Assembly (NCBI GenBank): GCA_963662945.1
Contig: OY759974.1
Span: 992,001 to 1,056,000, forward strand
Direction: 5' to 3'
Length of the DNA: 64,000 nt
Origin: Arcobacteraceae bacterium
Lineage (GTDB): Bacteria > Campylobacterota > Campylobacteria > Campylobacterales > Arcobacteraceae
The stretch's first letter is position 1; each line of letters begins with the position of its first letter. The notes below the pieces were generated by a model. It had not been told where the DNA came from. It searched no databases and saw nothing but the letters and a program-made list of their open reading frames with translations. Shown piece by piece: positions 1-64,000 of the stretch. Made by a program: the position numbers and the translations under genes.

Positions 1-428
1 AATTAGAATCAAAAAAAGGTTACTTATGTTATGTAATTATGAAGTTAATGTTATCATAAAATGTGATACGCTTGAAGTTGTAAATTGCGACTTCAAGTTT
101 TGAACTGGTCACAATTTTTGACTGCTTAAAAATAAAGTGCTTTTGTGCACTTGAACTTTTATCTAGTCTGTTGTCACTACTTGGTTTGCTTTCCATTCTT
201 TTTGTGCTTTCAGGATTTAGTCGCTTCTCTCCAGCATCAATGAAAAAAAAGAACCCTTGTGCTTGCACTCTCTTTGAGAAAAATTCTTTTTTTAGTTGCT
301 GTCGCCCTCAATTTTCTTTGCTGTTGTTTTGGTTTTTATTGGTATAACAATAGTGCCTGATATCTTTGTCCTTTCAACTTTTCTGAAGTAGAGAATTAAA
401 AAAATAGGATAGAATACAATTATCTATT

Positions 429-743
429 TTATAGACCACTCTTTATTGCTTGTTTAATGATAGGTGCAACTGAATCTGGTGTAATATTTCGTTCTTGACA
501 ATATTTTGATTGAAGCCAAACTGAAAGTTGTTTTTGCCCCTTGCTTGCATTACAACCACAACAACAAAGAGCAATATTTTCTTTTGTAATTATTTTTGCA
601 TCATTAATTATATGTTCCCAACTTGCAGCAGTTTTTTTAGAGATTTTAGTTGGTGTAAATTCAACACCACAATATACACATACTTTATCTCTTAATCTTA
701 TCTCTTGCTCAAGTTCTTTTGGAATATTCCAATTATTAGCCAT
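429..743 (-). CDS. HNH endonuclease (small, stand-alone)
   Basis: RDKVCVYCG ... WEHII ... NIALCCCGCNASKG matches the CxxC / H / N / CxxCN pattern of HNH (McrA-like) nucleases; AAGG-type RBS upstream. Confidence 0.85.
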   Translation of the reverse strand: MANNWNIPKELEQEIRLRDKVCVYCGVEFTPTKISKKTAASWEHIINDAKIITKENIALCCCGCNASKGQKQLSVWLQSKYCQERNITPDSVAPIIKQAIKSGL

Positions 744-802
744 TTTAAATCCTTACTATGTTTGATAAAAATGATTTACAATGATTAGATTTCAAAATAA
801 AT

Positions 803-876
803 CAAGGAAAAAAGAATTTCATTCGTAGGAGCATACTTCAGTATGTGACTAGAATGTAATTCTTTCTAACGCAGAG
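803..876. repeat. Intergenic nested palindromic element (REP/RPE-like)
   Basis: Outer arms aaagaatttcattc (811-824) and gaatgtaattcttt (852-865) with 1 mismatch; inner hairpin gcatac-ttca-gtatgt (831-846); flanked by caagg and aacgcagag. Confidence 0.55.
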
Positions 877-884
877 TTATGAAG

Positions 885-910
885 AAAGGTGATTATTTAA
901 ATCACTTTTT
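885..910 (-). terminator. Probable intrinsic terminator of purH
   Basis: Hairpin gtgatt-attta-aatcac directly after the purH stop, followed by a T-rich tract on the minus strand. Confidence 0.55.
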
Positions 911-2443
911 TTAGTGTAGGAAGTGTCTTTTCCCTGAGAAATACAACGCCATACCGAACTCATTTGCCGCTTGGATAACCTCATCATCTCTCACGCTACC
1001 ACCTGGTTCAATAACACATTTCACACCAGCCTCAGCCGCTGCATCAATACTATCTCTAAATGGAAAAAATGCTTCAGATGCTAGAACTGAACCTGTTGTA
1101 TCAAGTCCCATATCATTTGCTTTTCTAAGTGCTGCTTTTGCTGCATCTACACGTGATGTCATACCCATACCAACAGCTACCATTGCAGAATTTTTTACAT
1201 ACACTACACAGTTTGATTTAGTTAAAGAAGCTACTTTGTAAGCTATCTCCATATCTTTCATCTCTTGCTCAGATGCAGCTCTTGTAGTTTTAAGTTCACT
1301 ATTTGCAACTTCACCATCTTCAACTTTATCGCTATCTTGGTAAACAAATCCACCATCTACGATTTTAAAGTTAAAATCATCGTTTGCAAGTTCTAATTTT
1401 TTTGTACCTTGTTTAAATAGTTTGATTCTATTTTTTCTACTTAGTTCAACTTCTGCTTCTGCTGTAAAATCTGCTGCAAACACAACTTCTAAAAAGATTT
1501 CATTCATCTTTACTGCTAAGTCTAAATCTACTATACCATTAACTGCTACAACTCCACCAAAAGCTGAAACTGGATCACATTTTAGTGCTTCTGTGTAACT
1601 TTCTAATAGTGTATCTTTGATAGCAAATCCACATGGATTTCCATGTTTTACAATACATACTGCGTTATCTTCACCAAAAGCAGATGCTATTTTAGCAGCT
1701 CCTGAGATATCTCCCATATTGTTAAAACTAGCTTCACCTTTTACTGTGATAAATTTACTTGATAGGTGTTTATCAAATTCATATAATGCACCTTTTTGAT
1801 GTGGGTTTTCACCGTATCTTGTATCAAATACTTTCTCACCTACGATAAATTGTTTATCTCCAAATCCACCATTGAATCTTTTGTTCATATAGTTTGCTAT
1901 CATTGAATCATACGCCGCTGTATGTTCATAAGCTTTTATCATCATATCTCTTCTAAACTCAACTGTATTTGTGTCGTTTTTTAGATTGTTAAGAACTAAA
2001 TCATAATCAGCTACATCAGTTACGATGATAACAGAATCGAAGTTTTTAGCAGCACTTCTAACCATAGCAGGTCCACCGATGTCGATGTTTTCAATAATCT
2101 CTTCAAAATCATCTGTTTTTTCAATAGTAGCTTTAAATGGATACAAATTTACACATACTAAATCAATCCCTTCTACACCTAACTCTTTTGCTTGGTCTAA
2201 GTGTGATTGTTTGTCTCTTCTATGTAAGATACCACCATGGATAAATGGATTTAAAGTTTTTACTCTTCCTTCAAAACACTCTGGAAATTTTGTCACTTCG
2301 TTTGCTTCAATTACAGCTATTCCAGCATTTTGTAACGCTTTGTATGTTCCACCTGTACTTATTATCTCATATCCTAAAGATACTAACTCTTTTGCAAAAT
2401 TCTCAACACCACTCTTATCACTAACACTAATTAATGCTCTCAA
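911..2443 (-). CDS. purH: Bifunctional AICAR transformylase/IMP cyclohydrolase
   Basis: [62 protein letters not shown] start. Confidence 0.98.
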
Positions 2444-2515
2444 TTTTCTTTCCTTTTTTTGAATATTAAATTATTTATTGAAATGAATCATATTTTTATA
2501 ACTCATCTCAACAAA

Positions 2516-3472
2516 TCAACCACCAGTTTCGTAAAAAGCTCTATCAGATTGATTTTCACTTCCCCATTTGTTTTTTTCTGGTTTATTTTGTAATACTTTT
2601 CGTAATATCTCTTTTGCACTATCTATATCTTTTGCTTTTATAGCATCTGCTATACTTAATGCATCTTCAAAATATAAACATGGAATCAAATACCCCTCAG
2701 CTGTAATTCGTAAACGATTACAATCGCTGCAAAAATCATCAAGATGTGGCTCTATGATTCCAAACTTATAACCATCTTCTAAAGTATAACTTTGGGAAGG
2801 GCTATTCCCTTCTCTCTCATTTTTCGTAAAGTTATATTTTGATTTGATAATCTCTTGTATTTGGGCAGAATTAAGACCTTTTTTTACAGAAGCATGGGAA
2901 TTTTCCATAAACTCTATAAATCGTACCTCATATCCTTTTTCTTTACAAAACTCTAATATATCAAGTAGCTCAGTATCGTTTACATCTTTCATAGGAACAC
3001 AGTTGATTTTTACTTTGAGTCCAACATCACTAGCTTTTTGAATACCTGCTAATACATTGGCTAAAACATCTTTTTGTGCTATATGATGTGCAACTTCTGG
3101 TTTAAGACTATCAAGAGAGATATTGATTCTTTTAAGACCTGCTTCTTTTAACTTTTGTGCTGCATCTTCTAGTAAAAAAGCATTTGTAGTAAGAGATAAG
3201 TCAAGATTAGGTGCATAATCAGCTATCATTTTTACAAAGTTTTCAAGCCCATGTCTTAACAGTGGCTCGCCCCCTGTAAGACGAACTTTTTTTACACCCT
3301 CATCAACTGCAACTTTAATAAACTCAAACATATCCTCATAAGATAAAAGCTTCTCATGAGGCACCCAAGAAAATGGTTTCTCAGGCATACAATATTGACA
3401 TCGAAAATTACATCTTTCTGTTACAGAAACTCGTAAGTAGTCTACTTTTCTTCCATGTCCGTCTATTAACAA
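2516..3472 (-). CDS. moaA: GTP 3',8-cyclase (molybdenum cofactor biosynthesis)
   Basis: [19 protein letters not shown] radical-SAM motif, FCSDCNRLR...PCL second cluster, C-terminal GG. Confidence 0.97.
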
Positions 3473-3487
3473 ATCTGTATTCGCTTC

Positions 3488-5701
3488 TTATAAATCTTGT
3501 TCAATAATTTTTTTGAAAGTATTAAAATAGATATCTTTTAATGTTGAAACTTCCATATGGATTGTATTGTTAATAGAGAATTCATCTCCACCTACAACAC
3601 CAACATTTGCACAAGTAACACCCATTGAATGAGCCATAGCTTCAAATGCATCACAATTTTTTGGATCAACTTCAACAATTGCTCTACTTAAACTCTCAGC
3701 GAACATATCTCTTTGGTCTAAAAGTACAACATCTACATCTAAACCTTTACTTCCAACTGCTGCCATTTTTGCTAATGCTATCGCTAATCCACCAACACCA
3801 ATATCTTTTGCAGCTACTAGTAAATCTTTTTTGTTTGCTTCAATTACTAAATTCCAAAGATTTAACTCTTTTTCAAAATTTACTTCAGGGTGTGTTCCAG
3901 CTACTTTTCCAAAGATTTTCTTTAAAAATAAACTTCCACCAAACTCACCTTTTGTATCACCTAAAATATAGATAATATTTCCATCTTTTTGTAAAGCACT
4001 TGGTAATACTTTATTCATATCATCATTTACACCAACAGTTGCAATTGCTGGTGTTGGGAAAACTCCCACTCCATTTGTTTCATTGTATAAAGATACATTT
4101 CCACCAATAACAGGAGTATTTAATTCTTTACAAGCTTTTTTAATCCCTTCACAAGACATCATAAATTGCCACATAACTTCTGGGTTTTGTGGGTTTCCAA
4201 AGTTAAGACAATCTGTGATAGCTTTTGGAGTTGCACCAGTCATAGCTACATTTCTTCCAGCTTCCATAACTGCTGCACTACTTCCAAGTTCTGGGTCTAT
4301 ATAACAAAATCTTGTATTACAATCAGCACTCATAGCTAACGCTCGTCCAGTTTCTTTGATACGAATTACTGAACCATCTAGTTTACCAGGACCTTTGATA
4401 GTATTTGTTTGTACCATAGAATCGTATTGTTCATATATCCAAGATTTATCTACAACTTCCATATCGCTTAAAAGTGCTTCAAATGTATCTTCAATATTTA
4501 CATCTTCATCCATAAAATCTACATTTTTGATAGTTTTTAAATATTCTGGTTCTTTCACTGGTCTATCTAAAACAGGAGCTTCTTCTGAAAGTGGTTGGAT
4601 AGGTATATCAGCACATTTTTCACCATGCCAAAATAGTTCCATATTTCCAGTATTTGTAACTTCTCCAATAACAGCAGCATCTAGTTCCCACTTATGGAAA
4701 ATATCAATTACAGCTTGTTCACACCCTTTTTTAGCACAAATAAGCATTCTCTCTTGAGATTCACTTAACATAAAATCATAAGGAGTCATACCCTCTTCTC
4801 TTGCAGGTACTTTATCTAAATGCATAATCATACCAGACCCAGTTCTTCCAGCCATCTCAAAAGAAGAACTAGTAAGTCCTGCAGCACCCATATCTTGAAT
4901 ACCGATAATTAAATCTTTTTTAAATAATTCCATACAAGCTTCAAGTAAAAGCTTCTCTGTAAATGGATCTCCAACTTGAACTGTTGGTCTTTTTGACTCC
5001 GAATCTTCATCAAAAGCAGCTGATGACATAACAGCCCCACCAAGACCATCTCGTCCTGTTTTAGACCCTACATACATTACAGGATTTCCAATACCTTCAG
5101 CACGTCCTAAAAATATCTCATCTGATTTACAAATACCAAGGTTAAAAGCATTTACAAGGTTATTTCCAGCATAACACTCTTCAAAACCGGTTTGTCCACC
5201 AATAGTTGGAACACCCATACAGTTACCATAACCACCAATACCTTCAACAACACCTCTTAGTAAAAATCTATGTTTTTTAGCAGTATCAGTATCTCCATCG
5301 ATTGAAGCAAATTGAATAAGATTTAAAGAAGCAACAGGTCGAGCACCCATTGTAAAAACATCTCTCATAATACCACCAACACCAGTTGCAGCACCTTGAT
5401 ATGGCTCTATAAAACTTGGGTGGTTGTGTGACTCCATTTTAAATACTGCTGCATATCCATCACCAATATCAATAACTCCAGCATTTTCCCCAGGTCCTTG
5501 TATAACCCATGGTGCTTTTGTTGGAAATCCATTTAAGTATTTTTTACTTGATTTATAAGAACAATGTTCAGACCACATAGCAGAGATAATACCTATCTCA
5601 GTATAATTAGGCTCTCGTCCTAAAATCTTCACTGTATTGTGATACTCTTCTTCAGTCATAGAGTGTGCTAATGCTATCTCTAATGGTGTTTGTTGTGACA
5701 T
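3488..5701 (-). CDS. purL: Phosphoribosylformylglycinamidine synthase subunit II
   Basis: [42 protein letters not shown]. Confidence 0.98.
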
Positions 5702-5733
5702 ATTTATTTACCTTAAATATATAATTTTAGAGG

Positions 5734-5739
5734 ATTATA
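5734..5739 (-). promoter_or_regulatory. Putative sigma70 -10 box for purL
   Basis: TATAAT on the minus strand about 33 nt upstream of the purL start. Confidence 0.45.
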
Positions 5740-5788
5740 TCTAAAAAGTTTTTAGGAGATGGTTAAATAAAAATTTAGTAGATTTTTT

Positions 5789-6745
5789 TCATATATTTTC
5801 TAAAAGAATCTTATGAATATTTTCTATTACTATTTGTGAATGTAATATGGAGGTATGGGTTTCATTGTATCCAAATACTTTATAGGCATTCTCTTGTCTT
5901 TCTTGTTTTAATTGACTCTCTAATGATATAACACCATCATTACTAATACCTGCTGTTAAAGTGATTTTCCCTTTATAACCAAAAAACAAATAATGTTTTA
6001 TGATACTTGAAATCTCTTTATGATTAAGTTCATTTAAAAATTCACTTTGTGGTTTCATATCAACCCAATATGGTAAAGTATAGTCTAATGAAGAAGCTCT
6101 ATTGGCTAATTTATCTCCATCCCAAGGTGTAGAAATAGTAATAAATTTTTGAACTACTTTTTGTTCTTGTAAAGTCATTTTTGAAATAACATCTTTCATA
6201 ACCAAACCACCCATACTATGAGCAACAATTGGCATATATTGAAAATGATATTTTTTCATTAGATATGATAATGCATTGTAAATTACTTCTGAACTTTGAG
6301 AAAGTCTCATACCAGAAGCATACGAAACCACAATTATTTGAAATTTATCTTTTAATGTATTAATTAAAGTTTCCCATTCTCGCGGATGCCCACCTGCTCC
6401 ATGAACTAAAACTATTGGAATTTTATTTGAAGAGAAAGAATCTAAAAAATAAACCCCACCGCCAATATTTTCAATAAACTTCATTGGCAACCATAAACCA
6501 GTTTTGCCAAATGAAGGATCAAACCTATAATCATTTAATTCAGTAACTACATCATAAGTAAAATTTTCTCTATAAAATGACAGTTGTTTTTCTATCTGTA
6601 TTGTATTTAACTTTTCATTTTCATTATAATTAAGAGATGCCACTACATCTTGCTTTAAACCTTTAATAGAGTTTACAAATCCACAACCTGTAAAAATACA
6701 AATACCAAAAACAAAAATGCCAATATTTAATAAAAATCTATTCAT
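5789..6745 (-). CDS. Alpha/beta-hydrolase (PGAP1/lipase-like) lipoprotein
   Basis: Lipobox FTGC, VHGAGG oxyanion motif, AHSMGG nucleophile elbow, NDGVI and C-terminal His (ETHTSIL); ATG at 6745 preferred over TTG at 6760. Confidence 0.8.
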   Translation of the reverse strand: MNRFLLNIGIFVFGICIFTGCGFVNSIKGLKQDVVASLNYNENEKLNTIQIEKQLSFYRENFTYDVVTELNDYRFDPSFGKTGLWLPMKFIENIGGGVYFLDSFSSNKIPIVLVHGAGGHPREWETLINTLKDKFQIIVVSYASGMRLSQSSEVIYNALSYLMKKYHFQYMPIVAHSMGGLVMKDVISKMTLQEQKVVQKFITISTPWDGDKLANRASSLDYTLPYWVDMKPQSEFLNELNHKEISSIIKHYLFFGYKGKITLTAGISNDGVISLESQLKQERQENAYKVFGYNETHTSILHSQIVIENIHKILLENI

Positions 6746-6818
6746 CCTATTATTGTACAAAATTGTTTTAAAAAAAGGGTTAAATTATTAGCTTATCAAA
6801 TTTTAAATATAAACATAC

Positions 6819-6824
6819 TATAAT
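6819..6824 (+). promoter_or_regulatory. Putative -10 box for the darAB operon
   Basis: TATAAT about 35 nt upstream of the darA start. Confidence 0.4.
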
Positions 6825-6859
6825 AAATTCAAATTAAGCACTAAGTAAATGGATAGATT

Positions 6860-7816
6860 TTGAAAAAAAAGATTTTAGTTATATCATATTCTCAAACCGG
6901 ACAGCTTGATAATGTTGTCAAAAATTTCATCAAACCTCTTGAACAAAATGAAGATACAATACAAGTAACTTGTAAACATATAGAACCAATTAAACCTTAT
7001 CCTTTTCCGTGGGATGTAATGACATTTATGGACACATTTCCAGAATCAGTGCATCTTAATGGCTGTGAGATTAAAAAATTTGAAAAAGATGAAACAGAAT
7101 ATGATTTGATTATACTTGCTTATCAAGTATGGTTTCTATCTCCATCAATTCCAATAACAGCTTTTTTAAAATCAAACTATGCAAAACAAAAACTTCAAAA
7201 TAAACCTGTCATCACCCTTATTGGATGTAGAAATATGTGGATTATGGCACAAGAGAAAGTTAAAAAACTTTTAAATGATATTGGAGCAAAACTTATTGAT
7301 AATGTTGTATTAATAGATAGAGGAAACTCGCTTGAAACATTTATCACAACTCCTCGTTGGATGTTAACAGGGAAAACCAATTCTTTATGGGGAATGAGTG
7401 AAGCTGGAATTGATCCATTAGAGATAAATAATGCAAATAGATTTGGGAAGGCACTTCTTGAAGCCTTAAGAAATGACAAAGAAAAAGAGTGTATTCCACT
7501 ACTTCAAGGCTTAAAAGCTGTAGAGGTAAATACAAAACTTATACGAAGTGAAAAAATTGCAACAAAAAGTTTTCACATTTGGGGTAAACTTATACAAAAA
7601 CTTGGTGAACCTGGAGATATTAAAAGAAAACCAGTAGTTATATTATATTTAATCTTTTTACTACTTATTATTCTGACCATTGTACCAATTAATATGATTG
7701 TTCAATCAATTTTAAGAAAAATAAATAAAGAGAAAGTACTCCAAGAAAAAGAATACTATGAATTACCCTCTGGTAATGGGGATGAAAGAATAAAGGAATT
7801 TATGATTAATGAATAA
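6860..7816 (+). CDS. darA: Dialkylresorcinol-condensing/aromatase enzyme DarA
   Basis: KILVISYSQTGQL, YPFPW...FMDTFPESV, LAYQVWFLSPSIP, GCRNMWIMAQEKVK, TFITTPRWMLTG; flavodoxin-like fold with C-terminal TM; precedes darB. Confidence 0.88.
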   Translation: MKKKILVISYSQTGQLDNVVKNFIKPLEQNEDTIQVTCKHIEPIKPYPFPWDVMTFMDTFPESVHLNGCEIKKFEKDETEYDLIILAYQVWFLSPSIPITAFLKSNYAKQKLQNKPVITLIGCRNMWIMAQEKVKKLLNDIGAKLIDNVVLIDRGNSLETFITTPRWMLTGKTNSLWGMSEAGIDPLEINNANRFGKALLEALRNDKEKECIPLLQGLKAVEVNTKLIRSEKIATKSFHIWGKLIQKLGEPGDIKRKPVVILYLIFLLLIILTIVPINMIVQSILRKINKEKVLQEKEYYELPSGNGDERIKEFMINE

Positions 7817-8951
7817 TGTATATATCAATCAAATAGAAAAGTTTATGCCTAATGAACCTGTTAGTAATGAGGAGATAGAAGAATATCTTGGATATATTGG
7901 CGGCAAAAAATCAAAAGCTAAGAATATAGTTTTAAAAAGCAATGGAATACAAACACGTTACTATGTCCTTGAAAAAGGAACAGAACGACCACTTTTTTCA
8001 AATGCTCAACTTACAGCTAATGCAATTAAAAAACTTGAAAATGACAAATTTTCTTTAAATGATATAGAATGTCTTGCCTGTGGAACAACATCACCTGATC
8101 AACTTATGCCAAACCATACACTTATGGTACAAGGCGAGTTAAAAATAAATGAGATAGAAACTATAAGTGCAAGTGGAATTTGTCTTAGTGGAATCAATGC
8201 TTTAAAATATATTTATTATGGTATTAAATGTGGTGATTTATCATGTGCAATTGCAACGGGAAGTGAAACTTCTTCTCCAATTTTAAGTGCTAAAAACTTT
8301 CAAAAAGAATCAGAACATCTAATCGATGAACTCAAAAAAAATACAAGTATTGCTTTTGAGAAAGATTTTTTACGATGGATGCTTTCTGATGGTGCAGGAG
8401 CTATGAAACTTGAAAATAAACCAAATGAAAATAAACTTTCTTTAAAGATAGATTTCATAGATGTACTTTCTTATGCAGGTGAAATGCCTGTATGTATGTA
8501 TAGTGGACTTAATGTGGAAGGTAATAAAGTTACATCATGGAGAGCTTATTCACAAGATGAAGTGATGGCGAAATCACTTCTTTCTGTAAAACAAGATGTA
8601 AAACTACTCAATGAAAATATCATTGAATATACAGTAACAAAACCTATTATCAAAATTGCACAAAAAAGGGATTTAACTGCAGAAAAGTTTGATTATTTTC
8701 TACCACATTACTCTTCAACATATTTTAGAGATAAACTTTATGAAGGACTCAAAAAAGCTAATTTTGAAATACCTTACGAAAAATGGTTTACAAATCTTAC
8801 AAAATTTGGAAATACAGGAAGTGCTTCTATGTATATTATGTTAGAAGAACTTTTTAATAGTAATACTTTACAAAAAGGTCAAAAAATTCTTTGCTACATA
8901 CCTGAGAGTGGAAGATTTTCTACTGCATTCATGGCTTTAGAGGTAGTATGA
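7809..8951 (+). CDS. darB: StlD/DarB-family KSIII ketosynthase
   Basis: FMPNEPVSNEEIEEYLG, catalytic C in SGICLSG, FEKDFLRWMLSDGAGA, H in FLPHYSS, N in GNTGSAS, PESGRFS. Confidence 0.92.
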   Translation: MNNVYINQIEKFMPNEPVSNEEIEEYLGYIGGKKSKAKNIVLKSNGIQTRYYVLEKGTERPLFSNAQLTANAIKKLENDKFSLNDIECLACGTTSPDQLMPNHTLMVQGELKINEIETISASGICLSGINALKYIYYGIKCGDLSCAIATGSETSSPILSAKNFQKESEHLIDELKKNTSIAFEKDFLRWMLSDGAGAMKLENKPNENKLSLKIDFIDVLSYAGEMPVCMYSGLNVEGNKVTSWRAYSQDEVMAKSLLSVKQDVKLLNENIIEYTVTKPIIKIAQKRDLTAEKFDYFLPHYSSTYFRDKLYEGLKKANFEIPYEKWFTNLTKFGNTGSASMYIMLEELFNSNTLQKGQKILCYIPESGRFSTAFMALEVV

Positions 8952-9349
8952 AACAGATCACAATTCCCCAAGAGGAAAATAGTACTTTAAATGGCTATCA
9001 AAAGGTAATGTATGCACCTAATTCAAATGGTGAGTTTCAAACATTTAATTACGGAAGTCATGTAGAAGAGTACGCAACAAAACTTGCAGTGGAAGAATAT
9101 GAAATACTTAAGCAAGAATGTTTAGAAAATATTAAAAATAATATATCTTCACCAATTGAATATTATATGTATCACAATAGAATGGATATACCAACTTTAG
9201 CTTCTGTTGTTGGTTTTTTTCAATTTAGAGTTAAAAGACACTTACAAGCAAAACATTTTAAAAAACTCAATGATAAAATTCTTCAAAAATATAGTGATGT
9301 TTTTGGTATAACACTTGATCAACTAAAAGGTTTTAATAATGGAAAATAA
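8948..9349 (+). CDS. Conserved dar-cluster protein with possible C-terminal XRE-type HTH
   Basis: ATGA-coupled to darB; SPIEYYM...MDIPTLASVVG...RVKRHL...LQKYSDVFGITLDQLK resembles an HTH-like helix pattern. Confidence 0.55.
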   Translation: MKQITIPQEENSTLNGYQKVMYAPNSNGEFQTFNYGSHVEEYATKLAVEEYEILKQECLENIKNNISSPIEYYMYHNRMDIPTLASVVGFFQFRVKRHLQAKHFKKLNDKILQKYSDVFGITLDQLKGFNNGK

Positions 9350-10331
9350 TTTTAAGCACAATCAATTTGCACATTGTGAAAGTGGCGTAATATCAACATT
9401 ATTATCAAACTATGGTCTAAAAATAAGTGAACCTATGGCATTTGGAATTACACATTCTTTATCATTTTTTTACTTTCCTCTAATCAAGCTTAACAATATG
9501 CCATTAATTGCATATAGGGAAATACCAAAAAACATTATCAAAAATATTGATAAAAGACTTGGTGTAAAAATTTATAAAAAACAATATAATGAGCCAATAG
9601 TGGCAAATGATGAACTTACTCGTTTAGTTGTTGATGAAAAAAAACTTGTTGGTCTACAAACATCTGTTTACTACCTTCCATATATGCCAGAAGATATGAG
9701 ATTTCATTTTAATGCACATAACTTACTTGTATATGGGAAAGAAGACGATGAGTATCTTATTTCAGACCCTGTATTTGAAGATGTAGTAAGAGCAAATGAA
9801 AATAAATTAACAATTGCAAGATTTGCAAAAGGGGTTTTTGCACCCAAAGGATTTTTATATTATCCTAAAAGTATTCCTCAAAATATTGATTATGAAACTA
9901 TACTCAAAAAATCAATCAAAAAAAATGCAAAAACGATGACAACACCCTTCCCTTTTGCTGGAGTTAAAGGGATGAGAAAACTAGCAAATGCTGTTGAAAG
10001 AATTCAAAACAATCCAAATGAACGATATGTAAAAAACTATCTTACACATATTGTTCGTATGCAAGAGGAGATAGGCACTGGTGGCGGTGGTTTTAGATTC
10101 TTATACTCTGCATTTTTACAAGAAGCAACACAGTATAATTTAGATAAACAAAAACTACAAACAGCAAGTGAACTTATCACACAATCAGGAGATATACTTA
10201 GAGAATTTGCTCTAAGATGTGTAATGGGTGCAAAACATATTGACAAATTAGATTCAAAAGAGATTGCTACATTTTTAATTGAAGCATCAAAAATAGAAGA
10301 GGAAGCTTTTACAATTTTAAAGTCAATCTAA
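9339..10331 (+). CDS. BtrH N-terminal domain protein (papain/C39-like fold, DUF4872)
   Basis: AHCESG (Cys), FHFNAHNLLVYG (His), ISDPVF (Asp), MQEEIGTGGGGFRFLYSAFL. Confidence 0.82.
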   Translation: MENNFKHNQFAHCESGVISTLLSNYGLKISEPMAFGITHSLSFFYFPLIKLNNMPLIAYREIPKNIIKNIDKRLGVKIYKKQYNEPIVANDELTRLVVDEKKLVGLQTSVYYLPYMPEDMRFHFNAHNLLVYGKEDDEYLISDPVFEDVVRANENKLTIARFAKGVFAPKGFLYYPKSIPQNIDYETILKKSIKKNAKTMTTPFPFAGVKGMRKLANAVERIQNNPNERYVKNYLTHIVRMQEEIGTGGGGFRFLYSAFLQEATQYNLDKQKLQTASELITQSGDILREFALRCVMGAKHIDKLDSKEIATFLIEASKIEEEAFTILKSI

Positions 10332-10394
10332 TTCGATAATAAGTAAGTATGTTATAAAATATCGCAGTAATTAATAGAAAAAAAAAGGTAATAA

Positions 10395-10649
10395 ATGGTA
10401 AGTAATACAGAGTTAAAAGAGGTTTTAATTAAATATCTAAATCTTGAAGATATAGAAGCTAATGAGATAGATGATAACGATCCATTATTTGGAGATGATG
10501 GTTTGGGTTTAGATTCTGTTGATTCTATCGAACTTGTTTTAGCTATTGAAAAAGAGTATGGTGTAAAAATTACCGATTCAACACAATACGATAAAATATT
10601 TGCAACAATCTCATCTCTTTTAAACTATATCAATGACAATAAAAAATAA
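10395..10649 (+). CDS. Acyl carrier protein 1
   Basis: Acidic 84 aa protein with PLFGDDGLGLDSVDSIEL phosphopantetheine motif. Confidence 0.93.
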   Translation: MVSNTELKEVLIKYLNLEDIEANEIDDNDPLFGDDGLGLDSVDSIELVLAIEKEYGVKITDSTQYDKIFATISSLLNYINDNKK

Positions 10650-11745
10650 AGCTTATATAACAAATACAGCTTTAATTTGTTGTTCTGGAGAAAATGAAGA
10701 GCAATTATTTCACAATATTTGTACTGGGAATAGTTTTATAAAAACTGATACAGACTATTTTCAAAATATACCAGCTGCAATTGGGAAAATCTCTTCTGAA
10801 CAAACTTTTTTTAATAATCTTCTTCTTAAATGTGAAGAAATTTTAAATAATAGTAACCTACAAAACTTTGAAGATACGCTTCTTATTATTGGTTCATCTG
10901 TAGGTGGAATAGCTATAACTGAAGAGAGTTATTTAAAAAATGGCAACTATTCACAAATAGACCCAAACTATCATAATATCCATACAATACAAACTATACT
11001 TGAAAAAAAATTTAAATTTTCCGATGGGGTTTCTTTTTCTACAGCTTGTACTTCAAGTGCAAATGCTTTAGGATATGCATATGAAGTTATTACAAAAGGT
11101 TTATATCAAAATGTACTAGTACTTGGTGTTGATCAGTTATCTCAAACTACTGTTGGGGGTTTTTTATCTTTGGGTGTTCTTTCAAGTGAACCTTGTAAAC
11201 CTTTTGATATAAATAGAGATGGAATGAATGTGGCAGAAGCAATCGCTTGTCTTTTAATTCAATCAAAACCAAATAACAACAGTATTGAGATTTGTGGAGT
11301 GGGATATAGTTCTGATGCTTACCATATGACACATCCTCATCCTGATGGATTAGGAGCAAAAAGTGCGATGGAAAAAGCACTATCACAAGCGAATATATCT
11401 GAAAAAAATATTGACTATATTAATGCTCATGGAACAGGTACTGGAGCAAATGACTCTGCTGAAGCAAATGCAATTGCAAATTTATTTACAAATGCCCCTT
11501 ATGTTAGTTCTACAAAATCTATAACGGGTCATACTCTAGGAGCTGCTGGTGCTTTAGAAGCGATTATTTGTAAATTAGTCATAAACAATCAAACTATACC
11601 AACAAGTACAAACTTAACAAACATTGAGAATGAGCAAATTAATCTAACAATGCAAAATATAGAAAAAGAGATTAATTATGTAATAAGTAACTCTTTTGCA
11701 TTTGGTGGTAATAACTGTAGTTTAGTATTTGGGAAAGTACAATGA
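10633..11745 (+). CDS. Beta-ketoacyl-ACP synthase 1 (FabB/F-type, aryl-polyene KS)
   Basis: STACTSSAN, YINAHGTGT, KSITGHTLGAAG (Cys-His-His triad), SNSFAFGGNN. Confidence 0.92.
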   Translation: MTIKNKAYITNTALICCSGENEEQLFHNICTGNSFIKTDTDYFQNIPAAIGKISSEQTFFNNLLLKCEEILNNSNLQNFEDTLLIIGSSVGGIAITEESYLKNGNYSQIDPNYHNIHTIQTILEKKFKFSDGVSFSTACTSSANALGYAYEVITKGLYQNVLVLGVDQLSQTTVGGFLSLGVLSSEPCKPFDINRDGMNVAEAIACLLIQSKPNNNSIEICGVGYSSDAYHMTHPHPDGLGAKSAMEKALSQANISEKNIDYINAHGTGTGANDSAEANAIANLFTNAPYVSSTKSITGHTLGAAGALEAIICKLVINNQTIPTSTNLTNIENEQINLTMQNIEKEINYVISNSFAFGGNNCSLVFGKVQ

Positions 11746-12386
11746 TAAATTTAGAAATTATAGATGCTGCCTTCATATATGATTCAAAAGAAATAGAAAA
11801 CCTTCAAACCAAAGAATTAGTTCCAAAAATGGTAACAAGAAGAAGATTAACAAGAGCAGCTAAAATTGCCATCTATTTAGCGAATGCTGTTAACTTTACA
11901 ACAGGACGAATAGTATATGGAAGTAGTTTTGGTGAGATTCCTGCTACTGCTAGTATATTAAAAAGTATTAAAGATAAAGAGACTATAAGTCCAACAGATT
12001 TTCAAAATTCTGTTTATAATACAGCTGCATCTTATCTTTCAATGCTATATGGAAATCAAAGTGAGATAATGACTCTCTCTAGTGGAGATAATACCTCTAA
12101 AAGTTTACTAAAAATGGGAGCTGTAAAAGCATTAGATGGAGATGAAATTCTACTTATTGCTACTGAGACACTTAATATTCCACATATTGAAGAAGTTAAT
12201 AAGTGTATAGACTACTTAGAATGTGGTGTTGCCTTGAAAATAAAAGTAACTCAACTGTCACCAAATTTTGATACTATAAATAATGATAATGATTTTTTAA
12301 AAGTTCCAAATTCATTAAAAGAGTTATTTAACATTGCAAAACAATTTAAAGAAACCGAGCAAAATATACTTGAGATTACAATATGA
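11742..12386 (+). CDS. Ketosynthase chain-length factor 1 (ApeC-like)
   Basis: TRRRLTRAAKIA, ISPTDFQNSVYNTAASYLS; truncated KS fold without catalytic triad; coupled to KS1. Confidence 0.82.
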   Translation: MINLEIIDAAFIYDSKEIENLQTKELVPKMVTRRRLTRAAKIAIYLANAVNFTTGRIVYGSSFGEIPATASILKSIKDKETISPTDFQNSVYNTAASYLSMLYGNQSEIMTLSSGDNTSKSLLKMGAVKALDGDEILLIATETLNIPHIEEVNKCIDYLECGVALKIKVTQLSPNFDTINNDNDFLKVPNSLKELFNIAKQFKETEQNILEITI

Positions 12387-12742
12387 AATTACCCCATTTA
12401 GAACCTTTAATATTTGCTAAAAAAATTGTAGAAAAGAATGAAAATAATACTATAGTATTATGTGAATTTCAAGAGATACCAACATTTACAACTTTTATCG
12501 AAGCTGCTGCTCAATCAAGTTCATCATTTGTTGACCAAGAGAAACCAAAACTAGGTTTTTTAGCTACAGTAAAAAATATTGAACAACATAAAGAATTTGA
12601 CCAATTACAATATCATATACATTTAAAACTTGAAGCTCAAATTGCTGAATTTAAACAATTTTATTTTGAAGTTTTTAAGCTTAATAACAATACAGAAGCA
12701 TACATCTCTGGTAACTTCAGTGTTATTATCAAAGAAGCATAA
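12383..12742 (+). CDS. Hot-dog dehydratase subunit (ApeP-like)
   Basis: LPHLEP...FIEAAAQS...LGFL motif. Confidence 0.7.
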   Translation: MKLPHLEPLIFAKKIVEKNENNTIVLCEFQEIPTFTTFIEAAAQSSSSFVDQEKPKLGFLATVKNIEQHKEFDQLQYHIHLKLEAQIAEFKQFYFEVFKLNNNTEAYISGNFSVIIKEA

Positions 12743-12755
12743 AGGATAGATACAC

Positions 12756-13070
12756 TTGCTAAAAGATTTATTTACTATAGTACAAAATACAGATACACAA
12801 ATAATTGTGAAACTAAGTGATGAAAATCATCCTATATTTAAAGCACATTTTCCAAACTATCCAATACTTCCAGGTTTTTTACTGATTGAAATTGTAGTCA
12901 ATGTATTAGAGGATACTATAAAAAAAATTCATTCTGCAAAATTTATAGCTCATACCTTACCTAATGATACTATTATTTATAATATCAATAAAGATGCCTT
13001 AAAAACTAAAATCAAAATTGTAAAAGATGATGAACAAAATAGTAAAATTGCAGAGATAATCTATGAGTAA
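12756..13070 (+). CDS. FabA/FabZ-like dehydratase (ApeI-like)
   Basis: HPIFKAHFPNYPILPGFLLIE. Confidence 0.82.
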   Translation: MLKDLFTIVQNTDTQIIVKLSDENHPIFKAHFPNYPILPGFLLIEIVVNVLEDTIKKIHSAKFIAHTLPNDTIIYNINKDALKTKIKIVKDDEQNSKIAEIIYE

Positions 13071-13758
13071 ACAAGACACAATAGTAGTAGTACCTACATA
13101 TAATAACCCTAAAACTATAAAACAAGTGGTTGATGATATTTTAAATAATCATTATGAAGTAATAGTAGTTGATGATGGTTCTCTAAATAGTGTAGAAAAT
13201 ATTTTATCTGATGAAAAATATAAAAATGTTCATATTGAAACACATTCTGTCAACATAGGGAAAGGTCAAGCAATACTTACTGGTGCAAAAAAAGCGAAAC
13301 AATTAGGATATAAAAATATTGTTAGCATGGATGGTGATGGTCAGCACTTAGCAAGTGAAGTTATAAAACTTATAGAAACAAATACAATTGAAAATCAAAT
13401 CGTCATAGGCTCAAGAAATTTTAATATAGATAACATTCCAAAAAAATCTAAAATCGGAAGAGCCTTTCATAACTTTTGGATTAAATTAAATAGTGGATTT
13501 AATATTGAAGATTCATTAAGTGGTTTTAGACTTTATCCTGTTTCAATTATAGATTTAGGAACTAAAAAAGTGGGTTTTAGTTTTGAAATAGAAGTTTTAG
13601 TCAAACATCTTTGGAAATATCAACATATGACACAAGCTACAATTGAATGTTTTTATCCAAAACCAGAAGATAGGGTAAGTCATTTTGATAACTATAAAGA
13701 TACTCTTAGATTTATCCTCTTACATTTACAATTATTTTTTTTAAAATTTTTAAAATAA
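13063..13758 (+). CDS. Glycosyltransferase family 2 (DPM1-like)
   Basis: VVVPTYN, VVDDGS, NIGKGQA, MDGDGQH, DSLSGFRLYP, RVSHF. Confidence 0.9.
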   Translation: MSKQDTIVVVPTYNNPKTIKQVVDDILNNHYEVIVVDDGSLNSVENILSDEKYKNVHIETHSVNIGKGQAILTGAKKAKQLGYKNIVSMDGDGQHLASEVIKLIETNTIENQIVIGSRNFNIDNIPKKSKIGRAFHNFWIKLNSGFNIEDSLSGFRLYPVSIIDLGTKKVGFSFEIEVLVKHLWKYQHMTQATIECFYPKPEDRVSHFDNYKDTLRFILLHLQLFFLKFLK

Positions 13759-13837
13759 AATTAATTATTTTTATTAAAACATAAAAATAATTCAAGTATC
13801 ATATGTTCTCATAAAATTAAACTTCAAGGACTCAGTA

Positions 13838-14797
13838 ATGAAAAATATTTTTAAGTATATTGGTACTGCATTATTTGTATTGATATTAACAGGATGTGGT
13901 GGTACAGCTATTTACAATATTGACAATAGTAATACAATAGCAGGTAAAACTTCAATGAAACAAATTGAAACTGCTATTAAAAAAGGTGCTTTAAGAAAAA
14001 ATTGGTCTGTTAAAAAGGAAAAAGAGGGGTTACTTACAGCTACAGTTAACGTAAGAGGAAAACATATTGCTGTTGTTTCAATCTCATACGATACAAAAGG
14101 TTATAAAATTGATTATAAAGACAGTCAAGGTTTAGATTATGATGCATCTTCTAATACTATCCACAAAAATTATAATAAATGGATATCTAACTTAGAAAGA
14201 AATATCAACTATGAATTAGCACAAATAGGTTTACAGCAAACTAGTTCAGCTATTCAAACAACAAATCCTACATCACAACCCGTTGCAACAAAACCTGCAA
14301 CTGTTACAACTACAAATGTAAAAAAGGCTGGTGATTTAAGTCTTGGGGGTAAAACAGTATATATTAAAAGTGTTATCCCTTATGCCCCTACAGCACCTGT
14401 TGCTCCAAACATCAAAGCAGAATGTATTATAGATCAACAACTCAGTGAGTTTATAGTTAAATCAGCACAAGCAAGTGGTCTAAATGTGGTGGTAAAAAAT
14501 GATATTGGGAAAAATGATATAGAACTAAAAGTTGAAATTGCTGATGCAGTAAGTCAAGGTGGTGCATTTAGAGGACATAATAAATATGTTGCAATCAATG
14601 GTGCTTTAGTTCAAGGAGATAAACAATTTCAATCTTTCAAAGCAGCTAGAATTTCTGGTGGAGGTTTCTGGGGTGCATACAAAAGTTCTTGTGCTGTGTT
14701 AGGAAGAACAGTAGAGGCATTAGGTAAAGATGTTGGTGTATGGTTATCAAGTCCTATTGATGGTGCTAGACTTGGCGATACTTACCTCATAAGATAA
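13838..14797 (+). CDS. Two-domain lipoprotein of unknown function
   Basis: Lipobox LTGC; N-domain ending IHKNYNKWISNL, T/P/Q-rich linker, C-domain with GGGFWGAYKSSCAVLGR. Confidence 0.75.
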   Translation: MKNIFKYIGTALFVLILTGCGGTAIYNIDNSNTIAGKTSMKQIETAIKKGALRKNWSVKKEKEGLLTATVNVRGKHIAVVSISYDTKGYKIDYKDSQGLDYDASSNTIHKNYNKWISNLERNINYELAQIGLQQTSSAIQTTNPTSQPVATKPATVTTTNVKKAGDLSLGGKTVYIKSVIPYAPTAPVAPNIKAECIIDQQLSEFIVKSAQASGLNVVVKNDIGKNDIELKVEIADAVSQGGAFRGHNKYVAINGALVQGDKQFQSFKAARISGGGFWGAYKSSCAVLGRTVEALGKDVGVWLSSPIDGARLGDTYLIR

Positions 14798-14801
14798 TAA
14801 A

Positions 14802-15413
14802 ATGAAAAATTTAATAACTATCTTCTTCTTAAGTATATTTACTTTTATATTCAGTGGTTGTAACAATGATAAGTTACAATTAGATAATTCCCAAATGAAA
14901 ACGACATATTACACACAAGTTAATATGTGGTATCATAAAAAAGTTACACAAACAGACCCTACAAATGATGGATTAACACACTCAAAAGGGGAATATGCTG
15001 AATATACAATTTATTCAACTAATTATAACAATGGTACATTACTTCCTTTAAATTCTGAAGTAACAATAACATATCTTGATAGAAATATTATTTTCTTTGA
15101 ATATAACAATAAAGTTTTTGCACTCAAAAGAACAAATCATAGTAAACATATTAGTTTAGAGGGGATATTTAAAAGAACTTTTGCAACTCAAAAAATCTCT
15201 TTAGAAAAATATGATGCATTGACACAACACAGTATTCTTAACGCAGAGGTAAAACAAGATATGTCAAAAGATGCAATTATCTTATCAAGAGGATACCCAC
15301 CTGAGCACAGAACTCGAACACTAGATGCCAACACATGGTACTATTGGTCAAGTACACATAATAAACAAGCTTTATCTTTTAAAGATAATAAACTTGAATC
15401 AATTAGAGATTAA
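14802..15413 (+). CDS. Lipoprotein of unknown function (C-terminal BamE/SmpA-like motif)
   Basis: Lipobox FSGC; DMSKDAIILSRGYPPEHRT...WYYW. Confidence 0.7.
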   Translation: MKNLITIFFLSIFTFIFSGCNNDKLQLDNSQMKTTYYTQVNMWYHKKVTQTDPTNDGLTHSKGEYAEYTIYSTNYNNGTLLPLNSEVTITYLDRNIIFFEYNNKVFALKRTNHSKHISLEGIFKRTFATQKISLEKYDALTQHSILNAEVKQDMSKDAIILSRGYPPEHRTRTLDANTWYYWSSTHNKQALSFKDNKLESIRD

Positions 15414-15433
15414 AACTTTTAAAGTTTTAATCT
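15407..15433. terminator. Probable bidirectional terminator between convergent genes
   Basis: Perfect 13-bp inverted repeat agattaaaacttt-t-aaagttttaatct between the two stop codons. Confidence 0.55.
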
Positions 15434-15434
15434 T

Positions 15435-16649
15435 TTATGAACACAAACTTACAAGAGTGTCAATTTTTTCTTTTGTATTTGTTGTAAAATAATTATCTTC
15501 ATCCCAAACATACCCAGAAAGAATCGAAGCGATAGATTTCTTAATTGTTTCAGCTTTTTTAGGACAGTAAAAAATTTTTCTTAATTTTCCTTCATACCAA
15601 GCATATACAAACTCTCTAAATACATTAATACCTATCATCATATACTCTTCGTAATCTTTTTCCCAATCTGGATTTTCACCTTTAAGTTCTTTGATAATCA
15701 TATCCGCAACTCTGTCTGAAGATTCTAAAGCAAGTGTAACACCTGAAGAAAAAACTGGATCTAGAAACTCTGTTGCATTTCCACTAAGTGCAAAACCTTT
15801 CCCATACATTTTTTTAATCGCTGATGAATACCCTTCTATAATTCCAACAGGCTGTAATTTTACTGCATTTTCTAATTTTTCTTTTAAATATGGATGTGTA
15901 TCAACAACTTTATCAAAAAAATCTTCTAAAGAGAGTTGTGTATTTTTAAAATATGATTCTTCACATACAATTCCCATAGAAGTTGTACCATCACTAAAAG
16001 GTATTATCCAAAGCCAAGCTTGATTGTCATCATGAATTACTATGTCTATAAATCCCTCTTTTTCTTCTTCTCTTCTTTTTTCACCTTTTATTCGAGTAAA
16101 GATTGCATTTCTGAGTTTTAAATCTGAAGGGATATCTAAATTTAATAATTTTGGTAATACTCTTCCATAACCAGAAGCATCTAAAACAAATTTTGCTTTA
16201 AAAGTATGTAAAATATTTGTGTCATCTACTGCTGTAATAATATTTGCATTATTGTCATAATCAGTTACTGTATATTTATGAAGTACAACTGCACCAAGTT
16301 TTTTTGCAGTTTCTAAAAGTACGTTATCAAATTCTTCTCTTTTAACTTGAAAGCTTGTTCCCCATTTTTGTCCAAGATTCTTAGTAAAATCAATTACTTC
16401 TTCCCTTTTTTCTTCATCAATAAAAATAGCCCCTCCCTTTACAATATAACCTTGTTCTTTTATAATATCAATTAAACCATTTTTATCTAAAAGTTCATTA
16501 CATCTAGGTAGTAATGATTCTCCAATAACAAATCTTGGAAACTCTAACCTTTCAAGTATAGTTACACTATATCCTGCTTTTAAAAGTTTACATGCTGCAA
16601 GTGAACCACTTGGACCTCCACCAATTATAACTACATCAGTATTTACCAT
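15435..16649 (-). CDS. FAD-dependent halogenase-like oxidoreductase
   Basis: GGGPSG FAD motif, FPRFVIGESLLP, WLWIIP (WxWxIP), GNATEFLDPVFSSGV; ATG at 16649 has an AGGAG RBS (ORF track starts at 16682). Confidence 0.85.
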   Translation of the reverse strand: MVNTDVVIIGGGPSGSLAACKLLKAGYSVTILERLEFPRFVIGESLLPRCNELLDKNGLIDIIKEQGYIVKGGAIFIDEEKREEVIDFTKNLGQKWGTSFQVKREEFDNVLLETAKKLGAVVLHKYTVTDYDNNANIITAVDDTNILHTFKAKFVLDASGYGRVLPKLLNLDIPSDLKLRNAIFTRIKGEKRREEEKEGFIDIVIHDDNQAWLWIIPFSDGTTSMGIVCEESYFKNTQLSLEDFFDKVVDTHPYLKEKLENAVKLQPVGIIEGYSSAIKKMYGKGFALSGNATEFLDPVFSSGVTLALESSDRVADMIIKELKGENPDWEKDYEEYMMIGINVFREFVYAWYEGKLRKIFYCPKKAETIKKSIASILSGYVWDEDNYFTTNTKEKIDTLVSLCS

Positions 16650-16751
16650 TATTTCTCCTAAATTAAAGCATAATCTTATCATATAATTAGTTAACTTTAG
16701 TTATAATTTAGATTATTAAAATTAATATATTATATATAGGAAAAGTTCTTT

Positions 16752-17618
16752 ATGGCTCAGAAACAAAGAGTTGGTGGTGTTATTGTAAAAACTCTTTATA
16801 AATTATACAAACTTTTTGGATATAAATTTGTCTATTATAGTTTGCACTTGGTAGTTTTATACTATTTTTTATTTGCCAGAAATGTACGAGACTCTTTAAA
16901 GATATATTATAAACATCTCAATATACCTTTTTCAAATAAATTATATTTTCAGCATCTATTGCACTATGCTATTGCAACTTCAGATAGATTTATATCTAAA
17001 TCTGACCCAGAGTTATATCAATTTGAAAATAAAAAAAGAGAAACTCTTCTAAAAGAGATAAAAAGTGGTTCAATAATACTTGCAAATCATTTTGGAGGTT
17101 GGGCAACTTCAACAAATTATTTTCGAGATAATGAAACTAGTATTCATGTTGTTATGAGTGAAGCAATGTTAAACAGTGCCAAAGAGTTTGAAGATATTAT
17201 TGATAGAAAGCATACAAAAAATATTAATATCATAGATCTTTCAAAAGGTTTAATTCATGCATATATAACTATTGCAAATGCTCTTTTAGACAATGAATCA
17301 GTAGCACTTATGGGTGATAGAACTTTAGATTCAAAACATAATTACCAAGTGAAGTTTTTTGGAGAACAAGCGAATTTCAATAAAAATCCATTTGTTATAG
17401 CATATAAAACACAAAAACCTATTATCTTAATTTTTGTAATTTATAAAGAATTACTCAAATATGAGGTAAAATTTCACAAAATAGAACTAGACTACAATCT
17501 TGCGCTAGAAGAAGCAATCGATCAAAGTATAAAACAATACGTAGAATACTTATCAAATACCTTGATCCAATACCCTACTCAGTGGTTCAATTTTTACAAT
17601 TTTTGGGAGAATAAATAA
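16752..17618 (+). CDS. LpxL/LPLAT-family acyltransferase (ApeJ C-terminal-like)
   Basis: ANHFGGW, VALMGDR, VKFFGE, C-terminal PTQWFNFYNFW. Confidence 0.82.
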   Translation: MAQKQRVGGVIVKTLYKLYKLFGYKFVYYSLHLVVLYYFLFARNVRDSLKIYYKHLNIPFSNKLYFQHLLHYAIATSDRFISKSDPELYQFENKKRETLLKEIKSGSIILANHFGGWATSTNYFRDNETSIHVVMSEAMLNSAKEFEDIIDRKHTKNINIIDLSKGLIHAYITIANALLDNESVALMGDRTLDSKHNYQVKFFGEQANFNKNPFVIAYKTQKPIILIFVIYKELLKYEVKFHKIELDYNLALEEAIDQSIKQYVEYLSNTLIQYPTQWFNFYNFWENK

Positions 17619-17621
17619 TAT

Positions 17622-19142
17622 ATGAAATTAACAATAGATAAAAGAACGATATCTTTAGAAGAGATTACAAAAGCTACAAATATAGAAATTTCAAAAGATG
17701 AAAATTTTATAACTTTTATGAATCACACACATGATTTTATGATGAATACAATTAAAGCTGGTAAACCAATATATGGTATTACTACAGGATATGGTGCAAG
17801 TGGTAAAAACTATGTTAGTTATGATGATGCAGCAACATTACAAACAAATTTATTTCGTTTTCATGGGTGTGGTATAGGTGCAAACTTAAATTATGAAGTA
17901 TGTAGATATGCAGTTATTTGTAGAACTATCTCTTTAAGTAAAGCTCGATCTGGAGTTTCTATGAATCTTTTACATAGATTAGAGATGCTTATCCAAAAAG
18001 ATATTATTCCTGTAATACCTTCTCAAGGGAGCGTTGGTGCAAGTGGAGATTTAACACCACTTTCATATATCGCAGCAGTTATTGCAGGGGAAAGAGAAGT
18101 ATATTATAAAGGTGAGATAAGAGATGTAATGGAAGTTTACAATGAACTGAGTATCACACCATATAAATTTGAACCAAAAGAAGCCTTAGCTATCATGAAT
18201 GGTACTACAATTATGAGTGCAATTGCCCTAAAAGCTATTGAAGAGTTTGAAGTTATTGTAGATTCTATGGAATCTTATGTATCTGGGATGTTTGAAGTAC
18301 TTTTGGGAGATGATACTCCAGTTGCAGATTTTGTACATGATTCAAAACCATTTAGCGGACAAATAAAAGCTGCCAAAAATATTCAAACAAAAATTGCAGG
18401 TTCTAAACTTACTCATGGAAGAGATGATAGATATGATAAGTTTTTTGCAGACAATGACTTAAATATTCAAGATACATATTCTATGCGATGTGCACCACAA
18501 GTTTTAGGGGTGATTAGAGACAATCTAGAAATATCTAAAAACTGGGTGGAAACAGAGATAAACAGTGTAAATGATAATCCACTAATAGATGGAGAAAATC
18601 AAAAAATATATACCTCAGGAAACTTTTATGGTGGGTATGTAGCTCATGCTATGGATACACTTAAAATTTGTGCTGCAAATTTAGCTGACTTGTTAGATAA
18701 AGAGTTTGCACTTTTAGTTGATCATAAATTCAACCGTGGTTTAGGGGAAAATTTAAAACTTTCAAATGAACCATTTTTTCATGGGTTTAAAGCTATGCAA
18801 ATTAGTCTTAGTTCATTGAGTGCTGATGTTATCAAAAATACAACAGCAGCTTCAATTCACTCAAGACCAACAGAATCACTTAATCAAGATAAAGTATCTA
18901 TGGGGACAACTGCTGCAAATGATTTTGCTAAAATGATTCCAGAACTTCATAATATGCTTTCAATTGCCTTTATAGGTATGGCTCAGGCCGTTGATATAAG
19001 AGGAGTAAGTGAAGTATCACCACATCTTGCAAATATATATAAGGAAATAAGAACCATTGTAAAACCTCTTTATGAAGATAGAAGAATGGATATTGATATT
19101 AAAAATATTAAAAAAATTCTCCAAGAAGCGAAATTTATCTAA
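17622..19142 (+). CDS. MIO-dependent aromatic amino acid ammonia-lyase (HAL/PAL/TAL family)
   Basis: IYGITTGYG, GSVGASGDLTPLS (ASG, MIO), KEALAIMNGT, QDTYSMRCAPQVLG, NDNP, NQDKVSMG. Confidence 0.93.
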   Translation: MKLTIDKRTISLEEITKATNIEISKDENFITFMNHTHDFMMNTIKAGKPIYGITTGYGASGKNYVSYDDAATLQTNLFRFHGCGIGANLNYEVCRYAVICRTISLSKARSGVSMNLLHRLEMLIQKDIIPVIPSQGSVGASGDLTPLSYIAAVIAGEREVYYKGEIRDVMEVYNELSITPYKFEPKEALAIMNGTTIMSAIALKAIEEFEVIVDSMESYVSGMFEVLLGDDTPVADFVHDSKPFSGQIKAAKNIQTKIAGSKLTHGRDDRYDKFFADNDLNIQDTYSMRCAPQVLGVIRDNLEISKNWVETEINSVNDNPLIDGENQKIYTSGNFYGGYVAHAMDTLKICAANLADLLDKEFALLVDHKFNRGLGENLKLSNEPFFHGFKAMQISLSSLSADVIKNTTAASIHSRPTESLNQDKVSMGTTAANDFAKMIPELHNMLSIAFIGMAQAVDIRGVSEVSPHLANIYKEIRTIVKPLYEDRRMDIDIKNIKKILQEAKFI

Positions 19143-19152
19143 GAAGTAAAAA

Positions 19153-19857
19153 ATGGAATTAAAAAAAGTATTAGTAACAGGTGCAACAGGAAGTATTGGA
19201 GAATCGATAGTAAAAGAGTTTGCTAAAAATGGTTATTTTGTCTATATTCACTATAACTCAAATAAAGAAAAAGCACTCAAAATTCTTGAAGATATAGAAA
19301 GTTGTGGGGAACTAATCACTTTTAATATCAAAGATAAAAACTCTATAAGAGAAGCTTTAGAGGGTATAAGTGTTGATGTACTTATAAACAATGCTGGAAT
19401 TATCAAAGATAATCTTTTTTTCTTTATGGAAGATGCTGAGTTTGAAGATGTGATTGATACAAACTTAAAAGGGTTGTATTATGTGACAAAAACTCTTTCA
19501 AAAAATATGATGATGAACAAAAATGGAAGTATCGTAAATATGGCTTCCATCTCTGGACTTATAGGTAACAGTGGTCAAGCCAATTATTCAGCTTCTAAAG
19601 GTGGTATTGTAGCCCTAACAAAAACTTTGGCTATAGAACTTGGAAGATATAAAATTAGAGTCAATACAATTGCTCCAGGTATCATCGAGTCAGAGATGAT
19701 AGAAAATATTCCAAATGTAAAAGAGATGAAAAAAGCAATACCTCTTAATAGATTTGGAAAACCAGAAGAGGTAGCAAAAGCAACTTATTTTATGGCTGTT
19801 GATGCTACATTTGTCACAGGAGAGACACTTAATATCAGTGGTGGTATGGTTCGATAA
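19153..19857 (+). CDS. fabG: 3-oxoacyl-ACP reductase (ApeQ-like)
   Basis: TGATGSIG, NNAGI, GQANYSASK (YxxxK), IAPGII. Confidence 0.9.
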   Translation: MELKKVLVTGATGSIGESIVKEFAKNGYFVYIHYNSNKEKALKILEDIESCGELITFNIKDKNSIREALEGISVDVLINNAGIIKDNLFFFMEDAEFEDVIDTNLKGLYYVTKTLSKNMMMNKNGSIVNMASISGLIGNSGQANYSASKGGIVALTKTLAIELGRYKIRVNTIAPGIIESEMIENIPNVKEMKKAIPLNRFGKPEEVAKATYFMAVDATFVTGETLNISGGMVR

Positions 19858-19859
19858 AG

Positions 19860-20384
19860 ATGCATATATTATTTTCGCTTCTTTATGCACCTTTTGTTTT
19901 TTTATCTTTACGATATTTTAATTTAAAAGTTGTTTCAATTATCATTTTTATAATCTCTTTAGGGTGGTTTTTATTAGTATTTAAAAAAGGTTTTAAAGAG
20001 ATACTTTTCCCTAGTTTTTATCTTGGAGTTTCATTTTGTGCTTTTGTATTTAATGATTTTATTCTCTTAAAAAGTTTACCTCTTATTCTTTCTATCCTTG
20101 TAAGCCTCTATTTTTTTTACAGTTACTTTACAAAAAACTCTTTTATTTTGCATTTATTAAACAAATTAAAAAAAGAGATAGATGAAGAGGAAAAAAACTA
20201 TATACAAAAAGCAACACTATTTTGGGCTTTGGTGTCTATTGTAAATATCGCTTTACACCTCTTTGTTTTATATAATGATAATATAAATTATTGGATAATA
20301 TACACTTCTATTGGATGGTATTTTGTATTTGGAGTAGCATTTGTAATACAGATGATACATAAAAAAATATATTTAAAAAAATAA
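19860..20384 (+). CDS. Multi-pass membrane protein (ApeG/COG4648-like)
   Basis: Hydrophobic throughout; LLYAPFV, YIQKATLFW, WIIYTSIGWY pattern; position within the APE block. Confidence 0.6.
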   Translation: MHILFSLLYAPFVFLSLRYFNLKVVSIIIFIISLGWFLLVFKKGFKEILFPSFYLGVSFCAFVFNDFILLKSLPLILSILVSLYFFYSYFTKNSFILHLLNKLKKEIDEEEKNYIQKATLFWALVSIVNIALHLFVLYNDNINYWIIYTSIGWYFVFGVAFVIQMIHKKIYLKK

Positions 20385-20386
20385 TC

Positions 20387-20806
20387 CTAAGGATATAACT
20401 CTTCAATTAATTCTCTAATTTTATTATCAGCATTAATAAATTTTCCCATATTAGCTCCTCCAGATAAAGAATCATATAGTGCCTCTCCTATTAACTTGTC
20501 ATTTTGAAAAACAGAGATTTTTGCGTATGCCATATACATAGCTAAATCCCATCTCCAGTTTGCAACATAAGTTGACTTAACAAAACATGTTTGTAAATCA
20601 TCTGAGTTTCTTTCTTTTATAATTACTTTATAGTTTTTACCTTCAAGTGTAGAACGATAAGTTTCTAAAAAAGTATCTCTTACTTTATCATTTTTCACAA
20701 TACAAACTTCTTTTGAATCAAGATTTTTAATACTTTTAACTTCTTGCTTTATTGAGCACCCAGTGAAAAAAACACTAAACAAAACTATTATTAATACATA
20801 CTTCAT
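20387..20806 (-). CDS. Sbal_3080-family lipoprotein
   Basis: Lipobox FTGC; VCIVKNDKVR, YVANWRWDLAMYMAYAKI, KFINADNKI. Confidence 0.75.
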   Translation of the reverse strand: MKYVLIIVLFSVFFTGCSIKQEVKSIKNLDSKEVCIVKNDKVRDTFLETYRSTLEGKNYKVIIKERNSDDLQTCFVKSTYVANWRWDLAMYMAYAKISVFQNDKLIGEALYDSLSGGANMGKFINADNKIRELIEELYP

Positions 20807-20911
20807 TATAACCCTTTATTTTAAGTCACTGATTTTAGCATGTTATTTTAAAACTTAACTTTAGTCTGTATAATTTTTTGCTAGAATTCAAACAAAATAA
20901 AAGGATTTATT

Positions 20912-21394
20912 TTGCAAAAGAAATATGTATTTATATTATTATTTTTATCTAATATATTATTTTCAAAAGAGGTACACTTCAATGAAACTAAATATATCTA
21001 TGCACTTGATAATAAGTTTAGTAAAGTTGGTACTTTAAATATAGAAGATGCTAAAGTTACCTTGCACTACAAAAATAGTGATAAAAAAGTTATATACACA
21101 GATGAAAATATACAAATTATAACTTCAAATACAACTGAAATTTATACCCATGAAGAGAGTCTAGAATACAATATATTTTTCCAACTTGTTCTTGGTATAT
21201 ATACAAACAACACCTCACAATTAGGTGAAAATTTCACACTAAAACAAGATAAAAACCTTGTTACTTTGATACCAAATGAATATCTCTCTTCAGTTATTGA
21301 GACAATCGAATATGAAAAAAACAATAACACACTCAAATTTCTTAAAATAAATTTTACAAATCAAGATAGGATTACTATTGAAGAGACTAAGTAA
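20912..21394 (+). CDS. LolA-like periplasmic carrier (ApeL-like)
   Basis: Signal peptide, FNETKYIYAL...GTL, C-terminal QDRITI; directly before the MMPL gene. Confidence 0.68.
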   Translation: MQKKYVFILLFLSNILFSKEVHFNETKYIYALDNKFSKVGTLNIEDAKVTLHYKNSDKKVIYTDENIQIITSNTTEIYTHEESLEYNIFFQLVLGIYTNNTSQLGENFTLKQDKNLVTLIPNEYLSSVIETIEYEKNNNTLKFLKINFTNQDRITIEETK

Positions 21395-23453
21395 CTACAT
21401 CAATTTTATTATCCTATCCATACTACTTGCTATATTTTTTATAACAAATATTCCCAGTCATATCTCTACACAAATCACAAGTATCCTTCCAAATGGAGAA
21501 AATAAAGCACTGTTGAAAGAGTTTGAAAAACTCAATACAACCAAACAACTTTTTGTAGCCTACAAGGGTGACAATACTATAACACTTGATAAACTTAAAA
21601 ATATAGAACGTATGCTTTTAAAACACAAAAATATTCATCCTTTTACGCAAACAAGTGCCAATAAAATCTTTGAAAAAAAGTATTACTATCTGACTCATAA
21701 ATTCAATGAAACTAAATATAACTCACTAGATATAGTAACTGAACTTTCTTTATTACATAAACAAATTCTCACTTCACCTTTTAGTGTTTCTCTTGATACA
21801 ACTGATCCACTTAATCTTTTTGAAAAAAACTCAACCCTTCGAACCTCTTATGTAAAAATAAAAAACTATGGATATTTAACAATTTTACAACTTGATAAAA
21901 GTATTAATAATTTTACTGCTTATAAAGAGATATATGATTTTGCTCAAAATTTGAAAAAGACAGATACAAATATAGAGGTATTTTCTACTTTGTTTTATTT
22001 TGTGGAAAATCAAGAAAAAATCAAAAATGATGTCAATATCATCATCACTTTTGCATTGAGTATATTATTTATTTTATATATTGTGATTTTAAGAGATATA
22101 AAACTTCTTATTCAAACTATTACTACTCTTGGCTCATCTATTATTTTTGCTATACTTATTAGTATTTTACTATTTGATGAAATATCAATATTTACTATGA
22201 TTTTTGGTATCTCTATCTCAACTATTGCTATTGATTATATGTTCCATAATTATATGCATGGATATTATGAACAAAATAAAGTTACACTCAATAAAGATGT
22301 TTTTTTTGGGATGAGTACAACTGTTGGGGCTCTTTTAATACTCTCCTTTGTTGATTTCAGTTTTATTCAACAACTCACAGTTTTTTCAATATGTGCATTA
22401 CTCTTTTCATATATTCTATTTACTTTTTTATTTCCTTACTTAAATATACAACCACAAAAACCATCAAAACTCATACAAAATAAATTTACAATCAAACCAT
22501 TGTATATAACGATAATTTCAATAATTTTAATCACCCTTGCAATCTCAAATCTAAAAATTGATTTTAATATTAAAAATCTTGATATTGATAATAAAGAGTT
22601 ACAATCTTTAGATAACTTTTTTAATAAACATATAAACAAAGATAAAAAAACAGCTGTATTACTCTATGCATCTTCTATAGAAGAATTAGTAAACTATTCA
22701 CATAACTTACAAATAAAATATCCCAAGATTCAAAATCCACTTGCAAATATTCCAACATCTAATAGTTTTGAAATCTTTGATACAAAAAGATTGAAAGAAT
22801 TGAACAAAAAACTCAATGAAAATGCCAATAAAATTGGCTTTCGAAAAAACTTTTTTCAAAATAGTTATATAGTTCCACAAAATACTCCACAATACACACT
22901 TGAAGCACTTGCAGAATTTCCTATAAGTCAATATAAAAACCTTTTTATAAGTTATGCAATAGTAGCTAACAATGACTATAAAAATATTATTCAAGAACCT
23001 TATATCAAAGCTTTAAGTTTTAAAGAATTATTTCAAAAAGATTTAACAAAGTCTCTAAAAACTTTACAGTATTTATCATTTGTTGCACTACTATTTATAT
23101 TAATTATGCTCTATATTGCTGTAAGAAATAACTTCATGAAAGCTTTAAATTATATTTTATTTCCAATTGCCATAACATTGTTAGTCTCCTTTTTTATAGA
23201 ATTAAATATTTTACATATTTTTATGATGATCATTGTAATCTCAATAAGTATTGACTATGGAATTTATATGAGTAATACAAACCTAAGTAGTAATACGCAA
23301 AAAGCGATATTTTATTCTTTACTTTCTACTTTTGCTGGATTCGGTGTTTTAATTTTTTCTAAGGTAAATGCCCTATTTTCAATTGGTCTTATAGCAACTC
23401 TTGGTATAGTGTCACTTATAATTTTATTATTAACACATAAGGTTCCTCGATGA
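21378..23453 (+). CDS. MMPL/RND-type exporter (ApeM-like)
   Basis: Two TM blocks with IAIDYMFH and ISIDYGIY motifs, STFAGFGVL. Confidence 0.85.
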   Translation: MKRLSNYINFIILSILLAIFFITNIPSHISTQITSILPNGENKALLKEFEKLNTTKQLFVAYKGDNTITLDKLKNIERMLLKHKNIHPFTQTSANKIFEKKYYYLTHKFNETKYNSLDIVTELSLLHKQILTSPFSVSLDTTDPLNLFEKNSTLRTSYVKIKNYGYLTILQLDKSINNFTAYKEIYDFAQNLKKTDTNIEVFSTLFYFVENQEKIKNDVNIIITFALSILFILYIVILRDIKLLIQTITTLGSSIIFAILISILLFDEISIFTMIFGISISTIAIDYMFHNYMHGYYEQNKVTLNKDVFFGMSTTVGALLILSFVDFSFIQQLTVFSICALLFSYILFTFLFPYLNIQPQKPSKLIQNKFTIKPLYITIISIILITLAISNLKIDFNIKNLDIDNKELQSLDNFFNKHINKDKKTAVLLYASSIEELVNYSHNLQIKYPKIQNPLANIPTSNSFEIFDTKRLKELNKKLNENANKIGFRKNFFQNSYIVPQNTPQYTLEALAEFPISQYKNLFISYAIVANNDYKNIIQEPYIKALSFKELFQKDLTKSLKTLQYLSFVALLFILIMLYIAVRNNFMKALNYILFPIAITLLVSFFIELNILHIFMMIIVISISIDYGIYMSNTNLSSNTQKAIFYSLLSTFAGFGVLIFSKVNALFSIGLIATLGIVSLIILLLTHKVPR

Positions 23454-24634
23454 CACTCAAAGTTTACAATGATAATGGTTCAATAACAGAACATATTATC
23501 TGCAAAGATACACTATCAAAAACAACTTTAGAAAATGAAATTACTCATATTGGGTTAAGTACAAAAGAGGAAAATATTTTAAATATTTTTAAAACTTATT
23601 TTAATAATTCAAAAGCGATACTTTTTGATAAAAACAATAAAGCAATCATCGAAAAAATAAAACAAGTTGATTTTAAAGATTTTGATCAATTTGACTTTTC
23701 ATTTATCTATTTTACTTCAGGGACTACAGGTTCCCCTGTTGGTGCTTTCAAAACAAAAGAAAATTTTTTAAGTGAGATTAAACAACTTACAAAACTTTTT
23801 GAAAAATATACAATTAAAAGAGTTATTGTAACTGTTCCTTTTATCCATTTTTACGGTTCACTTTTAGGGGCAATTTATCCTTTGATAAATGATATTGATA
23901 TTATCATCAAAGAACATTTTTTACCTCATGATTTATTGGAGTTAGTAGATGAATACTCAATGGTAGTTACCACACCATTGTATATCAAATCATTAAATAA
24001 ACTTGAGACAAAAAAAGATTTAAGTAAATCAATTTTTATAAGTTCTACTGCACCTCTTTTCCCTGATGTAGCACAAGAGTTTCATACAAATTTTTCCACT
24101 GATGTAATTCAAATTTTTGGTTCAACCGAAACAGGTGGTATCGCTTACAAATACAATGATGATGAAAAGTGGACCCCAATGGATAGTGTTGAAATATCTC
24201 AAAATGAGGAAGGGGAACTTAAAGTAAAATCCCCTTTTATCTCCAATGTTCTTTATGAAGATGAATTTAAAATCACAAACCATACGATTCAAACATTTGA
24301 TTATGTGGAGATTGAAAATAATCAATTCAAACTAGTAGGAAGAAGTTCTCAAATAATAAAACTAGCTGGAAAAAGATATTCTACGGTACAAATAGAAAAT
24401 ATTCTTGAAGCGCAACCAAATATAGAAAAAGCGGTTGTATTTGTAAGTACCCACAAAGATAATTTACGAGGAGAAGAACTTAATATCACCCTTCAAACAA
24501 AAGAAAATATTCTTGTAAAAGATATAAAAACACTTCTTAAAAAAGAGTTGTCTAATATGCGATTTAATATTAATCTCAAATTAGTTGATGAGATAAAAAC
24601 AACGCTCGTTGGAAAAAAGATGTTGATACAATAG
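23450..24634 (+). CDS. AMP-dependent acyl-ACP/CoA ligase (ApeH-like)
   Basis: FTSGTTGSP, TVPFIHFYG, FGSTETGG, GRSSQIIKLAGKR, C-terminal GK. Confidence 0.85.
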   Translation: MTLKVYNDNGSITEHIICKDTLSKTTLENEITHIGLSTKEENILNIFKTYFNNSKAILFDKNNKAIIEKIKQVDFKDFDQFDFSFIYFTSGTTGSPVGAFKTKENFLSEIKQLTKLFEKYTIKRVIVTVPFIHFYGSLLGAIYPLINDIDIIIKEHFLPHDLLELVDEYSMVVTTPLYIKSLNKLETKKDLSKSIFISSTAPLFPDVAQEFHTNFSTDVIQIFGSTETGGIAYKYNDDEKWTPMDSVEISQNEEGELKVKSPFISNVLYEDEFKITNHTIQTFDYVEIENNQFKLVGRSSQIIKLAGKRYSTVQIENILEAQPNIEKAVVFVSTHKDNLRGEELNITLQTKENILVKDIKTLLKKELSNMRFNINLKLVDEIKTTLVGKKMLIQ

Positions 24635-24636
24635 AT

Positions 24637-25497
24637 ATGGCAATAGAGATAAAAAACTTAACTAAATCCTATAAAAACAACAAGGTACTTGATGCCCTTT
24701 CATTAAATATCAAAGAGGGTTCTCTTTTTGGACTTTTAGGACCAAATGGGGCAGGAAAAACCACTTTAGTATCCATTATGAATTATCTTCAATCTTATGA
24801 TAGTGGAACCATAAATATTTTTGGATACGATTATGAAAAAGAGAAAAAACAAATCAAACAAATAAGTTCTTATGTACCACAAACATATGCCTTTTATCCA
24901 AATCTAACTGCATATGAAAATCTTGAATTTTTTGGAGCGTTGTATGGATTGCAAAATACCCAACTAAAAAAAAGAATTAATGAGTGTATCGAGATAACCT
25001 CTTTAGAAAAATTTTTAGATAAACGAGCACACACATATTCAGGTGGAGTAAAAAGAAGATTAAATATTGCAATTGGACTACTTAATAGTCCAAAAATCCT
25101 TTACCTAGATGAACCAACTGTTGGGATTGACCCACAATCAAGGAAATATATTCTTGATGTTATAAAGCAAATTAATAAAGAGGATAAAACAACTATTATT
25201 TATACTTCACATTATATGGAGGAGATAGAATATCTTTGTGATGATATTGCAATTCTTGATAATCAAAAAATTATTTTACACGAAACCAAAGAATTACTTT
25301 TAGATAAAAGCTCTTTACTTACAATCAAAACGGCAGAAAAAGAGATACAAGTTGATGTAAAAAATGGGTATGATAATTTACTTGATACACTCAATCTTCT
25401 TAAAAAGCAAAATATATCTATAGAAAATATTGCTTTTAATAATAAAAATTTAGAAGAGCTATTTTTAAATCTAACAAAAGGGAATTTAAGAGACTAA
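24637..25497 (+). CDS. ABC-2 exporter ATP-binding protein
   Basis: GPNGAGKT, YSGGVKRRL, LDEPTVGID, SHYMEE. Confidence 0.95.
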   Translation: MAIEIKNLTKSYKNNKVLDALSLNIKEGSLFGLLGPNGAGKTTLVSIMNYLQSYDSGTINIFGYDYEKEKKQIKQISSYVPQTYAFYPNLTAYENLEFFGALYGLQNTQLKKRINECIEITSLEKFLDKRAHTYSGGVKRRLNIAIGLLNSPKILYLDEPTVGIDPQSRKYILDVIKQINKEDKTTIIYTSHYMEEIEYLCDDIAILDNQKIILHETKELLLDKSSLLTIKTAEKEIQVDVKNGYDNLLDTLNLLKKQNISIENIAFNNKNLEELFLNLTKGNLRD

Positions 25498-26660
25498 TGT
25501 TTAAATATATTTTAAAAAAAGAATTTTTATTGCTTAGTCGAGATATTCATGCACTTTTAGTATTGTTTATTATGCCTACACTTTTTATTATCATTATGTC
25601 ATTAGCACTACAAAATACCTATTCAAATAGTGTTGATACAAAATTTAAAGTAGCAATCAATACAATAAGCAATAAAGACACAGCCTTTATAACACAAGAG
25701 ATAAATAAAAATAACTATTTTCAAGCACAAATCGTAAATAATGAAAAAATAAAAGAACTTATATATACACAAAATTTTGATTTAATTGTCAATATAGTTC
25801 AAGAGTACAAAACTGATATTAATACAAATAAAAAGGATTTTCACATAGATATTTTTATCAATCCTAATCTTTCTTTACAAAATCAATTATTATTTAAAAA
25901 TCTATTAACAGAAATTATTTCAAAACAAATTATGAAAGAGTATTTTATAAAAAATAAAATAGATGCTAAAACTTTATCTACTTTAAATAAAAAGATGACA
26001 ATTATTCCAACATATAAAGAAGAAAAATTTACTATAAAACCAACTTCTGTACAATACAGTGTACCATCTTGGCTTGTTTTTTCAATGTTTTTTATCCTCA
26101 TTCCAATTTCAAATGCTTTTATAAATGAGAGAAATTTTGGAACCATACAGAGATTAAAAAGTATGAATATTCCTTTTATTTTAATAATTTTAGGTAAAAT
26201 GGTACCATACTTTATAATAAACCAGATTCAAGTGTTATTTATGATACTAGTTGGAATTTATGTTGTACCTTTATTAAATGGAGATACACTTCAAATAAAT
26301 GGTAATTATGGTTTAATTTTTACAATGAGTGGTGCAATTTCATTTGCAGCTATCTCTTTTGCAATATTTATAGCAAATATTAGTAGTACTTCAGAAGAAG
26401 CAACTACAATTGGCGGTGTCTCAAATATAATTTTAGCGGCACTTGGTGGTATTATGGTACCAAAATTTGTGATGCCAGAATTTATGCAAAATATTACAAT
26501 TTTTTCACCTATGAACTGGGGACTTGAAGGGTTATTGGAAATTTTTGTAATAGGTGGTAATTTTAATGATATTAAGGCTTACATCCTTTATCTAATGATA
26601 TTTGGATGTTGCTTTTTATTTTTATCGTATCTATTTTTAAAGAAAAAGGAAAATTTATAA
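25497..26660 (+). CDS. ABC-2 exporter permease
   Basis: KKEFLLLSRD, PTSVQYSVPSWLVFSMFF, ERNFGT, LGGIMVP, SPMNW. Confidence 0.9.
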   Translation: MFKYILKKEFLLLSRDIHALLVLFIMPTLFIIIMSLALQNTYSNSVDTKFKVAINTISNKDTAFITQEINKNNYFQAQIVNNEKIKELIYTQNFDLIVNIVQEYKTDINTNKKDFHIDIFINPNLSLQNQLLFKNLLTEIISKQIMKEYFIKNKIDAKTLSTLNKKMTIIPTYKEEKFTIKPTSVQYSVPSWLVFSMFFILIPISNAFINERNFGTIQRLKSMNIPFILIILGKMVPYFIINQIQVLFMILVGIYVVPLLNGDTLQINGNYGLIFTMSGAISFAAISFAIFIANISSTSEEATTIGGVSNIILAALGGIMVPKFVMPEFMQNITIFSPMNWGLEGLLEIFVIGGNFNDIKAYILYLMIFGCCFLFLSYLFLKKKENL

Positions 26661-26926
26661 TGTCAAGTTTTGACACAGAAGAACTAAAAGAAGAGCTTAA
26701 ACAACTTATTATTGATGAGTGTGAAAAAGATTATGAAGCTTCAGATATAACAAACGATGAGATACTTTTTGGATCTGATTCTAAACTTCAACTTGACTCT
26801 TTAGACGCATTACAAATTTCACTTGCTTTAAACAAAAAATATAATCTTAATACGACAGATAGTAAAGAACTTCGTAAAATAATGGTTTCTATCAACTCTT
26901 TAGCAGAACATATTCAATCAATATAA
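26660..26926 (+). CDS. Acyl carrier protein 2 (DarC-like)
   Basis: LFGSDSKLQLDSLDALQISLAL; ATG at 26660 overlaps the permease stop and follows an AAGGA RBS (ORF track starts at 26606). Confidence 0.9.
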   Translation: MSSFDTEELKEELKQLIIDECEKDYEASDITNDEILFGSDSKLQLDSLDALQISLALNKKYNLNTTDSKELRKIMVSINSLAEHIQSI

Positions 26927-28074
26927 TGAAAAAAGTTTATATAACTGGTTCCTCATTAATTTGTGCGCTAGGTAATGATAAATTTCAAAGCATACAAACT
27001 GCAACACAAATAGAAAATAAAAACTACAAAAATTTTTTCCAAGACAATCATGATGGTTTTAATTTTTTTAAAATAAAGCAAACTTTTTCAAGTGAAAAAG
27101 AGAAATTTTATACAATATTACAAGATGCTGTATCTCAAGCTATAAAAGATGCAAATCTATCAATAGAGGAACAAAAAGAGCTACATATATTTATAGGCTC
27201 AACTTCTATGTCAATATCTATTAATGAAGAGCAAAGTCAACTTTATTATGATAATCAATCTAAAAAAATGCTTGCAGAAATTGGTTATGGAAACATAGGT
27301 ACATTTGTTGAAAAAATTGTAAATTCAAAATATAAAGCAACTATACTGCAAACTGCTTGTACTTCAACAGCAAACTCTATAGCCTATGCAACTGAATTTA
27401 TACAAGCAAATAAAATAAAAAAAGCTTTAATAGTAGGTTTAGAACTTTTTAACAAATCAACATATAAAGGTTTTGAATCCTTAATGCTTTTAAGTAAAAA
27501 TGGTATCTACAAACCTTTTGATAAAGAAAGTGATGGTTTAATTTTAGGGGAAGCCTGTTCAGCGATTATTTTAGATACGAATAAAGTTGAAGATTCTAAT
27601 TTTCAAGTTTTATCATCAAATACCTCTTTTGATAATTATTCTATAACTGGTTCAAATCCCACAGGGGAAACTACTTGTGCATCTATGAAGCAAGCTTTAG
27701 AAAAAGCAAATCTTCGTATCAAAGATTTAACGTGTATTAAAGCCCATGCAACAGGGAGTGAAAATTCAAATCTTTCTGAAGCAAAAGCACTTGATACACT
27801 TTTTAAAATATACAATGAAAAAACTGATGTAGTAATTTTAAAACCATTTTTAGGACATTCACTTGGAGCTTGTGGTACAGCTGAAACTGTTTTGCTTTGT
27901 GAATTTATAAATAAGGGATTTATCCCAAAAACACTTAACTATAAAAATGGTTATGAAGATATATCTTTTGAACCTTTATTAGAAAATAAACCTGTTACTA
28001 ATGCTACAATTTTATTGCAGTTCATAGGTTTTGGCGGAAGTAATGTAACTTTAATATTAAGTAATAAAGGTTAA
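26926..28074 (+). CDS. Beta-ketoacyl-ACP synthase 2
   Basis: QTACTSTAN, IKAHATGS, KPFLGHSLGACG, GFGGSN. Confidence 0.9.
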   Translation: MKKVYITGSSLICALGNDKFQSIQTATQIENKNYKNFFQDNHDGFNFFKIKQTFSSEKEKFYTILQDAVSQAIKDANLSIEEQKELHIFIGSTSMSISINEEQSQLYYDNQSKKMLAEIGYGNIGTFVEKIVNSKYKATILQTACTSTANSIAYATEFIQANKIKKALIVGLELFNKSTYKGFESLMLLSKNGIYKPFDKESDGLILGEACSAIILDTNKVEDSNFQVLSSNTSFDNYSITGSNPTGETTCASMKQALEKANLRIKDLTCIKAHATGSENSNLSEAKALDTLFKIYNEKTDVVILKPFLGHSLGACGTAETVLLCEFINKGFIPKTLNYKNGYEDISFEPLLENKPVTNATILLQFIGFGGSNVTLILSNKG

Positions 28075-28078
28075 ATTT

Positions 28079-28912
28079 ATGTATATTAGCGCAACTTTTA
28101 ATGAAACTTTTCAAAATCATTCAACTAAAGAATATAAACAACTTCTCAAACAACTTACTTCAAAACAATTTAGAAGAGTATCAAAGTTCAATATTATGGC
28201 TATTTATGGTGCTCTTAAATGTCTTGAAAATAAAACTTATACTACAGATATCAATATTTATACAGCAAGTGAATATGGTTGTATTGAAGATATGAATACA
28301 GTACTTATGCAAGTAAGTAAAAAAGATGAAATAGTAATGCCTTTTGATTTTTTAAATATCAATGGAAACAATGTAGGTTTTTTAATCTCAGAAGCACTTA
28401 ATACTCTAGGAAATAACTTTTATATAACTGCGGAAGATGTTTCTTTTGAACAAGCATTTCACTTATCCTATTTTGATCTTTCAATCAATAAAATAAAAGA
28501 AGCCTTAGTTGGTGCTGTTGATGAATCACTTGATTCTGTTACAAATGTAAATAGTATGATTAAAAATCCTGAAGGTTACAAAATTTGTGATGGAACAGCT
28601 TGGTTTTTACTTTCTAAAAATAAAAATAATGCTATTGCTAAAATAGAGCATCTAGAAACATTTAGCAATCTTGAAGAATTAAATAGCTTTTTACAAAATT
28701 TACAATACGATTATCTCAGTTTAAATCTTTCTGCAAAAAAAAATATAACTCATCTAAACATAGTTCAAAAAAAAATTATATCTCAAAATGAAATATTTTT
28801 TGGAACATATAGTGCTATGTATATAAGCCATCTTTTAAACTATAAAGGGAAACTTCTCCATATAAGTTTAGATGAAAATTATAGAGCTTATCTTTTCTAC
28901 TTTAATAAATAA
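28079..28912 (+). CDS. Ketosynthase chain-length factor 2
   Basis: FRRVSKFNIMAIYGA, MPFDFLNINGN, ALVGAVDE; no catalytic triad; follows KS2. Confidence 0.72.
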   Translation: MYISATFNETFQNHSTKEYKQLLKQLTSKQFRRVSKFNIMAIYGALKCLENKTYTTDINIYTASEYGCIEDMNTVLMQVSKKDEIVMPFDFLNINGNNVGFLISEALNTLGNNFYITAEDVSFEQAFHLSYFDLSINKIKEALVGAVDESLDSVTNVNSMIKNPEGYKICDGTAWFLLSKNKNNAIAKIEHLETFSNLEELNSFLQNLQYDYLSLNLSAKKNITHLNIVQKKIISQNEIFFGTYSAMYISHLLNYKGKLLHISLDENYRAYLFYFNK

Positions 28913-28967
28913 TCAACTCTAAATCAATAATTTTGTATAATATCCTAATTTTATACAAAGGTTTTTC

Positions 28968-29726
28968 ATGTTTGATATCATATCCCAAAGTAGCACAAGA
29001 ATAAAAACAGGTGTTGTTTTAGTTATTGCACTCTTATTGATTGGCTTAATTGATTCTTTCTTTCTTATTTGGCTTTTATTTGGCGGATTAATGCTAGTTG
29101 CTCTATATGAAGCTATGAATCTATTTAATATCAATGATGACAAAATTTATATTTATGCTATTTGCATATGGATTGTTGCCTTATTTTATCCAAAACCAGA
29201 AGATATAGTATTTGTAGTGGGAATTATTTTTGCTTCTATTTTAGCATATACAAAAAATTTGAATAAAGAATTATTTCTCCCATTAATGTATCCTATTGCA
29301 TCATATTTATTTTTACTTTCACTTTATATTTCATTTGGAATAGAAAGCTTACTATGGTTACTTGTTGTAGTAGCTGGTGCTGATGTGGGTGCATATTTTG
29401 TTGGGAAAAGTTTTGGTTCAACTCCCTTTTGTGCAACAAGTCCAAATAAAACTTTAGAAGGTGTATTTGGGGGAATTGCAACTGCCGCTATTCTTGGAGT
29501 TACCTTTAGTTTAGATTCCGTTGGATTTTGGTATGCATTAATTATTTCAGTTATTGTTGCAATTGCATCTGTTTTTGGTGATCTATTTGAAAGTTACTTA
29601 AAAAGAGAAGCTGATGTAAAAGATAGTGGAGATATACTCCCAGGTCACGGTGGAATTTTGGATAGAACTGATGGATATTTATTTGGTGGTATTGTGATGT
29701 TAGTATTATTAAGGCTAGTTAGTTGA
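28968..29726 (+). CDS. cdsA: Phosphatidate cytidylyltransferase
   Basis: DVGAYFVG, SPNKTLEG, GDLFESYLKR, KDSGDILPGHGGILDRTD. Confidence 0.96.
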   Translation: MFDIISQSSTRIKTGVVLVIALLLIGLIDSFFLIWLLFGGLMLVALYEAMNLFNINDDKIYIYAICIWIVALFYPKPEDIVFVVGIIFASILAYTKNLNKELFLPLMYPIASYLFLLSLYISFGIESLLWLLVVVAGADVGAYFVGKSFGSTPFCATSPNKTLEGVFGGIATAAILGVTFSLDSVGFWYALIISVIVAIASVFGDLFESYLKREADVKDSGDILPGHGGILDRTDGYLFGGIVMLVLLRLVS

Positions 29727-30793
29727 TAGTATTAGGAACTACTGGTTCAATTGGTGTCAATACTTTAGAAATTGCAAAAAAATTTAATCTCGATATTGAA
29801 GTAATGGTTGCTGGAAATAATATAGAACTACTCAATGAACAATTAAAATATTTTTCTCCAGAAATTGTTATTATAGCTCAAGAAAAAGATATTCATAAAG
29901 TAAATCATCACAATGTAAAAGCTGGTGAATTAGCAATTTTAGAAGCTATAGAGGAATCATCTTCAAACCTTGTTGTTAATGCACTTGTTGGTTTTTTTGG
30001 ACTACAACCAACTTTAAGAGCTATTCATTGTGGCAAAAGAGTTGCTCTTGCAAATAAAGAATCACTTGTAGTTGCGGGACAATTCATTGATACTTCATAC
30101 ATAACTCCAATAGATAGTGAACATTTTGGATTATGGTATTTAATGGATACTCAAAAATCAATAGCAAGTTTAACAGTTACCGCAAGTGGAGGGAGTTTTA
30201 GAGACTATCCAATAGAAAAACTTTCTAATGTTACTATCAAAGAGGCTCTAAATCATCCAAATTGGTCTATGGGAAATAAAATTACTATTGATAGTGCAAC
30301 AATGACAAATAAACTCTTTGAACTTATAGAAGCTAGATGGCTTTTTGATACAACTTCTTGTGATGCAATTATTGAAACAAAATCTATTATTCATGCTATG
30401 ATTAACTACAAAGATGGGAGTACAACAGCACATTTAGCCAATGCAAATATGCAATTGCCTATAGCTTATGCTATAATGGGAGAGGTCAAAGAACAAATTT
30501 TAAAACCTGTGAATCTTTTAGAATTACAAAATTTGGAATTTAAAGAGATAAAACAAGAGAGATATCCTATTTGGGAAATCAAAAATGAAGTTCTGCATAA
30601 CAAAGATTTAGGTGTAGTGTTAAATGCTGCAAATGAAGTAGCAGTTGCAAAGTTTTTACAAGGGGAAATTGGATTTTTAGATATTGCTAAAAAAACTCTT
30701 GATGCTATGAACAAGTTTCATAGTCCAAAAATAGAATATATTGATGATATATTCCAAGTTGATAAAGAAGTAAGGAGATATGTAAATGGATAG
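29723..30793 (+). CDS. dxr: 1-deoxy-D-xylulose-5-phosphate reductoisomerase
   Basis: LGTTGSIG, LANKESLV, PIDSEH, HPNWSMGNKITIDSAT, NAANE. Confidence 0.97.
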   Translation: MIVLGTTGSIGVNTLEIAKKFNLDIEVMVAGNNIELLNEQLKYFSPEIVIIAQEKDIHKVNHHNVKAGELAILEAIEESSSNLVVNALVGFFGLQPTLRAIHCGKRVALANKESLVVAGQFIDTSYITPIDSEHFGLWYLMDTQKSIASLTVTASGGSFRDYPIEKLSNVTIKEALNHPNWSMGNKITIDSATMTNKLFELIEARWLFDTTSCDAIIETKSIIHAMINYKDGSTTAHLANANMQLPIAYAIMGEVKEQILKPVNLLELQNLEFKEIKQERYPIWEIKNEVLHNKDLGVVLNAANEVAVAKFLQGEIGFLDIAKKTLDAMNKFHSPKIEYIDDIFQVDKEVRRYVNG

Positions 30794-31061
30794 TATGATG
30801 ATACCTTTTATTATGCTTCTTATTATCACAATAGCTTTAATATTAGAAAGACGATATCATGAAGATAAGATTGTAAATATTTATGAAGATAAATTTGAAC
30901 AATGGAAACAACATTCAACGCATCAAGAGGAAAAACAAAAACCTAAAGAATTAGTTGGATTAGTATTTTTAGAAGATGAACAATTAAATATTGAATTATT
31001 AGATAATAAAGTATTAGATAGACTTGAAAGAAAAAAATACTCTATAAAACAAAAGGGGTAA
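30786..31061 (+). CDS. Small membrane-anchored hypothetical protein
   Basis: N-terminal TM, coupled to dxr, AGGAG RBS. Confidence 0.65.
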   Translation: MDSMMIPFIMLLIITIALILERRYHEDKIVNIYEDKFEQWKQHSTHQEEKQKPKELVGLVFLEDEQLNIELLDNKVLDRLERKKYSIKQKG

Positions 31062-31064
31062 TCT

Positions 31065-31499
31065 ATGAAGGTATTATATTTTTTATTAATCTTTGCTAAT
31101 TTATTATTGGCAAACAAACTTACAAAAAGTGGTGATTATGTTATAGATGATGCTAATAAATTAATGTGGCAAGATACCTATGATAATGTTAAACATCGAT
31201 ATACTCAAGAACAAGCAGTGGAATATTGTGAAAACCTTGTTTTAAGTGGCTTCTCAGATTGGTATCTTCCAACTGCAGATAATTATAGAACCATAATAGA
31301 TAAAACAAGAGTTAAAGAAGAACTTATGATTAATCGTGCATTTAAATACATCTTACCCGATAATTATTGGACAAGCGACAGAACATGGATAAGAAATTTT
31401 GGGCTGTATGGATATTTTGTATTTTTTAAAAGTGGTGCCATATACTATCAAAATAGAAACTATAAGAAATTTGCACGATGCGTAAGAGAAATTAAATAA
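31065..31499 (+). CDS. DUF1566 (Lcl C-type-lectin-like) exported protein
   Basis: Signal peptide, LMWQD, AVEYCENL..GFSDWYLPT, YWTS, ARCVR. Confidence 0.85.
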   Translation: MKVLYFLLIFANLLLANKLTKSGDYVIDDANKLMWQDTYDNVKHRYTQEQAVEYCENLVLSGFSDWYLPTADNYRTIIDKTRVKEELMINRAFKYILPDNYWTSDRTWIRNFGLYGYFVFFKSGAIYYQNRNYKKFARCVREIK

Positions 31500-32038
31500 T
31501 GAAAAAAGTTTTAATCCTTCATGGTTGGGGAGGAAGCCACGAACCTCATTGGCAATGGTGGCTAAATCAGGAACTTCCAAAACATAATTTTAAAGTTTCA
31601 TTTCCAAGTTTACCAAATGAGGACTATCCTCAGCTTGAACAATGGTTAGAATTCTTAAAAAATGAATTTAACAGATTTCAACCTGATATTGTAGTATGTC
31701 ATTCTTTAGCAAATATTTTATGGTTTCATTTTGTAGAAAAGTTTTCTATCAAAGAAATTGAAAAACTAATGCTTGTAGCACCTGTAAGAAAAAATTGCAA
31801 CATAAAAGAGTTACAAACATTTTTTCCATATCCAATTCCTACAGATTTAAAAGCAAAAGAGATAATCATGGTAGCTAGTGATAATGATATTTATCTTAAT
31901 GTAGAAGAAGCAATAAAACTTCAAAGTAAACTGAATGTTGGACTAAAAATACTAGAAAATGCAGGTCACATAAATGCTGATAGTGGTTTTGGAGAACTTC
32001 CTTGTGCAGTAGATTGGATAAAAAGAGAAATTGAATAA
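31499..32038 (+). CDS. RBBP9/YdeN-family alpha/beta hydrolase
   Basis: ILHGWGGS..HWQWWL, CHSLA, ASDND, AGHINADSGFG. Confidence 0.9.
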   Translation: MKKVLILHGWGGSHEPHWQWWLNQELPKHNFKVSFPSLPNEDYPQLEQWLEFLKNEFNRFQPDIVVCHSLANILWFHFVEKFSIKEIEKLMLVAPVRKNCNIKELQTFFPYPIPTDLKAKEIIMVASDNDIYLNVEEAIKLQSKLNVGLKILENAGHINADSGFGELPCAVDWIKREIE

Positions 32039-33043
32039 ATGATATTAAGTATAGAATCAAGTTGCGATGATAGTAGTATTGCAATTACTGAAATAAAAAC
32101 AAAAAAATTGATATTTCATAAAAAAATATCACAAGAGATACAACATAGTATTTATGGTGGAGTTGTTCCAGAATTAGCAGCTAGACTTCATATCGAAGCT
32201 TTACCAAAAATACTAGAAGAGTGTCAACCTTTTTTTAAAGATTTAAAAGCTATTGCCGTTACAAATGCACCTGGTCTCTCTGTTACACTTACAGAAGGTG
32301 TAACTATGGCAAAAGCTTTAAGTATAAGCTTACATTTACCTCTTATTGCAGTAAACCATCTAAAAGGTCATATATATTCACTTTTCATAGAAAAAGAAGC
32401 AAAATTTCCTTGTACTATTTTACTAGTTTCGGGTGGTCACACACAACTTATAGAAGCAAAAAATTTTAATGATATGAAAATCATAGGTTCTACAATTGAT
32501 GATAGTTTTGGAGAAAGTTTTGATAAAGTATCTAAAATGTTAGGTCTGGGATATCCAGGAGGTCCTATTGTGCAAGAAAAAGCACTTCAAGGTAATAATA
32601 CTACTTATGATTTTCCAATTCCACTAAGACAAAGTCCACATATAGAATTTAGTTATAGTGGATTGAAAAATGCCGTAAGAATGGCAATTGAAAAAGAGGA
32701 AAATAACAATAACCTCAATGGACAAACTATAGCAAATATCTGTGCTAGTTTTCAAACTACTGCTGTTGCACATATAGTTATGAAACTCAAAAAATATTTT
32801 AAAACAAATCCACCTACAACTTTTGCCATAGTTGGAGGGGCTAGTGCAAATGTTGAACTAAGAAGCACTATTGAAACGTTATGTAAAAAATATGATGCAA
32901 AACTTTTACTCTCTTCTTTAGAATTTTGTAGTGATAATGCAGCTATGATAGGGAGAGTTGCGGTGGAGCAATATTTAGAAAATGATTTTGTATCCTATAA
33001 CGATATAGATGTTCAAAGTAGAATCAAAGAGAGAACTTTTTAG
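32039..33043 (+). CDS. tsaD: tRNA t6A biosynthesis protein TsaD
   Basis: [42 protein letters not shown]. Confidence 0.97.
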
Positions 33044-33052
33044 TTCATTATT

Positions 33053-33721
33053 CTAAAAATCTCTAGGATTGTTTAAAGCCTCTTCTACAAAAGAAAGATA
33101 TTCTTCTCTTAATATATTTTTTGCTCCAAAAGAAGCTAAATAATCTGTATAAATTTGACTATCTATAAGTGCAAATCCATTTTTTTTCAATCTTTCTACA
33201 AGTTCTACAAAAGCTACTTTACTTGCATCACTTTTAAGAGCAAACATTGATTCTCCACAAAAAATATTACCTATAACTACTCCATAACCGCCACCCACAA
33301 GTTTGCCATCAAAATAAGATTCAAAACTGTGTGCATGCCCTGCTTGATGTAAATCACAATATGCCTCAATCATATCATCAGTAATCCAAGTCCCCTCTTG
33401 ATCTGGTCTTTTTGCTTTAGCACACTCTTTTATGACTTGTTCAAAATTCGTGTCAAACTTCACTTCAAAAATATTTTTTTTAATAGTTTTTTTGAGGTTT
33501 TTAGAGATATGGAGTTCATTGATATCTAAAACGAATCGTGGATTTGGAGACCACCATAAAATAGGATCATCTTCATTGAACCAAGGAAAAATTCCCCTTG
33601 AATAGCCATACATTATTCTATTTACACTCAAATCCCCACCATAAGCAACAATTCCCTCATTACTTGCTAATGCAGGATCTGGAAATGTTAAGTTATAGGG
33701 ACTTAATGGGAAAATATGCAT
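33053..33721 (-). CDS. aat: Leucyl/phenylalanyl-tRNA--protein transferase
   Basis: GGDLS, GIFPWF, ILWWSPNPR, GTWIT, AHSFE, FCGESMF, DASKVA. Confidence 0.95.
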   Translation of the reverse strand: MHIFPLSPYNLTFPDPALASNEGIVAYGGDLSVNRIMYGYSRGIFPWFNEDDPILWWSPNPRFVLDINELHISKNLKKTIKKNIFEVKFDTNFEQVIKECAKAKRPDQEGTWITDDMIEAYCDLHQAGHAHSFESYFDGKLVGGGYGVVIGNIFCGESMFALKSDASKVAFVELVERLKKNGFALIDSQIYTDYLASFGAKNILREEYLSFVEEALNNPRDF

Positions 33722-33723
33722 AG

Positions 33724-34455
33724 TTAAATTTGAACTGGTTTAATCACTTCGTTAGCAAAAACTTTATTTATAGCTTCAGGTACAATCGTTTTTAACTTAC
33801 CAAAACCTACTGGATGAAAAAATCTTGTATATTCAAAACTTCCCTCCTCATCTCTTACACCATCATATACAAATCCTATCTCTTTGTTTTGTTTTTTTGC
33901 CCATTGTGCTATATTAGAAGCATACAATGCTGAATTTGTATGTGCTTTTTCAAACTTATGTCCCCATGCAAAAAAGATAAATTTTCCATTGTAACTAATA
34001 TTTTTATAGTCGTGATAATTATCTTGTTTAGCAAAAACTGTAAGTTGATTTGTATTTAACTTCTCTAAATCCATCTCAAAAACTTCTATTGCGGAAGTTG
34101 GTTGTATATCTTCTTTATTGTAATTAAAAAGATACTTTATCTCTACAAGTTTTCCTTTATCTCTTTGTTTTATAGCTTTAGCAATAATTCGCACTTGATC
34201 TTCCATTTGCAAAGGGTGAAATTTATCATCAAATTTGAAATCTTGATATGCTAACTTTTCCCCTTTATTGTATCCAATTGGTGCTGTGAATGGATTATAT
34301 AAAAACACTGTACCTGCAACATTTTTATTTTTCTTTTTTAATAAAACTTCTAAGTCTTCTACACTTATCTCTTCATCACTTAAAGGAATGTAAACATATG
34401 TTTTTACAATATATTCTAAATCGTGAACTGTTTTTATTTTTCCAAAAAGTTGCAT
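33724..34455 (-). CDS. Hypothetical protein, possibly DUF1643-like
   Basis: 243-aa ORF coupled between the HIT gene and aat; FLYNP, YLFNY, FFAWG and FFHP motifs. Confidence 0.55.
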   Translation of the reverse strand: MQLFGKIKTVHDLEYIVKTYVYIPLSDEEISVEDLEVLLKKKNKNVAGTVFLYNPFTAPIGYNKGEKLAYQDFKFDDKFHPLQMEDQVRIIAKAIKQRDKGKLVEIKYLFNYNKEDIQPTSAIEVFEMDLEKLNTNQLTVFAKQDNYHDYKNISYNGKFIFFAWGHKFEKAHTNSALYASNIAQWAKKQNKEIGFVYDGVRDEEGSFEYTRFFHPVGFGKLKTIVPEAINKVFANEVIKPVQI

Positions 34456-34781
34456 TAATTTATACTACCTAATTGCTCACCTGCTAAAAGATGAAAATGT
34501 ATATGCCCAACTTCTTGACCACCATTTTGTCCAATATTTGTAATCAATCTGTATCCATCACTTTTTACACCAAGTGTTAAAGCAACTTCTTGTATAAATG
34601 TTGTCATCTCTGCCATAATATTTGGTGTCATCTCATTAAATGACTGAAGATGAACTTTTGGTATTATTAAGACATGAATTTTTGCTTGTGGATTTATATC
34701 TTCAAATGCTAAAAAATTATCATTTTCTAACACTGTTTTATTTGGTATTGCACCCTCAATTATTTTACAAAATATACACAT
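34455..34781 (-). CDS. HIT-family nucleotide-binding protein (HinT-like)
   Basis: MCIFCKII, FEDINPQAKIH, GQEVGHIHFHLLAG histidine triad. Confidence 0.95.
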   Translation of the reverse strand: MCIFCKIIEGAIPNKTVLENDNFLAFEDINPQAKIHVLIIPKVHLQSFNEMTPNIMAEMTTFIQEVALTLGVKSDGYRLITNIGQNGGQEVGHIHFHLLAGEQLGSIN

Positions 34782-34834
34782 TATTTTTTCCTTCTATTTT
34801 CATATTTGTAAGTATAACCAAACTATAATAAATG

Positions 34835-34846
34835 TTTAAGTATAAT
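34835..34846 (+). promoter_or_regulatory. Putative sigma70 -10 box for the pheST-aroA-ispH operon
   Basis: tttaag-TATAAT (34841-34846) about 50 nt upstream of pheS. Confidence 0.5.
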
Positions 34847-34897
34847 CCCCCAATTATTAAGGTCTACAAATAGAATAGACCCCTTTAGGAGATACAT

Positions 34898-35908
34898 TTG
34901 CAAGAATGGATAGATAAAATAAATAATAGTGTTTCTTTGGAAGAATTAGAGCAACTTAGAATTGATATTTTAGGGAAAAAAGGTATCTTAACTCTTGAGT
35001 TTGCGAAAATGAAAGATATTCCAGCACAAGAAAAAAAATTATTTGCACAAAATCTAAATAACAATAAAACTGCCGTTACTAATGCTTTAGAATCACAAAA
35101 AACAATTCTAATGGCACAAGAGTTAGAAAAACAACTTGAAGCTGAAAAAATTGATGTTACTAAATTTACACCAAGTTTAAATAATGGTGCATATCATCCA
35201 GTGGCTGATACATTAAATCAAATCACAACATATTTTCAAAACCTAAACTTTAGTATTGAAGAGGGACCTTTAGTTGAAGATGATTTTCATAATTTCGAGG
35301 CTTTAAATCTTCCTAAATATCATCCAGCAAGAGATATGCAAGATACATTTTACTGTAATGATGGTGCGGTTCTTAGAACCCACACAAGTCCAGTTCAAAT
35401 TAGAACCATGATGTCTCAACAACCACCAATTAGAATGATAGCACCAGGAAGTGTATTTAGAAAAGATTTTGATATCACTCATACACCAATGTTCCATCAA
35501 ATAGAAGGGTTAGTTGTTGAAAAAGAGGGTGTAGTGTCTTTTGCAAATTTAAAATTTGTAATGGAAGAATTTTTACACCATATGTTTGGTGAAGTTGAAG
35601 TACGATTTAGACCATCGTTTTTCCCTTTTACAGAACCATCTGCTGAAGTTGATATCAGCTGTATCTTCTGTAAAGATAAAAATACAAACAAAAGTACTGG
35701 ATGTAGAGTATGTTCACACACAGGTTGGCTTGAAGTTTTAGGTTGTGGAATAGTTGATGAGAATGTATTTAAAGCTGTTGGATATGAAAATGTAAGTGGT
35801 TATGCTTTTGGTTTAGGAATTGAAAGATTTGCAATGCTTATCCATAAAATTGGAGATTTACGATCTTTATTTGAAAGTGATATTAGACTATTAGGACAAT
35901 TTAAATGA
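34898..35908 (+). CDS. pheS: Phenylalanyl-tRNA synthetase alpha subunit
   Basis: [50 protein letters not shown]. Confidence 0.98.
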
Positions 35909-38229
35909 TTATAACAAGAAGATGGCTACAAGAATATATTGACATTACAAAATTAAGCACTCAAACAATATGTAATGCACTTAACTCAATTGGACTAGAA
36001 GTTGATAGTTCTCAGAGAATTTTAATACCAAATGGCGTAGTTATAGGAAAAGTAGAAGCTTGTGAAAAACATCCAGATGCTGATAAACTCAATGTTTGTC
36101 AAGTAAATATAGGAACTAAAATAGAGCAAATTGTCTGTGGTGCTTCAAATGTAGAAGCTGGACAATATGTACCTGTAGCAACAGTTGGTGCTGTACTTGG
36201 TGAAGATTTTGTTATTAAAAAAGCTAAACTTAGAGGTGTTGAATCAAATGGTATGATTTGTAGTTCAACTGAAATAGGTTTACCTAAAATGAATAATGGA
36301 ATTATGGTCTTAGATGATTCTATTGGTGAACTTATTATTGGAAAAGAACTCAATGAATATTCTTTAATCAATGATGAGACTATAGAGATAGAACTTACTG
36401 CAAATCGAGGAGACTGTCTAAGTATTAATGGAATTGCCAGAGAACTAAGCACTTATTTTAATATTTCAATGAAAAATGTTGACCCTGTAGTAAATACAAA
36501 TAATAAAGGTATTGGCCAAGTATTTGATGTAATTTATGATACAAGTTGTCAATCAAGTTTAATTTATAAAGCGGCAGATATTAAAAACTTTCATTTAAAA
36601 TTACTTCATAAATTTAGAGCTGCAATAATTGATAAACTACAAAAAACAGATATTGAAACAGCCATTGCATATGCAACGCATAGTTCAGGTGTTCTTATTA
36701 ATGTATACAGTAAAGCTGCTGCTTATACACAAGAAAGTGAGTTAGTATCTCTTAAAGTTATGCAAGATAATGATGGTTTTGACACAGTTCAAGGTGATGT
36801 ATTATTAAGCACAATTGGAGTTGATGCTGGTAAAGTTGAAAATATTTGTGATGAAGTTTTAATTGAAGCTAGCTATATTGACCCAAATTATCTCTCTCAA
36901 GCTGTTTTTGACAAAAAAAGAGAAACTGGAGATATTTATTATAGAGCATCAAGGGGAAGTGAACCAAATTTAGATTTTGGAATTGATACAGTTATAACAT
37001 TGTTGTCTCAAAATGGTGCAACAATTTATAATGGGAGTAAAAATTTTATCAATGATACAACTCCAATTACGATTAATATTAATAATAAACAATTAAATAA
37101 AATCATAGGGGAAGAGATAGCTCCAAGTAAAGTAAGTCAAATACTTACATCTCTTGGTTTTTTTGTTAAACAAGATGGACAAGATACAATTAATGTAACT
37201 ATTCCATCGTTTCGACATGATGTGAATAATATTGCAGATATTACTGAAGAAGTGGTAAGAATTATTGGTATTGATCAAATTAAATCAAAACCACTTTTAA
37301 TTCAAGAGCTAAATAATATCAATGAAAGTTCAAATAGTTTACAAATTAAAAATGATTTACGTTCACGTGCTATTACAAATGGTTTTTTTGAAACTATCAC
37401 TTATGTATTTGCAAATAGAGAGTTATTAGAAAAATACAATTTCCCTACGGTAATCAATAAAAAAGATATTTTGAATCCAATTGTAAATGAACTCAATACA
37501 TTTAGAACAACATTAAGTTTAAATCTAGTTCAAGCAGTTGCACATAATGTAAAACAAGGTTTTAGATCAATTGCATTATTTGAATCAGGTATTGTATTTG
37601 ATAAAAATAGAAGTGAAATTAAAAAAATAGGATTTATATTTAGTGGTGAAATTGAAAACCCTTCAATCCAAAATAATGCAAAACCAAAACATATTGATTT
37701 ATTTAGTTTTAGTGATAAAATTGCAAATATTATTGGTGATTTTGAGTTACAACCTATGAAAAAAATTATTAGTAATTTTGTACATCCTTATCAAAATGCA
37801 AATATTATGAAAAATGGGAAAAGTATAGGTATTATATACAAACTTCATCCTATAGTTGCAGATGATTTTGATATTTCAAAAGATACTTTTATTGCTCAAT
37901 TAAATTTAGATGCAATAAAAAATGAAACAATTTTTGCTTCAAGCATCTCAAAATTTCAAGCTTCTAGAAGAGATTTAAGTATTATTACACCATCAACTTT
38001 AGAATATAAAGAGATTAAAAAAGTTATTAAGTCTTTAAAAATTAAAGAAATAAAACAATTTAACTTAGTGGATATTTATAGTGATGAAAAATTAGAAGGG
38101 AATGAAAGTTTAACTATACGATTTATACTACAATCAGAAACAAAAACTTTTGAAGAAAGTGATATTAACGATATTATGGATAAAATACTTAACAAATTAC
38201 AAGAAGAGTTAGGTGTAGGTATTAGATAA
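35905..38229 (+). CDS. pheT: Phenylalanyl-tRNA synthetase beta subunit
   Basis: [40 protein letters not shown]. Confidence 0.97.
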
Positions 38230-39509
38230 TGCAAACTTTAAATATTTCTGCACTTTCACAACCATTTGATATAACAATTGACAATATAGCATCAGATAAA
38301 TCTATATCGCATAGATGTGCTATGTTTAGTTTACTCTCAAATCAACCATCTATAATTACCAATTATCTTCGTGGAGAAGATACAATGGATTCATTAAAAA
38401 TTGCTCAAAAGCTAGGCGCTACTGTACAAGATGATGGGAAAACTATTACTATTACACCCCCTTCTAAATTAACAGAACCAGATGATATTCTTGATTGTGG
38501 AAATGCAGGAACTGGTATGAGACTCTATGCTGGTTTATTAGCTGGAATTGAAGGAAGTTTTGTTTTAACTGGTGACAAATATTTACGAAGTCGACCAATG
38601 AAAAGAGTTACTCAGCCTTTAAGAGACATTGGGGCAAAAATTGATGGTAGAGAAGATGGGAATAAAGCACCACTTCACATTCGTGGCGGAAAATTAAAAT
38701 CTTTTAAATATCATAGTCCTATAGATTCAGCTCAAGTAAAATCAGCTCTTATTCTTGCTGCATTACAAAGTGATGAAGTATCTTATTATAAAGAAGATTT
38801 ACTCTCACGTGACCATACTGAGCGAATGTTAAATGGTATGGGTGCAAATATTAAAACTAATGATGAAGGTTGGATTGAAATTCATCCTCAAACTGAACCT
38901 CTAAAACCATTAAACATTATGGTACCAACTGATCCTTCAAGTGCATTTTTCTTTGCTGTTGCAGCAGCAATTATCCCAAATGCAAAAGTAACATTAAAAA
39001 ATGTTACTTTAAATCCAACGAGAATTGAAGCATATAAAATTTTACAACAAATGGGTGCAGAAGTTGAATTTATTGAGAGTGAAAATATCTATGAACCTAT
39101 TGGAGATATTGTTGTACAACACAATGCACTAAACGGTGTAACTGTTGATAAAAATATCGCCTGGCTTATAGATGAACTTCCTTGTTTAAGCATTGCTATG
39201 GCAGTTGCAAATGGAAAAAGTGTTGTTAAAAATGCTGAAGAATTACGAGTAAAAGAGAGTGATAGAATCTCTGCAGTTGTAAATAATCTTAAACTTTGTG
39301 GTGTGAACTATCAAGAGTTTGAAGATGGCTATGAGATAGAGGGAAATGCTACACTACAAAAAGCAACAATTAATTCACATGGAGACCATAGAATAGCTAT
39401 GAGTTTTGCAATAGCTGGATTATTATGTGGTATGGATATAGAAGATACACAATGTATAGAAACATCTTTTCCTAACTTTACAGAAATATTAAATAACTTG
39501 CGAGGATAG
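38229..39509 (+). CDS. aroA: EPSP synthase
   Basis: [42 protein letters not shown]. Confidence 0.98.
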
Positions 39510-39510
39510 T

Positions 39511-40335
39511 ATGAAAGTAAAACTAGCTTCATCATACGGTTTTTGTTTTGGTGTAAAAAGAGCCATCGATATAGCACAACAACACAAAAACTCAAATACT
39601 ATGGGACCACTTATCCATAATCAAAAAGAGATAGATAGATTAAAGCTTGATTTTAGTGTAGGATTGTATGAGAATCTAGATGATGTAAAAAAAGATGATA
39701 CTGTGATTATAAGAACTCACGGTATTCCAAAAGACGATTTACAAGAACTCAAAAAAAAAGATGCAAAAATAATTAATGCTACCTGTCCTTTTGTGACAAC
39801 ACCACAACAAATTGTAAAAAAAATGTCTAGCGAAAACTATAGTATTTTAATTTTTGGTGATGCTACTCATCCTGAAGTAAAAGGGGTAAAAAGTTATGGG
39901 GACGATGTTCATGTGGTATTAGAACCATTAGAACTTGAAAAAATAACTTTTAAATATGATAAAATTGCCTGTGTAGCACAAACAACAAGAAAAAAAGAAA
40001 AATATTTAGAAATCGTAAATGCACTTATTTTAAAAAATAAAGAGGTAAGAGTTTTTAATACAATTTGTGATGCTACATTTGAAAATCAAGATGCTGTACG
40101 AGAATTATCAAAAGATGTAGATATTATGATAATAATTGGTGGAAAAAACTCTTCAAATACAAAACAATTACTTTATATCGCAAAAGAAAATTGTAATGAA
40201 AGTTATTTAATAGAAGATGAGACAGAATTAGACTTCAATTGGTTCAAAAATAAAAATATTTGTGGTGTCACAGCTGGTGCTTCAACCCCTGATTGGATTA
40301 TCCAAAAAGTTGTAAATCAAATAGAAAATATCTAA
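39511..40335 (+). CDS. ispH: 4-hydroxy-3-methylbut-2-enyl diphosphate reductase
   Basis: GFCFGVKRA, IRTHG, ATCPFV, TICDAT, SSNT, TAGASTP. Confidence 0.97.
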   Translation: MKVKLASSYGFCFGVKRAIDIAQQHKNSNTMGPLIHNQKEIDRLKLDFSVGLYENLDDVKKDDTVIIRTHGIPKDDLQELKKKDAKIINATCPFVTTPQQIVKKMSSENYSILIFGDATHPEVKGVKSYGDDVHVVLEPLELEKITFKYDKIACVAQTTRKKEKYLEIVNALILKNKEVRVFNTICDATFENQDAVRELSKDVDIMIIIGGKNSSNTKQLLYIAKENCNESYLIEDETELDFNWFKNKNICGVTAGASTPDWIIQKVVNQIENI

Positions 40336-40352
40336 ATTAAGCAAGTTTTAGC

Positions 40353-40358
40353 TATAAT
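40353..40358 (+). promoter_or_regulatory. Putative -10 box for rpsA
   Basis: gcTATAAT preceded by ttaag, about 33 nt upstream of rpsA. Confidence 0.5.
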
Positions 40359-40391
40359 GGCTCTCATTAAAATAAAAGGGTAGGCAAGCAA

Positions 40392-42047
40392 ATGAAATTT
40401 GAAGATTTTGAAATAGAAGGTGAAGACTTCGCAACATTATTGGAGGAAAGCGAAAAAAACACAGAAACAAACACAGTAACAGAAGGTGAAATAGTAATTT
40501 TAAACGATGATAGTTTTGTAGTAAGTATAGCTGGTAAAGAGGGAAGAATCCCATTAAGTGAAATTACTAATACTGATGGTACAATAAAATACAAAGTTGG
40601 TGATAAAATTACAGTAATGATTGTAGGTACAAGAGGTGAAAACCTATCTTTATCTTACAAAAAAGTTTTACAAAAAGAAAAGTTTGATGAATTTTTCGCA
40701 AAATATGGTGAAGAACCAGAAAATGTTATAATTGAAGGTACAGTAACATCTGTAAAACCAAGAGCAGGTTTTGTAGTACAAGATGCAGAAGGTATGGAAT
40801 ATTTTATGCCAATGGCACAAGGTTTCTTAAAAGCTCAAGGTGCAGTTGGTAAAAAAATCAAAGCAGCAGTTCTTAAAGCTAAACCAGAAACATCAAGTAT
40901 AGTAATCTCTAGAAGAAAACTGATCGAAGAATCACAAAAAAACAAAGAAGAAAAAATAGCACAACTTATGGAAAATAATGAGCCAAGAACTGGTATCGTT
41001 AAAAAAATCACAAGTTATGGTATGTTTGTTGATTTAGGTGGAATAGATGGACTTGTAAATTACAACGAAATTAGTTACAAAGGACCTGTAAATCCATCTG
41101 CATACTTCAAAGAAGGTGATGAGATTACAGCTATTATGAAATCTTACGATAAAGAAAAAGGACACTTATCATTATCAATTAAAGATGCTTTAGCAAATCC
41201 TTGGGAAGAGATGAAAGACGCTTTAGATGTAGGTGATACAATTACTGTTACTGTTTCAAACTTTGAATCTTACGGTGCATTTGTTGATTTAGGAAATGAT
41301 ATCGAAGGTCTTTTACATATCTCTGAAATCAGTCATAATAAAAATGTAAAAAATCCAAAGGATTACTTAGAAATTGGTCAAGAGATCAATGTTGAAGTTA
41401 TCGATTTAGATTGTGATAAAAGAAGATTAAGAGTGAGTTTAAAATCTCTTCAACCAAAACCATTCCAAACTTTTATTAAAGAAAATCAAGTTGGTGATGT
41501 AGTTAAAGGTACAGTTGCTACTTTAACAGATTTTGGTGCATTTATTAATCTTGGAACAGTTGATGGTCTTTTACATAACGAAGAAGCAAGTTGGGATTCG
41601 GGAACTAAATGTAAAGATATTTACAAAAAAGGTGATGAAGTAGAAGTTAAAATTATTAAAATTGATACTGAAAAAGAAAATATCTCTTTAAGTGTAAAAG
41701 CATTACAAGATTCTCCAGCACAAAAATTTGAGAAAGAACACAATACTGGAGATATAATTAAATCTACAGTAAAAGACATTAAAGATTTTGGTGTATTTGT
41801 TAAACTTGAAGACAACCTAGATGGATTAATCAGAAAAGAAGATATGCTTCCAGCTGAAGAGGGTGCAGAAGAGATCAAAATTGGTGATGAGATTGAAGCT
41901 GTTGTTGTAAATATTGATAAACAAAAAAATAGAGTAAGATTATCTGTAAGAAGACTTGCTTCACAAAAAGATAGAGATATGTTAGAGTCAGTAAATGACG
42001 ATACATCTATGACACTTGGAGATGCTTTAGTAGGAAAGTTAAAATAA
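40392..42047 (+). CDS. rpsA: 30S ribosomal protein S1
   Basis: Tandem S1 domains (YGMFVDLGGIDGL, YGAFVDLGNDIEGLLHISE, FGAFINLG, FGVFVKL). Confidence 0.97.
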   Translation: MKFEDFEIEGEDFATLLEESEKNTETNTVTEGEIVILNDDSFVVSIAGKEGRIPLSEITNTDGTIKYKVGDKITVMIVGTRGENLSLSYKKVLQKEKFDEFFAKYGEEPENVIIEGTVTSVKPRAGFVVQDAEGMEYFMPMAQGFLKAQGAVGKKIKAAVLKAKPETSSIVISRRKLIEESQKNKEEKIAQLMENNEPRTGIVKKITSYGMFVDLGGIDGLVNYNEISYKGPVNPSAYFKEGDEITAIMKSYDKEKGHLSLSIKDALANPWEEMKDALDVGDTITVTVSNFESYGAFVDLGNDIEGLLHISEISHNKNVKNPKDYLEIGQEINVEVIDLDCDKRRLRVSLKSLQPKPFQTFIKENQVGDVVKGTVATLTDFGAFINLGTVDGLLHNEEASWDSGTKCKDIYKKGDEVEVKIIKIDTEKENISLSVKALQDSPAQKFEKEHNTGDIIKSTVKDIKDFGVFVKLEDNLDGLIRKEDMLPAEEGAEEIKIGDEIEAVVVNIDKQKNRVRLSVRRLASQKDRDMLESVNDDTSMTLGDALVGKLK

Positions 42048-42082
42048 TTTAACTTAATCTACTAAAATTTTTGGAGAAAATA

Positions 42083-43669
42083 ATGAATAAACCTACAATA
42101 GTAGTATGTGATCATATCCATGAAAGTGGATTAGAGATACTTAAAAATACTAGTGATATAAATTATGTGTACGCAGCTGATGTTGATAAAACTGCCCTTT
42201 TAGATATTATTAAAGATGCTGAAGTATGTATCACTAGAAGTTCAACAGATGTTGATGAGAAATTTTTAAATGCGGCTGCTAATTTAAAAGCAGTAGTAAG
42301 AGCTGGAGTTGGTGTTGACAATGTAGATATTGATGGTTGTAGCAAAAGAGGTATTATTGCTATGAATGTACCAACTGCAAATACTATAGCTGCAACTGAA
42401 CTTACAATGACACATCTTCTTTCTTGTATGAGAAAAATGCCGTATGCTCACTCTCAACTTAAAGATCAAAGAATTTGGAAAAGAGAAGACTGGTATGGTC
42501 AAGAACTTTATGGAAAAAAAATAGGTGTTATTGGTTTTGGTAACATTGGACATAGAGTTGCTTTAAGATGTAAAGGTTTTGAAATGGATGTTGTAACTTA
42601 CGATCCATACATTCCTTCTTCAAAAGCTACAGATTTAGGTATTAGTTATACAACAAATTTTGATGATATATTAGCTTGTGATATTATCACTATTCACACA
42701 CCTAAGAATAGTGAAACTATTAATATGATAGATGAACCACAAATTGCTAAAATGAAAGATGGTGTTATTCTTATAAACTGTGCTAGAGGTGGTTTATATA
42801 ATGAAGAAGCTTTAGTAAAAAACCTAAAGAGCGGAAAAATTGCAATGGCTGGTATTGATGTATTCAACAAAGAACCTGCAACAGACCATCCACTTTTAGA
42901 TTTAGACAATGTAACTGTAACTGCCCATCTTGGTGCAAATACTGTTGAATCACAATATAAAATTGCTACGCAAGCTGCAAATAATGCAATTAAATCAGCA
43001 CGTGGAATTGGATATCCTCACGCATTAAATTTACCAATTGATGAAACAAAAATTCCATCTTTTGTAAAACCATATTTAGAACTTACTCAAAAAATGGCTT
43101 TCTTAATCGCACAAATGGATAAAAATGCTATTGAATCAATTAAAATTGAAGCAGAAGGTGAAATTGCTGATTATCTAGAAAGTTTAGAGACTTTTGCTAT
43201 AGTTGGTGCATTAACACATAGTTTAACAAATGAAAAAATAAATTATGTAAATGCAACTTTTGTTGCAAATGAAAGAGGAATCAAAGTAGATTCATCTATA
43301 CATTCAAATACTAGTGCATTTAAAAATCAAGTAACTGTTAAAATCACTACAACACATGGTGTAAATAGTACAAGTGGTACAATTTTTGATGAAGATGTTC
43401 AAAGAATTATTAAAATTAATGATTATCTAATGGATATTGAACCATCTGGAAAAATGATTTTATTAACAAACTCTGATGTTCCAGGTGTTATTGGAGAAGT
43501 TGGACAAATTCTAGGCAATGAATCAATAAATATAGCAGACTTTAGACTAGGTAGAAGCAAAAATGGTGCTTTGGCTGTTATTTTAGTTGATGAAGATGTA
43601 TCTAGTGATATTTTATCTAAATTACAAAATATTGAAGCAGCAAGATCTGTTTCATATGCTCAAATTTAA
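42083..43669 (+). CDS. serA: D-3-phosphoglycerate dehydrogenase
   Basis: RAGVGVDNVD, GFGNIG, NCARGG, HLGANT, C-terminal ACT (DVPGVIG); ATG at 42083 follows a GGAG RBS. Confidence 0.96.
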   Translation: MNKPTIVVCDHIHESGLEILKNTSDINYVYAADVDKTALLDIIKDAEVCITRSSTDVDEKFLNAAANLKAVVRAGVGVDNVDIDGCSKRGIIAMNVPTANTIAATELTMTHLLSCMRKMPYAHSQLKDQRIWKREDWYGQELYGKKIGVIGFGNIGHRVALRCKGFEMDVVTYDPYIPSSKATDLGISYTTNFDDILACDIITIHTPKNSETINMIDEPQIAKMKDGVILINCARGGLYNEEALVKNLKSGKIAMAGIDVFNKEPATDHPLLDLDNVTVTAHLGANTVESQYKIATQAANNAIKSARGIGYPHALNLPIDETKIPSFVKPYLELTQKMAFLIAQMDKNAIESIKIEAEGEIADYLESLETFAIVGALTHSLTNEKINYVNATFVANERGIKVDSSIHSNTSAFKNQVTVKITTTHGVNSTSGTIFDEDVQRIIKINDYLMDIEPSGKMILLTNSDVPGVIGEVGQILGNESINIADFRLGRSKNGALAVILVDEDVSSDILSKLQNIEAARSVSYAQI

Positions 43670-43678
43670 GGACGTATT

Positions 43679-44239
43679 ATGGCATTAGGAATGGGAGACT
43701 TAAAAAAAGGTCTAAAAATAGAAGTTGATGGTGTACCATATAAAATAACAGATTATGCACATGTAAAACCAGGAAAAGGTGCGGCATTTGTTAGATGTAA
43801 AATAAAAAATTATCTTAATGGTAAAACTATAGAAAAAACATTTCACGCGGGTGATAAATTTGAAACACCAGATTTACAACAAAAAACAATGCAATACCTT
43901 TATGATGATGGTGAAATGATGCAATTTATGGATACAGATACTTATGAACAAATTGCACTTACTTATGATCAAGTTGGTGAAACAGAAAAATGGATTATTG
44001 ATGGAATGAATGTTGATATGATGTTCTTTAAAGGTGAAGCTATCACAGTTGAGCCTCCAATGACTGTAGAGATGAAAATTGTTGAAACTCCACCTAACTT
44101 TAAAGGAGATTCTCAAGGTGGTAAAAAACCTGCTACTTTAGAATGTGGTGCTGTTGTACAAATTCCTTTTCACCTTTTAGAAGGTGATGTTATCAAATGT
44201 GATACACGAACTGGTGAATATTTAGAAAAAGTTAAATAA
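43679..44239 (+). CDS. efp: Elongation factor P
   Basis: [33 protein letters not shown]. Confidence 0.98.
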
Positions 44240-44249
44240 AAAATGACTC

Positions 44250-44290
44250 AACTTATTGCAAGGTAATACTTGTGATAAGTTTGTTTTTTA
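44250..44290 (+). terminator. Intrinsic terminator after efp
   Basis: Stem aacttattgcaag / cttgtgataagtt (two G-U pairs) followed by a T-rich tract. Confidence 0.7.
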
Positions 44291-44390
44291 TTTGTCACTT
44301 ATTCGTAAGTTTCCTTCTTCAAAATAACTTTCTCTCTTGATTCTCTACAAAAATTCTAACTATTTTACAGCTTTATTATAGGACTTAAAA

Positions 44391-45026
44391 ATGCAACAAA
44401 AAGAACTTATCATTTTTGATATGGATGGTACCCTTATAGATAGTGGTGATGTTATTACTAACACTATAAACTTTGTAAGAAGTAACTTAGGACTAGAAGA
44501 AATTGAAAAACATATTATGCTTGAACAACTTAATAATCCAGACATTAACTCAGCAGAATACTTTTATGGTACACAAGAATTTACAACACAACAAACGGAA
44601 CTTTTTACAGAATACTATAATAAAAACTGCGTAAAAGATATAAAACTTTATGATGGAATTGAAGAACTCTTAGATTCTTTACAAAAAGATTTTAAACTTA
44701 CTATTGCAACAAATGCTTCAAGAGATTTTGCAATAAGGATGATTAAACATCTGAACATAGATAAATATTTTGATATTGTGATTGGTGCATCATGTGTAGC
44801 TAAACCAAAACCACATCCTGATATGGTCTTAAAAACATTAAGTGATTTACAAATACATCATCATAAATCTATACTTATAGGAGATAGTTTAAAAGATATG
44901 AGAGCTGCACAAGCAGCTAATGTAGATAGTATCTTAGTTGATTGGGGTTTTAGTAACTATGAAAATCATAGTAATACTATAAAGAGTTCAAATGAACTTT
45001 TGAAAAAGCTATCAAGCTTAAAATAA
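44391..45026 (+). CDS. HAD-family hydrolase (phosphoglycolate phosphatase-like)
   Basis: IFDMDGTLIDS, ATN, KPKPHPD, IGDS..D. Confidence 0.92.
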   Translation: MQQKELIIFDMDGTLIDSGDVITNTINFVRSNLGLEEIEKHIMLEQLNNPDINSAEYFYGTQEFTTQQTELFTEYYNKNCVKDIKLYDGIEELLDSLQKDFKLTIATNASRDFAIRMIKHLNIDKYFDIVIGASCVAKPKPHPDMVLKTLSDLQIHHHKSILIGDSLKDMRAAQAANVDSILVDWGFSNYENHSNTIKSSNELLKKLSSLK

Positions 45027-45045
45027 AAATATTTATTTTAAGCTT
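45014..45045. terminator. Bidirectional hairpin between the convergent HAD gene and cheW
   Basis: Perfect 14-bp inverted repeat aagcttaaaataaa-aata-tttattttaagctt overlapping both stop codons. Confidence 0.6.
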
Positions 45046-45511
45046 TTAACTCTTCTTTATGAACAACGTTTTCAACATCCATAATAACTAGCATTTGATT
45101 ATTTTCAAGTCTTACAAAACCTTTTAAATATTTTGCAGGAATACCTGAACCCATATCAGAAACAGGATATAGCGAAGCAGAATCAAGTTTTTGTACATCA
45201 TCCACTTTATCTACAACTAAACCTAACATTCTATTATCATTTGTTATAACTGCAATAACTGCTGTATTTTCATTATATTCGATTTTACCTGTATTAAATT
45301 TAATTCTTATGTCTAATATTGGTACAACTTCCCCTCTTAAATTAATAAGACCTTTTACCCATTCTTTTGTATTTGGTAAAATTGTTATTAATTCTGGATA
45401 AGTTAATATCTCTCGGATTTTAGGCAACTCTACTGCGTATTTCATCTCACCTAAAATAAATGTCATATATTCATCTGAATTCATACTGTTAAACTGTTTT
45501 TCTTTTGCCAT
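45038..45511 (-). CDS. cheW: Chemotaxis coupling protein CheW
   Basis: EYMTFILG, VKGLINLRGEVVPILDIR, GLVVDKVDDV. Confidence 0.95.
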   Translation of the reverse strand: MAKEKQFNSMNSDEYMTFILGEMKYAVELPKIREILTYPELITILPNTKEWVKGLINLRGEVVPILDIRIKFNTGKIEYNENTAVIAVITNDNRMLGLVVDKVDDVQKLDSASLYPVSDMGSGIPAKYLKGFVRLENNQMLVIMDVENVVHKEELKA

Positions 45512-45544
45512 TTTTATTCCCCTACTTTTAATTGTTATATTATA

Positions 45545-45937
45545 CTATTCGTTAGCTTTCCATTGCTTGTATAAAGCTTCATGTTCAGCAATCTCTTCTC
45601 TTGAAGGTTTTCTTCTACAAGATAGATATCCTTTACTTCCATCACAACTCTCAAATGGAAATACTGTTGCAAACACCCAATAGTATCCTCCATCTTTTGT
45701 TGCATTCTTTACATATCCTGTCCACACTTCACCTTTTTGCACTGTATCCCACAATGATTTAAATGCTGCTTTTGGCATATCTTTATGTCGTACCATATTA
45801 TGTGGTTTATCTATTAATTCTTCTAAAGAGTATCCTGCTATTTTACAAAAGTCATCATTTGCAAATTTAATTATCCCTTTTGCATCTGTTTCACTTACTA
45901 GGAATGCATAATCATCTAATACTGTTTCACCTGCCAT
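45545..45937 (-). CDS. Stand-alone Aer/CetB-type PAS sensor
   Basis: SETDAKGII.FANDDFC, KPHNMVRHKDMPKAAF..LW, VKNATKDGGYYWV. Confidence 0.9.
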   Translation of the reverse strand: MAGETVLDDYAFLVSETDAKGIIKFANDDFCKIAGYSLEELIDKPHNMVRHKDMPKAAFKSLWDTVQKGEVWTGYVKNATKDGGYYWVFATVFPFESCDGSKGYLSCRRKPSREEIAEHEALYKQWKANE

Positions 45938-45949
45938 ACTGATTCCTTT

Positions 45950-48124
45950 CTAGTTAAATTTCTTTGTTTGTGCATCTGACACTAGGTCATTTGCCATTTT
46001 ACTTACATCTTGTGCTATTGATGCAACTGAGTTTGCTTCACTTGCATTCTCTTGTGTTACTCTATCTAGCATAGTCACTGCATCATTGATTTGTTCTATT
46101 CCTGTCATTTGTTCTTTACTTGCACGACTAACATCTTCGATTAGTTCTATTGTTTGATTAAAGTTCTCATTGAGTGATTCATATCCTTTTATCATATCAT
46201 CACTTACTTTTTTACCTTCATTTGCTTTACTTGCTGCATTCTCTACTAATGTTTTTATTTCATTTGCTGCATCTGCACTTCTTGAAGCTAGGTTTCTTAC
46301 TTCTTGAGCAACTACTGCAAATCCTTTTCCAGCTTCACCTGCTGTTGCTGCTTCTACTGCTGCATTAAGTGAGAGAATATTTGTTTGGAATGCTATTTGA
46401 TCTATTACAGTAATAGCTTCATTAATTGCTGTTACTTGAGAGTTTATTTCATCCATTGAAGAAGATGTTTTACTAGCTAATGTCATACCATTAGAAACTT
46501 CTGTTTTTACACGGCTCCCTAATTCTGACATTTTAGAGGCATTATTTGCATTATTTCTTGTAATACTTGTTATCTCTTCTACTGCTGCTGCTGTTTCTTC
46601 TAAGCTAGCTGCTTGTTGATTTGCTTTATTTGCTAGGTTTGTTACACTTGTTGTCATTGTACTTGAGTTTGTTTGTAAGTGTTCCCCATTTGACAAGTTC
46701 TGTTTTGCGCTATTTGCTAGGGAGTTCCCTAGGGTGTTTACTGATTCTAGTACTATTTTCATATCAGCTTTTAAATTTGAGTCAATTGTCACTTTGTTTC
46801 TATAATCATTATGAGAATATTGCTCTAATGTTTCCCTTAATTGACCCATATCTCTAGCAATTGCATCTATCATTTTATTAATTGTTGTTGCTAAAGTTTG
46901 AATCATAGGATTTTTTGTTCTTGAATTAATTCTACAAGCGTAAATACCCTGTTCTACTTTATCAGTAGTAATAGTAATTTCTCCCATTACTTTCATATCA
47001 TCTTGTAAATGTTTTGTTACATTTAAAGCAGTTTCATTAAGTTGTTTAATCATCTCAGAAATTTCATCATTTCCTTCAACTTTCGCTGCAACATATCTAT
47101 TAATTTTAAATTGAGAAAAGGCTAAGAAAATTTGAAATTGCTTATTAAATCGTGCAATTCCATCTACCACAATATTTTTTACAACAATATGTGCAGTAAT
47201 AATTAAAGCAACTATCATTGCAATCATAACTACTAACATTAGTTGTACAATATATGTAGACTGATCTACTAAATCATCTATTGCGTGTATACTTTCTCCA
47301 ATTAAATACATACCGATTTCATTACCACTAATATCTTTAATAGGAACATATGTATAGAAATATTTTTCATTCATATACATACCTGTTGATTTCAAATTAT
47401 TAAAATCAATAGTTGCTGCATCCTCTTTAAATTTTTTATCTATTGTTTTTTGTGATATAAAATAATTTTGTACTTGCAACTCACTAGTAAGAGCATCACC
47501 TCTTTTATATTTTCCATCCATTAAAACTAATAATTCTCGTTTATCTTTTTTGAAATCTTTTACAATAGAATTAAACCCCATTATAAATTCTAATGAACCA
47601 ATATATTCTCCATCTTTTATGATTGGAGAAAGACCTCTCATAACAAGACCAGCTCGCCCAACTTCTATAGCAGATAAAGGTTTTTTTGTTTTTTTAACTT
47701 CAAGAATAGTAGCTCTAAAAGAAGATAAATCATCTCCAAACTTATCTAATTTCCAATTTCGCACAAATGAATGAACATTTTTATCATGAAGATGTACTTT
47801 AATATTTTTAAAAGGTGTTCCCTCTTTCATCGCATTTGATATATCTTTTAATGAATCAATTGCGATTTCTCTATTGTTAGTTAATAAAGCTTCTTTTATA
47901 GCCGTATTTTGGGAAATTGAGACTGCATTGGTTATACCTGCAACTTGTTTTCCATCTACTTGTTGAACCAACATATTTGATAAGTCATTTTTAGCATCTG
48001 TAAATACGTCTTTTTTAATATTGTTTATAATAAGATATCCAACCAATACACCAAACAATAAAAATACAATCGCAACCGTAACAAGTCTTTGTGCTATACT
48101 TTTACTCAGTGATTTTTTCATCAT
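45950..48124 (-). CDS. Methyl-accepting chemotaxis protein with periplasmic Cache domain
   Basis: Two TMs flanking a Cache-type domain ([22 protein letters not shown]); [30 protein letters not shown] tip. Confidence 0.95.
46321..46411. repeat. MCP tip DNA repeat, copy 1
   Basis: 87/91 nt identical to 54854-54944 by manual alignment. Confidence 0.85.
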
Positions 48125-48179
48125 TTCAATTCCTTTAATGAACTATAAGCTAATTTTATATAGTTTATCTATTTTTCTC

Positions 48180-49388
48180 TTAAGTATTAATAACTTTTTT
48201 ACTGATAACTTCACATTCTATAACAGTTTTTGAACTTTCTAAACAAATAATATCTTTTGGTTTTAAACTACTAATATCAATCATTTTATTATCTTTAGTT
48301 AACTGTACAAATCCTTTTTTATCTTTTTTCTCGGGATTATTCAGAAAAAAACTATTTTTTATTCTATCAATATCATCTTTTTTAACTTTTAATATTTGAG
48401 AATAAACACTATTAAATTGCTGTTTTAATTGTGTTATTGTAGCTTGTACAAGTTCAAATCTTTTTTGTAGTGAATAGTGTTCAAAACTACTTTTGATATG
48501 TTTTAACTGTTGCTCTTTTTGATAAAGAATTGTTTTAAATTTTTGATTGAAATCATTTACAAGAGTATCTGCATATATTCTCAGTTCATTTATATCCGGT
48601 GTAGCAATTTCAATTGCATTTGATGGAGTACTTGCACGAATATCTGCAACAAAATCTGATATTACAAAATCACTTTCATGCCCTACGGCACTAATAATTG
48701 GAGTAATAGCTTCAAAAATTGCATCTGCAACAATCTCTTCATTAAAAGCCCAAAGGTCTTCTATACTTCCACCACCTCTTCCAACAATAAGAAGAGATAA
48801 CTTAAGGCTATTAAGTGCTAATTTATCAGCTAATTTAATTGCCCTTACAATACTTTCTTTTGAACCTTCTCCTTGCACTAGTGTTGGAATAAGGATCATT
48901 TTTGCCAGAGGATATCTATGGTTTAGCACTTTTTTCATATCTTCTATTGCAGCACCTGTATTTGAGGTAACTACATAAATTTCTTCTGGAAATTTTGGAA
49001 GTTGTTTTTTGATTGATTTATCAAAATAACCTTTAATTTGTAATTTTGTTTTGAGTTGCTCGTATGCTAAAGCTAACGCACCAACTCCAGAAGGTTCAAT
49101 TTTTTGACAAAGAAGTTGATAATTTCCTCTTGGAGTATAAACTGTAATATTTCCACTAATAACTACTTTCGCACCAACTTCTAAACGAAATTTCAAATAT
49201 TGTGCATTACCTCGAAACATAACACAAGAGATATTCGATTTTTCATCTTTAATACTAAAATATATATGTCCACTACTATGATAAGTAAGATTTGATATCT
49301 CACCCTCTACATAAACTGAACTCAGTGTAGTTTCTAAAACAGTTTTTATTTGTTCATTGAGACTTGATACACTAATTGGTGAGTGCAT
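48180..49388 (-). CDS. xseA: Exodeoxyribonuclease VII large subunit
   Basis: VEGEISN...SGHIYFSIKD, GRGGGSIEDLWAFNEE, SAVGHESD, RASTPS. Confidence 0.97.
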   Translation of the reverse strand: MHSPISVSSLNEQIKTVLETTLSSVYVEGEISNLTYHSSGHIYFSIKDEKSNISCVMFRGNAQYLKFRLEVGAKVVISGNITVYTPRGNYQLLCQKIEPSGVGALALAYEQLKTKLQIKGYFDKSIKKQLPKFPEEIYVVTSNTGAAIEDMKKVLNHRYPLAKMILIPTLVQGEGSKESIVRAIKLADKLALNSLKLSLLIVGRGGGSIEDLWAFNEEIVADAIFEAITPIISAVGHESDFVISDFVADIRASTPSNAIEIATPDINELRIYADTLVNDFNQKFKTILYQKEQQLKHIKSSFEHYSLQKRFELVQATITQLKQQFNSVYSQILKVKKDDIDRIKNSFFLNNPEKKDKKGFVQLTKDNKMIDISSLKPKDIICLESSKTVIECEVISKKVINT

Positions 49389-50113
49389 TATATCTTTCTA
49401 GCTATAAATGTTGTACTCATATCCATTGAGTAGCCTTGAACAAAGATTGGTTCTAAGCCAACTTCTTTTAGCTCTTCAACCATTTGTTCAGTCGTAATAA
49501 AAGCTTCAATGGATTCTGGTAAATAAGTATATGCATCCTTATTTTTTGAAATTAATCCACCAATGTGAGGCATTAATTTATTCATATAAAACTTTGTTAA
49601 TTTTGCACAAAAAGTGTCTTTATCATTTTTAGTAAACTCTAAAATCACACAAAGTCCATCTTTTTTTAATACTCTTGAAAACTCTTTAAGTCCCTCTTTT
49701 CTTTGAACAACGTTTCTAATTCCATAAGATATTGATACTATATCAGCACAACTATCTTCTAAAGGCATTGACTCTGCCCCTGCTTCTATAAATGTTCTAT
49801 GTGGTATTTTCGTACGTCCTACTTCCATCATACCAACACTTGGATCAACTCCAATTATCTCATCCACATCAATCCCATTTTGTTTTGCTATATTTTCCCA
49901 ATCAATCATTAAATCACCAGTTCCACAAGCCACATCAACTATTTTTGTAATCTTTTGATGATTGTAAAGATTAAAAGCCATATTACAAGCTTTTTTTCTC
50001 CATATTTTATCTACACCCATACTTAAAATTCTATTTGCTAAATCATAAGTTTTAGCAATCTCATTAAACATTTTTACAATATCTTCTTGATTGTCTCTAT
50101 TTTCTTCTGCCAA
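49388..50113 (-). CDS. ubiE: UbiE/MenG-family quinone methyltransferase
   Basis: MFNEIAKTYDLANRILSMG, VDVACGTGD, ISYGIRNV, AYTYLPESI. Confidence 0.93.
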   Translation of the reverse strand: MAEENRDNQEDIVKMFNEIAKTYDLANRILSMGVDKIWRKKACNMAFNLYNHQKITKIVDVACGTGDLMIDWENIAKQNGIDVDEIIGVDPSVGMMEVGRTKIPHRTFIEAGAESMPLEDSCADIVSISYGIRNVVQRKEGLKEFSRVLKKDGLCVILEFTKNDKDTFCAKLTKFYMNKLMPHIGGLISKNKDAYTYLPESIEAFITTEQMVEELKEVGLEPIFVQGYSMDMSTTFIARKI

Positions 50114-50122
50114 TTTTTTACC

Positions 50123-50371
50123 TTATATTAAATATTTTGAAACTAATAGCCCTATAATAAATCCTATATTTAATGCTACTATTATTTTCATAAATTCCAA
50201 TTTTTTATCAGTTTGAGGAATGGTCCTTATAATTTTTTCTTGATCTATTAAAGTTCGTTCAAAATTTTCTGTTGCTCTATCAACTCTTTTAAGTGTTTGA
50301 GTAAGAGTCAACTCTGCTAATTCAAATCTTTCTGTTAACTCTTTTGCTTGTTTAAAACTCATATCACTCAT
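50123..50371 (-). CDS. Small coiled-coil protein with C-terminal TM anchor
   Basis: Heptad-like N-terminus and hydrophobic tail IIVALNIGFIIGLLV. Confidence 0.65.
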   Translation of the reverse strand: MSDMSFKQAKELTERFELAELTLTQTLKRVDRATENFERTLIDQEKIIRTIPQTDKKLEFMKIIVALNIGFIIGLLVSKYLI

Positions 50372-50390
50372 GATTGATAAATTCCACTCA

Positions 50391-51179
50391 TTATTTTATC
50401 TCTATCCATCTATCAAGTGTACAAAATATTCCATTGAGATTGTTAAGTACATAATCTTTTGCTTCAGTTTGTAATCTTCTAAAAAAAAGATATTTTAAAG
50501 CTGCTTCCCTATCACCCTTTTCTTTGGCTTCAACTGCTTTTTGTGCAAAATCAGTGTTATTATGTGCCATTTCCCAAACAGTACTTCCTAAATATCTACT
50601 CATAGTTATAACTTTATCATTTTTCACTGCAAAGTATTTCGGATCTTTTACAAAGTCAGTAATTGTTGAATCACTTCCAAGATATTTATGCCCAAAGAAA
50701 TTAATAAATTGTTCTTCTAAATAATCTTGTTCTGTTGATATTGCTCTATTTAAAGCAAAAAATAAATTGTCAGTTGAATTTCTTTCAATTTTTCGAAGCT
50801 TCTTCATAGTTGCTATTGCATTTTTTCCATCAAGTTCCCCATCACCCATAGGAACTATCCATTTTACATTATTAAAAGAACCAACTTTTGCAATTTCATC
50901 CAAAACTAGTGTAGAAGTTTTATTCCCACCTACATCAACTATTACTTGATGATTATCATCCATAAGAATAAGTTCATCTAATTGAGTAAGTTTATTTGTA
51001 CTAAGCATTTTTTTATTTACAATTTCAGTTCTTGTAAAACTTTGAGAATCATTGTTCTCATCATCTATCTCAATGTAAGTTATTGGTTTACCATGTTTTT
51101 TATATAAATATGGTGCAATAACTTGCATTGCTACAGTTGATTTACCAACGCCACCTTTAGTTTGGGGAATTATAATCAT
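50391..51179 (-). CDS. ParA/MinD-superfamily P-loop ATPase (orphan)
   Basis: Deviant Walker A TKGGVGKST, IEIDDEN, IVDVGG Walker B, FALNR. Confidence 0.8.
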   Translation of the reverse strand: MIIIPQTKGGVGKSTVAMQVIAPYLYKKHGKPITYIEIDDENNDSQSFTRTEIVNKKMLSTNKLTQLDELILMDDNHQVIVDVGGNKTSTLVLDEIAKVGSFNNVKWIVPMGDGELDGKNAIATMKKLRKIERNSTDNLFFALNRAISTEQDYLEEQFINFFGHKYLGSDSTITDFVKDPKYFAVKNDKVITMSRYLGSTVWEMAHNNTDFAQKAVEAKEKGDREAALKYLFFRRLQTEAKDYVLNNLNGIFCTLDRWIEIK

Positions 51180-51220
51180 CTTAAAACCTTTTGATTATTT
51201 TTATTAATTCTATCTAATTT

Positions 51221-52033
51221 TTAATTTACTACAGCTTTTGAGATTATCTCTTCTTTATCATCATAAAGTTTTATTTTTAACCCTTCTGTTGCTTTGCCAT
51301 CTTCATCTAGTTCTATCATAACTATTTGCATAACAGTCTTACAATTATTAGGTACTTCAAAATGTCCACCTAATCCAGTAAGAGCTTTTTGAATAGGTAC
51401 ATAACTATCCATTCCTATTACATTATCTCTACATCCAGTAAGTCCAACATCAGTAACATAAAATGTACCCTCTGTAATCTCCAAATCATCAGTTCCTACA
51501 TGTGTATGTGTTCCACATATCGCACTTACTCGACCTTTTAGCATCTGCATTAGAATTCTTTTTTCAGCAGTTACTTCTGCATGAAAATCTATAAAAACAT
51601 ATTTAATTCCCTCTTTTTCTAAGCTATCCACTACTTCTAAGATATGTGTAAAAGGATTAAGGACTTGAGGCATAGTATACAGTCCCATAAGATTTATTAT
51701 TGCTAGAGATTTACCATTTACCTCTAGTTTTAATACTCCACTACCAGGAACATCTTGAGGATAATTATCTGGTCGTAAAACAGGTTTTGTTTCAAATAGT
51801 GTTAAAATATCTTTCTTTTTATCCCACGTATGGTTTCCACCTGTTATAACATCAATGCCACAATTAAAAAGTTCTTGTGCATTTTTAACTGTTAATCCAA
51901 ATCCATGACTAGCATTTTCTCCATTTGCAATAACTATATCAATTCCATGTTCAGATTTTAATCTTTCTAAATTATTTTTAATAATTTTTCTACCTGGTCT
52001 TCCTACTATATCCCCTATAAATGCTATTTTCAA
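51221..52033 (-). CDS. YmdB/TIGR00282 metallophosphoesterase
   Basis: FIGDIVGRPGR, ANGENASHG, TGGNHTWD, DFHAE, GTHTHV. Confidence 0.93.
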   Translation of the reverse strand: MKIAFIGDIVGRPGRKIIKNNLERLKSEHGIDIVIANGENASHGFGLTVKNAQELFNCGIDVITGGNHTWDKKKDILTLFETKPVLRPDNYPQDVPGSGVLKLEVNGKSLAIINLMGLYTMPQVLNPFTHILEVVDSLEKEGIKYVFIDFHAEVTAEKRILMQMLKGRVSAICGTHTHVGTDDLEITEGTFYVTDVGLTGCRDNVIGMDSYVPIQKALTGLGGHFEVPNNCKTVMQIVMIELDEDGKATEGLKIKLYDDKEEIISKAVVN

Positions 52034-52042
52034 TCCTACCCT

Positions 52043-53800
52043 TTAGTCTAATTTTAATCTCACTTCAAAAACAGCACCTTCATCTTCATTATATGCTATT
52101 ATTGTCCCGTTTTGATCTTCTATAATTTTTTTTGCAATATTTAAACCAACACCAATACCACCATGCTCTTTAAAACTCACAAATGGTTCAAAGATATTTT
52201 CTAAAATTGATTTATCTATTCCTCCACCATTATCTTTAAACTTCACAAAAATTTCATCATTTGTACTGCTAATATCTATTGTAAACTTTCGCTTTTCAAA
52301 ATCATCAATATATATAAGTTGATCCAATGCATTTTTAATAATAACTATCCATACTTGCTCAATTCTTTGTCTTTGTACTTTTGCATTAAATACAAACCTA
52401 TTTTTATCTATATTCATATCAAATTTTTTACCATTTAAATATAAATTTGTAATTTGGCTTATAGAATTATGACTTACAATTAAAGCAGTAACAATAGTAC
52501 TATAAATATTAATTATTTCTTTTTTTTCACTTGCAACCTGAGAAACTTCTTTCATAGATTCAATAATATTGGCAATTCTATCAATTCCTTCTGATATTTT
52601 TATAGAGTCATTTTTCATTCTCGTTTTTATTTCACTTGATTCTAAATCATCAATATCATAATTCATCATCTCAAAATTACCTTTTATATAGGTAAGTGGG
52701 GTATTTATTTCGTGAGTGATACCTGCAGCTAAAGCCCCAATAGAACTTAACTTTGCACTTTCTAATTGTTCTTTTTGTATCATCTCTAGTTGTTTGGTAC
52801 TTTTTTCTACTTCTTGCTGAATTTTTTCATTAAGAGACTTATTTAAAGCTTCTAACTTTTTTTTATCTTCTAAAGAGTTGATTACAACAACAAAATTTTT
52901 TTTATCAGGTAACATATTTAATGAAAACTCTATATGAATTTGATTTCCAAATTTATCATCACAAACTTTTTCAACTTGAGCAACTACACCTGTTTTTCTA
53001 GCTATTTCTAAAGATTTTATCGTAATATCTTTATATCCTACACTTGACATTTCTATACAATTTTTTCCTATCATCTCTTCAGGAGTGTACCCAAAAAGTT
53101 TTGTATAATATCCATTGACACTTAAAAAATTACCATCTAAATCAATAGTTCCAATACCACTATTTGCAAATTTTATAATTGCATCAATCTGTTCCATTTT
53201 CAATTGAACGTTTTTTTTATCTGTTATATCTTGACGTATTGCACTATATCCGATAATAGTATTGTTATCATCAAAAATTGGCTCAATATAAGCCATAACC
53301 CAATAAGAAGCACCATTTTTTTTTCTATTTTTTACTTCACCTGACCAACTTTTTCCTGATGATATAGTGTCCCAAAGATTTTTAAATGCTTCTTTTGACA
53401 TATCTGGATGTCTTATTAATGAATGTGGTTTTCCTATTAATTCCTCTTTAGCATAACCAGAAATATCACAAAATGCTTCATTTGCACTAGTAATAACACC
53501 TTTTGTATCTGTTGTAGTTCTGATTATATATTTATCTACTAAAGATAATGACTTTTCTAGCTCTTGAGTTTTTAATTGTAATTTATTGTTGAGATTTTGT
53601 TGAGATTTTTTATTGTAATTTGAAAATATATAACTGAGAAAAAAAGAAACTAATGTTGAACCTATAAAAACAATAATAATAAGTTCAACATAATTTTCTT
53701 TATCAAAATGAGAAAATAAAAAATATGTAAAAACTGAAGTTAACCCACCAAGTATTGTAAATAAACCAAGAAGCTTCGTATTAAAATATAATTTTGACAT
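52043..53800 (-). CDS. Membrane PAS-PAS sensor histidine kinase
   Basis: 2 TMs, two PAS domains, AGITHEINTPL H-box, DNGGGI, IFEPF, GVGLNI. Confidence 0.93.
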   Translation of the reverse strand: MSKLYFNTKLLGLFTILGGLTSVFTYFLFSHFDKENYVELIIIVFIGSTLVSFFLSYIFSNYNKKSQQNLNNKLQLKTQELEKSLSLVDKYIIRTTTDTKGVITSANEAFCDISGYAKEELIGKPHSLIRHPDMSKEAFKNLWDTISSGKSWSGEVKNRKKNGASYWVMAYIEPIFDDNNTIIGYSAIRQDITDKKNVQLKMEQIDAIIKFANSGIGTIDLDGNFLSVNGYYTKLFGYTPEEMIGKNCIEMSSVGYKDITIKSLEIARKTGVVAQVEKVCDDKFGNQIHIEFSLNMLPDKKNFVVVINSLEDKKKLEALNKSLNEKIQQEVEKSTKQLEMIQKEQLESAKLSSIGALAAGITHEINTPLTYIKGNFEMMNYDIDDLESSEIKTRMKNDSIKISEGIDRIANIIESMKEVSQVASEKKEIINIYSTIVTALIVSHNSISQITNLYLNGKKFDMNIDKNRFVFNAKVQRQRIEQVWIVIIKNALDQLIYIDDFEKRKFTIDISSTNDEIFVKFKDNGGGIDKSILENIFEPFVSFKEHGGIGVGLNIAKKIIEDQNGTIIAYNEDEGAVFEVRLKLD

Positions 53801-53831
53801 ACAATCTAGTTTATCTACTTACTATTCTAAA

Positions 53832-54206
53832 TTATTTTGATAAAACTTCATTTATTTTAGTTTCGATTGCCTGTAATGAATCAAATGGTTTCATTAAATA
53901 ATGTGTTGCACCATGTTTATGCGACTTTAAAACTTTATCTAAAGTTGAATATGCAGTCATCATAATAACTTTTTGTTCAGGATTTTTATCCATTATTTTT
54001 TCTAATGCATCAAGCCCATTCATTTGTGGCATCATAATATCTAAAAGAACTATATCGTAAGTTTTATCTATAGTTTCAACTGCAGTAATACGATTAGAAA
54101 AAGTAGTCACTTGATATTTTTCACTTCTATTTAAAAATCGTTGTATCATACTTAAAATTTCATTTTCATCATCTACTACTGCTACTTTATATACATTCTT
54201 ATTCAT
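53832..54206 (-). CDS. Single-domain response regulator
   Basis: VVDDE, LLDIMMPQMNG, MMTA, YLMKPF. Confidence 0.93.
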   Translation of the reverse strand: MNKNVYKVAVVDDENEILSMIQRFLNRSEKYQVTTFSNRITAVETIDKTYDIVLLDIMMPQMNGLDALEKIMDKNPEQKVIMMTAYSTLDKVLKSHKHGATHYLMKPFDSLQAIETKINEVLSK

Positions 54207-54209
54207 TGA

Positions 54210-55616
54210 TTACCCCTTTTTATTTTCAAATAAATCTTTTGCTGCAAGTTTCATAATTTGATTATTTTTTTCTTCCAACATATGATCTAACACATCAAAT
54301 ACTTGCTGACTTGCTGCTTCTATTTTAGTAACTTTATCCTCTATTACAGCTTTAGAACACACTACTGTATTACCAGCACATTCTTTTGCCAATGCATTTG
54401 CTTCATCATGTACCATTTTATGTGGTACATTTAAACTTGCATAAGATTTAGTAGTTCCAAATTCTGTTTTTCCTAAACCTGTATCATACCATTTTCCTAA
54501 TCTACACATTGTGTGTTCTGTTGGTTTAAAGTTATTACTTTCACCAAATAATAATTGATATAAATTATTTTTATATATTACGTGGTCAAGTTTTGCAAGA
54601 TTTACAAATATTTTATTACTTATTGCATCAACTTCATAAACATTTCTTCCTGAATTTTTTTGGAATCTATTCATAAGTTTAATCAAAATATCTACTCTAT
54701 CTTTTGTTTCTACAACAACTTTTGCAACAACATCAGAACTTGTTTTCATTCTAGCTGTTTCTTCTTGAATAGCAACTACCACATCTTTTATCTCTCGTGC
54801 AGCATCGGCACTTCTAGAAGCCAGGTTTCTCACCTCTTGTGCAACTACAGCGAATCCTTTTCCTGCTTCACCTGCTGTTGCTGCTTCTACTGCTGCGTTA
54901 AGTGAGAGAATATTTGTTTGGAATGCAATTTGATCAATTACAGTTATCGCATGTGCAATATCATCACTTTTTTGTACTAAATTTGTTACAATTTCATTTT
55001 CAGTTACAATTTGATTGTTAAGATTTTCTGTGTCACTTACAATACTTTTTGTTAATAATAAACCTTCATTTGAACCTTCAGCTGTTTCTTTTGATTCTTT
55101 TGACATATTATCAAGTTCTTCTAGTAATTCCTGATACACACTTTGAGTATTCATTAATGAGTGGTTAATGTTTTGATTATGTTTATGTAACAGTCCATCA
55201 TCTGCATTATCATGAATTGATGTTTTTACCAAAGATACTATAGTAAGATTATCATATTTTTTATATTCTAACCTAGCTTCACAATCTTCAATAATAATTC
55301 GATCTCCATTTTTTGCTACCACTTCAACTAAAGCTTGTGTATTTTTAATATTTTCTTTAGCTCTATTATTCATAAAAAGAATATGATTTTGATTATCAAA
55401 GGCAACAATTCCTTCATTTGTTGAAAATGAAGCAATCCGTTCTAGAGTAATTTTTTTAGATTCAACATCAGCAAGTTTTTTATCATAATCTGATATTAAC
55501 TTTTGAATTTCACTTTTACTTTTTTGTTCTACTTCTTGTAGCTTATCCTCAAGTTCTTGAACTTTCGACTTTAGTAACTCACATTCTTGTTCTTTAGCTT
55601 TATTGGAAAAAAACAT
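54210..55616 (-). CDS. Soluble chemoreceptor with C-terminal CZB domain (TlpD-like)
   Basis: No TM; MCP tip motif; [20 protein letters not shown] and HKMVH zinc-binding motif. Confidence 0.9.
54854..54944. repeat. MCP tip DNA repeat, copy 2
   Basis: 87/91 nt identical to 46321-46411. Confidence 0.85.
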
Positions 55617-55676
55617 CTTAGATACCCTTGAATTTTAAATTTTAATGATTATATCTCATTGAAGATTATATAAAAA

Positions 55677-56708
55677 TTAATTATACACGCAATAGCCACT
55701 ACTAAATGCCCATTGAAAATTATAACCCCCTAATTCCCCAGTTATATCAACTACTTCACCTATAAAATAGAGACCTTTTTGGTACTTACTTTCCATATTT
55801 TTTTCTAACTCTTTCACTAAAATTCCACCTTTTGTCACTTCTGCTTTTGTATATCCAAAATTTCCTGCAGGTGCCATTTGATAATTATGAATATCAATAT
55901 CTATATTCTTAATAGCTTGTTTAAATCTTTTTGGTAAATAACTATCTTTATATGGTGCAAAATCTATTACTATATTTCCTTTTTTCCAATAGAGTGATGT
56001 AGTTAAAATTACTGGTCCACTACACCCTTTATGGGTAAAAAGCATTTTCCCTTCTATGGTTTTATCTTCAACTTTTATTTTTGCATCAAGAGATAAACCA
56101 CTTAACTCTTTAAACCAAAATTCTGATTTTTGTACTGTAAATCCTACTAGTGCAGGATCGAGTCTATTGACTGTATGTCCAAACTTTTTTGCTATTTTAA
56201 ATCCTATATCTGTAGCACCAAGTGTTGCATATGATAATCCCCCGGATGCCACAATCAACTCTTTTGATTCTAAGATTCCATGGGTAGTTTCAATAATAAA
56301 TTTTTCATCTTGAAACTCCACATTCAACACTTCACAATTAAGATATTGTTTTGTTTTTGAAATAAGTTTTTTAAATATAGTAATTGGTTCATCACTACTT
56401 TTACAAAAATAAGTTCCTTTGACTATTTTTTCATTGATTATTGGATGAACACCATTTTTATTTAAAAAAGCAAGTAATTTTTTATTATCAAATCTTTTAA
56501 AAACATCATCTATGAAATTTTCATCTCCAAGATAATATTTACTATTAAGATATTTATTTGTGATATTACACTTAGCACCACCACTTATCTTAATTTTTGC
56601 ACCTATACTAGGATTTTTGTCTATTATACAAACTTTTTTATTTTGCAATCTACTAGCAGCCATAAGTCCACTAGCTCCTGCTCCTATTATAGCTATATCA
56701 TAAATCAT
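55677..56708 (-). CDS. HI0933/BaiN-family flavoprotein
   Basis: GAGASG, KIKISGGAKCNITN, FTHKGCSGP, AEVTKGG, GELGGYNFQWAFSSG. Confidence 0.93.
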   Translation of the reverse strand: MIYDIAIIGAGASGLMAASRLQNKKVCIIDKNPSIGAKIKISGGAKCNITNKYLNSKYYLGDENFIDDVFKRFDNKKLLAFLNKNGVHPIINEKIVKGTYFCKSSDEPITIFKKLISKTKQYLNCEVLNVEFQDEKFIIETTHGILESKELIVASGGLSYATLGATDIGFKIAKKFGHTVNRLDPALVGFTVQKSEFWFKELSGLSLDAKIKVEDKTIEGKMLFTHKGCSGPVILTTSLYWKKGNIVIDFAPYKDSYLPKRFKQAIKNIDIDIHNYQMAPAGNFGYTKAEVTKGGILVKELEKNMESKYQKGLYFIGEVVDITGELGGYNFQWAFSSGYCVYN

Positions 56709-57502
56709 TATTTATAAGCTTTAACTACAAATCCTCTTTTATTTTTATGTGTTATTGTATAATTAACACTATCAATTTGTACCTGTTTACCTAAGTATTG
56801 TCGTATCACCCAACTAGCTTCTACTACTCTTTGTTTTGAAAGTCCATGTTGTGCATATTTTGAAAGATTTCCTACTCTTTGTTTACCATAAACATCTTCA
56901 AGTTTTTCAATCAATTTAAACTCTTGCTTATCTATAAGTCCAATTACCTCAAATCTTTTTGCATCTTTATTATTATTCAAAAACTCTAAGAGTGCTTTTT
57001 TACACTCTTTTGTTATATATTCACTGCTACTTTTTAATGTCTTACAAGTATATGTATAAGTTTTCCCAGATTTTCCCATAGTATCTGATGTAGCAATATC
57101 ATCTACTTTTTGATCTTCTGGGATAAGTGCTATACTTGTATCCATTCTTGTATGTGTATTATTTTGGGTTGCAATAATTTTCTCTACAACTTTTGGTTCT
57201 TTTTTAACCACAGCCTCTTCCAGTTTTTTCAAAGTACTAAGATTTTGTGTTTCTAATTGATTTACTTTGTAATCATAAAGTGATTTTAAAACATATTTAT
57301 CTTGTATATAAAGAGGTAGTGTATCAAAACTCACATCCTCTTTTTTAATATAATTATCTTTAATATGGTCTTTTTGTACAATCTCTTTTGTACCATGAAG
57401 ATATCCAATATATCCCAATAATACAACTATTATAAAAAGTAATATATATATTAAACCATTGCTTTGTTGTGGTTTTTCTTGTTGAGTATTTAGTTGTTCC
57501 AT
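56708..57502 (-). CDS. Membrane-anchored hypothetical protein, possible degenerate OmpA-like C-terminus
   Basis: N-terminal TM; FEVIGLID ... GLSKQRV ... RGFVVK resembles an OmpA_C-like pattern. Confidence 0.55.
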   Translation of the reverse strand: MEQLNTQQEKPQQSNGLIYILLFIIVVLLGYIGYLHGTKEIVQKDHIKDNYIKKEDVSFDTLPLYIQDKYVLKSLYDYKVNQLETQNLSTLKKLEEAVVKKEPKVVEKIIATQNNTHTRMDTSIALIPEDQKVDDIATSDTMGKSGKTYTYTCKTLKSSSEYITKECKKALLEFLNNNKDAKRFEVIGLIDKQEFKLIEKLEDVYGKQRVGNLSKYAQHGLSKQRVVEASWVIRQYLGKQVQIDSVNYTITHKNKRGFVVKAYK

Positions 57503-57503
57503 T

Positions 57504-60482
57504 TTATTTTCCTTTTTTTGTCAAATAATTCATCGTAGCATTAATAAGGTCATCATCATCTCTACTATTTGCTTTGATTGTTTCTTTTGTTTCATCATTA
57601 TACACTATGGTTATATTCATATCATAATTACTTATAGTTTTAATATGTTTTTCAAGTGCATTTATTTTTATAATTATAAGCTCTATAAACTGTTTTGTAG
57701 GTAAATCGAGTTTCCCAAATCTATCTTCCATCTCATCTTGTATCATAAATACATCTTTTTTAGACTCAGCCCGACTAAGACGTCTATAAAGTTCAAGTCT
57801 TACTCTATCTTCACTAATATAATCACTTGAAATAAAAGCTGTAATACTTAGTTTAATATCAACCTCTTTTGTCTCTTCTTTCAGTTCTCCACTTAAAGTT
57901 GCAATTGCTTCCTCTAACATTTTTAGATAAAGTCCATATCCTATTTGTTTGATATGTCCACTTTGAGCTTCCCCGATAATATTCCCACCACCTCGTATCT
58001 CTAAATCTTGATGGGCTAAAGCTGTACCACTTCCAAGATATGAGTTACTTTCTAAGGCAAGAAGTCTTCGTATAGCATCTTTTGTAATAGTTTTTTTATC
58101 CTCAACCAAAAAGTAACAATATCCCTCTTTATCACTTCTTCCAACACGACCTCTTAGCTGATGGAGATCTGCAATTCCAAATCTATCTGCACCATCTATT
58201 ATCATACTATTTGCATTTGGCAAGTGAAGTCCTGATTCTACTATACTTGTTGCAAGAAGTATATCAATCTCTCCAGCTGCAAAGGCTTCAATAGTCTCTT
58301 CACTTTGTTTTGGTGTGATTTGTGAATGCATCACAGCAATTTTAAGATTTGGTATTATTTGTAATAAATCAGCTTTTTTAGTCTCAATTGTAGCAATATT
58401 ATTATAAATATAAAAAAGTTGTCCACCACGTCTTTTTTCTCGCAAGATTATCTCTTTGATAAGTTTCTCATCATACTCTTTTACAAAACTTCGCACCCCA
58501 AGTCTTTCACTTGGAGGAGTTAGTAAACTACTCATCCCTTTTACTTTTGATAAAGCAAGATTCAGTGTTCTTGGTATTGGTGTAGCACTCATTGAGAAGA
58601 TATGTACATCACTTCTAAGCTCTTTTAATTTCTCTTTTTGTTTTACACCAAACTTATGCTCTTCATCTATTACTACAAGACCTAAATTGTGTGTTTTAAC
58701 TCCAAGAAGCGCATGGGTTCCCACAACTAAATCTATCTTTCCACTTTCAAGTGATTGTTTGATAGCATTTCTATCTTTCCCTACAGTTCTTCCATCAAGT
58801 TTAGCCACTTTTATACCAAATGGTTCCAGTCTTTTTTTAATCCCCTCAAAATGTTGGCTTGCAAGAAGTGTTGTAGGACAAACAAACAATGCTTGATATC
58901 CATTAAGTATAGTTGCCAATATACCATTTAAAGCAACTTCTGTTTTCCCAAATCCAACATCTCCACTTAAAAGTCTATCCATAACCAAACCACTAGAAAT
59001 ATCAGCTAAAAACTCTTTGATACTTCTATTTTGATCTTTTGTGTATTCAAACCCAGCTTGAGATTGAAGAAGTTGTATCTCCTCTTTTGAAGTATCTATA
59101 TAGATCCCTTTTGTAAGCTCTCGTTTCGCTGCAAGTGCTATAATATCTCCAGCTATGGCAAAAAGTCTCTCTTTTACTTTTGATTTAAGCTTCGCAAAAC
59201 TTCCTTTTCCAAGCTTATCAACAACTGCAATACTTCCACTATCAGCCAAATATCTATCAATAATCCCAATATTCTCAACTGGTATTAAAAGTCTATCATC
59301 CCCAGCATACTGTACTATCACAAAATCTCTCTTTGCACCCATAACAGTAACTGGCTCAATCCCTTTAAACTGACCAATTCCATGAATCTCATGTACCACA
59401 AAATCATCTTTTTGTAACTCATCAAGAACGATTTTTGGTTTCTTTTTCCGTTTCTTTTTAACCTCTTTGTTAAGAGAGATAATAACCTCATCATCACTTA
59501 CTAGATTTATTACCTGATAATCTATTTTGTAAGTGATATTTTTATCAGTTATATCTAATTCATGTGAACGAATTTTTCCTTCAGTTGAAGAGATAATAGT
59601 AACTTTTTTTCCAGCATGAAATTGTAAAAACTCTTTGATATTTACCACATCAATTTTTTTATAAGTATCATCTTCATTTAAAGCTGGAAGAGTAAGTAGT
59701 TTTTCTTTCTCTACCCTTTTTTCTTCAAAAATATATGCTTCTTCTATCTCAGAAAGTGCCTCTTTTGTAATAACACTTTTTAATTTCTGGGTATAATAAG
59801 TGGCATCATCATCTAAAAACCAAAATCCAAGTGAGTGTATATCTTTTTGAAATACATCAATATTGCTATTTTCTATTTTCTCATTTAGAACTGCTAATTT
59901 TTGTTCATCTAAAGCTAAAAATGAAGCAGAGAGTGTAAAGTTTTCCAACTCCTCTTTAAATGACTTTTGATTTTCCACATCAAATTTTCGAATACTCTCA
60001 ATCTCAGTATCAAATAAACTCACCCTATATCCATATTCCTCATGGGGTGGACAAATATCAATAATATCTCCCCTTATAGAAACTTCACCAGCTTCAGATA
60101 CAATATCAACAAAGTAGTATCCCCAATTATAAAGCTTCTCCTTTAACTCATCTAAATCAATAGTCTCCCCAAACTCTAAAGTTAAACTATCAAAACAATT
60201 CTCATTTGGAAGTGGATAAGATATAGTACGAAGTGGAGAGATAAGAATTTTATCTTGTTTTTTATACTTATGATACTCCTGAAGCGTTGCTGTTAACTCT
60301 TTAATCTCATCAGAAAACGAAAGTAAATCATCCCCAAAATTTGCTCGCAAATCACTTAACACAAAAGGAGTTTTTCCTAAAAATGAGGCACAATCTCGTG
60401 CTATATTTGCTTGTTTTTCATCCGCTACAATTAAAAGTTGTGTATCTTTGTTGTTTTTTATATGGTTAAATATTTTATTCAT
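57504..60482 (-). CDS. mfd: Transcription-repair coupling factor
   Basis: RGDIIDI, CarD-like VVHEIHGIG, GDVGFGKTEVA, DEEHKFGV, SATPIPRTL, QLRGRVGR, DLEIRGGGN, TRCF domain. Confidence 0.97.
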   Translation of the reverse strand: MNKIFNHIKNNKDTQLLIVADEKQANIARDCASFLGKTPFVLSDLRANFGDDLLSFSDEIKELTATLQEYHKYKKQDKILISPLRTISYPLPNENCFDSLTLEFGETIDLDELKEKLYNWGYYFVDIVSEAGEVSIRGDIIDICPPHEEYGYRVSLFDTEIESIRKFDVENQKSFKEELENFTLSASFLALDEQKLAVLNEKIENSNIDVFQKDIHSLGFWFLDDDATYYTQKLKSVITKEALSEIEEAYIFEEKRVEKEKLLTLPALNEDDTYKKIDVVNIKEFLQFHAGKKVTIISSTEGKIRSHELDITDKNITYKIDYQVINLVSDDEVIISLNKEVKKKRKKKPKIVLDELQKDDFVVHEIHGIGQFKGIEPVTVMGAKRDFVIVQYAGDDRLLIPVENIGIIDRYLADSGSIAVVDKLGKGSFAKLKSKVKERLFAIAGDIIALAAKRELTKGIYIDTSKEEIQLLQSQAGFEYTKDQNRSIKEFLADISSGLVMDRLLSGDVGFGKTEVALNGILATILNGYQALFVCPTTLLASQHFEGIKKRLEPFGIKVAKLDGRTVGKDRNAIKQSLESGKIDLVVGTHALLGVKTHNLGLVVIDEEHKFGVKQKEKLKELRSDVHIFSMSATPIPRTLNLALSKVKGMSSLLTPPSERLGVRSFVKEYDEKLIKEIILREKRRGGQLFYIYNNIATIETKKADLLQIIPNLKIAVMHSQITPKQSEETIEAFAAGEIDILLATSIVESGLHLPNANSMIIDGADRFGIADLHQLRGRVGRSDKEGYCYFLVEDKKTITKDAIRRLLALESNSYLGSGTALAHQDLEIRGGGNIIGEAQSGHIKQIGYGLYLKMLEEAIATLSGELKEETKEVDIKLSITAFISSDYISEDRVRLELYRRLSRAESKKDVFMIQDEMEDRFGKLDLPTKQFIELIIIKINALEKHIKTISNYDMNITIVYNDETKETIKANSRDDDDLINATMNYLTKKGK

Positions 60483-60501
60483 CTATCTTCTTACTATTTT
60501 T

Positions 60502-61209
60502 TTAAATCACTAGTGCACTCAATAGTCCAATAGCTCCACCAAAAACTCCACCCCAAACCACAAGCCATCCAAGATGTTCTTTTATAATATGTTGTACTAA
60601 CTCTTTTACCATTTTTGGATTGAGTTCATCAAGTCTAGCAGTTACTACTGTATCAATTTTTTTTGATAAATCATCAGTAATATTTTGATTTGATAAACTT
60701 TTTTGCAATGTAGTTTGAAAAGTATCTGTATGGACTATCTCATTGATAGCTTTTTTCATCTTGATTTCAAATGGCTCTTTAAGTGGCTCTAAAGCTTTCT
60801 CTCCACCAAACATCCCAAGCATTCCACCAAAACTTGACTCCATAACGGCACTTTTTAGGCTCTCAAATGCTATAGAAAAGTCTGTGCTATTTATTAAATT
60901 TGTAAAATCAAACTTTTTATCATCGCTACTTAATTCACTTTGAAAAAACTTATTAAGATTTTCTTTTGTAAAAAACTGCTCCATAATAAGAGCGTGAATA
61001 GAACTTTTAAACTCTTCAAATCTATTCTCAACCACACCACTTCCATATAAAAATGGCACTTTTTCAAATAACATATGTACAGCCAACCAATTTGTAACAG
61101 CACCACTTAAAGCAAAAAGTCCAACTGTTAATACAACACTACTATTTATAAAAAAACCAACTATTACTACTAAAAATGCAACACCATTTGTTGCTAAACT
61201 TTTATTCAT
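60502..61209 (-). CDS. DUF445-family membrane protein
   Basis: GAVTNWLAVHMLFEKVP, EHLGWLVVWGGVFGG. Confidence 0.88.
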   Translation of the reverse strand: MNKSLATNGVAFLVVIVGFFINSSVVLTVGLFALSGAVTNWLAVHMLFEKVPFLYGSGVVENRFEEFKSSIHALIMEQFFTKENLNKFFQSELSSDDKKFDFTNLINSTDFSIAFESLKSAVMESSFGGMLGMFGGEKALEPLKEPFEIKMKKAINEIVHTDTFQTTLQKSLSNQNITDDLSKKIDTVVTARLDELNPKMVKELVQHIIKEHLGWLVVWGGVFGGAIGLLSALVI

Positions 61210-63949
61210 ATTTCACCTCTAATAATTCTATATTCTCTTTTTGAAGATAGACTACAAAGCCTCTTACATCTTCACATTTTACAATATCTTTGATAGCCTC
61301 AACATATTTTTGCACCTGTTCTATATGTGTATAACTTTGTCCAAGTGTTGTTTTATAATCAACTACTACAAAACTATCCTCTTTTTGTACAAGCAGATCT
61401 ATAATCTTATGTTCATTTTCAAACATTAATGACTGTTCTTTAGTAAAATTACTATTGTTTACGATATGTTGAAACTTCTCATTTGTAATAAGAAGTTTGA
61501 TTCGTGAAAAAATATCATTAAATTGCTCTTTTGTCAATAAATTGATAAATTTATTTTGCGTTAAAAGAATCGCCTTTTCTAAACTTGTCTCATCAAAGTT
61601 TTTCATCATCTCCAAACAATAGTGAGTTGCAATTCCAAAATATCTCGCTTTTATATTGTCTTTATCCTCTAAAGTTGCTTTCTCTTTCTCTTGATAACCA
61701 AAGTTTTGAGGAATATAGGAGATTTGTGCAGTTTCCTCTTTATAAATTGCTTTTTGTGGTGCAATAAAAAGAGTACCTAAAGTTTGTGTTTGAAAATCTC
61801 CCAAATACTCATAGACACTGCTTTTCTCTTTTTTCAAGACAATCATATTGTTTTTTGCCCGTGTAAGTGCTACATATAAGATATTGAGTTCATCGGCAAC
61901 TACAAGTTTCTTCTCTTTTTGGGTAGCTTCTTCATAAAACCTATCGAAGTTTTCCCTATTGGCTCTTTTGTAATAAATTTTTTGCAGCTCTATATCATTG
62001 TATTCAAACAGTAGTGAACTTCTATTTGGCACTTTTTTTGTTACTCTATCACATACTATTACTGTATCAAACTCTAGCCCTTTTGATTTGAATATAGTTA
62101 AAATAGTTAGACCATTTTTATTTTGAGATACCATTGCTGTATCATCTTTGTCTATATCATACACAAAGTCTGTGATACTCTCATATCCCTTTGAGAGTTC
62201 GATGAGTCGTATCACATTTTCATCAACTATCCCAAAGTGATAGCTTAGTTTTTTGACTATTGTTACTAAATCTGTAGTTTCTAAATCAACCGTGAAATTA
62301 AACTTTTCAAAATATTCTCTTCCTACCAAACTATTGAAATTTACTTTATAAATATTTTCTTTGAAATAGAGATATTTCACTGCGTTGATTACAGTTTTTA
62401 CATTATTTTGATTGATGAGTTTTGAGGTCATCTCGGTAACTACATCTAGTGTTGGTTTCTTAAGTTTAAGATACTCATAGATTGCTAATACATCTGCATT
62501 TGTATAGGTTAAGATTGCTATATTATTTGGTTGTACTCCTGCAATTAAAAGCTCATCAACTTTTTTTTCTACCTCATCATAAAACAGTTCTTTCTCATCA
62601 CTTACACTACACACTTCTACATATCCATCGATTTGAGAGTTTACTTTTTGTGCATCATACTCATAGTTTGCTAGATTGTTAAAAGTGGTGTTTACAAAAT
62701 TTACAACATGATTACTACTTCTATAATTTGTATCAAGCAACTCTACTTCTAAAAGAGGATGAAATATGCTTGAGACATAATCAAAAAGCTCTTTTGTTCC
62801 ACCTCTAAATCGATAGATAGATTGTTTTATATCCCCCACATAAAAAAATGTTTTAAAAACTTCTGGATTTCCAGAGATTATCTCATCAATAAGATGAAAC
62901 AAAATCTTAAATTGTAAAGTAGAGGTATCTTGAAACTCATCTATTAAGATATGGTTGTATTTTGTATCAAGTCGAAAATATAAAAAATCTTTCTCTATAT
63001 GATTTTCAAGAAGTTGATAGACAATATTTGTAATATCACTAAACTCCAAAGAGTTTCGCTGACGATTATACTTATCTCTAAAACTTTTAAAATCATCAAA
63101 TATTTTAAAAAGATTTTTTAAAGTATAACTCTCTTGTATTTGATAGTATAAAGTGATGTTTTGTTGTAATTTAGCTAAATTCTCATCAAGCTCTACAGGA
63201 GGTTTTGCTTTTTTAAAATAGCTAAATTCACTCAGACTCTCTTTTGTAAGCCAAGTTTTTCCTTTCTCTAAAAGCTCTTCGACAGTTTTAAAATCAACTG
63301 CATTAAAAGCAGACTGGGAGAGATTACTTTTCTCTACAAACTCTTTGATGATATTTGCATCTTCTAAAATCGCAATTTTTACAGCTTCGTAACTTCCTTT
63401 TGGATACTCTACTATCTCATTTTTTTCATTTTTCTCTTCAAGGAGTTTAAAAAGCTCCACTATGGAGTTAAGTTTTTTATTTTCTAGATGTGCAAAAGCA
63501 ATAAGTGATTCAAACTGACTCTCATCAAGTGAAATTAAAAACTTATAAAGTAAAAGCTCCTCATCATCAAACTTAATATCAAAATCATCATTTATCCCTA
63601 TATATCCACTAAACTCTCGTAAGATTTTATTGATAAATTTATCTATTGTATAGATTGCTAACTCACTTGAGATAAATTTTTCTACTAAAAATTGTTTCTT
63701 ATTTATAATCTCTTGTTTTGATAAACTTGTCTCTTTTATAATGGCACTTAAGATAGCCTCATCATTTCCAAGGTTTAAAAGTGTGTCATAAATCCGCTGA
63801 CTCATCTGAGCTGCTGCTTTATTTGTAAAAGTAAGAGTTAATATCTCATTTGGTTTTGCTTCTAGTAGTAGAAGTGAAATATATCGCACGGTTAATGCAA
63901 ATGTTTTTCCACTTCCTGCACTGGCTTTAAGGGCTAAAAATGGTTTCAT
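61202..63949 (-). CDS. addA: RecB-like helicase-nuclease AddA
   Basis: ASAGSGKT, TFTNKAA, LIDEFQDTS, VGDIKQSIYRFRG, SKGLEF, YVALTRA, nuclease IDLL..VVDYKT. Confidence 0.93.
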   Translation of the reverse strand: MKPFLALKASAGSGKTFALTVRYISLLLLEAKPNEILTLTFTNKAAAQMSQRIYDTLLNLGNDEAILSAIIKETSLSKQEIINKKQFLVEKFISSELAIYTIDKFINKILREFSGYIGINDDFDIKFDDEELLLYKFLISLDESQFESLIAFAHLENKKLNSIVELFKLLEEKNEKNEIVEYPKGSYEAVKIAILEDANIIKEFVEKSNLSQSAFNAVDFKTVEELLEKGKTWLTKESLSEFSYFKKAKPPVELDENLAKLQQNITLYYQIQESYTLKNLFKIFDDFKSFRDKYNRQRNSLEFSDITNIVYQLLENHIEKDFLYFRLDTKYNHILIDEFQDTSTLQFKILFHLIDEIISGNPEVFKTFFYVGDIKQSIYRFRGGTKELFDYVSSIFHPLLEVELLDTNYRSSNHVVNFVNTTFNNLANYEYDAQKVNSQIDGYVEVCSVSDEKELFYDEVEKKVDELLIAGVQPNNIAILTYTNADVLAIYEYLKLKKPTLDVVTEMTSKLINQNNVKTVINAVKYLYFKENIYKVNFNSLVGREYFEKFNFTVDLETTDLVTIVKKLSYHFGIVDENVIRLIELSKGYESITDFVYDIDKDDTAMVSQNKNGLTILTIFKSKGLEFDTVIVCDRVTKKVPNRSSLLFEYNDIELQKIYYKRANRENFDRFYEEATQKEKKLVVADELNILYVALTRAKNNMIVLKKEKSSVYEYLGDFQTQTLGTLFIAPQKAIYKEETAQISYIPQNFGYQEKEKATLEDKDNIKARYFGIATHYCLEMMKNFDETSLEKAILLTQNKFINLLTKEQFNDIFSRIKLLITNEKFQHIVNNSNFTKEQSLMFENEHKIIDLLVQKEDSFVVVDYKTTLGQSYTHIEQVQKYVEAIKDIVKCEDVRGFVVYLQKENIELLEVKYE

Positions 63950-64000
63950 ATATTATAAATTATTCACTTTTTTAATCAATATTGCAACTGTTTTAGAAAC

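Follow-up and report, generated by a model that had tools for sequence, protein, structure and literature searches.

A 22-kb gene cluster lies intact on an Arcobacteraceae chromosome (positions 6860-28912 of the window, that is, of the whole 64,000-nucleotide stretch of DNA analysed) and is composed of two modules, an aryl-polyene (APE) module and a nine-gene dialkylresorcinol (dar) module, whose identities derive from curated models and solved structures. A sequence-only reading had described the locus as a hybrid dialkylresorcinol and aryl-polyene cluster, and this is supported by the presence of both a DarAB-type pathway and a type-II aryl-polyene pathway. The product, by a modest balance of probability, is an ester of the flexirubin type that joins an aryl polyene to a dialkylresorcinol; it may be halogenated and would be exported to the outer membrane. 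What is new here is the lineage, whereas the kind of cluster is known.

Cluster layout and the dialkylresorcinol module

The ORF listing of the window gives 26 ORFs of 84-691 aa in this interval, rather than the 24 genes counted previously; 24 are on the forward strand and two on the reverse (15435-16682 and 20387-20806), and coordinates below are on the forward strand unless marked (-). None of the 26 is interrupted and 12 same-strand junctions overlap by 1-17 nt (taking ACP2 from an internal ATG at 26660), in agreement with the earlier description of uninterrupted and often translationally coupled ORFs. The proposed flanks purL (3488-5701, -) and cdsA (28968-29726) were both found; a lipoprotein of the DUF915 alpha/beta-hydrolase type (5789-6760, -) separates purL from the cluster. 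The purL sequence shares 93-98% identity with Arcobacteraceae records, in support of the proposed host family. Every gene class named by the sequence-only reading is present as judged by Pfam/NCBIfam matches, homologue names, predicted folds or topology. The APE module contains an ACP, an ApeO/ApeC-like KS/CLF pair, two hot-dog proteins, a ketoreductase (KR), an MIO ammonia-lyase, an AMP-ligase, a GT2 glycosyltransferase, an LpxL-type acyltransferase, a LolA-like protein and an RND-like exporter. The dar module is split over both cluster ends, with DarA, DarB, DarG and DarH followed at a distance by an ABC ATPase, a permease, an ACP, a KS and a CLF-like partner.

The DarA-like protein (6860..7816), a proposed aromatase, has a flavodoxin-like N-terminus and a single C-terminal transmembrane segment (residues 259-277). 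It matches no curated Pfam or NCBIfam model; among its 6462 homologues, NCBI labels many as 'dialkylrecorsinol condensing enzyme', and those so labelled are 63-87% identical to it. In every relative having darB/darA the two genes are adjacent. DarB (7809..8951), the KAS-III-type dialkylresorcinol condensing ketosynthase of the DarAB pathway, is identified at the level of the StlD/DarB subfamily (NF005293, 601.3 bits; cut-off 450), with a narrower 'exception' model scoring 496.5 bits, under its cut-off of 550. The DarG-family protein (8948..9349; NF053536, 139.7 bits; cut-off 70) occupies the position of Azoarcus darD and scores 114.5 bits against the flexirubin-specific DarG model, under the cut-off of 170. 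DarH (9339..10331), a BtrH-related acyltransferase with PF14399 and PF16169 domains, matches its equivalog model NF053550 at 462.9 bits (cut-off 300), whereas no DarH match occurred in 14 control genomes. Its AHCESGV motif occurs in 15 of the 18 orthologous ORFs in which the N-terminus is present, and is not in the first 60 residues of two long alphaproteobacterial ORFs or of C-terminal fragments. The combination of DarH and DarG that marks flexirubin-type gene clusters is therefore present, with DarH assigned as an equivalog and DarG at family level. The family name of DarH suggests that it could be the ester-forming enzyme.

At the other end of the cluster, the ABC transporter ATPase (24637..25497; TIGR01188, 258.8 bits) and ABC-2 permease (25497..26660; PF12698, 95.3 bits) occupy the Azoarcus darF and darI positions. 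ACP2 (26606..26926; darC position) carries a DSL serine motif and scores 49.3 bits against NF006617, below cut-off; its start is likely the ATG at 26660, and its ACP-like part starts at residue 19. KS2 (26926..28074; darJ position; PF00109 and PF02801) retains Cys145/His274/His311, invariant across seven orthologues, and lacks specific ApeO likeness. The protein in the darK position (28079..28912) itself matches no Pfam or NCBIfam family, and was assigned as a CLF-like partner of KS2 from profile comparison with the CLF1 family (hhalign, 65% probability, E 6.1e-5), weak matches of its orthologues to PF13723/PF00109, and a complex model (ipSAE 0.95, compared to 0.00 for the best control). The earlier claim of two KS/CLF pairs, two ACPs and an ABC exporter holds insofar as all are present, but the second pair, ACP2 and the ABC transporter serve the dar module and not polyene synthesis, an assignment based on the match to Azoarcus dar gene content and on co-variation with dar genes. 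A role for KS2 as ApeR was considered and rejected, given a score of 68.3 bits for 7f27_A and its co-variation with dar genes, and no ApeR-like second FabB-like KS occurs among the 26 ORFs.

Aryl-polyene synthesis, starter supply and export

The APE core set comprises KS, ACP, CLF, DH, KR and ApeM (Grammbitter et al. Fig. 1), and each has a counterpart here: ACP1, the KR and the FabZ-like protein by family, the second hot-dog protein by fold, and the transporter from topology and ESM neighbours. ACP1 (10395..10649) matches PF00550 and NF006617 (74.2 bits; cut-off 70) and carries a DSV serine motif. The closest solved structures to the elongating ketosynthase KS1 (10633..11745; Cys138/His266/His299) are ApeO proteins (AbApeO 7f28_B, 189.8 bits; XdApeO 6qsp_A, 178.2 bits), ahead of the best FabF at 159.5 bits. 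CLF1 (11742..12386; PF13723, 72.3 bits) is an ApeC-like chain-length factor without KS catalytic motifs, whose sole significant PDB matches are the ApeC chains 7f28_A (E 1e-6) and 6qsp_B (E 7.4e-6), the third match being 9s5h_C at E 0.017. An ApeO-type KS and an ApeC-type chain-length factor are thus both encoded, and for this pair the matches to solved structures fit the expected placement of the KS genes with the aryl-polyene type. ApeO-ApeC by itself yielded full-length polyene in vitro.

Two hot-dog proteins follow. The product of 12383..12742 has no sequence-family match and no FabZ His motif, but its predicted fold (AF2 pLDDT 80.8) gives FabZ and hot-dog thioesterases as top Foldseek matches (TMq 0.73-0.79 for FabZ), which bears out the suggestion of a second hot-dog protein and makes it a candidate dehydratase partner subunit. 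The other, a FabZ-like dehydratase subunit (12756..13070; PF07977, 26.6 bits), has an HFPNYPILPG motif and matches FabZ chains in the PDB at E 5e-5 to 1e-3, and 6qsr_A at E 0.029. The FabG-type KR (19153..19857; PF13561, 178 bits), in the ApeQ/FlxB role, is under the cut-offs of TIGR01830 (245.9 bits) and FlxB (245.5 bits; cut-off 340). An AMP-dependent ligase (23450..24634; PF00501, 71.5 bits; 4-coumarate-CoA ligase TIGR02372, 73.2 bits, below cut-off) probably activates the aryl starter, as do FlxY, ApeH and ArcT.

The starter acid is presumably supplied by an MIO-dependent aromatic amino-acid ammonia-lyase, TAL or PAL (17622..19142; PF00221, 474.6 bits), which has the ASG triad, Gln at motif 2 (TAL/PAL-type) and F-H at motif 1, and falls below the cut-offs of the FlxA (354.2 versus 700), BagA and HutH models. 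Motif 1 is kept in all 11 sequences checked, including that of the window, and its Phe occupies the position where cyanobacterial PALs carry Phe. Among 59 orthologues from other genomes, 57 share 80-97% identity with the lyase and two share 60-62%. The Tyr/Phe preference cannot be read from sequence: Chitinophaga FlxA prefers Tyr 1010-fold although its motif 1 residues are HAL-like, and its authors state that lyase specificity cannot be predicted from sequence. An accessory gene (15435..16682, -) encodes a flavin-dependent halogenase-like enzyme by family (PF04820, 81.5 bits; cut-off 21) and motifs (GGGPSG for GxGxxG; WLWIIP for WxWxIP). Its best solved relative, 3nix_A (329 bits), is uncharacterised, and solved halogenases score 116-143 bits, with ChlB4, PltA, CmlS and CndH at 126-143. 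The enzyme, whose gene occurs in two of seven other genomes inspected, may halogenate the product.

The GT2 glycosyltransferase (13063..13758; PF00535, 71.3 bits; ApeJ/ArcE-type role) and the LpxL-family acyltransferase (16752..17618; PF03279, 48.2 bits; a lipid-anchoring role like ApeD/ArcD) are each kept in the APE modules of all seven relatives. These two enzymes would suit a glycolipid end product like that of the Xenorhabdus APE. The predicted fold of the periplasmic carrier in the ApeL role (20912..21394; pLDDT 88.3) confirms its earlier description as LolA-like, with top Foldseek matches that are all LolA (E 8.5e-10, TMq 0.63-0.75). For the putative exporter in the ApeM role (21378..23453), previously called MMPL, the 1+5/1+5 topology (TM1, a ~190-aa loop, five TMs, TM7, a ~175-aa loop, five TMs) and ESM neighbours (MMPL in 13-25% of members) fit an RND/MMPL-like protein, although there is no Pfam match. 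The APE module further includes a small polytopic membrane protein (19860..20384; ~5-6 hydrophobic segments), 43-55% identical in seven of seven relatives. The remaining ORFs encode a lipoprotein with an LTGC lipobox (13838..14797), of which a ~130-aa domain alone is kept in other genera; a lipoprotein-like ORF (FSGC; 14802..15413) that has no counterpart in the relatives examined (no tblastn match in 14 loci or seven genomes); and an Sbal_3080-family lipoprotein (20387..20806, -; NF040519, 119.1 bits; cut-off 80) that has no match in relatives and is genome-specific among those compared.

Distribution and comparison with characterised clusters

Using CLF1 as the APE marker and DarH as the dar marker, we surveyed 184 Arcobacteraceae species genomes. 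The APE marker was found in 61 and DarH in 41, so that the cluster is common in the family, not rare. DarH carriers also have CLF1 in 40 of 41 cases (the exception being G106), while 21 of the 61 CLF1 carriers are without DarH; since a third of the genomes with the APE module have it alone, this module needs no resorcinol. All nine dar genes, including the ABC ATPase, are missing together from the three APE-only genomes inspected, and all nine are present in the four DarH-positive genomes inspected. Three of these four have the dar genes beside the APE module; in the fourth (G047) only darABGH lie elsewhere, ~590 kb away. Besides Arcobacteraceae, at least five further families of Campylobacterota have DarH (16 of 401 phylum genomes). 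In NCBI records, the DarA genes of cultured species of Arcobacter and Malaciobacter already carry that name. The earlier remark that no chemically characterised example was known from the phylum agrees with our literature searches, which yielded no chemical study of such a pigment in Campylobacterota.

Azoarcus BH72 makes an aryl-polyene-dialkylresorcinol ester (arcuflavin), and its dar cluster comprises darA, B, D, E, F, I, C, J and K (PMC3949708, Table 1). These nine genes (azo0283-0293), encoding DarA, DarB, a conserved hypothetical, a BtrH-like protein, an ABC ATPase, a permease, an ACP, a KS and a hypothetical, match the dar content of the window (PMC3949708). The arcuflavin system also shares the halogenase-like gene, GT2, acyltransferase, LolA, exporter and AMP-ligase; GT2, LolA, acyltransferase and exporter form a set conserved in xanthomonadin, arcuflavin and flexirubin clusters (PMC3949708). 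In contrast, Azoarcus derives its starter, 3-hydroxybenzoate, from a XanB2 chorismatase, whereas the window encodes an ammonia-lyase, with no XanB2-type chorismatase among the 26 ORFs by Pfam and NCBIfam. The Azoarcus genes occupy three unlinked loci (arc loci and dar cluster) rather than one 22-kb cluster, and include a methyltransferase, a gene type not found among the 26 ORFs.

The flexirubin clusters used as reference (the Fjoh_1075-1110 region of Flavobacterium johnsoniae, with dar and polyene genes in one cluster, and flxA-flxY with darAB of Chitinophaga pinensis) resemble the window in having a lyase-derived starter beside an AMP-ligase, type-II KS/KR/DH polyene synthesis, DarA/DarB, GT2, acyltransferase, LolA-like protein and exporter, and in the matches to DarH and DarG-family models. 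They belong to another phylum, Bacteroidota, and the window misses the flexirubin equivalog models FlxA, FlxB and DarG at the scores given above. It also differs in its single KS/CLF pair outside the dar module, compared to several KS reported for C. pinensis, in lyase motif 1 (F-H), and in that no methyltransferase, thioesterase or polysaccharide deacetylase was detected among the 26 ORFs by Pfam/NCBIfam. The APE clusters (apeA-R) of E. coli CFT073, Xenorhabdus doucetiae and Acinetobacter baumannii share the ApeO/ApeC-like KS/CLF, ApeI/P-like paired hot-dog proteins, KR (ApeQ), ACP, ApeH loader, ApeL, ApeM pump, and glycosyl- and acyltransferases. Unlike the window, they use 4-hydroxybenzoate rather than a lyase product and have no nine-gene dar module, while ApeR, ApeB, ApeK and DUF3261 ApeN were not detected in the 26 ORFs by Pfam/NCBIfam. 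The DarABC clusters of Pseudomonas and Photorhabdus, which make free resorcinols, share the DarA/DarB core and an ACP; to these the window adds DarG, DarH, KS2 and its CLF-like partner, an ABC transporter and the adjacent APE module.

Proposed product and alternatives

From these gene assignments we infer a pathway in which the ammonia-lyase would convert Tyr or Phe to (4-hydroxy)cinnamate, the AMP-ligase would load it, and ACP1, KS1/CLF1, the KR and the two-subunit hot-dog dehydratase would extend it to an omega-aryl polyenoyl-ACP. KS2, its CLF-like partner and ACP2 may provide fatty-acyl precursors, two of which DarB would condense to a cyclohexanedione that DarA would aromatise to a 2,5-dialkylresorcinol. 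DarH would then move the polyenoyl chain from ACP1 to a resorcinol hydroxyl, giving a flexirubin/arcuflavin-type ester that the flavin halogenase-like enzyme may halogenate in this genome. The GT2, LpxL-type acyltransferase, LolA-like carrier, RND-like pump and ABC transporter could place the pigment, which may act as an antioxidant, in the outer membrane, or may instead place an additional aryl-polyene lipid there. Several points count against this reading: the flexirubin equivalog models are not reached, the APE module also occurs alone, GT2 and the acyltransferase suit a glycolipid, G106 has DarH without CLF1, and the 26 ORFs include no methyltransferase, thioesterase or ApeR-type KS. In addition, Arcobacter colonies are usually described as unpigmented.

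The two modules could instead make separate products without an ester link, namely an outer-membrane APEL-type aryl-polyene glycolipid and a free 2,5-dialkylresorcinol that the ABC transporter secretes and that would serve as a signal, antibiotic or antioxidant. The APE module is self-sufficient, because it is found without dar genes (the 21 of 61 carriers above), the dar module brings an ABC exporter of its own, and in G047 darABGH are remote from the APE module; in Xenorhabdus, moreover, the APE ends as a GalNAc-phosphoglycerolipid, for which the glycosyl/acyltransferase is needed. We nevertheless regard separate products as unlikely: the near-universal APE module among DarH carriers fits a dependence of dar on APE, DarH is a dedicated acyltransferase inside the dar module, and in flexirubin and arcuflavin, the two characterised systems with both gene sets, the parts are esterified.

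That the polyketide part departs from the classical 4-hydroxyphenyl polyene, with cinnamate priming giving for instance a phenyl or halogenated-phenyl chain, is suggested by the PAL-like Phe of lyase motif 1, the lack of a methyltransferase among the 26 ORFs and the halogenase-like enzyme. It seems somewhat doubtful given the Tyr preference of Chitinophaga FlxA despite its HAL-like motif 1, and would change a substituent within the same kind of product. A silent or decaying cluster, from which this strain makes nothing under normal conditions, would have parallels in the Xenorhabdus doucetiae ape cluster, silent in the laboratory, and the DarH of G006 (same genus), split into two ORFs. This is very improbable considering the 26 intact ORFs and 12 overlapping junctions, the catalytic motifs kept in KS1, KS2, both ACPs, the lyase and the halogenase-like enzyme, and the high identity of lyase orthologues.

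Overall, the flexirubin-type ester is the reading we favour. More tentatively, and with less confidence than we attach to the ester, Campylobacterota members may make flexirubin-type pigments through a portable nine-gene dar add-on that turns an aryl-polyene-lipid producer into a resorcinol-ester producer, in this genome perhaps with an aryl head, halogenated or lacking the hydroxyl, that known flexirubins do not show, given the halogenase-like enzyme and the unusual F-H selectivity motif of the lyase. If true, no pigment of the flexirubin class would have been chemically defined in Campylobacterota before, and there would be a natural gain/loss series for what the resorcinol adds.

Layout of the cluster and identities of its genes

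The interval 6860-28912 holds 26 open reading frames (ORFs), none of them interrupted, bounded by purL (3488-5701, - strand) and cdsA (28968-29726, + strand). The sequence-only reading had counted 24 genes, a figure that the ORF listing raises to 26; the rest of its description of the cluster proved accurate. All but two ORFs (24 of 26) lie on the + strand, the exceptions being 15435-16682 and 20387-20806, and same-strand neighbours overlap by 1-17 nt at 12 junctions when the second acyl carrier protein, ACP2 (26606-26926), is counted from an internal ATG at 26660 that overlaps the permease stop codon. Base composition does not clearly point to recent transfer (GC of 0.24-0.31 in the cluster and 0.28-0.34 in the flanks). 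The host genome is a single contig of 2,497,315 bases, and the nearest public Arcobacteraceae metagenome-assembled records keep the same gene order, with purL 93-98% and the cluster proteins 73-97% identical. Counts of promoter-like sites (121, versus 118.8 expected) and terminator-like sites (4, versus 4.5 expected) were uninformative in such AT-rich DNA, and none of the six public sequencing entries listed, from two studies, is recorded as RNA.

Curated models identified DarB (StlD/DarB family, 7809-8951, +; 601 bits, cut-off 450), a DarG-family protein (8948-9349, +; 139.7 bits, cut-off 70), the BtrH-related acyltransferase DarH (9339-10331, +; 462.9 bits, cut-off 300) and a Ketoacyl-synt_2 protein, the chain-length factor CLF1 (11742-12386, +), together with two ACPs and two ketosynthases, each carrying both KS domains. 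Further models matched a FabA/FabZ-like fragment, a GT2 glycosyltransferase, a flavoenzyme of the tryptophan-halogenase family, an LpxL-family acyltransferase, an aromatic amino-acid lyase (474.6 bits), a FabG-type reductase, an AMP-binding enzyme, an ABC ATPase and an ABC-2 permease. No curated model matched the DarA-like ORF (6860-7816); it has 6462 homologues, many of them called 'dialkylrecorsinol condensing enzyme' by NCBI, including proteins so named in Malaciobacter halophilus, M. marinus, M. mytili, Arcobacter aquimarinus, A. nitrofigilis and Aliarcobacter cryaerophilus. A PDB sequence search returned nothing for DarA or for the ORFs of 119 aa (12383-12742) and 277 aa (28079-28912), and Pfam searches of ten unnamed ORFs at E up to 5 gave only noise.

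Structure and topology were more informative for several of these proteins. The 119-aa ORF is predicted to adopt a hot-dog fold (pLDDT 80.8), with FabZ chains (TMq 0.73-0.79) and hot-dog thioesterases leading its Foldseek matches. Its 104-aa neighbour (12756-13070) carries the FabZ histidine motif HFPNYPILPG and matches FabZ chains at E of about 1e-4; profile comparison of the two hot-dog families with each other by hhalign was not significant (probability 0.3%), so the fold of the 119-aa protein is shown through structure prediction. The 160-aa ORF (20912-21394) is predicted with a LolA fold (pLDDT 88.3), its top hits all being LolA at E values down to 8.5e-10. The 691-aa ORF (21378-23453) has a 1+5/1+5 arrangement of transmembrane segments with two large loops, a pattern typical of RND/MMPL pumps, and MMPL accounts for 13-25% of the members among its language-model neighbours; we regard this as a lead, not proof, for a pump of that type.

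Two small lipoprotein ORFs, 14802-15413 (+) and 20387-20806 (-), the latter of the Sbal_3080 family (119 bits), look like recent insertions because no relative compared has a counterpart of either. In two loci of relatives (L007 and L015), the site of the first is occupied by another ORF of ~260 aa, related to the lipoprotein at 13838-14797. Between purL and darA lies a DUF915 alpha/beta-hydrolase lipoprotein (5789-6760, -) with a lipobox-like FTGC, which occupies the same place in three same-genus records (67-79% identity) and is absent from seven other genomes compared, including the same-genus G015, which has the aryl-polyene module only; it might be an esterase tied to the dar half. Beyond the cluster, downstream of dxr, four ORFs at 30786-32038 (+) and 33724-34455 (-) without an NCBIfam match at E up to 1e-5 surround tsaD (32039-33043) and the leucyl/phenylalanyl-tRNA-protein transferase gene (33053-33721).

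Two modules and their distribution in the family

The dar cluster of Azoarcus BH72 comprises darA, darB, darD (hypothetical), darE (BtrH-like), darF (ABC ATPase), darI (permease), darC (ACP), darJ (KS) and darK (hypothetical) (PMC3949708, Table 1), a content equal to the first four plus the last five genes of the present cluster; two toxin-antitoxin-like genes are also inserted in the Azoarcus cluster (PMC3949708). We compared these modules across seven other Arcobacteraceae genomes. All nine dar genes are present in the four that encode DarH (G089, G128, G185 and G047), and all nine are absent, with weak paralogous hits only, from the three that carry polyene genes without DarH (G015, G147 and G129). 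Shared by all seven are ACP1 (10395-10649), the ketosynthase KS1 (10633-11745), CLF1, both hot-dog proteins, GT2, the acyltransferase, the lyase, the ketoreductase, a small membrane protein, the LolA-like protein, the pump and the AMP-ligase. Since the dar genes come and go together, the second ketosynthase pair, ACP2 and the ABC transporter are assigned to making and exporting the resorcinol rather than to polyene synthesis.

In other genera the polyene genes are arranged as two divergent operons, and in this genus they are collinear, with the dar module split over both cluster ends; in G015 the aryl-polyene module immediately adjoins purL. In G047, darABGH lie at about 1.258 Mb, and the aryl-polyene module with the other five dar genes at about 0.65-0.67 Mb, showing that the dar module's two halves need not be linked. 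In the same-genus G006 (loci L015, L005 and L006), in-frame stops break DarH into two ORFs (200 and 131 aa) and KS1 is shortened as well, reflecting either decay of the dar module or assembly errors.

In the 184 species representatives surveyed for the family, G000 among them, DarH scores above its cut-off in 41 genomes from 10 of the 22 genera, and CLF1 is found in 61, from 12 of the 22; the lyase occurs at no less than 60% identity in 59. CLF1 accompanies DarH in 40 of the 41 DarH-positive genomes, and DarH is missing from 21 of the 61 with CLF1. These counts therefore make the cluster a common, patchy trait of the family, with the dar module behaving as an add-on to the polyene module. Across the phylum, an even draw of 401 genomes gave 16 with DarH above the cut-off, eight of them outside the family, in five other families, and none of 14 control genomes matched. 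The sole DarH-positive genome without a CLF1 match, G106 (96% complete, 30 contigs), has only a HAL-like lyase at 30% identity; its dar module may stand alone, or its polyene module may be divergent or unassembled.

Ketosynthases, starter unit and halogenase-like enzyme

KS1 matches PDB chains 7f28_B (189.8 bits) and 6qsp_A (178.2 bits) ahead of the best FabF (159.5 bits) and 7f27_A (129.5 bits), and the only significant PDB matches of CLF1 are 7f28_A (E 1e-6) and 6qsp_B (7.4e-6), with 9s5h_C at E 0.017. According to PMC8358021, 7F28 and 6QSP are the ApeO-ApeC pairs of A. baumannii and X. doucetiae, respectively, and 7F27 is ApeR. The sequence-only reading, which depended on ketosynthases of the aryl-polyene kind, is upheld on this point, since KS1 and CLF1 best match solved ApeO and ApeC.

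KS2 (26926-28074) was not specifically ApeO-like; its Cys/His/His residues are kept in all seven aligned orthologues. The 277-aa protein encoded next to it lacks the KS catalytic motifs, aligns with CLF1-family proteins when profiles are compared (65% probability, E 6.1e-5), and has alphaproteobacterial orthologues with weak Pfam matches to KS N-terminal families. In a modelled complex it sits at the KS2 dimer face with a score of 0.95, compared with a best of 0.00 in three controls. Of 80 complexes with solved structures, 58 attain this mark, as do 2 of 110 mismatched pairs; contact agreement among the three runs is at least 95%, and the partner has a pLDDT of 91. Because KS-CLF complexes have already been solved, the modelled assembly shows likeness to them rather than proving binding. 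A role for KS2 and the 277-aa protein as a second polyene ketosynthase pair was rejected, as both vanish together with darABGH in the compared genomes that have only the aryl-polyene module.

The lyase (17622-19142) contains the Ala-Ser-Gly triad (GASGDL) and, as in TAL and PAL, a Gln (…NQDKVSMG) where HAL has Glu. Its 'selectivity switch' is Phe-His, aligned with Phe-Leu in cyanobacterial PALs and Ser-His in a HAL, and triad, Gln and switch are identical in the 11 sequences checked, the window's own counted. In PMC3992019, Chitinophaga FlxA is reported to have HAL-like switch residues and yet to prefer tyrosine 1010-fold, and its authors hold that specificity is not predictable from sequence; the substrate here may accordingly be tyrosine or phenylalanine. 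Pfam and NCBIfam searches found no chorismatase-type gene among the 26 ORFs, and the priming logic appears, from gene content, flexirubin-like rather than xanthomonadin- or arcuflavin-like. The lyase is 80-97% identical in 57 of 59 orthologues from other genomes (60-62% in the other two) and is much more conserved than its neighbours: in G089, from another genus, it is 95% identical, versus 51% for the acyltransferase and 57% for KS1, while purL of the same-genus G015 is only 83% identical. The pattern suggests that this single gene is unusually strongly constrained or has been exchanged on its own.

The halogenase-like enzyme (15435-16682, -) carries GGGPSG and WLWIIP motifs. Among solved structures, its closest relative is 3nix_A (329 bits), an uncharacterised flavoprotein from Cytophaga hutchinsonii, followed by the halogenases ChlB4, PltA, CmlS and CndH (126-143 bits). 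The gene is accessory, occurring in two of the seven other genomes compared. Xanthomonadins are typically brominated, non-brominated variants being named in the literature as a contrast. Chlorinated flexirubins are reported in PMC3992019. The product here may be halogenated.

Proposed product and significance

In the proposed route, the lyase and AMP-ligase would supply an aryl starter, from which KS1/CLF1, the ketoreductase and the hot-dog pair would build a polyenoyl-ACP1. KS2 with its partner and ACP2 would feed DarB and DarA to give a dialkylresorcinol, DarH would esterify it with the polyenoyl part, and the Lol-like, RND-like and ABC components would carry the product to the outer membrane. 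An additional or alternative fate of the polyene may be attachment to a glycolipid by the conserved GT2 and acyltransferase, as shown for Xenorhabdus and proposed for E. coli. We consider an aryl-polyene-dialkylresorcinol ester the probable product on balance, because the dar genes are nested within polyene carriers and include a dedicated acyltransferase, DarH. The same two observations weigh against separate, unesterified products of the two modules, an outcome that we judge rather unlikely; in its favour are a polyene module that is self-sufficient and a dar module that has its own exporter.

In the openly available literature searched, neither Arcobacter nor Campylobacterota was the subject of any paper on aryl polyenes, dialkylresorcinols, flexirubin or clusters of this type; the few co-occurrences of terms that were inspected came from reference lists or methods sections. 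The accessible part of an antiSMASH-based comparison of Arcobacteraceae genomes gives only thiopeptide and NRPS-T1PKS findings (PMC10336517). Schoner et al. (2014) predicted that such hybrids are widespread, with dar genes in 16 of 39 genomes, nine of them adjoining polyene genes; an Arcobacter may already be among the 39 cluster-bearing genomes of Supplementary Table S7 in PMC3949708. Public annotation, moreover, already names the DarA genes of cultured Arcobacter relatives. The cluster is of a known kind, found in a new lineage, and no surprise to the specialist; only its natural gain and loss series and its aryl head are of moderate interest.

[quoted passage not shown] Flexirubin-type esters have served as a chemotaxonomic marker of Bacteroidota, a use that Schoner et al. 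argued is unsafe; should such pigments be shown in Arcobacteraceae, that caveat would reach another phylum. The cluster could be relevant to the way in which some of these aerotolerant Campylobacter relatives deal with oxygen, but because only about one species in three of the family carries it, it cannot account for a trait of the whole family. Its practical value lies in the natural series formed by close relatives with no cluster, the aryl-polyene module only or both modules, which allows the contribution of the resorcinol ester to be tested cleanly.
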